Assembly (NCBI GenBank): GCA_015256915.3
Contig: CP076101.2
Span: 605,740-637,739, forward strand
Direction of reading: 5' to 3'
Origin: Candidatus Saccharimonas sp.
GTDB taxonomy: Bacteria > Patescibacteriota > Saccharimonadia > Saccharimonadales > Saccharimonadaceae
Length of the DNA stretch: 32,000 nucleotides
The position numbers were made by a program, and so were the translations under genes. The number at the start of each line of letters is the position of its first letter. Position 1 is the stretch's first letter. Positions 1-32,000 of this stretch are shown one piece after another. The notes under the pieces are model-generated. The model worked only from the letters and a program-made list of their open reading frames with translations, ran no database searches and was not told where the DNA came from.

Positions 1-1135
1 CAATAGAAGTTGCACGGATAAATTTTCCAATTTTTGTAATTCTTGGGTCGTTATCAAGCTGATCCCCATTTTTACGATATTCTTTGGAAAGTTCAGGTTT
101 TCCCATTTTTTCGAAAGCCTGTTCGGGAGTTAAGCCATCAAATTCAGCCTTTTGTGAGCGAAATTTATAGATATAAAACTCCCGATTGAAGCGTGTTAGG
201 CGAACTTGTCTAAAGAAAATTGAATCTTTAGGATTGGTAATCTTCATAATGATCGCCACAATTAACATTATTGGTGAAACTAAAATTAAACCAAAGATTG
301 CTAAAATTAGGTCCATTATACGCTTCCATATTCGACCCATACCAAATAATTTTGTAATTTTTACATCAATGATTGGAGTTCCGCCAATAACTTCAATTGT
401 GTTAATCTGCGAAAGAAGCCTATCTTGTTGTGGTGCAAACATATACTCAAGGTGATTTTCGATCGCATAGTTATAAATATCTTCACTCCTAAGTGTATCC
501 GTTTGAATTAAGATATCAGGATTTGTTTTTAAAGCTGCATCTTTAAAACTCACAAAATGTCGAACAGGTGATTTCGTTGGTAAAAATTGACTTTTCGAAA
601 CCATTCCAATTACGTCATAACCAAAATCAATATTGTCATGAAAAAATTGAGCCAATTCTGTTGAACGAGAGTTTGAACCAATAATTAAAACTTTTTGGCG
701 ACCAAAACCACTTCGAATCAAAGCACGGCGAATAAAACGCACTATTTCGCGACCAAGAATCATCATTAAGAAATTAATTGGAACAAAGAAGACCGCAATT
801 ATTCGAACTGGAAAAACTTCATCACCGGTGAAAAATTCATAAGAAATCATAGCCATAATACTAATTATTGAAACAACTAAAGACCTACCATACTCTTTTG
901 GTCGATAAAAAAATACCGAACGGTCATAAAGGCCAAAGAAATAGTTAATGGCCAGCCAAAGTGGTAGAAGCGAAACTGCCAAAAATACAAAATTCCAGAT
1001 ATTTGGCGCAAAATAATACGCGCGGGAATCAAGATGAGTTCTCGCAAAATATGCTAGCATAAATGAGCTCACAACCGCTAAGGTATCAGACAATACTAAA
1101 TTGACTTTAAATATGGTTATTTTATCTTTTTTCAT
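1..1135 (-). CDS. polyprenyl-phosphate glycosyl-1-phosphate transferase (WbaP / 'bacterial sugar transferase' family), C-terminus cut by window edge
   Basis: Not in the ORF track because it runs off the window. My own minus-strand translation from ATG at 1135 gives MKKDKITIFKVNLVLSDTLAVV..., a TM-rich N-terminus. It continues ...SPIMLIVAIIMKITNPKDSIFFRQVRLTRFNREFYIYKFRSQ...NDPRITKIGKFIRATSI. That matches the F.Q.R.G..G..F...KFR(T/S)M ... DPR(I/V)T..G..(L/I)R block of PF02397 enzymes. Confidence 0.8.
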   Translation of the reverse strand, partial: MKKDKITIFKVNLVLSDTLAVVSSFMLAYFARTHLDSRAYYFAPNIWNFVFLAVSLLPLWLAINYFFGLYDRSVFFYRPKEYGRSLVVSIISIMAMISYEFFTGDEVFPVRIIAVFFVPINFLMMILGREIVRFIRRALIRSGFGRQKVLIIGSNSRSTELAQFFHDNIDFGYDVIGMVSKSQFLPTKSPVRHFVSFKDAALKTNPDILIQTDTLRSEDIYNYAIENHLEYMFAPQQDRLLSQINTIEVIGGTPIIDVKITKLFGMGRIWKRIMDLILAIFGLILVSPIMLIVAIIMKITNPKDSIFFRQVRLTRFNREFYIYKFRSQKAEFDGLTPEQAFEKMGKPELSKEYRKNGDQLDNDPRITKIGKFIRATSI

Positions 1136-2663
1136 TACGGCCATTATACATCTCCAATATAAAATTTAAACCAAACGCAGCGCCTACTATAAAAATAGGT
1201 AAATATATAAAAATATATCTTGCCCTACTTTCAAATAAAACCTGATATGCAACTACTAAAAGAGTGAAAAATAGTAAAACTACATGATAGTATTTAAACT
1301 TATTAGCTGATTTAAAGATAAAAATTGTAAATAAAGTAAGAATAGTTCCCCACATAATAGAAATAAAAACACTAAATAGCCGAAATTTATTACCATTCCA
1401 AGATAGAAAACGCCTAAATTTATGCACTATATTACCTTCAACTAAAAACTGTATGAAATTATTTCTACTAGAACCCTCTCCCCACACTCCAAATGTTCCG
1501 TCGTTAAAGAAATTCGAAATCTTTAAAATAGCAAACTTAAGCCATCCAAAAGGAAAATTATTCGTCAAACTATCAATAAATATATTTAAACTTACTTTCT
1601 CGCGCTCTCTTGCACCTTTAGCGGCAGTATCATCAGCGTATCTTGGGCAATATGATCCAGTATTACATTCATTATAAGGTGGAAGCCCTCGCATGGATCC
1701 CATACCTAAATAATGTAAAAATCCAGTTCTTTTTTCACGTATTTGACTACTGGAATATTTCGCAAAACCGTTAGAAGATGTAATTAAAGTATTTAATACA
1801 AAAAAGGAAGAAATAACTCCGATTATAAATAAACCAAAATATTTTGCGATTATTTTTATATTTCGACATCTATTTATAAAAAATAACGAAGATAGAAATA
1901 TTGATATCATTAATATTAAAGTAGTAGGCTTTATAGCATACCCTAAGTAAGCAAAAATTCCTAATAATATAGTTAAGATTTTTAGTATGTAGCCATTGCC
2001 TTTTTTTGCATATAATTCAATAAGTAAAAGAATAAATAATTGAGAAGCAACAAAGAACAGACCGACAGTATCCGTATAAAATACCGTAGAATATGGAGAA
2101 AAATTTATTATAGCGATAATAAATGTTGATATAATAGAAAATACAGATTTATTAAATTTAACATAGATAATAGCCATTATAAATAATGAAGAAACAAGAA
2201 TTAATATATTATTTATAAAAATTAGAAGTATATCTTTATCAATACCTACAAAATTAGCTATACGATATATTATTACTACAAAATAAGTTATAGTTATATT
2301 ATTATCATATCTCAATAAATAATTATATTCCCAAGCTTTATCATCTGGATCGGTGTTACCAGTTTTTATATAATTATTAGCTATGGTTTGTATAGCGCCA
2401 GCATCCCAAGAGTGTTGTATTGAGGCGGTAGAAAAACCAGTTATCATTTGAGAGATTGAAGCAATAAAAATAAAGAATATAAGCAGAGTTTTCTTACTAA
2501 ATTTTTTAGATAATAAAAAAACCGCCACAACAAACAAAATCAATACTATTGCTATAATCAATACTTTATAAGGATCATATACACTAAATATATTTTTCGA
2601 AAGACCAAATATGCCAAATATTAAGCTGATAAGAGAAAATAATCTTAATGCCTTAATTACCAT
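1122..2663 (-). CDS. polytopic membrane protein, putative GT-C-type extracytoplasmic glycosyltransferase or polymerase (family not assignable)
   Basis: 513-aa ORF with about 12 hydrophobic segments and one soluble loop (GMGSMRGLPPYNECNTGSYCPRYADDTAAKGARE). It lies in a glycan locus and overlaps the downstream transferase by 14 nt. Very AT-rich. No specific family motif recognised. Confidence 0.5.
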   Translation of the reverse strand: MVIKALRLFSLISLIFGIFGLSKNIFSVYDPYKVLIIAIVLILFVVAVFLLSKKFSKKTLLIFFIFIASISQMITGFSTASIQHSWDAGAIQTIANNYIKTGNTDPDDKAWEYNYLLRYDNNITITYFVVIIYRIANFVGIDKDILLIFINNILILVSSLFIMAIIYVKFNKSVFSIISTFIIAIINFSPYSTVFYTDTVGLFFVASQLFILLLIELYAKKGNGYILKILTILLGIFAYLGYAIKPTTLILMISIFLSSLFFINRCRNIKIIAKYFGLFIIGVISSFFVLNTLITSSNGFAKYSSSQIREKRTGFLHYLGMGSMRGLPPYNECNTGSYCPRYADDTAAKGAREREKVSLNIFIDSLTNNFPFGWLKFAILKISNFFNDGTFGVWGEGSSRNNFIQFLVEGNIVHKFRRFLSWNGNKFRLFSVFISIMWGTILTLFTIFIFKSANKFKYYHVVLLFFTLLVVAYQVLFESRARYIFIYLPIFIVGAAFGLNFILEMYNGRNEKR

Positions 2664-2669
2664 GTCATC

Positions 2670-2698
2670 ATTATAACACAGACTAATCCAATATTCAA
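2670..2698 (-). promoter_or_regulatory. sigma70-type promoter, leaderless, for the 1122..2663 gene
   Basis: Minus strand reads TTGAAT-17 nt-TATAAT preceded by TGT (extended -10). Only 6 nt separate the -10 from the ATG at 2663. Confidence 0.5.
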
Positions 2699-2713
2699 TT
2701 TCAACACGCTATA

Positions 2714-2722
2714 TGCTATAAT
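2714..2722 (+). promoter_or_regulatory. extended -10 promoter (TGCTATAAT), leaderless, for the 2730 gene
   Basis: TGCTATAAT ends 7 nt before the ATG at 2730. No Shine-Dalgarno sequence is present. Confidence 0.5.
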
Positions 2723-2729
2723 AATATAT

Positions 2730-4871
2730 ATGAAAAATATAGAAGAGACTAAATTATCTATAGTAGTAACAGCCCATAACGAAGGATTGTATCTATATAA
2801 AACAATATTATCTATAGAAAAATCTATAGAACTATTACCTGAAATAAGCTATGAAATAATTATAAGTCTAGATAATCCAGATGATGAAACTATAAGAGTT
2901 GCTAAATTTTTAAGTAAGAAAAAACAAATCAAAATATTCGAATCATCTTTTGGAAACCCTGCAGATAATAGAAATTTCGCAATTTCGAAAGCAAAAGGAT
3001 CAATATGCGCACTTATAGATGGCGATGATCTAGTATCTAAGAATTGGTTTAAAAATGGATTAGCAAAATTAAAAGAAAACGAAAATTCAATTATTAGGCC
3101 TCAAATACATGCGATGTTTGGCACACGCATGAATTCTCTATCAATATGGCAAATGCGAAATTCTACAGAAAAAAATATAGACTCTATACAGATGTCATAT
3201 TGGAATCCATGGACATTAACTTTAATAGCTAAAACAGAATTACTAAAAGATACGCCATTCAAACCCCAAAAAGGAGGTTTTGGATTCGAGGATTATCTAT
3301 TTAACTGTGATATTATTTCTAAAAATATACCCATACTTATTGCGCCCGAAACTACTTTCTTCTATCGCCAGCGGCCTAACGTCTCGGTATCAACCCAACA
3401 CAAAAATACAATTCTAGACTATTCAGACCTGTTCGATATAGAATATATTAAGTCAATCGAAATGCCAATACCTCAAAAAAAGACAAGCTCTAGGATTAAT
3501 ATTAAAAAATATTATCGAGCACTGTATGATATTGCAAAAAAATCAGAGAATATAAGAAGAGCTATGTCACCAGTGGCATCAAGAATCCTAAGTAAAAAAA
3601 ATATGAAAAAGCTCCCCACCTTCTTTATTGAAGACTGGAGAGAAATTAATGCCATAGAAAATCAACTCTACCCCACAAAAGAAAAAATATCACAAGTAGA
3701 ATTTCATCCACTAACTTTTAACCCATTAGACAATGAGTATGGAATCGTATATAAAAAGCTATGCGAACAGATATCTGGAAATAATATAGATTATTTGTTC
3801 TTAGCACCTGCTATGAGCGGAAGGGGCGGAACAGAAAAGTTAATTTCTAACTATATCAGAGCTTTAAAAGAGATTCACCCTAAATGGAATATAGGAATAT
3901 TATCAACACAGCCATTCAATAAGCCAACTATCGATTTTTTCAGTAATTTAGGAGTAGATCTAATAGATTTCGGAAGATTGACGAAAAAAATGGGAGATTA
4001 CGAAAAAAATATAATATGGTCGCGTCTCCTAATTCAAGCAAAAATTAAAAATCTACACTTAATAAATGATGAATACTGGTATAGATGGCTATCAGAACAT
4101 AAGTCAGTAATTAAAGAAAAAAATATTAAATTAAACATATCTTTGTTCATGCGTGAATTTACTAGCCAAAAAGATAGAATACTTTCATTCGCAGATCCTC
4201 AATTAGTAGAAGTATGGGATATAGTTAATTTAGTTTTCACAGATAACCAGGCGGTAATAGATCAGGCCTTAGAAAATAATTTATTCGAAAAGTCTAAGTT
4301 TAGAGTTCACTATCAACCACAAACTATAGAAGAAGATAACAATTCGAATAATATAGAATATGGTCAAAAAATTAAAATTCTATGGGCCAGCAGAATAGCA
4401 CTCCAAAAAAGACCAGATATCCTTAAAAAAATATCTAAAGAGCTCTCGAAAGATTTCGAAATAGATGCATACGGGGTCATTGAAAAGAAACAATATAGTA
4501 AAAATTACTTCAAGGACTCTCGAGTTAACTATATGGGAGGATTTAAAGGTATAAATTCTATAGAAACAAGTAACTACGATATATATTTATATACCTCTCA
4601 AACAGATGGAGTTCCAAATATATTGTTAGAAGTAGCATCCAAAGGAATACCAATAGTATCCAGCAACATTGGCGGAATCAGCGAGTTTATAACCGATAAA
4701 GAGAGTGGATTATTAGTAGATATGGAAGATATAGATGGATATGTAAAAGCTATAGAATTCCTGAAAAACAATCCGACATATGCAGAAAAATTTACAGCAA
4801 ATTTGCGAAAAAAGCTAAAAACGCAGCATTCGTGGGAAAGCTTTATAGATAAGATTTCTAAGGATATATAA
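2730..4871 (+). CDS. two-domain glycosyltransferase (N-terminal GT2 + C-terminal GT4/GT1-type)
   Basis: The N-terminus has LSIVVTAHNEG...DGDD (GT-A fold, DxD). The C-terminus has YTSQTDGVPNILLEVASKGIPIVSSNIGGISEFITDKESGLLV, typical of the GT4 E-x7-E region. Confidence 0.8.
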   Translation: MKNIEETKLSIVVTAHNEGLYLYKTILSIEKSIELLPEISYEIIISLDNPDDETIRVAKFLSKKKQIKIFESSFGNPADNRNFAISKAKGSICALIDGDDLVSKNWFKNGLAKLKENENSIIRPQIHAMFGTRMNSLSIWQMRNSTEKNIDSIQMSYWNPWTLTLIAKTELLKDTPFKPQKGGFGFEDYLFNCDIISKNIPILIAPETTFFYRQRPNVSVSTQHKNTILDYSDLFDIEYIKSIEMPIPQKKTSSRINIKKYYRALYDIAKKSENIRRAMSPVASRILSKKNMKKLPTFFIEDWREINAIENQLYPTKEKISQVEFHPLTFNPLDNEYGIVYKKLCEQISGNNIDYLFLAPAMSGRGGTEKLISNYIRALKEIHPKWNIGILSTQPFNKPTIDFFSNLGVDLIDFGRLTKKMGDYEKNIIWSRLLIQAKIKNLHLINDEYWYRWLSEHKSVIKEKNIKLNISLFMREFTSQKDRILSFADPQLVEVWDIVNLVFTDNQAVIDQALENNLFEKSKFRVHYQPQTIEEDNNSNNIEYGQKIKILWASRIALQKRPDILKKISKELSKDFEIDAYGVIEKKQYSKNYFKDSRVNYMGGFKGINSIETSNYDIYLYTSQTDGVPNILLEVASKGIPIVSSNIGGISEFITDKESGLLVDMEDIDGYVKAIEFLKNNPTYAEKFTANLRKKLKTQHSWESFIDKISKDI

Positions 4872-4879
4872 TTAAATAT

Positions 4880-5995
4880 ATGAGCAATAATTCGAAATAT
4901 TTAATAAGTTTTATAGTACCCGTATTTAATACGGGTACTAATATAGAAAACATTGTTAATTCAATACTTAAAGTAAGTAACACAATGGATAATATATTAG
5001 AAATTATAGTTGTTGATGATGGATCAGATGATCAAGAAACGCTAGATTCTCTAAAAAATATATCTAAGCTTAATGATGTATCAGTAATAAGACAAAAAAA
5101 TTCTGGCCCTAGCGCATCTAGAAATATTGGAATATCTAAGGCATCTGGAGAATGGATTGGATTTTGCGATTCAGACGACATTATAGATTCCGAACATCTT
5201 TTAAACACCGTAAAAACAATAAGAATGAATAATTATAAAAATTCAGATATGCTTGTTTTTGGGTGGAGTATAAGGCATAACCAAGATAATAAAAGTACTT
5301 ATAGGCACATTAATTTAGAAAAACAATCTATAACAGGTGAAAATGATATAGCACAAAAAACATTAAAATCTCTAAGTTTAGATGGACGAATGTATAATCT
5401 GTGGAATAGGCTTTATAGAAAAAATATAATCCGTGATAATAATATTAAATTAGATGAAAACCTTAGATTTGGAGAGGATCTAATATTCAACCTGAATTTC
5501 TTATTAAAATCAAGCAGGATTGACATACTAGATGTAGCGCCTTATTACACATATATTTCCAATAGTGAAACGAGTATAGTAAAAACTACAAAGCTCAACA
5601 CTGAATATAGAATAAAAAATGCAAGAGAGCTAGATAAATTTTCGAAAATAGCAAATCAGCAAGATAATCCCTATGTTCAACTTATTAAAGCTAGGTGGCT
5701 AATATCTTTCATGATGTCATCTATTCAATATTCAACCAAGCAAGAAGGATCTAAAAAATCTTTAAATAATATAAAGCATATTATTGACAATAGGATACTG
5801 GCACCAAAATTTATTAAAAAAACGCCAGAGATAGGGATAATAGAATATATATTTCTACTTATAGCAACCTTAATACTAAAAAATGCTCTATTAGCATTTA
5901 TTTTGGCTAATATATTGTTGTTTATTAAAAATATTAAATCTCAAAAAAATATAAAATTAGATGAAAAATATTACACACTGAAAAAAATAATCTAA
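4880..5995 (+). CDS. family 2 glycosyltransferase with C-terminal membrane anchor
   Basis: ISFIVPVFNTG...VVDDGSDD...GFCDSDD are GT2 motifs. The C-terminus is hydrophobic (IIEYIFLLIATLILKNALLAFILANILLF). Confidence 0.8.
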   Translation: MSNNSKYLISFIVPVFNTGTNIENIVNSILKVSNTMDNILEIIVVDDGSDDQETLDSLKNISKLNDVSVIRQKNSGPSASRNIGISKASGEWIGFCDSDDIIDSEHLLNTVKTIRMNNYKNSDMLVFGWSIRHNQDNKSTYRHINLEKQSITGENDIAQKTLKSLSLDGRMYNLWNRLYRKNIIRDNNIKLDENLRFGEDLIFNLNFLLKSSRIDILDVAPYYTYISNSETSIVKTTKLNTEYRIKNARELDKFSKIANQQDNPYVQLIKARWLISFMMSSIQYSTKQEGSKKSLNNIKHIIDNRILAPKFIKKTPEIGIIEYIFLLIATLILKNALLAFILANILLFIKNIKSQKNIKLDEKYYTLKKII

Positions 5996-6016
5996 AAAAT
6001 TAATATTTTTTATTTT

Positions 6017-6048
6017 AATACCACTGTTTAAACTCAAGTAGTGGTATT
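6017..6048. terminator. bidirectional hairpin between convergent genes
   Basis: AATACCACT (6017-6025) pairs with AGTGGTATT (6040-6048) around a 14-nt loop. Flanks are A/T runs. Confidence 0.5.
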
Positions 6049-6068
6049 ATTTAAAAAACTATCTATTC

Positions 6069-7232
6069 CTATTCAATAATATTCTTTTTTACTAAACCAT
6101 AGTCGTTATCGGTTTTAGTAGTTAAATATTTAAATCTAAAATCACCGCCATCAAAAGTATTAGCAATAGCCTTAGAATGATCTTTATTTTTTTCATATAG
6201 AACTGCAACAACTCTAAAGTCGGTAGAATTAAAATTATCTAAAGAAATCCTAATATTAAATACTGAATTATCTGTAGAAACCTTTACATGACCGCTGTCA
6301 TACACTCTACCGCCTCTACCTTCATCTTGAAGAGTATAAGCAATATATAACTCAGCATCACCGTTATACGAATATTCTATATCAGCCTCAAAATATTCAC
6401 CATGATGAATAATTGGTTTATTCCCAACAATTTTAATTGAGGAAGAATTATCATCAGTATTAGAATTATAAATATTGCGAGAATTAAGCGTGTCTAGGTT
6501 GGAAGCTATATATTTCTCAGCAACTTTATCAACATCACCAGATTCACTTATCATACCATCTGCAATAAAAATAGCATTATTACAATATTTTTTAACATCC
6601 GCCATTGAATGTGTAACCAAGATAACAGTTTTAGTTTTATCTTTCTTAATATTTTCGAAAAAATCATTACATTTACGTTGAAAGGCTTCATCACCAACTG
6701 CTAAAACTTCATCCAACACTAAAATATCACCTTGAGCTTTAATAGCGATCGAAAAAGCCAAACGAACTTGCATTCCGCTAGAATAATTCTTTAATTTCTG
6801 GTCCATAAATTCTTCAAGCTCAGCAAATTCAACAATTTCATTATACATTGCAGAAATTTCCTCTTTCGAAAAACCTAAAAGGGCACCATTTAAATAAATG
6901 TTTTCACGGCCAGTAAGTTCTGGATTAAACCCAACACCAAGCTCAATAAATGGAACCAAAGTTCCGTCAACTTTTACTGTACCACTCTCTGGCGTATAAA
7001 TTTGCGAAATAATTTTAAGTAATGTAGATTTTCCTGAACCATTTCGACCAACAATACCATAAAAATCACCTTTTTTAACCTTGAATGAAATATCCTTAAG
7101 AACTTTTTGTTCTTTATAGCCTTTAATTCCCTTCGTCCAGTTTACAAAAGCCTGTTTAATACCACTCGCCTGCTCTGTTGGTAAACGAAAACTTTTCGAA
7201 ACATTTTTTACTTCTAAAGCGTATTTTCCCAT
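6069..7232 (-). CDS. polysaccharide/teichoic-acid ABC exporter ATP-binding protein (Wzt/TagH type) with about 140-aa C-terminal extra domain
   Basis: Walker A is GRNGSGKST, the signature is YSSGMQVRLAF and Walker B is ILVLDEVLAVGD. A beta-rich tail (aa about 250-387) sits where Wzt glycan-cap-binding domains occur. Confidence 0.9.
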   Translation of the reverse strand: MGKYALEVKNVSKSFRLPTEQASGIKQAFVNWTKGIKGYKEQKVLKDISFKVKKGDFYGIVGRNGSGKSTLLKIISQIYTPESGTVKVDGTLVPFIELGVGFNPELTGRENIYLNGALLGFSKEEISAMYNEIVEFAELEEFMDQKLKNYSSGMQVRLAFSIAIKAQGDILVLDEVLAVGDEAFQRKCNDFFENIKKDKTKTVILVTHSMADVKKYCNNAIFIADGMISESGDVDKVAEKYIASNLDTLNSRNIYNSNTDDNSSSIKIVGNKPIIHHGEYFEADIEYSYNGDAELYIAYTLQDEGRGGRVYDSGHVKVSTDNSVFNIRISLDNFNSTDFRVVAVLYEKNKDHSKAIANTFDGGDFRFKYLTTKTDNDYGLVKKNIIE

Positions 7233-8056
7233 TACATAATCTCCGCAAATTTTTTCGAATTTTTATTAAAATACCATAGACCAAAAGCTACTAATAAAGT
7301 TGTGACCAAAATTGGAATTAACACAAACCAGTAATTTTCGAAAAGTGTCCAGAAAGTTGGTGTTTCATGAGCGATCAAATTGTGGCGAATATCTTGAATC
7401 GCAAGCGCAATTGGGTTAAGCATCATAATTTTCGCAATCGAAAATCCAAAAATTGAAACTTTTGTAACCATTGAAATTGGATACATAATTGGCATTGAAT
7501 AGACTAAAATCTGCATAAATACTTCCCAGATATGCGAAATATCACGGAATTTAACATAAAGAGTTGATAAAATTAACGCTAAACCAAAAGCTGTAGCAAA
7601 AAGAAGTATAATGTTAAATGGCAAAATTAAAACAGACCATTGGAATTTTACACCAGCAAAAATTGCAAAAGCTAAAACAACCAAAAGATTAATTGAAAGT
7701 GAAATTAAAGCACTCACCATTGAAGAAATAATCACGATATATTTTGGAAAATTAATTTTTCGCATCAAATCACCACGAGCAACAATTGAATTCATCCCCA
7801 AAGTAACTGCTTCGGTAAAAAATCCCCAAAGAGAGAGACCAAGGAGTAGAGTTATTGCATAGTTTGGAATTGAAGAATCAGTAATTCGCAAGAATTTTAC
7901 AAATATAAAATACATCACCACAAAAATCATAAGTGGCTTAAGAACTGACCATAAAATTCCCAAAGCTGAGCCTTGATACCTTAACTTAAAATCTGTTTTA
8001 ACGAGTTCTGCAAGCAGAACCCGATTCCTCTTTTCAAAAAATCCTATTTTAATCAT
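7232..8056 (-). CDS. ABC-2 type polysaccharide exporter permease (Wzm/TagG type)
   Basis: 274 aa with 6 TM segments. The N-terminal LVKTDFKLRYQGSALGILWSVLKPL block is typical of ABC-2 permeases. Its stop overlaps the ATPase start as TAATG at 7232. Confidence 0.85.
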   Translation of the reverse strand: MIKIGFFEKRNRVLLAELVKTDFKLRYQGSALGILWSVLKPLMIFVVMYFIFVKFLRITDSSIPNYAITLLLGLSLWGFFTEAVTLGMNSIVARGDLMRKINFPKYIVIISSMVSALISLSINLLVVLAFAIFAGVKFQWSVLILPFNIILLFATAFGLALILSTLYVKFRDISHIWEVFMQILVYSMPIMYPISMVTKVSIFGFSIAKIMMLNPIALAIQDIRHNLIAHETPTFWTLFENYWFVLIPILVTTLLVAFGLWYFNKNSKKFAEIM

Positions 8057-8066
8057 TATGCTTTTA

Positions 8067-8075
8067 ATTATATCA
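8067..8075 (-). promoter_or_regulatory. extended -10 promoter (TGATATAAT), near-leaderless, for the wzm/wzt-like operon
   Basis: Minus strand reads TGATATAAT, then 10 nt, then the ATG at 8056. No SD is present. Confidence 0.45.
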
Positions 8076-8150
8076 TATATCGCCTAACACTCCAACACTA
8101 AACTATTTTAACATCTGAAAATAGCTAGCTTTCTAGATTATTTTTAATAA

Positions 8151-8178
8151 GTTAAAACAGCATCTCTGCTGTTTTAAC
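8151..8178 (-). terminator. hairpin downstream of the LGFP gene
   Basis: GTTAAAACAGC pairs with GCTGTTTTAAC (11-bp perfect stem, 6-nt loop), 3 nt after the stop at 8181. Confidence 0.5.
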
Positions 8179-8180
8179 TG

Positions 8181-9908
8181 CTATTTATCTATTTTTAATA
8201 TATATTTATTACCAACACCCGTAATTAATCCTCTTTCGAAATTCTGAGTCCATTTACCATCATTCCATGCTTCATTCTTTAACGGTAAGCCGAGTTTATC
8301 TTTTTGCGTATCATTTAATGAATTATAGAATTTAAATACATCACCCTGAATTTCCCAATATCCTAAATTATCGTTTCCTATGATATCACCTTTCTCGTAG
8401 TGTTGTATCTTATAACCTTTTTCTTCAATAACATCACTAGTAGGAAATCCTAAAGCACCTTTTTCATTACCAATCTTATTCCAGCGTTCGCGTATTTTAC
8501 CATAACTTTCATGATATCCAGATTTTGGACTACCTATAATAAAACCATTCTGATATTTCTGGAACCATCCACCTTGAATAGTTGAAAATTCTTGTGTTAT
8601 AGGTAATCCCATCTTACCATGTTCATACCCTAATTGAGCATACTTATCTCTAATTAAACCAATACTTTCCCAATATCCAGTACTATCACTTCCAATTATG
8701 AAACCATTCTGATATTTTTGCGCACGACCATTATTGATAGTGTTAAAATATCCAGATAGTGGTAATCCCATCTTACCATGTTCATACCCTAGCTCAGAAT
8801 ATCTTTGTCTAATTTTACCATAGTTTTCCCAATATCCAGTACTATCACTTCCAACTATGAAACCATTTTTAAACCTTTGGAATATTGATTTATCGGTCTT
8901 GAAAAATTCAGAATCTACGTCACCAAGATATCCTTTTTCACCACCTAGCTCAATGTATCTTTCATATATTCCACTGTGTATTCTTTTACTTTCAAGAGTA
9001 GAGCCAAATAGCCGGTTAAAGAACATAAAGAAATTACGATTTCCATAAGCTCCACAATGTGAAGTTCCCGGATAATTTGCTAGTGCTGAATCATTCGGAA
9101 CATACGGTGTATAAATATATAAACTTAAAGTTGCAACATTCTCAATATTAACACGTTTTGTACCGCAAGCTGGATTTGGTGAATATTGAATATTATTCCA
9201 TCCAAGCTTTAGCGAATAGCCACCATCTTTATGATGGTCTTTATAATATTTGAGCTGCCAAGCTGCCAAAGTCATTTGTTTATAAAAACCAGCTTTCGAA
9301 TCCGCACAAGCAGCAGAAAATCCAGGTCCAGAATCTGGGCAAGCATAGCCCATTGCATATTTATATTGAGTTTTTACTGGCCAATTATCATCTAGTAAAT
9401 TGAGAGATTCTTTCTTCAGTAAAACCAACAAAACTTGCGGGTTAATTCCATATTTCTGAGCCGCATCATAAATAATCTGTGCCGCCGAAATTCCACCTTC
9501 GAAAGATCCGCCACCTTTTTCGAAAGAAGTTTCGCCAGTATTTGGGTTTTCGTGATAATTATTTATACATACATATGGAGGTTTATGCCAATAATTTGAA
9601 TTTTGTGCAGCAGCAAATTGAGCAGCGGTTCTACCATCATTTTTCCCAGAAGGTCCAGTACCCCAGGTATCACAACTACCAATTTGCTTATTTAAAAAGC
9701 TTTGGATTTGCTGCACGTTCATTGCATCTTTATTATAAAAAATACTGTCGTCAATAATTCGTCCAGGATTGAAATCGGTTGCTTTAACAGCGTTAGAAAG
9801 ATTTCTAAGTACAGCTAAAGAACTAAAAATAATAACCGCCACAACTGGCGCACCAATTAAAATTGATTTTTTAAATTTTCTACTTCTCGATTGTAAAACT
9901 TTGAGCAT
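8181..9908 (-). CDS. secreted or membrane-anchored cell-wall protein: Cys-rich N-terminal domain + five LGFP repeats
   Basis: There is an N-terminal TM/signal segment (ILIGAPVVAVIIFSSLAVL). A conserved domain contains AAQIIYDAAQKYGINPQVLLVLLKKES. The C-terminus has 53-aa repeats with the LG(Y/F/L)P...NG.I(I/V)G...G motif characteristic of LGFP repeats (PF08310). Confidence 0.75.
   Translation of the reverse strand: MLKVLQSRSRKFKKSILIGAPVVAVIIFSSLAVLRNLSNAVKATDFNPGRIIDDSIFYNKDAMNVQQIQSFLNKQIGSCDTWGTGPSGKNDGRTAAQFAAAQNSNYWHKPPYVCINNYHENPNTGETSFEKGGGSFEGGISAAQIIYDAAQKYGINPQVLLVLLKKESLNLLDDNWPVKTQYKYAMGYACPDSGPGFSAACADSKAGFYKQMTLAAWQLKYYKDHHKDGGYSLKLGWNNIQYSPNPACGTKRVNIENVATLSLYIYTPYVPNDSALANYPGTSHCGAYGNRNFFMFFNRLFGSTLESKRIHSGIYERYIELGGEKGYLGDVDSEFFKTDKSIFQRFKNGFIVGSDSTGYWENYGKIRQRYSELGYEHGKMGLPLSGYFNTINNGRAQKYQNGFIIGSDSTGYWESIGLIRDKYAQLGYEHGKMGLPITQEFSTIQGGWFQKYQNGFIIGSPKSGYHESYGKIRERWNKIGNEKGALGFPTSDVIEEKGYKIQHYEKGDIIGNDNLGYWEIQGDVFKFYNSLNDTQKDKLGLPLKNEAWNDGKWTQNFERGLITGVGNKYILKIDK
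8184..8969 (-). repeat. five tandem intragenic LGFP repeats, period 159 bp
   Basis: Repeats 2 and 3 share identical 31-mers at 8602-8632 and 8761-8791. They also share 29 identical nt at 8667-8695 and 8826-8854. Confidence 0.75.
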
Positions 9909-10482
9909 CCGACCTTCCTTCTTGCTTTTGTTTTGAATTTTTATAAGTTGTTATTGCTGTCCATTTTCCAGTTTTAAATTCACTATCACTAATTTTTTTC
10001 GAAACTGCCTTACAATATTTATTATTTGGGCTCTCTAAAATTTCAGTTGAAAGTTCAATTTTAGTTCCATCAGAATGCGTTAGAGTATATGAACATTTAC
10101 CATTCCCATCATCATAAAGGAGCCCTGAAATCTGCCCGGCCACACGAACTGTACCATCTTCAACTTGCACGGTTGTATAAGTTGGAAAATTTGTATAACC
10201 CGAGGATTCAACAGTTCCTTCAGCACGATCAGTATTATTATTTTTAGTTTTCGAATTAATGATTTCCTTTGCAGCTTCTTGCTTTTTAGTTTCTTCAGGT
10301 TTTTTCGAATCTTCTTTTTTCTCTTCAACTTTTGAAGTATTTTCTTCTTTTTTCTCATTATTTTTTTGAGAATTTGAATTTACCCACCAGAAAATTCCAC
10401 CAGCACCAGCGACCAGCAAAATTACAAATGCAGCAAAAATAATAGTTTTAGTTTTTTTAGTATTTTGTGTGTTTATTTTCAT
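9880..10482 (-). CDS. membrane-anchored hypothetical protein (K/E-rich linker + beta-rich C-terminal domain with two Cys)
   Basis: 200-aa ORF with an N-terminal TM (IIFAAFVILLVAGAGGIFWWV). A GGAG SD lies 7 nt upstream of the ATG. It overlaps the LGFP gene by 29 nt. No family recognised. Confidence 0.6.
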   Translation of the reverse strand: MKINTQNTKKTKTIIFAAFVILLVAGAGGIFWWVNSNSQKNNEKKEENTSKVEEKKEDSKKPEETKKQEAAKEIINSKTKNNNTDRAEGTVESSGYTNFPTYTTVQVEDGTVRVAGQISGLLYDDGNGKCSYTLTHSDGTKIELSTEILESPNNKYCKAVSKKISDSEFKTGKWTAITTYKNSKQKQEGRSDAQSFTIEK

Positions 10483-10500
10483 TTTATTTCTCCTAAACCA

Positions 10501-10529
10501 ATTTTAGCATAAGCCAAATAAAATTTCAA
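10501..10529 (-). promoter_or_regulatory. sigma70-type promoter for the 9880..10482 / LGFP operon
   Basis: Minus strand reads TTGAAA-17 nt-TAAAAT (preceded by TGC). A short leader with a GGAG SD follows. Confidence 0.5.
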
Positions 10530-10558
10530 CATTTTGGTTATATTTTTTGGTGATTTTG

Positions 10559-10567
10559 TGCTATAAT
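10559..10567 (+). promoter_or_regulatory. extended -10 promoter (TGCTATAAT), near-leaderless, for gtrB-like gene
   Basis: TGCTATAAT lies inside the 5' extension of the tracked ORF. The ATG at 10577 is 9 nt downstream. Confidence 0.5.
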
Positions 10568-10576
10568 ATAATTACT

Positions 10577-11542
10577 ATGAAGAAACTCATTACAATCATG
10601 ATTCCAGCTTATAATGAAGAAAAAGCTCTACCAAAACTTTTCGAAAGGCTCAACCTTTTAGCAAAAAACACTTCAAAATATGATTTTGAATTTCTTTTTA
10701 TTAATGACGGTTCAAAAGATAAAACAATGGAAATTATTAGGAGTGAAAGCCAAAAAGATTCACGAATTTCCTACATTAATTTAAGCCGAAATTTTGGAAA
10801 AGAAAATGCAATGCTGGCAGGTTTTGATTATGCAAAAGGAGATGCATTAGTAATTATTGATGCAGATCTACAAGATCCACCAGAGTTAATTCCCGCAATG
10901 ATCAACCTTTGGGAAGAAGGTTTTGATGATGTTTATGCTAAACGTGAATCTCGTGAGGGTGAAACTTGGCTTAAAAAGCAAACTTCGAAATGGTTCTACA
11001 GTATACTTGATAAAATTTCACAAATTGAAATTCAACGCGACACTGGTGATTTTCGACTTCTCGACCGCCGTGCAGTCGAAGCCCTAAAAACTCTCCGCGA
11101 AACTAACCGTTATACCAAAGGAATGTTCTCTTGGGTTGGTTTTCGAAAGAAAGAGATTACTTATAAACGTGATGCGCGTGTAGCTGGCGAAACAAAATGG
11201 AATTATGCAAAACTTTTTAATCTCGCAATTGAAGGAATCACCAGCTTTACTGTTGCGCCACTTCGCATTGCTACAATTACAGGATTTTTCATCTCAATTG
11301 CTGCATTTTTATGGATTGCTTTTTTGCTAATTCGCCCACTTTTTGGCGTTCCAACTGGTGACGGTTATACTTCAATTATGTCAGTAATTCTTTTTCTTGG
11401 CGGGATTCAGCTCCTCTCAATTGGAATTTTAGGCGAATATATTGGTCGAATTTTCATCGAAAGCAAAAATCGCCCCGTTTATCTAGCGCAAGAAATCAAG
11501 GAATTCAACCATGAAAAATCTACTAAAAAAGCTAAAAAATAG
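10577..11542 (+). CDS. polyprenyl-phosphate glycosyltransferase (GtrB / ArnC / DPM1-like GT2)
   Basis: MKKLITIMIPAYNEE...FINDGSKD...VIIDADLQDPP...TGDFRLLDRR, plus two C-terminal TM helices, is the GtrB/ArnC architecture. I moved the start to ATG 10577 because 10547-10576 contains the -10 box. Confidence 0.85.
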   Translation: MKKLITIMIPAYNEEKALPKLFERLNLLAKNTSKYDFEFLFINDGSKDKTMEIIRSESQKDSRISYINLSRNFGKENAMLAGFDYAKGDALVIIDADLQDPPELIPAMINLWEEGFDDVYAKRESREGETWLKKQTSKWFYSILDKISQIEIQRDTGDFRLLDRRAVEALKTLRETNRYTKGMFSWVGFRKKEITYKRDARVAGETKWNYAKLFNLAIEGITSFTVAPLRIATITGFFISIAAFLWIAFLLIRPLFGVPTGDGYTSIMSVILFLGGIQLLSIGILGEYIGRIFIESKNRPVYLAQEIKEFNHEKSTKKAKK

Positions 11543-11942
11543 CCAAGAATTTTGGTTTGCAGCAATTGGCGGGTTGAATACAATTCTAGATTTTGTAATT
11601 CTTTTTGGACTAACTTCTCTTGGAATTAGCTCTTTAACTGCAAACATTTTCTCAACTGGGATTACTTTTATAAATAGCTTTAGTTTAAATAAGAAAATCA
11701 CTTTTAAATCAGTTTCAAAAAGCAAAAAAAAACTTGTTCGAGAAATGGCACTTTTTATTATTGTAACACTTTTTGGACTTTGGGTTATTCAAGGTGTGAT
11801 AATTTTTCTAACTTTACCATTTTTCGAAAGTATTTTAAAAAATCCAAAAATATCGCTTTTAATTTCAAAACTTATCGCTACTGTCTTCAGCTTAATCTGG
11901 AACTTTATCCTTTACAAAAAAGTTGTCTTCAATAAAGATTAA
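11511..11942 (+). CDS. GtrA-family small membrane protein (putative lipid-linked sugar flippase)
   Basis: 143 aa with 4 TM segments. The FWFAAIGGLNTILDFVILFGL start is typical of GtrA (PF04138). It overlaps the gtrB-like gene by 32 nt. Confidence 0.8.
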   Translation: MKNLLKKLKNSQEFWFAAIGGLNTILDFVILFGLTSLGISSLTANIFSTGITFINSFSLNKKITFKSVSKSKKKLVREMALFIIVTLFGLWVIQGVIIFLTLPFFESILKNPKISLLISKLIATVFSLIWNFILYKKVVFNKD

Positions 11943-12027
11943 ACATAATTATTTACTGAAGAAATTTATAATTGATTTGTAAGCCATTTTTAAACTAAAA
12001 ACAAAGTAAAATAAGCCTTCAAAAGAC

Positions 12028-12483
12028 TTATTTTTTCGAAATAATTAATTGTCGTTCGCGACCTTCACCTTCAGAATGTGTTTCGATATCTGAATAATCT
12101 TGAGCTAATTTATGGACAGTGAAGCGGTCAGTCGGATTTAAATTTAATCGGTAAGGCTCACCAGTTTTTCGAACTTGTTCAATCCATTTTTCAGCTTTTT
12201 CAGTAATTTTTTGAGCTCGTTGTTTTTTATAATCTGCAACATCAATATTTACACGGTGAATTTCAGCATTTTTAGCCTCAAGCGCTCGTGAAATTAAAAA
12301 TTGTAATGAACGTAAATTTCCAGAATCACGACCAATAAATAAAGAGTTTAGTTCGCTTGAAGGAACTGAAAGCTGAATAATTTCATCATCCGCAGTTGAA
12401 TGAACCGCCAGATTAACTCCAAAAAAGCTCAAAATATCTTCCAAAAACTTTTGTGCAAAAACAATTGATTCTTCTCGATTCAT
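12028..12483 (-). CDS. jag: Jag/KhpB-type KH + R3H RNA-binding protein
   Basis: It has a KH GxxG block (IGRDSGNLRSLQFL) and an R3H-type C-terminus (RLNLNPTDRFTVHKLAQDY). It sits in the conserved rnpA-yidC-jag order. The start is set at ATG 12483, with a GGAGG SD 4 nt upstream; the tracked ORF starts at 12501. Confidence 0.8.
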   Translation of the reverse strand: MNREESIVFAQKFLEDILSFFGVNLAVHSTADDEIIQLSVPSSELNSLFIGRDSGNLRSLQFLISRALEAKNAEIHRVNIDVADYKKQRAQKITEKAEKWIEQVRKTGEPYRLNLNPTDRFTVHKLAQDYSDIETHSEGEGRERQLIISKK

Positions 12484-12484
12484 A

Positions 12485-13447
12485 TTACCTCCGTTTTCCA
12501 TCTTTCGCTTTAATTCTTCGAATATTCGTTCCGCCTTTCTCTTTCGAATTTTTCTTTATCGTCTTAGATGGTGTATTTTTTACAATGATTGCTTCTTTAG
12601 TATTTTTAATCTTATTTTTTGGAGATTCCTGAGCAATTTTTTCCATCTCTTTTGAATCAATTGAGAAAATATATTTTTGCTGAATAATTTGAATAATATT
12701 CGAAATTAGGTAATAAAAAATCAAAGCACCATAAAGCCCCATCATAAGAAAGAACAAAATTACTGGGAGAATTAAATTCATATTAGAATTTACAGCAGCG
12801 TTAAGTTCTGCTTGATTTGGCTCTTTCCCTTCTGCTGCCTCCTTAAAAATATCACGAATCCGACGATTACCATTTTTTGGCTGAGTCTGCCGAACCATAT
12901 ACCACTGCGAAAGTGTTAGTCCAACTAAAATTATCATCATAAAACCGCTTGAAAGGTCATTTAAAGGCACAGCCGTATCTGTTAAGTCGATAACTCCAAG
13001 GAATTTTGGTTCAAGTTTTTTGCTTGAAATAACATCACTCACGCGACTCATTTGTGCAACTGGCTGATATACCCATTTCGAAATTTGATCAGGCGTATTC
13101 ACTACAATTCGCATCACACTAAAGAAAGTTAACAGGATTGGCAGCTGAATAAATAAAGCCAGCATTGAACGAAATGGCTTGAAATTATGACGGCGATAAA
13201 GTTCCATCATCTGTAAAGTTTCAGCTTGCTTATTACCTTTCGAATTTTTGCGAATTTTTTGCAATTCTGGCTGAAGCTCTCGCATAACTTTTGATTGATG
13301 AAGCTGACTCTTTGTAAGTGGCCACATCAAAAATCGCACAATTAAAGTGAAGATAATAATTGTGAAGCCAAAATCGCCAATAAAGTTATAAATCACCAAT
13401 AATAGGTTCAAAATTGGCTGAGTAATAAATAATTCAAATAAATTCAT
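12485..13447 (-). CDS. yidC: membrane protein insertase YidC/Oxa1 family
   Basis: The motifs are LLVIYNFIGDFGFTIIIFTLIVRFLMWPLTKSQ...MRELQPELQKI...ELYRRHNFKP. It has a basic C-terminal tail and lies next to rnpA. Confidence 0.9.
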   Translation of the reverse strand: MNLFELFITQPILNLLLVIYNFIGDFGFTIIIFTLIVRFLMWPLTKSQLHQSKVMRELQPELQKIRKNSKGNKQAETLQMMELYRRHNFKPFRSMLALFIQLPILLTFFSVMRIVVNTPDQISKWVYQPVAQMSRVSDVISSKKLEPKFLGVIDLTDTAVPLNDLSSGFMMIILVGLTLSQWYMVRQTQPKNGNRRIRDIFKEAAEGKEPNQAELNAAVNSNMNLILPVILFFLMMGLYGALIFYYLISNIIQIIQQKYIFSIDSKEMEKIAQESPKNKIKNTKEAIIVKNTPSKTIKKNSKEKGGTNIRRIKAKDGKRR

Positions 13448-13470
13448 ATCTATTATTATACTACTTTCTA

Positions 13471-13824
13471 CTACTTATTACAATAAAAATCAGCCTCTTT
13501 AAAGATATCAATTATAGCTTCTTTAAGTTCTTCATGCGGAATATCTTTTATGCTTTTATGAAAAATCATCACTACAACATCAAAAGTGCCATCAATTTTT
13601 GGTAGTTCATGGCGAATAATTTCATAAACTCGCCGGCGAATTCGATTTCGGCCAACCGCGCTCTTTAAAACCTTTTTCGAAACCACAACCGCAAAACGTG
13701 AATCTTTACGGCGTGGATTTTGTGCAAATTTCACGGTAATTTTTTGTGTACGAACTGAAGTTCCGTTTGAATAAACATAACGCAAGCTACCATGACCATG
13801 AAATCTATTTTTATAAGCTAACAT
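13471..13824 (-). CDS. rnpA: ribonuclease P protein component
   Basis: 117 aa and basic. The RFAVVVSKKVLKSAVGRNRIRRRVYE block is the RNR motif. It lies immediately upstream of yidC. Confidence 0.85.
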   Translation of the reverse strand: MLAYKNRFHGHGSLRYVYSNGTSVRTQKITVKFAQNPRRKDSRFAVVVSKKVLKSAVGRNRIRRRVYEIIRHELPKIDGTFDVVVMIFHKSIKDIPHEELKEAIIDIFKEADFYCNK

Positions 13825-13834
13825 AACTGTTTAT

Positions 13835-13863
13835 ATTTTAGCATTTTTTAAGTAATTTAGCAA
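13835..13863 (-). promoter_or_regulatory. sigma70-type promoter, near-leaderless, for rnpA-yidC-jag
   Basis: Minus strand reads TTGCTA-17 nt-TAAAAT (preceded by TGC). The ATG at 13824 is 10 nt downstream. Confidence 0.5.
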
Positions 13864-13866
13864 ATT

Positions 13867-13893
13867 AAAACGAGCTCACAGTAAGCCCGTTTT
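13867..13893 (-). terminator. hairpin after the DUF4352-like gene
   Basis: AAAACGAGCT pairs with AGCCCGTTTT (10-bp stem, one mismatch, 7-nt loop), 10 nt after the stop at 13903. The T-run is weak. Confidence 0.4.
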
Positions 13894-13902
13894 AAAAATT
13901 TA

Positions 13903-14527
13903 TTATAGATTAACAATAACTTTTTTATTAGACCAAAATGATGGTTGATAATGGAGTTTTAGTGAAGAACCAGCAGGGACTTCAAAAATTATCGAACCGC
14001 TCTTTTTACCACCTTTTACTAAATCACCAGAACCAAGACTATCTGGTAGGCTATAAGTTTGTCCATCAGCGCTTTCAGCGGCTCCGTTAGAATCTTCAGC
14101 CTTAAATTCAAAAAACATTATAGTTCATCTCTGTTTCAGATTTATTTTCAATCTTTACTGAAACTTTTACATATTCTTTGCCATCTTTTGGTTTTAAATA
14201 AGCATTTCCAGAATTCCAGTTTCGCTCAACCTTTTCAACGGTCAATTCTTTTCCATCGAACGCAATTATATCACCAACATTGAATTCAGTTTTTTCTTCT
14301 TTTTTAGACTCACCTTTTTGAGTTTGAGATGATCCGTTTGATCCAGAATTTTTATTTTCACCAACTTTTTCAGGCTGTTTATATTGGCTACCAATAGCAA
14401 TAATTACAACTATAACAATCCAAAACCAAGCTTTTTTATAGAATGGCTTCTCAGATTTAGTTTTCGAAGATATTCTATTTAGCTGCTTGCTATCATTAGA
14501 TTCTACAGTTGATTTTTCTTCTTTCAT
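13903..14527 (-). pseudogene. membrane-anchored DUF4352-like (Ig-like) protein, interrupted by a frameshift in a T6 run
   Basis: ORFs 14108..14527 and 13903..14118 together give one domain: ...VKVSVKIENKSETEMNYNVF | EFKAEDSNG...GGKKSGSIIFEVPAGSSLKLHYQPSFWSNKKVIVNL. Removing one T from the T6 run (plus-strand A6 at 14110-14115) fuses them in frame. Confidence 0.65.
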
Positions 14528-14565
14528 TATAACTCCCTTTATAAAATATTAATTATTACATAATC

Positions 14566-14596
14566 ATTTTACCCCCCCCCCGATATATTTTGTCAA
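14566..14596 (-). promoter_or_regulatory. sigma70-type promoter whose 19-nt spacer contains the G10 tract
   Basis: Minus strand reads TTGACA (14596-14591), then aaatatatc + G10, then TAAAAT (14571-14566). A GGGAG SD lies 5 nt before the ATG at 14527. Confidence 0.55.
14572..14581. repeat. C10 (G10 on the coding strand) homopolymer
   Basis: Counted directly: c at 14572-14581. It is by far the longest G/C run in the window. Confidence 0.95.
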
Positions 14597-14600
14597 GTAT

Positions 14601-14634
14601 AAAAATAAAAAAAGAGGCTTTCAAAAACCTCTTT
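14601..14634 (-). terminator. rho-independent terminator after lepA
   Basis: Minus strand reads AAGAGG-10 nt loop-CCTCTT followed by TTTTTTATTTTT, starting at the lepA stop codon. Confidence 0.6.
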
Positions 14635-15860
14635 TAATCTCGTTTTAGCATTACAGTAAAAGCTTCGCTCGGAATTTCAACATTTCCAAATTTCTTCATT
14701 CGCTTTTTACCACGTTTTTGTTTAGCAAGCAGTTTTTTCTTTCGAGAAACATCGCCACCGTAAAGATAACCAGTCACGTCTTTTCGATAAGCCGAAATAT
14801 TCTCGCGCGCGATAAACTTTCCGCCAATCGCCGCTTGAATCGCCACCTGGAAATTCTGTCGCGGAATAACTTCTTTCAATTTTGCAGTAATTTCACGACC
14901 CATTCGTACACTTTCCGAACGGTGACACATCACCGAAAGCGCATCAACCATTTCGCCCGCAACATAAAAATCCACACGCACCAAATCTTCTACCAAATAA
15001 TCCCAAAGTTCATAATTAAATGAACCATAACCAGATGTAACGCTTTTCAATTGATCATAAAAATCGGTCAAAAGGTTAGCGAGTGGTGCTTCGAAAGAGA
15101 CCAAAACACGCTCATCAATATAGCTTAAATTCTTTTGCAAACCGCGTTTCGAAACAATCAGCTGGATTACAGCACCAACATAATCTTTTGGTACCACAAT
15201 TTCACCTTTAATCCACGGCTCACGAATTTCAGAAATTTTTGTTTGATCAGGTAAATCAGCAGCACTTTTAATATCTAATTCTTCACCTGTTGTCAAAATA
15301 ACATGATAGTCGGTTGAAGGATTAGTTACCACCAAATCTAAGTCGTATTCACGTTCCAAACGCTCGCGAACAATATCCATATGAAGAAGACCAAGAAAGC
15401 CAATTCGCACGCCAAAACCTAAAACTGGTGAATTCTCTGGTTCGAATTGAAGTGCAGAATCACTTAAACTTAATTTTTCAACCGCATCTTTCAAATCTTG
15501 ATAATCTTCATTTGAAACCGGGAAAAACCCAGCATAAACGAACGGCTGAACGTTTTGATAACCAGGTAGAGGCTCACTAGCAGGATTTTTCGAAAGAGTT
15601 ACAGTATCACCAACTTTTGCCTCACGGGTAGTTTTTAAGTTAGTCACAATGTATCCAATCTCGCCCGCACTCATTTTATCGTATGGTGTCATTTTTGGCT
15701 GAAGCTTACCAATTTCTAGCGCCAAACCTTTTGAATCTGTCGCCATCATTTTAATTTCTTCACCTTTTTTTAGCTCACCCGAAAAAATACGCACGTATAA
15801 AATTACGCCACGGTAATCATCATAATAACTATCAAAAATTAAAGCTTTTAGTGGTTTCAT
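14634..15860 (-). CDS. lepA: elongation factor 4 (LepA), C-terminal fragment (domains II to C-terminal domain)
   Basis: It starts [19 protein letters not shown], which aligns to the PLKALIFDS block just after the G domain of LepA. The C-terminal GGDVSRKKKLLAKQKRGKKRMK is LepA-specific. Confidence 0.85.
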   Translation of the reverse strand: MKPLKALIFDSYYDDYRGVILYVRIFSGELKKGEEIKMMATDSKGLALEIGKLQPKMTPYDKMSAGEIGYIVTNLKTTREAKVGDTVTLSKNPASEPLPGYQNVQPFVYAGFFPVSNEDYQDLKDAVEKLSLSDSALQFEPENSPVLGFGVRIGFLGLLHMDIVRERLEREYDLDLVVTNPSTDYHVILTTGEELDIKSAADLPDQTKISEIREPWIKGEIVVPKDYVGAVIQLIVSKRGLQKNLSYIDERVLVSFEAPLANLLTDFYDQLKSVTSGYGSFNYELWDYLVEDLVRVDFYVAGEMVDALSVMCHRSESVRMGREITAKLKEVIPRQNFQVAIQAAIGGKFIARENISAYRKDVTGYLYGGDVSRKKKLLAKQKRGKKRMKKFGNVEIPSEAFTVMLKRD

Positions 15861-16411
15861 TAAATCTCCTTTGGTGCAGGAATTTTCTCAATCACCGCAT
15901 TTAAAACTTCTTCAACACCCATTCCTGTTTTGGCTGAAATATGTAAAATTTCACTTTCATCACAACCTAAAAGATTAATAACTTCTTTCGAAACTCGCGG
16001 AATATCTGCTGCGGGTAAATCAATTTTATTCAAAACTGGAATAATTTTTAAATCTGCCGCCATTGCAAGATAAACATTAGCCAAAGTTTGTGCTTGAATC
16101 CCTTGCGAAGCATCAACCACTAAAATTGCACCTTCACAAGCTTGAAGAGAACGCGAAACTTCATAGGAAAAGTCAACATGTCCAGGAGTGTCAATTAAAT
16201 TCAATTCTATCCCCTGCCAATTCATTGTTACAGGCGCAAGTTTAATTGTAATTCCTTTTTCGCGCTCCAAATCCATCGAGTCTAAAAGCTGCGACTTCAT
16301 ATCACGTTTTTGAACAGTACCGGTAATTTCCATCATTCGGTCAGCTAAGGTCGACTTACCGTGATCAATATGAGCAATAATACAAAAATTTCTAATCTTT
16401 TCTAAATTCAT
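15860..16411 (-). CDS. lepA: elongation factor 4 (LepA), N-terminal GTPase-domain fragment
   Basis: [20 protein letters not shown] (G1), DTPGHVDF (G3), NKID (G4) and SAK (G5) are present. It ends ...[10 protein letters not shown], exactly at the domain I/II boundary. Confidence 0.85.
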
Positions 16412-16422
16412 AAACTTTCTAT

Positions 16423-16451
16423 ATTTTAACAGATTTTTAAAGTTTAGGCAA
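16423..16451 (-). promoter_or_regulatory. sigma70-type promoter, near-leaderless, for lepA
   Basis: Minus strand reads TTGCCT-17 nt-TAAAAT (preceded by TGT). The ATG at 16411 is 11 nt downstream. Confidence 0.5.
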
Positions 16452-16452
16452 A

Positions 16453-18084
16453 TTATTTAATCTTAACTTGCACGAAAATCATCTTTTTAATTTGCGAAAT
16501 AATCGGCTCAGCTTCTTCAAGTTTTAATAATTTTGCGACCAAGACATAAGTTGTTGAACTAACTAATCCGATAAATATAAATTTTGGAAAAGTTGAGAAG
16601 AATCGTAAATCAGAGCCAAGCAAAGGCATTCTCGCCACCAATAAATAACAAATTAAACCAGCTGTAGCACTAGCAATCACCATTCGAAAAATCCCTAAAA
16701 GAAATTGTGCGTCAAAAAGCCCATCAATTCTTTTTCGCATCAAAAATAGTAAAATCACAATTTCAAGAACTGCGCCAATCGCCTGCGCCCAAGCTAATCC
16801 ATAAGCACCAAATTTAAAAATTAAGCTGAAAATTATCGCCAAAACAATATTCAAACCAATTGCAACCAACGAGATATAAAATGGTGTTTTTGTATCTTCC
16901 ATTGCGTAAAAACTCCTTGCTGCAATATGATAAATTGAACGTGCAAAAATCGAAAGAACAAGAACACCCAAAAGCCCAGCAATCAAATCATCACCACCGT
17001 TTTTAATAAAGCTAACGATATAGCCACGCAAAAAGAAGAACAAAACCGAAACTGGCAAAGCTAAGAAAATAATCATTCGAAGAGCCGATTGTAGATCTTT
17101 TCGAAAGAGATCTTTTCGGCCGATTGCTAATCTTTCAGTTAAATTCGGGAAAAAAGCGGTAGAAATCGCCACACCAATTAAGTTTACTGGCATCATTTGA
17201 AGAGTTAAACTTTGCGAATAAGCACGAACTGTTCCCGAACCCATTCGGCTTGCCATATTTGTTTCAACAATTGAATTTACGTAGTCTAAACCTTGATCCA
17301 TTGAGCGTGTTGGTAGCAGCTTCATTACCTGCTGAAATCCTCTATTTTTCCAGAAAATTCGAAATTGATATTTAAAATCAACACCAATTAAACCAGCTGC
17401 TGCAATCAAAAGTTGCAAAACCGATCCAAAAGCAACACCGATTGCTACACCCATAATTCCGCCTTCAAAAATTTGAATACCAAAAATATTAATTCCATTT
17501 GTGAAAAACACTGTTCCGATAATAATTCCAATGTTGTAAATTGCAGGCGCAAGAGCTGAAAAAGTAAATCTTCCAATTGCTTGCTGAACACTTGTCAAAA
17601 CTGTTGCAATCGCAAAAAGAAATGGATTAATTGCAATCACACGCATCATTGATATAGCTAAAGATCGCGAAGATTCACTTAAACCTGGGCCAACAATATA
17701 TTTAACTAAAGGCTCTGCGAAAATAATAATTAAAACAGATGTTACTAAAGTTAAAAGTGCTAACAAATTTAAAACACTCGAACTTAATTCCCAAGCAGAT
17801 TTTTTATTTCGATTTGCCATTCGCTGGTTAAAAACTGGAATAAACGTTACACTTAAAGCTCCCGAAACCAAAATGAAAAACATAAAATCAGGAATTGTAA
17901 AAGCTACCGTGTAAGCATCAATTCCGTCTGGGTAAGAATCTAAATAATACGAATTTAAAAGCCTGTCTCGCAAAAAGCCTAACAAGCTCGACAAAAGCGT
18001 CGAGCTCGCAAGAACGATTGCTGCAAATTTTACTGTTAATCTTGAGTTAGCTTTCGAAACAATTGATCTAACTTTTGATTTCAT
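16453..18084 (-). CDS. murJ: lipid II flippase MurJ (MviN family)
   Basis: 543 aa with about 14 TM segments. The N-terminal [16 protein letters not shown] and internal [10 protein letters not shown] blocks are typical of MurJ/MOP flippases. Confidence 0.85.
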
Positions 18085-18086
18085 AA

Positions 18087-19943
18087 TTAATCGTGAAGTT
18101 TTGCTTCCTTAGGCAATTTAGCATTTTTTAAAATTTCAGCAACTTCTTTTTCATCAAGGGTTTCTTTTTCGAGAAGTGCATCTGTTAATTCTTTGAGCGG
18201 TTTTTTATTCGCTTTAAGAATTGTGGCAGCACGCTCAACGGCCTCTTTAATTAATTTAGCAATTTCTGCATCAATTTTTTCAGCGGTTTTTTCAGAATAT
18301 GGTCGCTCGCGAGTCATTTTGTCAAAGAACATTCCAGAATTTTCTTCATGAAAAACTTGATCAAGTAAATCTTCACCCATACCAAATTCAATTACCATAT
18401 TTCGAGCAATATCAGTTGCATTTCGAAGGTCGCTTGATGCTCCGGTTGAAATTCCAGCCTCGCCATAAATCAACATTTCAGCCTGACGTCCACCCATTGC
18501 GCGCGCCAAGATATCTTTATATTCGAAAATATTTGTATAGCTTCGATCTTCTGGCGGTAAAAACCATGTTACACCACCAGTTCCACCACGCGGAATAATT
18601 GTAACCTTATGAACTGGGTCTGAATCTGGTAAAACATGGCCAACAACAGCATGGCCAGCTTCATGCCAAGCGGTAGTTTCACGTTCTAAATCACTCATAA
18701 CTTTTGATTTTCGTTCTGGGCCAATCGCCACTTTTTCGAAAGCTTCAGTTAGATCTTCATTAGTAATTACTTCACGGTTATTTCGTGCTGCTAAAATAGC
18801 TGCTTCATTTGCAATGTTTGCAAGGTCAGCACCTGCAGAACCAGCAGTTTTCTTTGCTAATGCGTTCAAATCAACAGATTCATCAACTTTTTTATTCTTG
18901 AAATGAACCTCTAAAATTGCTAAACGATCTTTTCTTTCAGGAAGAGAAATTTCTACACGGCGGTCAAATCGGCCAGGTCGAAGAAGGGCTGGGTCGAGTA
19001 CATCAGCACGGTTAGTTGCAGCCAAAACAATAACACCAGTATCCTTTTCGAAACCATCCATTTCAACCAAAATTTGGTTCAAGGTTTGTTCACGTTCATC
19101 ATGGCCTCCACCCATTCCAGAGCCACGTTTTCTGCCGACCGCATCAATTTCATCAATAAAGATGATCGCTGGAGCATTCTTTTTTGCTTTCGAAAACAAA
19201 TCTCGAACACGTGAAGCACCAACGCCAACAAACATTTCCATAAATTCTGAACCTGAAATCGAGAAAAATGGAACTTTCGCCTCACCCGCAACAGCACGAG
19301 CTAACATTGTTTTACCAGTTCCTGGGTTTCCAACCATCAAAATACCACTTGGGATTTTTGCACCCATTTTTTGGTATTTTTTAGGATCTTTCAAAAAATC
19401 AACAACTTCATATAAATCTTGTTTAGCGTTTTCATTTCCAGCAATATCTTCAAATTTAATCTTCTTTTTATCTTCACCGTAAAGTTTTGCTCGAGATTTG
19501 CCGAAATTCATTGCTTGCGAATTTTGACCAGTTGCCGAACGCATAATTAGCATAAAGAAAGCTACAATCGCAATAACTGGCACAATCATAACTGTTAAAT
19601 TCCAAATTATTTCCGAAGAGTTATCAACTGGCATTACATCAACAGTAGTCTTTCCTTTTTCAAGCCCTTGTTCATAAATTGTTCCACTTTCTTTAACTGA
19701 TTTTTCGCTAGCTCTCTTCTCGCCTTTTCTAGTAATCCTTACATCATTTCCCTGAATTTCTAGTTTCGAAATCTCACCTTTATTAGCGCGCAAGATCACA
19801 TCCGAAATAGCAACTTCTTTTAATTTATTTGAAAAAATATTTTGGCTCACCCAAATTCCACTAAAAATAGCTATAATCACCACCCAAAAAATAACATTCA
19901 GAGATAGCTTCTTAAAATTATTGTTTTTCTTATCTTTCATCAT
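18087..19943 (-). CDS. ftsH: ATP-dependent zinc metalloprotease FtsH
   Basis: Walker A is GNPGTGKT, Walker B is IIFIDEID, the SRH is [19 protein letters not shown] and the zinc site is HEAGHAV. Two N-terminal TM segments are present. Confidence 0.95.
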
Positions 19944-19971
19944 CTTCCTTTCCGGTCATTCAACTCTTACC

Positions 19972-20000
19972 ATTTTAACAAATTTTTAAAGCGTTTTCAA
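19972..20000 (-). promoter_or_regulatory. sigma70-type promoter for ftsH-murJ
   Basis: Minus strand reads TTGAAA-17 nt-TAAAAT (preceded by TGT). The leader carries a GGAAAGGAAG SD before the ATG at 19943. Confidence 0.55.
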
Positions 20001-20113
20001 CCAAAAAAAGAAAAACAAATTCTAATGAATCCCTATAAATCACTAACATCTCATTTTAGTTAGATTTTCATCAATATAAAAATTTTAACTCACTTTTAAA
20101 CTAGATAAACTAT

Positions 20114-21007
20114 TCATTCACTAACTGTAGTAAGTGTAAAACTCCAGTAATTTCTAGAAAATACAACTTCTTGCCCCTCTAAAATTTGTGTTTTTGATCC
20201 ATTTTTAAAAGTTCGAATCACATGCAAAAAATCCCAAACTTGTTTTGAAAGCGGAATCCTGCCAGATTGACGAATCATAATCTCACGCAAAACCTCATAA
20301 CAAACTTCATCTGAATTCTTACGAAAAAACTCTCGTTCAAATTTTTGCCCATCGCCAATTTCAAACAAAATCTCTTGAGTTATTTTTTCAATTTCACGGC
20401 GAAGTTCAATTTGCCTTTGCCAAATTTTAAAAATCGATTCCAGATCTTTTTCGCTAAAATTCAAAGTTTTTCGAATTCGATTGCGTGTATATTTTTGACT
20501 AAAATTAGTTGAATCCTCTCGCCAAATTAAACCTTGTTGCTTTGCCATTTTTAGAATTTCTAATTTCGAAAATCGCAAAAAAGGACGTTCAATATCTGGA
20601 GAATCAAAACATGCCACCGCCCGCCAACCGCCACCACGCACCAAATTTAGCGCAAAAGTCTCCGCCAAATCATTCTTATGATGCGCCGTAAAAATTATAG
20701 CATTTTCACGTTTAGCAATTTTTCGCAAAAAAATATATCGAGCATTTCGAGCTTTTTCTTCACTTGAATTTTCTCCTAAATTACCATGCTCAAATTCAAA
20801 TTTCAATCTATCTTTTTCTGCTAATCTTCGAACAAATTCACAGTCTTCTTGACTTTCTTTTCCGCGAATCCCATGCTCAAAATGCGCAACAATCAAGTTT
20901 TCTTCAAGCCATTTTTGCCCATTTTTATTTCGAAAAAATCGCACTAAAAAATCTAGCAAAACAACTGAATCCACGCCACCAGAAACTGCCACGACTATCT
21001 TCTTCAT
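20114..21007 (-). CDS. tilS: tRNA(Ile)-lysidine synthetase (short form)
   Basis: It has the PP-loop VAVSGGVDSVVLLD and the HHKNDLAETFALNLVRG block. It sits in the conserved position upstream of ftsH. Confidence 0.85.
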   Translation of the reverse strand: MKKIVVAVSGGVDSVVLLDFLVRFFRNKNGQKWLEENLIVAHFEHGIRGKESQEDCEFVRRLAEKDRLKFEFEHGNLGENSSEEKARNARYIFLRKIAKRENAIIFTAHHKNDLAETFALNLVRGGGWRAVACFDSPDIERPFLRFSKLEILKMAKQQGLIWREDSTNFSQKYTRNRIRKTLNFSEKDLESIFKIWQRQIELRREIEKITQEILFEIGDGQKFEREFFRKNSDEVCYEVLREIMIRQSGRIPLSKQVWDFLHVIRTFKNGSKTQILEGQEVVFSRNYWSFTLTTVSE

Positions 21008-21015
21008 ATAAATTC

Positions 21016-21024
21016 ATTTTACCA
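21016..21024 (-). promoter_or_regulatory. extended -10 promoter (TGGTAAAAT), near-leaderless, for tilS
   Basis: Minus strand reads TGGTAAAAT, then 8 nt, then the ATG at 21007. Confidence 0.45.
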
Positions 21025-21027
21025 CAC

Positions 21028-21056
21028 TTGCGTTTTTAAATCGATTATGTTAAAAT
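21028..21056 (+). promoter_or_regulatory. sigma70-type promoter, leaderless, for the PilB-like gene
   Basis: TTGCGT-17 nt-TAAAAT (preceded by TGT). The ATG at 21064 is 7 nt downstream. Confidence 0.5.
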
Positions 21057-21063
21057 TTAAACA

Positions 21064-22338
21064 ATGAAAGAAGGTGGGAAAATTTCGAAAATTAAAGAGA
21101 TAAAGTTCGAAAATTCAGTTAAATTTGCAGCCGAAAGTATTATTGAAAATGCCCTAAATCTGCACGCGACTGATGTTCATATTGAACCAAGAGAAGAATC
21201 AACTTTGGTCCGTTTTCGAATTAACGGCGTTTTAAAAACCGTTAATGAATTTTCGAAAGATTTTTTACCAAAATTAGCTAAATATTTTAAGCATCTTGGC
21301 GGTTTAAATTTTAGTGAAAAAACTTTTCCACAATCCGCTACAATTCGACATGGAGAAGCTCGGATTCGAATTTCTACAACTCCAGTTTTTTTGGGTGAGA
21401 AAGTTACTTTAAGGTTAATTCGAGCCCGAAAAAGTGTTAGAAAACTTAATGAAGTTGGGCTTTGGGGCGAAAACTTACAGCAAATTCAACAAATTTTACG
21501 CCAACCGCGTGGAATTGTTTTTACAATTGGTGAAGGAAATAACACAACTAATTTCTCAATTTTAAATGAGTTAAATTCGAGCGAAAAAAATATTGTTACA
21601 ATTGAAAAAAATATTGAAAAAACTATTTCAGGAATTAACCAGACTGAAATCAATCCAAGAATTGGTTTAGATTATTTTGAAATGACTAAATCAGCTTTGA
21701 GTCAAAATCCTGATATTTTATACATTGATAACCTAAAAGATTCGAAAACTGCCGAGCTTATTTTTGACGCTTCAATGCGAGGGAAATTCATCATCGCAAG
21801 CCTTTCAGTTCAAAAAATAAGTGAAATTATCCCATTTTTAAATTATCTTGGAATTGAACCGTTCTTAATTAGTGCAAATGTTCTAGGAATGATATCGCAA
21901 ACCTTAATTCGTACCGTTTCGAAAAAGGCAATTTCAAAAACCAAAATCTCAAAAGAAGAATCTTCGCTGATTTTACAGGAATTTAAAACTACGGGAGCAA
22001 AAATCCATCAATTAGAAAAAGATTTTCGCGATAAAGTTCACCCAAAAAATAAACTTTCAACTTCTTCAAATGCTATTTTAGAATTACCAATTGTTCGAAA
22101 AAAAGAAAATTACGAATTAGCTTTCTCTGGAAATACTGCAATTTTTGAAGTTTTAAGTTTAATTAACGGCGATATTTCAAAAGAAATTAAAAATTTAATT
22201 CAAATTAAGCCAACTTCAGTTGAAATTGAAGAAATTCTTTCAACAAATAATTTTAGAAATATGAAATTAGATGGTTTAGCGAAGGTTCTACAAAACGAAA
22301 CAATTCTACCAGAATTAATGCGGAAAACTGGATTTTAA
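21064..22338 (+). CDS. PilB/GspE-family (T2SS/T4P assembly ATPase) homolog with degenerate catalytic motifs, a probable pseudo-ATPase
   Basis: Family blocks are retained: ATDVHIEPREESTLVRFRINGVL, IRISTTPVFLGEKVTLRLI, GIEPFLISANVLGMISQTLIR. Walker A is GEGNNTTN instead of GPTGSGKT. The Asp box is TIEKNIE (vs TIEDPVE). Walker B is PDILYIDNLKD (vs PDIIMVGEIRD). The His box is RGKFIIASLSVQ (vs TGHLVLSTLHTN). Confidence 0.75.
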   Translation: MKEGGKISKIKEIKFENSVKFAAESIIENALNLHATDVHIEPREESTLVRFRINGVLKTVNEFSKDFLPKLAKYFKHLGGLNFSEKTFPQSATIRHGEARIRISTTPVFLGEKVTLRLIRARKSVRKLNEVGLWGENLQQIQQILRQPRGIVFTIGEGNNTTNFSILNELNSSEKNIVTIEKNIEKTISGINQTEINPRIGLDYFEMTKSALSQNPDILYIDNLKDSKTAELIFDASMRGKFIIASLSVQKISEIIPFLNYLGIEPFLISANVLGMISQTLIRTVSKKAISKTKISKEESSLILQEFKTTGAKIHQLEKDFRDKVHPKNKLSTSSNAILELPIVRKKENYELAFSGNTAIFEVLSLINGDISKEIKNLIQIKPTSVEIEEILSTNNFRNMKLDGLAKVLQNETILPELMRKTGF

Positions 22339-22348
22339 AACAATAATT

Positions 22349-22357
22349 TGTTAAAAT
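22349..22357 (+). promoter_or_regulatory. extended -10 promoter (TGTTAAAAT), near-leaderless, for the 22369 gene
   Basis: TGTTAAAAT ends 11 nt before the ATG at 22369. Confidence 0.4.
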
Positions 22358-22368
22358 TATAAATAATT

Positions 22369-22926
22369 ATGTTAATTTTAGCTTCAAAATTACTAAACAC
22401 ACCAATTATGGGGCTACAAACTGGCTCTCAACTTGCCCTAACCGGCAATGCAATTATTAATCCTGAAAATTTACAAATTTTAGCTTACCAATTAAAAGCT
22501 AATTCTTTTTCGAACGAAGAAATGTTAATACGAATCGCTGATATTCGTGAACTTTCAAGAATTGGATTTATTATCGACTCTGGTGAAGATTTTATTCTCC
22601 CAACAGATGTGATTAAAATTAAAGAAATAATTGACCTTGATTTTGACATCTTAAATCTTAAAGTTGAAGATGAAAAAGGTTCAAAAATTGGTAAAATAAT
22701 TGACTACACTTTAAGTTTAGCTGATTTTTCAGTTCAACAATTAATCGTAAAACGGCCATTTTTAAAATCATTAAACGACCCAGCTTTAACAATTCACCGA
22801 TCTCAAATTGTTGCGATAAGTGACGATACTATCACAATTCGCTGCGAAAAAGAAGAAGCCCCACAAAAACGAGCAGAAAGAACTGAGAATTTTGTGCCAA
22901 ATTATATAAATCCCTTTCGAGATTAA
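22369..22926 (+). CDS. hypothetical protein, possibly tandem PRC-barrel-like
   Basis: 185-aa ORF. Two segments (ASKLLNTPIMGLQTGSQLA...LQILAYQL and LNLKVEDEKGSKIGKIIDYTLSLADFSVQQLIVKR) resemble the PRC-barrel pattern. The assignment is weak. Confidence 0.4.
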   Translation: MLILASKLLNTPIMGLQTGSQLALTGNAIINPENLQILAYQLKANSFSNEEMLIRIADIRELSRIGFIIDSGEDFILPTDVIKIKEIIDLDFDILNLKVEDEKGSKIGKIIDYTLSLADFSVQQLIVKRPFLKSLNDPALTIHRSQIVAISDDTITIRCEKEEAPQKRAERTENFVPNYINPFRD

Positions 22927-22928
22927 AA

Positions 22929-23678
22929 TTATTCTTTCGAAAGCGCCTTTTTAATTTCATCAAAAGAAAAACCCTGTCGAGCCAAATAAGCAATTAACTT
23001 TTGTTCATCTGTATATTTTTTAGCTTTTTTAGCGATTATTTTTTGAATCTCATCCTCATCATTTCGATTTGATTCACTTAAAACCTGTTCAATAATATCT
23101 GAAGAGACACCTTTTGAGAATAATTCAGATTTTAGTTTTTTAATTGAGCTACCTTTTCTCTGATTACGATTTTCAACCCAGAATTTAGCAAACTTTTCAT
23201 CATCAATATATTTTTTTTCAATCAATCGGTTCAAAACCTGTTCAACTGAAATTTTCGAAACTCCTTTTTTTTCATAGAATTCACCTGTTTTACGATTTTT
23301 AAGCTTACGATTCAAAGTTTTTTTCCATAAATAATCACTAATTTCCTTTTTAGAATGTGGCCTCATTAAGCAATAATTTAAAGCTAAAGCATAAAGTTTA
23401 CCAAATTCACTCTGCTGTTCAAGATTTTCGATTTCAGTTTTTGTAAATTTAGATCCAATTTTAATATTTAATTGAGTTAATTGAAAAATATCTAGCGAAA
23501 AACGATATTTTCCATTCACAAAAATATTTACCCGATTTTGATTTTTAACTGCTTGTTTTATATCTGTGATTATAAAAAAACCATCCTTAAAAGTAGCTTC
23601 TTTAGAGCTATTTTTTATCTTTTTATTTTCAAAATCACTATGATCAAAAATCTCTAATGCCATAAAAATTAAAATCAA
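22929..23678 (-). CDS. recX: recombination regulator RecX
   Basis: It lies immediately downstream of recA. The blocks are NRVNIFVNGKYRFSLDIFQL...ALNYCLMRPHSKKEISDYL...LIAYLARQGFSFDEIKKAL. The start may instead be ATG 23663. Confidence 0.8.
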   Translation of the reverse strand: MILIFMALEIFDHSDFENKKIKNSSKEATFKDGFFIITDIKQAVKNQNRVNIFVNGKYRFSLDIFQLTQLNIKIGSKFTKTEIENLEQQSEFGKLYALALNYCLMRPHSKKEISDYLWKKTLNRKLKNRKTGEFYEKKGVSKISVEQVLNRLIEKKYIDDEKFAKFWVENRNQRKGSSIKKLKSELFSKGVSSDIIEQVLSESNRNDEDEIQKIIAKKAKKYTDEQKLIAYLARQGFSFDEIKKALSKE

Positions 23679-23679
23679 A

Positions 23680-23702
23680 TTAGCCCAAATTTATCGGGCT
23701 AA
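23680..23702 (-). terminator. hairpin (terminator or attenuator) between recA and recX
   Basis: TTAGCCC-9 nt-GGGCTAA, followed on the minus strand by a T-rich stretch. It sits between the recA stop (23708) and the recX start. Confidence 0.5.
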
Positions 23703-23707
23703 TTATT

Positions 23708-24769
23708 TTATTCTTCAGTTTTTTCTTCGTTTGGAGTTTCTTCAATAAATTCTTCACCACGAATTTTTGCTCGAACCTTAGCATCAATTTCTGTCATTAC
23801 ATCTGGATTTTCAAGCAAATATCGTTTAGCGTTTTCACGACCTTGACCAATATTCTGATCATTATATTTATAGAATGCGCCAGATTTTCCTAAAATTTCA
23901 TGTTCAACCGCTAAATCTATAATATCTCCAGTTTTCGAAATTCCCTCGTTATACATAATGTCGAATTCGGCAACTCGGAACGGTGCTGCAATCTTGTTTT
24001 TCACAATTTTAACCTTTGTACGGTTTCCAATTACATCATCACCACTTTTAATTTGAGCTGTTCGGCGAATATCAGCACGAACTGAAGCATAGAATTTAAG
24101 CGCGTTACCACCAGTTGTGGTTTCAGGATTTCCAAACATCACACCAATTTTCATTCGAATTTGGTTGATGAAAATTACCGTAGCTTTTGATTTATTGATA
24201 ATTCCAGTAAGTTTTCGAAGCGCTTGCGACATTAAACGAGCTTGAAGTCCCATGTGAGCGTCACCCATATCTCCATCAATTTCAGCCTGCGGAACAAGAG
24301 CTGCAACTGAGTCGACTACAATTAAATCAACTGCGTTCGAACGCACCAAAGTTTCAGTAATTTCAAGCGCTTGCTCACCATTATCAGGCTGTGCAACAAG
24401 CAAGTTTTCAGTATCAACACCAAGTTTGCGTGCATAAGCTGGATCAAGTGCATGCTCAGCATCAATAAACGCCGCTGTTCCACCTTGTTTTTGAATTTCA
24501 GCAATTGCATGAAGTGTTAAAGTAGTTTTTCCTGAACTTTCTGGTCCATAAATTTCAATAATTCGCCCCTTAGGGTATCCACCGCCAAGCGCAATATCTA
24601 GACTTAAACATCCTGAAGGTAGAAGCTCAACATCAACTTTATGGTTTTCACCAAGCTTCATAATTGAACCATCACCAAATTGTTTCGAAATTTGTGCAAT
24701 CGCTAAATCTAGCGCTTGTTTTTTGCCATCTTCAGCCATTCCTACATCTGTTTTTTTTGCTTTAGCCAT
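23708..24769 (-). CDS. recA: recombinase RecA
   Basis: [20 protein letters not shown] (Walker A), [21 protein letters not shown] and the [10 protein letters not shown] loop are present. Confidence 0.97.
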
Positions 24770-24797
24770 AAAATTTTCTCCTTAAAATAATATCTTT

Positions 24798-24826
24798 ATT
24801 TTAACATTTTTTAGCAAAATGTTCAA
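24798..24826 (-). promoter_or_regulatory. sigma70-type promoter for recA with a palindrome in the spacer
   Basis: Minus strand reads TTGAAC-17 nt-TAAAAT (preceded by TGT). An AAGGAG SD lies 9 nt before the ATG. The spacer holds the inverted repeat AACATTTT-N5-AAAATGTT (24803-24823). Confidence 0.55.
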
Positions 24827-24836
24827 GGTTATTTTT

Positions 24837-24866
24837 AAAAAAAGAAAAAGGCTCAAAATGAACCTT
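24837..24866 (-). terminator. hairpin + T-run after the 63-aa ORF
   Basis: Minus strand reads AAGGTTCA-ttt-TGAGCCTT (one mismatch) followed by TTTCTTTTTTT. Confidence 0.45.
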
Positions 24867-24875
24867 AAAAAATAA

Positions 24876-25067
24876 TTAGAAAACTGTTGCATCCTTTTGT
24901 TTCGCCAACTTCATGCGATCCTCTTTTATAATTTCAGTTTGAATTACAGCTAATTTTTTATTATTAATAGGACTAAATATTTGGTCTAATTCTATAATAT
25001 TAGAATAAACCTTATTGCTATCAGCATCTACAGCAATTGGAACTTCAATCATTTTCTTCACCCCCAT
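24876..25067 (-). CDS. small hypothetical protein (58-63 aa)
   Basis: The ORF has its own promoter (25107-25135) and terminator. An alternative ATG at codon 6 is preceded by GGGGGTGA. No family recognised. Confidence 0.4.
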   Translation of the reverse strand: MGVKKMIEVPIAVDADSNKVYSNIIELDQIFSPINNKKLAVIQTEIIKEDRMKLAKQKDATVF

Positions 25068-25106
25068 AATTTTACTTTACTAATTTTATAAACCAGCAAT
25101 GGACAA

Positions 25107-25135
25107 ATTCTATCATGATTTTTTAGCAAATTCAA
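25107..25135 (-). promoter_or_regulatory. sigma70-type promoter for the 63-aa ORF
   Basis: Minus strand reads TTGAAT-17 nt-TAGAAT (preceded by TGA). Confidence 0.45.
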
Positions 25136-25161
25136 ACTGATTAGATTAAAAAAATAAATTG

Positions 25162-25170
25162 TGATATAAT
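25162..25170 (+). promoter_or_regulatory. extended -10 promoter (TGATATAAT), leaderless, for the pilin gene
   Basis: TGATATAAT ends 8 nt before the ATG at 25179. Confidence 0.5.
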
Positions 25171-25178
25171 AAAAATAT

Positions 25179-25568
25179 ATGAAGAAAAAATCTGGTTTTA
25201 CAGTTATTGAAATTTGTGTTGTAATTATATTTTTAATCGTCGTTGGCGTAATTTTTACAATACAAAGATTTGAACTTCTCGCAGTTCAACGCGATCAAAT
25301 TCGAAAACTTTCGATTAATGAAATTTATTATAATTTGGAAGAAGTTTATTACAAGAAAAACGGCTATTACCCTGAAAAAATCAACGAAGATGTTGTTAAA
25401 GGCATTGAACCAAATCTCCTAACCGACCCTTCTGGAATTATAATTAATGAAGAAAAAAGTGAATATCACTACGAACCAACCAACTGTGAAAACGGTAAAT
25501 GTAAAAAATTCACACTTCGAGCAAAATTAGAAAAAGAAGGTGATTTTATTAAAAAATCTCGAAATTAA
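25179..25568 (+). CDS. type IV pilin / pseudopilin (prepilin-type N-terminal cleavage/methylation signal)
   Basis: MKKKSG|FTVIEICVVIIFLIVVGV is a class III signal: G at -1, F at +1, E at +5, then a hydrophobic helix. The C-terminal CENGKC forms a Cys pair. Confidence 0.75.
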   Translation: MKKKSGFTVIEICVVIIFLIVVGVIFTIQRFELLAVQRDQIRKLSINEIYYNLEEVYYKKNGYYPEKINEDVVKGIEPNLLTDPSGIIINEEKSEYHYEPTNCENGKCKKFTLRAKLEKEGDFIKKSRN

Positions 25569-25574
25569 ATATTA

Positions 25575-25609
25575 AAAAACGGCTTAAAAGTTTTGAAAGC
25601 CGTTTTTTT
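25575..25609. terminator. bidirectional rho-independent terminator
   Basis: AAAAACGGCTT pairs with AAGCCGTTTTT (11-bp stem). An A-run lies on one side and a T-run on the other, between convergent genes. Confidence 0.6.
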
Positions 25610-25611
25610 CA

Positions 25612-26361
25612 TTATTTTACACTCATTTTTACACCTTCTTCAAAAAGTTTATCAGAGAGCATTTGATTTTCACGAGCAGCTTCAACAATGTCGCTTAAAA
25701 ATTCTGCTTTTTTGTCTGGATTTGGTGAAAATGGAAAAGTATAAGTTGATTCATCGCCAACAGTGCTCAATTTAACAGTTCCATAATCAAACAAATGCTG
25801 CAAAATCCCCTCTCGAGAATAAGAAATATCTTCGATCGATTCAAGGTTAATTACCTGCTTTTTTTGGCTCATAATCGTATTCGAAATCCATTGAATTGCG
25901 CGTTCGTTCGTAATCACGAATCGATTTGCTCGATATACAACATAATTAACATAAGTTAATATAATTAAAAGTAGCGTAATTGAGCCAAAAATCAAAGAAA
26001 TTTGTGGCTTAAAGTTTGCAGGAATTGGCAGCGGATTAGGCATAAAACAAATAATAATCCACGCGCTTATTAGCAAAACACCAATAAATGCGCTAAAAAT
26101 AATATTTAAAAGATAGCCGAGTGAGTGACGGCGCATCGAAAGAACCACATATTCATCTTCATCAACCGTGATATCAGGATAAGTTTTCACGGATTGTTCG
26201 TGTCTTGCTTTAATTACGCGCGGATCTCCAGCAGGAACTTCTACTTGCATAACTGGCTGAACTTGAATTGGAGCCCCAAAGTTGTTTTCGAAAGTTAAAT
26301 TCTGCCCATTTTGTGTGATTTTTTCTTCAAATTTTTGTGCCAAGCTTCGCTTATCATTCAT
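25612..26361 (-). CDS. membrane protein with bacterial PH (bPH_2 / YdbS-YdbT-like) domain
   Basis: Two TM helices are followed by [53 protein letters not shown], the bPH_2 pattern. It overlaps ruvB by 8 nt. Confidence 0.6.
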
Positions 26362-27367
26362 CTTTAAATTCCTTTCCTAAATGTTCAAATGCTTTTTGGG
26401 TGATAATTCTTCCACGAGGAGTTCGTTGCAAAAAACCAATCTGCATCAGATATGGTTCATAAAAATCTTCAATTGTTGCAGTTTCATCGCCAGTTAATGC
26501 TGCCATTGTATTTAAGCCAACTGGCCGCGTGCCATAATTTTCAATTACTGAATTTAATAGATTTCTATCTGCTGCGTCGAGCCCCAGTTCATCAATCTCA
26601 AGCATTTTTAAAGCATTTTGGGCAGTTTTCGAATCAATAATTCCATCGCCATTAACATCAGCATAATCACGAACCCGCTTTAAAATTCGGTTTGCAATTC
26701 GTGGAGTTAACCTTGCTCTCGTTGATAGAATTTTTGAAGCTTCATCTTGAATTTTACTCCCCAAAATTTTACTTGAACGTAAAATAATTTTCGAAATCTC
26801 TTCCGGTGTGTAAAATTCCAATCTATAAATATGGCCAAAACGGTCACGGAGCGGAGCCGCTAGGCTTCCAGTTCGAGTTGTGGCACCAATAACCGTAAAA
26901 TGTGGCAAATCTAACCGAACCGAGCGTGCAGCTGGACCTTTACCAATTACAATATCAAGTTTAAAATCTTCCATTGCGGAATAGAGAATTTCTTCAACAG
27001 CGCGTGGCATTCGGTGAATCTCATCAATAAAAAGAATATCACCATCTTGTAAATTTGTTACAATCGAAGCTAAATCGCCAGCTTTTTCAATTGCTGGGCC
27101 AGACGTAATTCGAATATTCGCACCCATTTCACGCGCAATCACATTTGCCATTGTAGTTTTTCCCAACCCCGGTGGACCATAAAGAAGCACATGATCAATA
27201 TTTTCACCACGCTTTTTTGAAGCTTCAATTGCAAGTTTTAAGTTTTTCTTCAATCGCTCTTGGCCAACATATTCATCAAAATTTGTTGGGCGTAAAGAAA
27301 TTTCCACCTGCTGCTCTTGTGGTTCGTCATCATGTAAGTTTGCATCAATAATTCTTTCAATAGCCAT
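26354..27367 (-). CDS. ruvB: Holliday junction branch migration ATPase RuvB
   Basis: [42 protein letters not shown] and [17 protein letters not shown] are present. Confidence 0.95.
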
Positions 27368-27374
27368 TAACTAT

Positions 27375-27383
27375 ATTATACCA
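27375..27383 (-). promoter_or_regulatory. extended -10 promoter (TGGTATAAT), leaderless, for ruvB
   Basis: Minus strand reads TGGTATAAT, then 7 nt, then the ATG at 27367. Confidence 0.5.
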
Positions 27384-27387
27384 CGAC

Positions 27388-27416
27388 TTGACAAAAATAG
27401 AAAAATTTGTTATAGT
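27388..27416 (+). promoter_or_regulatory. near-consensus sigma70 promoter for the 27472 orphan gene
   Basis: TTGACA-17 nt-TATAGT (preceded by TGT). The leader is about 49 nt, with hairpin TATTCC-5 nt-GGAATA (27426-27442) and an AGGAGG SD (27458-27463) 8 nt before the ATG. Confidence 0.6.
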
Positions 27417-27471
27417 TCTAACGTATATTCCTTTATGGAATAAGAAATTTTTATACTAGGAGGGCTCTAAT

Positions 27472-27912
27472 ATGAGCAACTTAAAAAATTTAGTCAAAAG
27501 CGATATCGCAATTTTCGAAAATGCTGTAAAATTAGCTCACGGCAATGAAGAAATCGCACGAAAAAACCTTAGCGAAAAAATAATAGGTTTCGCTAAATTA
27601 ATTCGAAATAGATTTAACCCCTCTAAGCTAGAAGAAAGCGAACTGGTCAACCTACAAAAAGTTGATACAACTGGAGGGTTTGGAATTGAGGAAGAAATAA
27701 TTTTCCTGACCAACACAAATAATTGCTTTGGCGTAAATAGCCGCGGCGAAATCTATAGCTTCTCGGTTAAATCTGGGAATAAGTATGGTTTTCGTCGACT
27801 AGATTTAAATGAAATTTTAAATCTTCCGAAAAAAGAAATCGGCTATCTACATCATGAATTTTGCCAAGCTGCGAAAGAAGTTTTTAAAAATCGCTATGTT
27901 AGATCCATATAG
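27472..27912 (+). CDS. hypothetical protein (146 aa, soluble), no recognisable family
   Basis: The ORF has a strong promoter, a perfect SD and its own terminator. It is inserted on the opposite strand between ruvA and ruvB. Confidence 0.6.
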   Translation: MSNLKNLVKSDIAIFENAVKLAHGNEEIARKNLSEKIIGFAKLIRNRFNPSKLEESELVNLQKVDTTGGFGIEEEIIFLTNTNNCFGVNSRGEIYSFSVKSGNKYGFRRLDLNEILNLPKKEIGYLHHEFCQAAKEVFKNRYVRSI

Positions 27913-27924
27913 CATAAAATAAAA

Positions 27925-27953
27925 GTCGCACAAAATGTGCGGCTTCTTTTTTT
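27925..27953. terminator. bidirectional hairpin terminator (orphan gene / ruvA)
   Basis: GTCGCACA-aaa-TGTGCGGC (8 bp including one G.U) followed by TTCTTTTTTT. An A/T run on the other side serves ruvA. Confidence 0.55.
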
Positions 27954-27959
27954 AAAAAT

Positions 27960-28535
27960 TTAAATTCCAGCTTTCAATGCCAAAGTAATGCGTTCTTCCG
28001 TTGGTAAATCACGCGGGATTTGCTCTAATGCCTTCGTTGCATCATTCAAGTTAAATCCAAGCGCAATAAGCGCCTCTAAAGCCTCATCTGAAGCTAAGCT
28101 AATATTAGTACCAACACTATTATGCTTCGAAATCGCCATTCCAACCTTATCTTTTAAATCTAAAATCACACGCTCGGCTGATTTCTTACCAACTCCAGAT
28201 GCTTTTTGGATAAATTTTGCATCTTCGCAAGCAATTGAATTTCGAACATCTTCAGTCTCGCCTAAGCTCATAATTGCAACTCCAGCCCTTGGGCCAATTC
28301 CTTGAACAGTAATTAAAAGTTCAAAAAGCTTTTTAGCTGCCAAACTTGAAAAACCAAAAAGTTCTTGACTTCTATCAGTAATATTATGATATGTGTAAAA
28401 TTTAATATCATCACCTAGAACTGCTCGTTCGAACTCATTTATAGGAACGATAACTTCATATCCAACACCAGCAACATCCACAATCACGCTACCAGCAAAT
28501 TTTTCAACAATTTTTCCAGAAATATGTGCAATCAT
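27960..28535 (-). CDS. ruvA: Holliday junction DNA helicase subunit RuvA
   Basis: MIAHISGKIVEK...GVGYEV..., then the HhH region LITVQGIGPRAGVAIMS...KASGVGKKSAERVILDLKDK, and a C-terminal domain III. Confidence 0.9.
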   Translation of the reverse strand: MIAHISGKIVEKFAGSVIVDVAGVGYEVIVPINEFERAVLGDDIKFYTYHNITDRSQELFGFSSLAAKKLFELLITVQGIGPRAGVAIMSLGETEDVRNSIACEDAKFIQKASGVGKKSAERVILDLKDKVGMAISKHNSVGTNISLASDEALEALIALGFNLNDATKALEQIPRDLPTEERITLALKAGI

Positions 28536-28565
28536 TAAATTATTTTACCATAAACTCTTTAAGTT

Positions 28566-29051
28566 TTAAATACGCGTCATATAAAAATGCGTAATTGCAG
28601 CAGCAAGTGCATCAGCTGCATCATCTGGCTTCGGAATTTCAGCCAAATTCAAATTCGAACGCACCATTTCCTGCATTTGCTTTTTATTTGCTCCGCCATA
28701 ACCTGTTAAAGTCTGTTTAATCTGATTTGGAGTGTATTCTGCAATTGGAATTTTTGATTGTTGAGCTACTAAAATAGCTACACCACGAGCCTGAGCAACC
28801 GAAATAGCTGTTGTTACATTTTTCGAAAAAAATAGTTTTTCAATTGAAACCTCATCTGGAGTAGTTTCTGCAATAATCTCTTTCAAGCCATTATAAATTT
28901 CTTCAAGCCGAATTTCAATTGGTGTATGAGCCGGAGTTGAAATAACACCACCAGTTACCATTTTTAAGGGCTTACCAATCTGGCAATCTACAACGCCAAA
29001 CCCTAAAATTCCAGTTCCAGGGTCAATTCCTAGAATTCGCCGCTTTTTCAT
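28566..29051 (-). CDS. ruvC: crossover junction endodeoxyribonuclease RuvC
   Basis: ILGIDPGTGILGFGV (catalytic D), EVSIEKLFF (E), and the C-terminal PDDAADALAAAITH (D/D) are present. Confidence 0.9.
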   Translation of the reverse strand: MKKRRILGIDPGTGILGFGVVDCQIGKPLKMVTGGVISTPAHTPIEIRLEEIYNGLKEIIAETTPDEVSIEKLFFSKNVTTAISVAQARGVAILVAQQSKIPIAEYTPNQIKQTLTGYGGANKKQMQEMVRSNLNLAEIPKPDDAADALAAAITHFYMTRI

Positions 29052-30511
29052 TTTTTACCTTTTGAAAATTTCGCAAAAATATCTTTTCGAAATTCGAAAA
29101 ATAAAATTGCTAAAAATACTAAAATCACAACAGCGATAATCCACCAACCCGTGAATTCGGCCTGCTTAGATTTTTCTTCATCTTTTTTTACATCATCGCT
29201 AGCACCGCTATTTTTTACAACTTTTCTGCAACGGTTCGTCTCTTCATTTCTCTCATATCCATCTTTACAATGCGCTAATTCTTTTTTAACTTCATTACTG
29301 TTTTTTCTACAACGATTTGTTTCAGGATTTCGTGTATAACCTGGGGCACATAAAACATCTTTTTTAGAAACTATTGTACTTGAAATTTTTCGACACCTGT
29401 TAGTCTCTAAATTACGCTCATAACCTTCACGGCATTCTAATATAGCTTTTTCTACCAAAATTTTATTGCATCGATTTGTTTCAAGATTTAAGAAATAACC
29501 ATTTTCACATTTTTTTTCTTGATTTTCTTCTTTGATCTTATTACAGCGATCAGTTTCTTCGTTTAAAAAATATCCTGCTTGGCAAGTTTTTTTATTTTTT
29601 TCACAATGATTTTCAGCATTCAAAAAGAACCCATCTTCACAAACTTGAAGAATATTTTCACTATTTTTTGTTATTTTAAAGCTTTGTTTCCATTCTTTTC
29701 CATCAAAAATCCAGCTTAAATTTTTCTTTGATCCCTTTAATTCAACACTTTGAATTTCTTGGTTTTTTGAATTTAAAAGAATAATTTTATTGTTGCCAGT
29801 TTTCGAAAATTTAAAACTATTTTCACTATTAAAATTAATTATTAAAAAATCATTCGGTAAAATCTCTATATCTTTGAAGTCTATTTTTTGTGGATCTTTA
29901 TTATTTCCCGTATAAATTTCAATCCCACATTTCTTAAGTGAAATTTTCTGATTTTTAGTATTTTTTAACTCTAAAAACTGCTCATTCGAATTAATTAAAA
30001 CTTCACTAATTTGTAGATTTTCACAAAAATCTTCTTCAATTTCAGCCAATCCACCATGTTTAAAATTCACTTTTTTTTGCGAAATTTCAAAAATATCTTT
30101 ATTAAAATTACGAATTAGAATATCATCTTTAGTAATTTCTGGTGCATTTTTTTCTTCACACTTCATATTTTCTGCACACAAAAAATCAACTTTTTTGCCA
30201 TCAATTTTAAGCTCAATCTGTTCACTTAATAAATCTTGGCTCAAGATTTGTCCATCGCCATCTTTTTCGCTAAATAATATTTGTGATTTTTTTAAAAAAA
30301 TTCCGTTTGAAATTTCGCCAATATTTTGACTATTCTGGATAATTTCAATTTTCGAAAACTGGAAATCTTCACCAAAATTTGAGATTTCAAGCATTGAATT
30401 TGAAACTTTTGAAATTAAAATATTTTGCGTATTTAAAGCTTGAGTTTTATTTAAAAATCCCAAAAAAAGTGTGAGCAAAATACTCAAAAAAATAATTCTA
30501 AAAATCTTCAT
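29048..30511 (-). CDS. secreted, C-terminally anchored surface protein: lamin-tail-domain-like modules + six Cys-pair repeats
   Basis: It has a signal peptide (MKIFRIIFLSILLTLFLGFLNKTQA). An LTD-like block reads LQISEVLINSNEQFLELKNT...ILPNDFLIINFN...NKIILLNSKNQEIQSVEL. Six C-x2-G-(Y/F)-x2-N-x-E-(T/N)-x-(R/H)-C units follow, then a C-terminal TM. Confidence 0.7.
   Translation of the reverse strand: MKIFRIIFLSILLTLFLGFLNKTQALNTQNILISKVSNSMLEISNFGEDFQFSKIEIIQNSQNIGEISNGIFLKKSQILFSEKDGDGQILSQDLLSEQIELKIDGKKVDFLCAENMKCEEKNAPEITKDDILIRNFNKDIFEISQKKVNFKHGGLAEIEEDFCENLQISEVLINSNEQFLELKNTKNQKISLKKCGIEIYTGNNKDPQKIDFKDIEILPNDFLIINFNSENSFKFSKTGNNKIILLNSKNQEIQSVELKGSKKNLSWIFDGKEWKQSFKITKNSENILQVCEDGFFLNAENHCEKNKKTCQAGYFLNEETDRCNKIKEENQEKKCENGYFLNLETNRCNKILVEKAILECREGYERNLETNRCRKISSTIVSKKDVLCAPGYTRNPETNRCRKNSNEVKKELAHCKDGYERNEETNRCRKVVKNSGASDDVKKDEEKSKQAEFTGWWIIAVVILVFLAILFFEFRKDIFAKFSKGKK
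29225..29641 (-). repeat. six tandem Cys-pair peptide repeats (aa 291-429)
   Basis: The units are CEDGFFLNAENHC, CQAGYFLNEETDRC, CENGYFLNLETNRC, CREGYERNLETNRC, CAPGYTRNPETNRC and CKDGYERNEETNRC. They are conserved at the protein level and diverged at the DNA level. Confidence 0.8.
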
Positions 30512-31496
30512 TTAAAAACTTTCCTTTTATTAAAATTACAACTTCAAAAATAGCTAAGAGCATTAAATTTAAAACAAAATTATTATTTTCAGTTTTCAAA
30601 AATCCAGTGTTTGGTGCTAAAATTAGCCCCTGATTCTTTAGATTATCTAATTTATTATTTAATTTAGTATTTTTTTCTGGCTGTTCCGGTTGCTTATCTT
30701 GGATAAAAACTATATTTTTCTCATTTTTTAAATTCTCTGAATCTTTAAAAATACTTTTTTCTTCATTTATATTAGCTTTATTTTCTTCTTTTCCCTTTTC
30801 AGAGTCCTCATTTTCAGGATTTAAAACTTTTTTGCCTTCAGCTTTATCTTCTCTTTTAGGAGCTTCAGGATTTTTTTCTAATTCATCTTTTTTATCGTTT
30901 AATTTTTCTGTTTTTTCAAGCTTCAATCCACCAAATCTTGGTGAATAATTATCAAGATTTCGTAAACCGAAATTATAATTATTTCTATCTTCAATAGGGG
31001 TCATCTTATCACCATTTTTTAATATCTCAGCTTTCGAAATAGCAATTTTCTCAACACCCTTATTACTAGGTTTTAAATCAGTTGAATTTTTAACAAAACC
31101 CTTAATACATCTCTTTTCATCAGAACAAATATAATCTTTCAATTCACCATCAATATAAAGCCCTAAAATAGGCTTCTGACCGATAGTATCGATATTTCGA
31201 AATTCTTCCTTAAATTTTACATCAGAATTCTGAGCATTTTGCGCAAAAGTTATATATTCTTGTGATTTAAAAATTCCATTTTGGACTTTCGCAATTTCAA
31301 TTTGTTTTTGATTATTTTTAAGCGAAATTTCTTTAAATTTATAATCTTCACCACTATTAAAAAGTTCAACAAACTCCTTCGAATCGGTAGCATAAACTCG
31401 CGATATATAGATCTTTTTATCTTCCGCAAAAGTATTTTTCGAAAAAATAAGAGCGATAAAAAAAGCGAAAAAACCAATAATTAAACTTTTTCTCAC
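30498..31496 (-). CDS. secreted surface protein, paralog of the 29048..30511 N-terminal module, with K/E-rich region and C-terminal anchor
   Basis: It shares IYISRV...ELFNSGEDYKF...NGIF...YIDGELKDYICSDEKRC with ILISKV...EISNFGEDFQF...NGIF...KIDGKKVDFLCAENMKC. The start is set at GTG 31496, with an AAGGAGG SD 5 nt upstream; the tracked ORF starts at a TTG at 31523. Confidence 0.65.
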   Translation of the reverse strand: MRKSLIIGFFAFFIALIFSKNTFAEDKKIYISRVYATDSKEFVELFNSGEDYKFKEISLKNNQKQIEIAKVQNGIFKSQEYITFAQNAQNSDVKFKEEFRNIDTIGQKPILGLYIDGELKDYICSDEKRCIKGFVKNSTDLKPSNKGVEKIAISKAEILKNGDKMTPIEDRNNYNFGLRNLDNYSPRFGGLKLEKTEKLNDKKDELEKNPEAPKREDKAEGKKVLNPENEDSEKGKEENKANINEEKSIFKDSENLKNEKNIVFIQDKQPEQPEKNTKLNNKLDNLKNQGLILAPNTGFLKTENNNFVLNLMLLAIFEVVILIKGKFLNEDF

Positions 31497-31526
31497 TCCC
31501 TCCTCCTTTCCTAAAATATCCAAAAT

Positions 31527-31555
31527 ATTTTAGCATAAACGAAATGCAAAATCAA
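31527..31555 (-). promoter_or_regulatory. sigma70-type promoter for the LTD-LTD-ruvC-ruvA operon
   Basis: Minus strand reads TTGATT-17 nt-TAAAAT (preceded by TGC). The leader carries a strong SD. Confidence 0.5.
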
Positions 31556-31568
31556 GAAAAAAATAAAA

Positions 31569-31585
31569 TCACTCGCTTGGAGTGA
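31569..31585 (-). terminator. rho-independent terminator after rpmH
   Basis: Minus strand reads TCACTC-caagc-GAGTGA followed by TTTTATTTTTTT. Confidence 0.5.
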
Positions 31586-31593
31586 GATTATTT

Positions 31594-31731
31594 TTAGACT
31601 GTAAGTCGTTTTCGGCCTTTTAGTCGGCGTCGTTTTAGAACTTTAATTCCAGCCTTTGAAGACATCTTATTTCGAAAACCATGAGTTTTCGCACGATGTC
31701 GTTTATGTGGTTGATGTGTTCTTTTTGGCAT
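31594..31731 (-). CDS. rpmH: 50S ribosomal protein L34
   Basis: Too short for the ORF track. My translation is [45 protein letters not shown] (45 aa), matching the L34 pattern M.KRT.QP..R.R...HGFR.RM.......VL..RR.KGRK.L(T/S)V. Confidence 0.9.
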
Positions 31732-31740
31732 ATCTATCCT

Positions 31741-31746
31741 ATTTTA
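31741..31746 (-). promoter_or_regulatory. -10 box (TAAAAT), near-leaderless, for rpmH
   Basis: Minus strand reads TAAAAT, then 9 nt, then the ATG at 31731. Confidence 0.4.
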
Positions 31747-31848
31747 CAATTTAATATTAAAAAAATCAAGTTGATTACTTTTCATAAGCTTTTTAATCTG
31801 TTATTTAAACTTGAAATTTTACTAAATTCATTTTGTAGTATACCATAG

Positions 31849-31975
31849 TTTTCCACAAAAAACAAGGACTTTTCAACAGATATTACAGTAGTATTTAAGA
31901 AATGTGGAAAAATTCTTCTACTTTTCAAAAATTATAACATATTTTTTATTTCATTAAATTTTAGGTTGTGGAAAA
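31849..31975. other. cluster of DnaA boxes, probable edge of oriC
   Basis: TTTTCCACA occurs at 31849-31857 (forward) and as TGTGGAAAA at 31903-31911 and 31967-31975 (reverse). Each differs by one base from TTATCCACA. A weaker TTTTCAACA lies at 31870-31878. The position upstream of rpmH is the canonical rpmH|oriC|dnaA location. Confidence 0.55.
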
Positions 31976-32000
31976 CTCAAAAATGTTATAGAATAGAATT

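Follow-up and report, generated by a model that had tools for sequence, protein, structure and literature searches.

Over-representation of the palindrome TTCGAA in one Saccharibacteria lineage: a possible self-DNA tag of natural transformation

The locus and its genes

We analysed a stretch of 32,000 nucleotides (hereafter the window) from an oral Saccharibacterium (TM7) of an uncultured genus, whose RecA protein occurs in identical form under the NCBI labels 'Candidatus Nanogingivalis sp.' and 'Candidatus Saccharimonas sp.'. The window has a G+C content of 32.3% and holds, by exact count, 98 copies of the hexamer TTCGAA, 48 of them as TTTCGAAA. An initial annotation had given the same octamer number and a site total that falls one short (97), and all hexamer start coordinates that it named are present in the exact list. 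The density amounts to 3.06 sites per kb, about one per 330 bases with a mean spacing of 325 bp, and every gene of the window except one 63-aa ORF contains the word. Occupancy, as used here, is the share of synonymously compatible positions that read TTCGAA. The following features are referred to in the text:

1..11942, no strand assigned: cell-envelope glycosylation locus with glycosyltransferases, an ABC exporter, an LGFP-repeat protein and GtrA
18087..19943, minus strand: ftsH, with 6 motif sites, including a phase-0 Phe-Glu site at 18735
21064..22338, plus strand: type II/IV secretion ATPase (Pfam T2SSE, E = 3e-53)
23708..24769, minus strand: recA, with 5 motif sites (23934, 24154, 24214, 24336 and 24684) and an occupancy of 0.71
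25179..25568, plus strand: type IV prepilin-like protein of 129 aa, adjoining recA, with 1 motif site
26354..29051, minus strand: ruvB, ruvA and ruvC (Pfam on identical genes), with occupancies of 0.33, 0.75 and 0.67
31594..31731, minus strand: rpmH, ribosomal protein L34 (Pfam Ribosomal_L34 on an identical protein), with a phase-1 site at 31671 in GFRN

The window thus encodes a type IV prepilin, a pilus-type ATPase, RecA, RecX and RuvABC. The ATPase, which we read as probably PilB/PilT-like, has the highest motif density of all long genes (8 sites, 17 compatible positions). The N-terminus of the prepilin-like protein, MKKKSGFTVIEICVVIIFLIVVG, shows a prepilin-type leader and, after it, a hydrophobic helix; the protein has no Pfam match. 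Between ruvB and ruvA, the plus strand carries a 146-aa ORF. The type IV pilin and the lamin-tail-domain proteins that had been pointed out earlier are real, and their bearing on a role in DNA uptake is circumstantial. The ~50 kb that cover the window and its surroundings, within a genome of ~0.7 Mb, yielded no methyltransferase, restriction enzyme or DNA receptor. Occupancy in the glycosylation locus (31/84, 0.37) is somewhat below that of the remaining window (67/152, 0.44).

In recA, a codon alignment with 16 other Saccharibacteria places four of the five motif sites at conserved residues (RSN, LRK, IRM and ISK), where the palindrome is written by synonymous choice of TCG or CGA, while the fifth lies at a variable residue, with ITK, INK or IEK changed to ISK.

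Enrichment, codon choice and distribution of TTCGAA

Base composition predicts 10.7 copies of TTCGAA in the window, within the 10 to 11 estimated beforehand, and the observed 98 exceed this about ninefold; first- and second-order Markov models raise the expectation to 21 and 36. The codon null, 1000 within-gene synonymous-codon shuffles that preserve protein sequence and codon usage, yielded a mean of 33.1 copies (sd 4.7, maximum 47), as compared to the 97 sites in coding sequences used for this test (z ≈ 13.6). The massive over-representation proposed in the initial annotation is therefore genuine, and the ratio of observed to expected sites under a codon-preserving shuffle is 2.9 rather than near 1. 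All three codon phases, in which the word had been seen before, are enriched over the shuffles, with 21 versus 8.4 copies in phase 0, 25 versus 11.1 in phase 1 and 51 versus 13.6 in phase 2.

Other words do not share this behaviour. The runner-up among the CG-containing hexamers of the window reaches 19 copies, WWSSWW words that match the composition of TTCGAA reach at most 21 per strand, and the control pair ATCGAA and TTCGAT, previously put at about 20, occurs 21 times. When all hexamers were compared to the shuffle null, TTCGAA and the words overlapping it had z values of about 13, and the best unrelated word had a z of 7.3. In the window, TCGA, TTCGA and TCGAA are not enriched where the full hexamer is missing; TCGA outside TTCGAA occurs 77 times, as compared to about 83 expected, and there is therefore no general excess of (T)nCG(A)n words. 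The sites carry T at position -1 in 64% and A at position +6 in 67% of cases, with a weak bias at -2. Nothing is conserved further than about 2 bases on either side, and the sites are therefore not part of a longer repeat. Their density is uneven, as noted earlier, with 2 sites in 1136-2663 and 13 in 20114-22338, and their spacing fits an exponential distribution (CV 0.82, KS p = 0.35).

Codon choice follows the same pattern. As had been suggested, TCG, CGA and TTC are used where they complete the palindrome: TCG makes up 52/126 Ser codons in a motif-compatible context and 63/549 elsewhere, CGA 33/66 versus 100/382, and TTC 22/44 before Glu versus 108/534 elsewhere. A T stands before TCG-AA in 51 of 52 cases, and the unit is therefore the whole hexamer. 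TTCGAA fills about 40-48% of the compatible positions in every phase (21/44 in phase 0, 26/66 in phase 1 and 51/126 in phase 2). The excess sits at the DNA level, does not depend on the reading frame and concerns the complete hexamer only.

The 1739 nt of intergenic DNA in the window contain no TTCGAA, with 0.46 copies expected from composition, and TTYRAA words read TTCGAA in 0/17 intergenic and 98/241 coding cases. The zero count is weak evidence, because it comes from only 1.7 kb at 22% G+C. Just beyond the window, other strains have sites outside called genes, namely in the dnaA-dnaN spacer, where the site is conserved across strains, upstream of ruvC, and in a 21-nt gap between two genes. 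The earlier statement that the motif lies only inside genes thus holds within the window and fails immediately outside it.

The excess is common to the other strains of the window's species (11/11) and to nine loci of a sister species with 81% nucleotide identity, which have 50-59 sites per 20 kb. In 22 loci from other Saccharibacteria, which have 0-7 sites per 21 kb, no excess was found, and the trait is therefore limited to one genus-level clade. The G+C content of this lineage is 32-34%, as compared to 39-54% in its relatives, apart from one relative locus at 34%.

Population signals and candidate explanations

At polymorphic third codon positions, motif-completing G/C alleles have a mean frequency of 0.60 (n = 47), as compared to 0.475 and 0.472 in controls (p = 0.005), while G/C alleles that break the flanking T or A have a mean frequency of 0.22 (n = 11) versus 0.47 (p = 0.003). 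These shifts, which are based on 11-47 sites, share their direction in both species, and codon-matched controls weaken them to p = 0.023 (Phe) and p = 0.20 (Ser). Polarisation with an outgroup gave derived-allele frequencies of 0.61 for motif gains (n = 12) and 0.21 for motif losses (n = 10). Between the two species, TTC, TCG and CGA codons are conserved in 34/52 cases inside the motif and in 50/116 outside it (p = 0.012), and at positions of conserved residues 28/39 motif hexamers are identical, versus 41% of other hexamers. Allele frequencies and interspecies conservation thus point to a bias in fixation that favours the hexamer as a whole with its flanks, and not to a mutational context effect, since completing alleles are more frequent, breaking alleles rarer and motif codons better conserved. 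Linkage disequilibrium decays from an r2 of 0.89 below 50 bp to 0.27 at 0.5-1 kb, a scale similar to the motif spacing. The population is highly recombining by this measure, although chimeric metagenome assemblies could partly cause the decay. Recombination breakpoints are not significantly associated with motif sites (P = 0.10 in species A, 0.24-0.32 in species B). The core proposal of the initial annotation, a DNA-level drive or selection for this palindrome, is supported by the codon null, the three phases, the specificity for the hexamer, the distribution among relatives and the signs of fixation bias.

We suggest, at a rough probability of 0.35, that TTCGAA is a (probably methylated) self-DNA tag that would have built up through a bias of natural transformation at uptake or recombination. 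TTCGAA, preferably as TTTCGAAA, would be a recognition word in double-stranded DNA, and a process that acts on DNA and not on protein or codon usage would have made it very abundant throughout the chromosome in the Nanogingivalis lineage. A lineage-specific DNA methyltransferase most likely marks the palindrome as self, and the natural-transformation pathway may favour tagged DNA at uptake, at recombination of the incoming DNA, or at both. With frequent recombination, tagged fragments would replace resident alleles more often than untagged ones, so that alleles creating the motif gain and alleles destroying it lose in frequency wherever the protein allows. The bias would then be a molecular drive as proposed for uptake sequences, exerted on a methylated palindrome similar to HIP1 or to the CtsM target, and we infer drive rather than selection for a function. 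Another DNA-level function or biased repair would yield the same frequency and conservation patterns. Natural competence through ComEC is established for Saccharibacteria, as shown in another genus than this one (PMC10633639). In C. jejuni, uptake is restricted to DNA that carries methylation at RAATTY, a palindromic hexamer (PMC10046745), and in a cyanobacterium methylated HIP1 raises transformation more than 100-fold (bioRxiv 10.1101/2024.09.10.611283). More tentatively still, TTCGAA may be, within the candidate phyla radiation, the first tag by which natural transformation recognises self DNA through its sequence, a methylated palindrome that is read at uptake or recombination and was spread by molecular drive. 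If so, cyanobacterial HIP1, Campylobacter RAATTY and the classical uptake sequences would form one class of transformation tags.

The main rival to the self-tag reading is biased repair linked to a methyltransferase, a doubtful but substantial alternative: a lineage-specific TTCGAA methyltransferase together with a bias in mismatch correction would ratchet near-misses into the palindrome and leave the sites functionless, either by very-short-patch repair of the Dcm-Vsr type or as in Elhai's methyl-directed mismatch-repair model for highly iterated palindromes. The genus-limited TTCGAA fits the cyanobacterial alternate 5-6-mer palindromes, which are sporadic and each accompanied by a cognate methyltransferase (PMC4390886). 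Polymorphic alternatives to the motif are nearly all TTTGAA or TTCAAA, which differ from it by a C/T change within the central CG, as such a bias would have it; yet these deamination-product words are not clearly depleted, with 72 versus 78.8 copies in coding sequence (codon shuffle, z = -1.05) and 79 versus 98-107 in the whole window (Markov), and the motif C is neither hypermutable nor strongly protected, as 33% of C/G third positions in the motif are transition-polymorphic, compared to 43% in other CpGs and 27% of non-CpG C/G. The about equal occupancy across phases and most genes suits a generic drive, whose higher equilibrium occupancy would by itself roughly account for the extra conservation between species. 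However, the additional rarity of flank-breaking alleles is not expected from a T:G-specific patch repair at the CG, and the ~50 kb searched (of ~0.7 Mb) contain neither a methyltransferase nor a Vsr gene. Direct selection is unlikely by our estimate. Here TTCGAA would be the site of an abundant dimeric DNA-binding protein with a role in nucleoid organisation, segregation or replication, for which a palindrome is well suited, and each site would be under weak selection. Site conservation between species above matched controls, the rarity of motif-breaking alleles at centre and flanks, the strain-conserved site between dnaA and dnaN, and the similar conclusion of Xu et al. for HIP1 (PMC5861425) speak for it. 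But the sites are spaced as if placed at random, no more than 40-48% of compatible positions are occupied, with similar values everywhere, a generic bias would explain the conservation with no site-specific constraint, and no candidate protein was found. Moreover, three sites per kb are far denser than is known for structural motifs.

An origin by mutational context alone or as a relic of changed base composition, be it a protected C in TTCGAA or a polymerase error that creates the word, is already disfavoured and very improbable. The lineage is much more AT-rich than its relatives and C/T transitions dominate among the changes at motif sites, as this explanation would have it, but ancestral preservation cannot yield ~70 sites where relatives have only 0-7 per 21 kb, C/G positions in the motif are as polymorphic as others, the signal in allele frequencies concerns fixation and not mutation, and the shorter words within the hexamer are not enriched outside it. 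We give even less weight to a signal at the RNA or translation level, in which UUCGAA in mRNA or codon pairs would be selected. It would explain why 98/98 sites of the window lie in coding sequence while 0/17 intergenic TTYRAA words read TTCGAA; against this, the intergenic zero comes from little DNA of low G+C content, sites occur between called genes just outside the window, the dnaA-dnaN spacer included, occupancy is similar in all three phases, and a perfect palindrome is not required by an RNA or codon signal.

Comparison with known systems

The closest known analogue of TTCGAA is HIP1 (GCGATCGC) of cyanobacteria, together with the alternate highly iterated palindromes (Elhai 2015, PMC4390886; Xu, Lawrence and Durand 2018, PMC5861425). 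Both HIP1 and TTCGAA are short perfect palindromes of very high density (about 1-3 per kb), genic and present in all reading frames, made largely by synonymous codon choice, conserved between related genomes above control words, and lineage-specific, the alternate palindromes being sporadic 5-6-mers. Both also contain a sequence typical of restriction-modification targets and are enriched rather than avoided; TTCGAA, the specificity of BstBI/AsuII, is 9-fold enriched in the window, whereas avoidance or neutrality is expected of a host towards its own restriction palindrome. Occurrence between ORFs, a further feature of this type, holds for TTCGAA in the neighbouring DNA, with no site in the window's 1.7 kb. 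TTCGAA is an analogue and not HIP1 itself, because its host is a Saccharibacterium and the word stands in DNA of 32% G+C: HIP1 is a GC-rich octamer of cyanobacteria (with alternates such as GGCGCC and GCCGGC), whereas TTCGAA is an AT-flanked hexamer with one central CG in Saccharibacteria/Patescibacteria with a genome of ~0.7 Mb. The excess of HIP1 is 15-300x, as compared to 9x over composition and 2.9x over the codon null for TTCGAA, and highly iterated palindromes come with a cognate methyltransferase, which for TTCGAA is only putative. The HIP1 palindrome of cyanobacteria is itself still unexplained.

In E. coli, Dcm-Vsr very-short-patch repair goes along with an excess of CCWGG and a deficit of CTWGG, and the effect is modest. 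The likeness lies in a repair bias at a methylated C that raises the target of the methyltransferase, and the alternatives to TTCGAA are the corresponding T:G products; these product words are not clearly depleted, however, and flank positions also seem favoured.

With the uptake sequences DUS (Neisseria) and USS (Pasteurellaceae), TTCGAA has in common a density of at least ~1 copy per kb on both strands, a location inside genes in all frames, occurrence in sister species, somewhat higher density in conserved housekeeping and recombination genes, and a host group that is competent and, in the TTCGAA data, highly recombining. DUS and USS are asymmetric words of 9-12 bp with an extended consensus, whereas TTCGAA is a 6-bp palindrome biased only at -1 and +6 and weakly at -2. 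DUS are often paired as intergenic terminators, whereas the window's intergenic DNA is free of TTCGAA, and sequence-biased uptake by the competence machinery, a feature of DUS and USS, is so far putative for any Saccharibacterium.

In C. jejuni, the orphan methyltransferase CtsM marks self DNA for transformation at RA(m6A)TTY, a palindromic hexamer in an AT-rich genome (PMC10046745). Methylation and uptake role are demonstrated there, whereas for TTCGAA both are putative. TTCGAA shares with this system that a palindromic hexamer is frequent in the genome; a statistical excess comparable to that of TTCGAA is not known for RAATTY. The CtsM case illustrates that a short methylated palindrome can serve as an uptake signal.

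An excess of TTCGAA centred on the complete hexamer

The exact count over the 32,000-base window gives 98 TTCGAA sites, 48 of which extend to the octamer TTTCGAAA; the initial annotation had the octamer count right and every site position it listed was found again, but its hexamer total of 97 was one short. At the window's G+C content of 32.3%, 10.7 sites are expected from base composition, 21 from a first-order and 36 from a second-order Markov model. The maximal-order Markov check proposed in the annotation yields 85 expected sites and is uninformative because the 5-mers themselves hold the signal, so that we used lower-order models and codon shuffles instead. The second-ranked CG-containing hexamer occurs 19 times, other words with the composition of TTCGAA reach at most 21 per strand, and the control pair ATCGAA and TTCGAT, described from the outset as low, was counted 21 times. 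TCGA outside the hexamer is not enriched (175 - 98 = 77, against about 83 expected), which rules out a context effect of CpG or of (T)nCG(A)n words in general. T stands at position -1 in 64% of the sites and A at +6 in 67%, compared with 26-60% at the same flank positions of TTTGAA, TTCAAA and TTTAAA. Past about 2 nt the flanks have background composition, and we therefore rejected the possibility that the sites belong to a longer repeat or a mobile element. Mean spacing is 325 bp, and a test for regular spacing within the window was not significant.

Synonymous codons were shuffled within each gene 1000 times, keeping every protein and the per-gene codon usage. The shuffled sets contain 33.1 ± 4.7 sites (maximum 47) versus 97 observed in the coding sequences of that run, under a null that is itself inflated because the motif has already made TCG, CGA and TTC more frequent. 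Each of the three codon phases is enriched, with 21 sites versus 8.4 for TTC-GAA (Phe-Glu), 25 versus 11.1 for xTT-CGA-Axx (Arg) and 51 versus 13.6 for xxT-TCG-AAx (Ser). When all hexamers are compared with this null, TTCGAA (z about 13) and the words overlapping it lie far on top, and the next unrelated word has a z of 7.3. The top unrelated hexamers in the window's coding sequences are CCGTGA/TCACGG (14 versus 2.8) and, also over-represented, CCGCCA/TGGCGG (19 versus 5.8).

Occupancy, counted only where the protein sequence permits the motif, is very even across the phase classes: 21/44 Phe-Glu dipeptides, 26/66 triplets of Phe, Leu, Ile or Val, then Arg, then a codon that can start with A, and 51/126 triplets of a codon that can end in T, then Ser, then Lys or Asn. 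T precedes TCG-AA in 51 of 52 cases, which makes the whole hexamer the unit, and these codon-context counts bear out the earlier reading that rare codons appear at precisely the positions that finish the palindrome. The recA gene has five sites: four come from synonymous choice at residues that are conserved among Saccharibacteria, and the fifth is at a variable residue. The motif thereby skews the codon-usage statistics of these genomes (TCG, CGA, TTC).

Every gene in the window except one 63-aa ORF carries at least one site. Per-gene occupancy ranges from 0.24 to 0.75; conserved housekeeping genes (recA, ruvA, ruvC, ftsH, murJ) tend towards the upper values and low-G+C genes for surface proteins and glycosylation towards the lower ones; the density variation noted initially is present, but much of it is the number of compatible positions per gene. 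The window's 1739 nt of intergenic DNA (22% G+C) contain no TTCGAA, which is only mildly surprising because 0.46 sites are expected from composition and about four at the nine-fold enrichment found in genes. Just beyond the window, in other strains, three sites lie outside the called genes, in the dnaA-dnaN spacer, upstream of ruvC and in a 21-nt gap between genes, respectively. The claimed restriction to genes thus holds within the window but not outside it, and is a small-sample feature of the window, not a property of the motif. Four further sites fall within 232 nt that follow the 463-aa LytR gene in one strain locus (L091, 4164-4395) and belong to no called gene; in L091, and in the strains with the same gene calls, these 232 nt are probably left over from coding sequence, because the LytR ORF (563 aa) runs through the matching stretch in another locus, L093.

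Distribution in the Nanogingivalis lineage

The exact RecA protein of the window occurs on 200-690-kb contigs from human oral metagenomes, and NCBI names the organisms with identical RecA proteins both 'Candidatus Nanogingivalis sp.' and 'Candidatus Saccharimonas sp.'. The window's species (species A) is represented by ten other strains (L001-L010, 95.5-98% identical to the window) with 68-76 sites per 21 kb, and by one more strain of 94% identity, obtained by exact-match L34 look-up, with 66 per 20 kb. A RecA homology search for closer relatives returned only matches of at least 98% identity; the L34 look-up also supplied a sister species (species B; nine loci, 81% nucleotide identity, 34.4% G+C) with 50-59 sites per 20 kb. 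In 22 loci of other Saccharibacteria (RecA 69-84% identical, G+C 34-54%) there are 0-7 sites, at or below expectation, and no other palindrome at comparable excess. The trait therefore arose in the Nanogingivalis lineage, and its origin appears recent because it is confined to one genus-level clade. The word is a strong compositional marker for binning this lineage.

Viral contigs were scanned with the pattern TTTCGAAAN{0,30}TTTCGAAA, which gave 120 matches, mostly by chance, and no stretch longer than 2 kb near the window's roughly 3 sites per kb; denser motif-cluster patterns would match almost nothing in this genome. Two of these contigs have a moderate excess, L228 (IMGVR_UViG, 12.1 kb) with 17 sites versus 3.7 and L190 (8.8 kb) with 14 versus 3.0, the latter containing four clustered octamer pairs within about 430 bp.

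The strain comparison also yielded several gene-level observations, among them three features of the window:

13904-14527, minus strand: DUF4352 gene, frameshifted, with a stop after 139 aa
14634-16411, minus strand: lepA as two ORFs of 183 aa (GTPase domain) and 408 aa (C-terminal domains), in different frames with a one-base overlap (ATGA)
29048-31523: lamin-tail-domain surface-protein locus, between rpmH and ruvC

The window's DUF4352 gene is probably a strain-specific pseudogene or truncation, because the frameshifted product compares with 207 aa in other strains. Since all of L001-L010 share the lepA arrangement, it seems to be a conserved split or a programmed frameshift, not a sequencing error; an alternative genetic code (UGA = Gly), suspected from this split, was rejected, as the ORFs are unchanged under code 25 and the window uses the standard code. 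The lamin-tail locus differs in gene content among strains, with both genes missing in L007 (5160-5754), a single 498-aa gene in L008 (3721-5720) and the first gene split in two in L002, and its proteins are very divergent in species B (45-63% amino-acid identity). An insertion of about 0.7 kb between tilS and ftsH in L003 and L006 (~14650-15400; ORFs of 59 and 163 aa), absent from the window, has native composition, as two TTCGAA sites lie inside it. Upstream of recF-dnaN-dnaA near the origin, the loci from the L34 look-up (L101-L110, 1-5732) encode a VirB4/TraG-like P-loop ATPase, a 1044-aa M23 peptidase, a phage-lysozyme/GDSL protein and a PEGA-domain protein, which looks like a type IV-secretion-like, cell-wall-attacking cluster.

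Maintenance of the motif and recombination

All statistics come from one 32-kb window and about 18 kb of flanking DNA in about 20 other strains. Between species A and B, 64% of third-codon positions at conserved residues are identical. Motif hexamers at such residues are identical in 28 of 39 cases, compared with 41% of all other hexamers. In a codon-matched comparison, TTC, TCG and CGA codons are conserved in 34/52 cases inside the motif and in 50/116 outside (p = 0.012), with the surplus in the same direction for each of the three.

Within species, we examined third-codon positions carrying a transition polymorphism, in loci from metagenome assemblies and on tens of sites, strains and sites not being independent. 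G/C alleles that complete TTCGAA have a mean frequency of 0.60 (n = 47), versus 0.475 for other CpG alleles and 0.472 for non-CpG alleles (p = 0.005), and G/C alleles that break the flanking T or A stand at 0.22 (n = 11) versus 0.47 (p = 0.003), both shifts having the same direction in both species. With the other species as outgroup, derived motif gains have a frequency of 0.61 (n = 12) and motif losses 0.21 (n = 10); codon-matched tests are weaker in the same direction (p = 0.023 for Phe, p = 0.20 for Ser). These data point to a fixation bias, not a mutation bias, that favours the complete hexamer including its flanks. We infer a generic force on all compatible sites, not many individually functional sites, because occupancy is broadly uniform and a higher equilibrium occupancy would roughly account for the added conservation.

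The central C/G of the motif is transition-polymorphic in 33% of cases, compared with 43% of other CpGs and 27% of non-CpG C/G, so that neither a hypermutable nor a strongly protected motif C is seen. Across third positions of species A (window 13708-32000 and L001-L010), the corresponding values are 150/349 = 43% for CpG, 236/862 = 27% for non-CpG C/G and 9.5% for A/T; this general CpG surplus may come from hypermutability in CpG context or from a separate methylation of cytosine.

Linkage disequilibrium in species A (r2) is 0.89 for sites closer than 50 bp and 0.27 at 0.5-1 kb, and it is down to baseline at about 2 kb. This decay scale is similar to the 325-bp mean motif spacing. Of the site pairs more than 500 bp apart, 66-75% violate the four-gamete rule. 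The fast decay suggests frequent short-tract recombination, a signal that chimeric metagenome assemblies could inflate. Decay is slower in species B (L101-L105, L107-L110) than in species A. For clustering of recombination breakpoints at motif sites, species A shows a large raw difference that is not significant (circular-shift P = 0.10), and species B shows nothing (P = 0.24-0.32).

Candidate mechanisms and known systems

That a perfect palindrome is favoured in every frame implies that a symmetric protein recognises it in double-stranded DNA, e.g. a methyltransferase, a restriction-type enzyme or a dimeric binding protein. Our preferred reading, tentatively put at a probability of about 0.35, is that TTCGAA could be a self-DNA tag marked by methylation, and that tagged DNA would gain through biased uptake or recombination in natural transformation, whereby the motif would accumulate. 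Saccharibacteria are naturally competent via ComEC (PMC10633639), and methylated HIP1, the highly iterated palindrome of cyanobacteria, raises natural transformation more than 100-fold (bioRxiv 10.1101/2024.09.10.611283). In Campylobacter jejuni, as summarised in PMC10046745, DNA uptake is limited to molecules with methylated RAATTY, a palindromic hexamer. The window encodes a prepilin, a pilus-type ATPase, RecA, RecX and RuvABC; the ~50 kb read of the ~0.7-Mb genome contain no methyltransferase, restriction enzyme or receptor.

Methyltransferase-linked biased repair is a somewhat less probable source of the excess. It has been proposed for HIP1 and the other such palindromes of cyanobacteria (alternate HIPs), each of which has a cognate methyltransferase alongside (PMC4390886). 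TTTGAA and TTCAAA, the frequent alternatives at polymorphic motif sites, number 72 in the window's coding sequences versus 78.8 under the shuffle (z = -1), which is no clear Vsr-type deficit. Direct selection for a protein-binding site, in line with the selection offered as an explanation for HIP1 (PMC5861425), would suit a dimeric reader but sits poorly with a force that is generic to all compatible sites, and we consider it rather doubtful. Given the fixation bias, a purely mutational effect is very improbable. An RNA- or translation-level signal, which could act on the coding sequences holding the window's sites, is the least probable of all, the palindrome implying a reader of double-stranded DNA. 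Something outside these explanations has a small but real share.

The case leads to the prediction of a TTCGAA-specific methyltransferase in Nanogingivalis that is missing from its relatives, and of a modification at TTCGAA visible in long-read oral metagenomes. Methylated TTCGAA sites in donor DNA may lift the transformation efficiency of these hard-to-manipulate epibionts.

Our literature search brought up no previous account of a TTCGAA excess, and none of a hyperabundant palindrome in Saccharibacteria; to our knowledge, research on such palindromes has been almost confined to cyanobacteria. Palindromes targeted by restriction enzymes are usually avoided, and TTCGAA behaves in the opposite way. 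It lacks two of the features that define classical uptake sequences, length and asymmetry. It resembles the highly iterated palindromes in being palindromic, hyperabundant, present in all frames and conserved, but it is distinct from HIP1 in sequence, base composition and phylum alike. What HIP1 does is a matter of dispute even after thirty years, and an independent case with another sequence, in a tiny genome of another phylum, would offer a second system in which to tell drive from function.

Follow-up and report, generated by a model that had tools for sequence, protein, structure and literature searches.

The poly-G tract that separates the two hexamers of a putative promoter in oral Saccharibacteria is hypermutable in nature, and it probably serves as a simple-sequence-repeat contingency locus, in which slippage within the promoter spacer would vary the transcription of a downstream gene for a membrane-anchored DUF4352 protein. 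Strains that are otherwise nearly identical differ in the length of this tract, and the hexamers on either side of it are retained across divergent lineages. [quoted passage not shown] In such organisms a hypermutable promoter tract would be a cheap, regulator-free source of phenotypic diversity. The tract was noticed in a window of 32 kb, by which we mean the whole stretch of DNA that was analysed, and was then followed through oral metagenomes; the features of the locus are collected in the table.

On the minus strand, the site reads TTGACA, aaatatatc, ten G residues and TAAAAT, as an earlier note on this DNA had described. The predicted spacer (14590-14572) is 19 nt long, and 10 of these are G (C10 on the plus strand). 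After TAAAAT there follow 28 nt, the sequence GGGAG, the pentamer ttata and the ATG at 14527, which places the putative promoter TTGACA-N19-TAAAAT, as recognised at the sequence level, 38 nt 5' of the DUF4352 start codon. The unit is flanked by terminators, and the T-tail of the one that follows lepA ends 13 nt 5' of the promoter site. With a terminator on both sides, the DUF4352 unit is monocistronic and the G-tract promoter is its sole evident promoter. Folding analysis revealed nothing significant in the 5' UTR, an Rfam scan of 13800-14800 returned one sub-threshold chance match and nothing else, and Tandem Repeats Finder detected no further notable repeat array in the whole window.

Features of the DUF4352 locus and its surroundings (window positions)
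Feature	Position	Strand	Remarks
-35 hexamer TTGACA (6/6)	14591..14596	-	same in 49/49 assemblies, divergent lineages included
Non-G spacer part aaatatatc, 9 nt	14582..14590	-	read from the window sequence
Hypermutable poly-G tract, G10 here	14572..14581	-	G5, G6, G8 (interrupted) and G9-G13 over 49 assemblies
-10 hexamer TAAAAT (5/6)	14566..14571	-	conserved in 47/49 assemblies; altered in L021 and L026
Shine-Dalgarno GGGAG	14533..14537	-	5 nt 5' of ATG
lepA intrinsic terminator, hairpin and T-run	14610..14635	-	11-pair stem and T tail; dG -11.2 kcal/mol, z -3.3
Terminator hairpin 3' of DUF4352 gene	13865..13895	-	dG -15.3 kcal/mol, z -5.5; then UUUUAAUUU
DUF4352 gene, 5' part	14108..14527	-	139 aa: N-tail, TM, linker, first domain half; premature TGA
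DUF4352 gene, 3' part	13903..14109	-	-1 frame; ORF of 71 aa; joined to 5' part in other strains
T6 run causing the frameshift	14110..14115	-	T5 in all intact alleles aligning here
lepA C-terminal ORF, 408 aa	14634..15860	-	domains II-V and LepA_C; Pfam GTP_EFTU_D2, EFG_C, LepA_C (identical product)

The tract is without parallel in its surroundings. The earlier note had stated that no other G or C run in the window exceeds 5, and this holds: the longest other C run is 5 (a single case, at 25061) and the longest G run is 4, in DNA with a G+C content of 32.3%. For 32 kb, a model of independent bases predicts about 0.0016 G/C runs with a length of at least 10. Elsewhere in the 125 loci that were fetched, no G/C run of at least 7 was present except for one G7 in an unrelated high-GC genome. 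The part of the genome that was examined, roughly 5%, contains one such tract in all. The accompanying remark that every other readable promoter in the window has a 17-nt spacer gains some support from three well-placed promoter-like sites with spacers of this length, which lie directly 5' of a ribosome-binding site and an ATG (27388-27416 on the plus strand, 20000-19972 and 10529-10501 on the minus strand). Based on these three promoter-like sites, the organism appears to use canonical spacing.

The locus was retrieved from other sources with RnpA, with several DUF4352 alleles, with a gapped DNA pattern (JGI/ENA metagenomes) and with LepA (GTDB genomes). After removal of duplicates, the set consisted of 49 independent human oral metagenome or MAG assemblies of the Saccharibacteria (TM7) oral clade G6 (HMT-870) in which the tract is complete. 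Their origins are mixed and include metaSPAdes-style scaffolds, MEGAHIT k141 contigs, Logan and JGI assemblies, and MAGs. The comparison is one between assemblies, each of which stands for the consensus of a sample, and in some of them an error of one residue may affect the Illumina consensus at G10-13. Eight length classes occur among the 49: G10 is the mode (19 assemblies), followed by G11 (13), G12 (7), G9 (5) and G13 (2), with single assemblies at G5 (L033, in which two extra A residues bring the spacer to 16 nt), at G6 (L018) and at an interrupted G8 (L021). The resulting spacers range from 15 to 22 nt, with a mode of 19-20, and the sequences flanking the tract are identical in 37 of the 49. 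Slippage should be frequent in G/C tracts of about 8 or more, a length exceeded by the window (G10) and by 46 of the 49 assemblies (G9-G13). Invariance of the tract across strains, which had been set beforehand as an outcome that would speak against a switch, is ruled out by the eight classes.

A measure of this instability comes from the closest relatives. The seven closest strain pairs are separated by 2-9 SNPs and 0-2 other gap columns over an 8-kb alignment, and the tract differs in length in all seven (for example, G9 in L008 versus G11 in L110 with 2 SNPs, and G12 in L003 versus G10 in L007 with 4 SNPs). Differences within such near-identical pairs provide a rough lower bound on the mutation rate of the tract, which would be comparable to the summed substitution rate of several kb, or roughly 1,000-fold or more per site. 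Control homopolymers in the same sequences are stable. Only 4 of the 89 that could be scored in at least 8 assemblies vary, along lineages or in single assemblies, and all 15 of the A7 or T7 runs that could be assessed, the terminator tail aside, are invariant. The locus thus presents what a contingency promoter is expected to present, namely closely related strains with different repeat lengths against a background of stable controls. Two other candidates for hypermutability were rejected. The A9 run in gtrA (11724-11732) has a length of 9 in all four assemblies with matching flanks, and the terminator T-run at 14607 has 6 or 7 residues but follows lineage, together with a neighbouring C insertion.

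The product of the downstream gene was also identified correctly in the first reading, as a membrane-anchored DUF4352-like protein. In other strains the intact protein has 207 residues, made up of a basic N-terminal tail of 32 residues, one TM helix, a low-complexity linker and the DUF4352 domain, which matches Pfam PF11611 over residues 82-202 with 84.4 bits (E 1e-23; gathering cut-off 25.9). No other Pfam family matches significantly, although DUF5067 gives a sub-threshold match over the same region; the solved YjhA structure 3CFU is matched weakly. According to the positive-inside rule, the domain would face outward. A phage family, phrog_806, matches the protein essentially from end to end (E 1e-30, residues 29-207), and Sie-like families match weakly and mainly in the TM and linker region (phrog_8545, E 8.6e-6; phrog_4980, E 1.6e-5); searches of the protein with PADLOC and NCBIfam gave 0 matches. 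The gene is part of the core chromosome, where lepA and rnpA flank it and the surroundings are not those of a prophage, and all homologues that could be retrieved are at least 89% identical.

In the window itself the gene is broken by the insertion of one T, a frameshift that the earlier note had overlooked, and the switch would therefore be moot for this particular strain. Read on the plus strand, the run at the frameshift site has 5 A residues in 17 assemblies, and 6 in the duplicate L001 as in the window. Independent inactivations have occurred in three lineages: the frameshift shared by the window and L001, a change of Glu9 to a stop codon in L012, and a frameshift in L018, which carries the G6 tract. 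Judged from the alleles, these repeated knock-outs appear to show a dispensable gene under fluctuating selection. A TM-anchored DUF4352 protein with knock-outs in three lineages has the features of a contingency target, that is, of a dispensable gene acting at the surface or in interactions with host or phage. There is no link between tract length and the integrity of the reading frame, as broken ORFs are found at G6, G10 and G11.

The intact alleles are nonetheless constrained. In a set of 33 clean alleles (one insertion-bearing allele, which inflated the estimate to 0.42, was left out), pN/pS is 0.16 for the DUF4352 protein overall and 0.078 within the domain, compared to 0.042 for rnpA and 0.021 for the C-terminal part of lepA. 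The protein is thus functional, but it changes more quickly than the neighbouring products, above all in its tail, TM helix and linker. The purifying selection on the domain argues that the gene has a function and must be expressed with sufficient frequency. The linker is also variable in size, with a 12-codon duplication in the L015 allele that yields a protein of 219 aa (...QNSESKKEEKT QNSQSKKEEKT...).

The architecture of the promoter site has been retained where the sequence around it has changed. In a second lineage, with a DUF4352 protein that is about 90% identical, the non-G part of the spacer reads aaatggtct, and yet TTGACA, the 9-nt length, a G10-13 tract and TAAAAT are all kept. Other variants of the non-G part (aagtatatc and aaatacatc) likewise have 9 nt. 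Changes in length are restricted to the G run, the exception being L033, in which a G5 tract is accompanied by two extra A residues and the non-G part has 11 nt. An informative case is L025, in which a copper-resistance island follows lepA and the G11 promoter has stayed with the DUF4352 gene at a distance of 3.5 kb from lepA. The island (L025:5228-8780) is also present in L029 and L031, although L025 alone reaches far enough to show the DUF4352 promoter. It has a higher G+C content, replaces the lepA terminator region, and encodes a CopY/BlaI-like repressor (131 aa), a cupredoxin-like protein (123 aa) and a P-type ATPase (747 aa).

These patterns bear on the alternative that the tract is a neutral hotspot with no regulatory effect, with transcription directed by another element such as a downstream -10-like sequence that is independent of a -35. 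Candidates for such an element exist 5-14 nt past TAAAAT (TGTAAT and AATAAT in the window, and a perfect TATAAT in lineage 2), and the common spacers, at 18-21 nt, are "non-optimal" even though the ORF is under purifying selection. However, a neutral hypermutable tract in DNA of 32% G+C should decay by interruption or loss, and the survival of G9 or longer tracts in nearly all assemblies, including two lineages with a diverged non-G spacer, argues for selective maintenance. Furthermore, the TG of the downstream element has been lost in L025 and in lineage 2, while TTGACA and TAAAAT are conserved in 49 and 47 of the 49 assemblies, respectively. The constant 9-nt length of the non-G part despite its sequence changes, and the lack of a second G/C run above 5 in the 32 kb, also sit poorly with neutrality. 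A neutral hotspot is accordingly unlikely, and the comparison of lineages provides evidence for maintenance of the tract and hexamers by selection.

A different possibility is that the tract does matter for transcription but by some route other than spacing, such as the phasing of a regulator site against the -10 hexamer (as with Bordetella fim), a structure adopted by poly(dG), or mutation of the -10 hexamer itself. The last of these derives from the arrangement at 14566-14581 on the minus strand, where G10 followed by T forms a GnT motif whose T is the first base of TAAAAT. In GnT motifs the rate of T-to-G mutation is reported to rise up to >1000-fold (PMC12344412). The junction between tract and -10 hexamer is indeed altered in L026 (G10-ATAAAT) and L021 (G8-TG-TAAAT), and the observed spacers fall outside the classical optimum. 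These junction variants are nevertheless rare (2 of 49), and both are in short or end-of-contig sequences. No regulator site is evident, the DNA upstream being just the lepA terminator, and a perfect TTGACA flanking the spacer is most simply a -35 element, so that an effect unrelated to spacing is improbable.

That the tract or its length variation was generated by sequencing, assembly or polishing is very improbable: Illumina and nanopore sequencing are prone to errors in long G homopolymers, the tract interrupts some contigs and the published G6 genomes are nanopore-based and later polished (PMC9600527), but the tract recurs in 49 assemblies made by different projects with different assemblers, its lengths run from 5 to 13 and vary inside every project, refetched contigs agree on length (L004/L102, L009/L106, L010/L108 and L020/L023), an independent Logan assembly (L001, run SRR7448307) equals the window over 1.3 kb with both G10 and the frameshift included, and the same 8-kb alignments are essentially free of other indels. 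An assembly artefact, the other outcome that had been set beforehand as telling against a switch, is ruled out by variation from so many sources together with the stable control homopolymers. Three contigs do stop within the G tract (L022 at its 3' end, and L122 and L123 at their 5' ends), which marks it as a recurrent assembly break point in oral metagenomes and may hint, indirectly, at a mixture of lengths within a sample. For genome curation, this means that the tract breaks assemblies and that its length in any reference genome represents one state of a population.

The explanation with most support for this site is slipped-strand mispairing during replication, through which the poly-G tract between TTGACA and TAAAAT would gain or lose G residues at a rate orders of magnitude above that of base substitution. 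Each G gained or lost would shift the spacing of the hexamers and thereby change the fit of a sigma-70-type RNA polymerase to both of them. As a result, a population would always hold cells that differ in transcription of the membrane-anchored, presumably outward-facing DUF4352 protein. The step from spacing to transcription is modelled on porA, fetA, vlp and hif. Output would probably be graded, low at G10-G12 and higher towards G7-G9, rather than strictly ON or OFF. The protein would have its role at the cell surface, where it may exclude phages at a cost, in the manner of Sie or Mpr proteins.

The specific proposal of the earlier note, that G8 is the ON state and G10 the OFF state, is not supported. 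Among the 49 assemblies there is no uninterrupted G7 or G8 allele, and no clean 16-17-nt spacer produced by a G7 or G8 tract. Given the sample, the lack of G8 and G14 may simply reflect the tails of a distribution centred on G10-G11. By the rules established for E. coli promoters, the 18-21-nt spacers of the common alleles should all be weak. The modal spacer of 19-20 nt, taken with the purifying selection on the gene, suggests that expression at the common lengths may be low but not absent. Three arrangements would fit. Cells in the ON state may be a minority, most populations being largely low or OFF; expression at the common lengths may be low enough to be tolerated, stronger expression being disfavoured by selection; or the polymerase or the geometry of poly(dG) may shift the spacing optimum, in which case length might matter less than assumed.

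Spacer tracts with such a role are well known in other bacteria. In Neisseria meningitidis, slippage of a poly-G tract in the porA spacer and of a poly-C tract in the fetA spacer alters transcription of these surface-protein genes, and in Mycoplasma hyorhinis a poly-A tract between the -35 and -10 of the vlp genes controls membrane-anchored surface proteins. The DUF4352 promoter resembles porA and fetA (spacer-tract variation reviewed in PMC5084427 and PMC5320596) in having a G/C homopolymer between the hexamers and length alleles that differ among close isolates. It differs in that the common spacers are 18-21 nt as opposed to 15-17, and in its setting, a CPR Saccharibacterium with a genome of about 0.65 Mb and one such locus so far. 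With vlp it shares a small-genome, host-associated bacterium, a spacer homopolymer and a membrane-anchored product, but vlp is a multigene family with poly-A tracts and size variation of coding repeats, whereas in the present case one gene carries poly-G in an AT-rich genome. At fim2 and fim3 of Bordetella pertussis, too, isolates differ in a poly-C/G tract of the promoter, which is about 10-15 nt long (PMC1891110). The likeness there is in a promoter G/C tract of varying length; the fim tract, however, sets the distance from the BvgA site to the -10, and no activator site is evident here.

A clue to what the protein might do comes from Mpr of Mycobacterium smegmatis, a membrane phage-resistance protein with a C-terminal DUF4352 domain (PMC12596739; PMC9262609; bioRxiv 10.64898/2026.02.27.708680) and the sole characterised DUF4352 protein (PMC12596739; bioRxiv 10.64898/2026.02.27.708680). 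Mpr acts only when over-expressed and is toxic at high levels (PMC12596739; bioRxiv 10.64898/2026.02.27.708680), and resistance arises by promoter mutation (PMC12596739; PMC9262609; bioRxiv 10.64898/2026.02.27.708680). Both are membrane proteins with a DUF4352 domain, and the Mpr phenotype depends on dosage. The differences are that Mpr is up-regulated by an IS insertion and not by a repeat, and that the stretch before the domain of the present protein is short (about 80 residues with the tail, TM helix and low-complexity linker); the protein has no counterpart of the N-terminal metal-dependent exonuclease region of Mpr and is therefore not an Mpr orthologue. The full-length phrog_806 match also relates it to membrane-anchored DUF4352 proteins of phages and prophages, a family with no assigned function, and the weak matches may point to Sie-like proteins, although it is encoded by a core chromosomal gene. 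By these analogies, a costly role in membrane phage exclusion or in attachment is a reasonable lead, and would fit stochastic expression.

The mechanism is well known; what is new is the lineage and the strength of the population-genomic signal. A full-text literature search found no report of phase variation mediated by simple sequence repeats in Saccharibacteria, TM7, CPR or Patescibacteria. In the G6 genome paper (PMC8386444), homopolymers, mismatch repair and phase variation go unmentioned, and these subjects do not come up in the JB001 announcement (PMC8354532) either. A more ambitious reading is possible, although doubtful as a whole: this would be the first recognised CPR contingency locus based on a simple sequence repeat, a poly-G "rheostat" by which an ultrasmall oral episymbiont hedges the expression of a costly, phage-derived, membrane-anchored DUF4352 factor for phage exclusion (Sie/Mpr-like) or host attachment, with 19-20-nt spacers kept because strong expression is harmful. 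The locus points to a membrane DUF4352 gene as being under fluctuating selection in the human mouth. It is easily followed in existing oral metagenomes and metatranscriptomes and could mark within-host dynamics.

Retrieval with LepA from GTDB species genomes assigns the window to the Saccharibacteria, oral clade G6 (HMT-870). The identity of the C-terminal LepA product is 97-100% for many human-oral MAGs, 94% for Candidatus Nanogingivalis gingivitcus TM7_CMJM_G6_1_HOT_870 and about 80% for environmental Saccharibacteria. JB001-JB003 are published complete genomes of G6 from saliva (PMC8354532, PMC8386444, PMC9600527). In the nearest named species, Ca. Nanogingivalis gingivitcus (L034), the gene order is no longer shared and lepA is followed by a YebC-like gene, which precludes comparison of orthologous promoters. 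An apparent lack of GtrA in L113-L115 was dismissed as a difference in gene calling, the DNA being identical to that of L112 and L116.

The lepA gene upstream of the promoter is, in this species, split into two ORFs (window 14634-16411, minus strand), of 183 aa with the GTPase domain and of 408 aa, which the earlier note had likewise overlooked. The second ORF is in the -1 frame, the two halves overlap stop and start as TAATG at a junction at 15858-15875, and AAGGAG lies 6 nt 5' of the second ATG. Of 42 sequences, 41 have an identical junction, CCAAAGGAGATTTAATG, and L027 departs from it by one base. The two halves would by now be coupled in translation. The consensus sequence would also be restored by a -1 slip on CCA_AAG_G. 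In Ca. N. gingivitcus (L034:2832-5227), the halves are separated by an ORF of 206 aa that is T5orf172/MUG113, GIY-YIG-like, and in all of the environmental Saccharibacteria at about 80% identity lepA is unsplit. The split looks like the result of a homing-endonuclease-type insertion that was later lost, to judge from these sequences. One apparent unsplit lepA closer to home, in L028, was left out, since its 5' part comes from a different, higher-GC sequence and the contig is chimeric or recombinant. On the other side of the DUF4352 gene, L002 and L006 (at 5385-10354 of these loci) carry a type I restriction-modification system between rnpA and yidC, consisting of HsdR (1018 aa), HsdM (534 aa) and HsdS.
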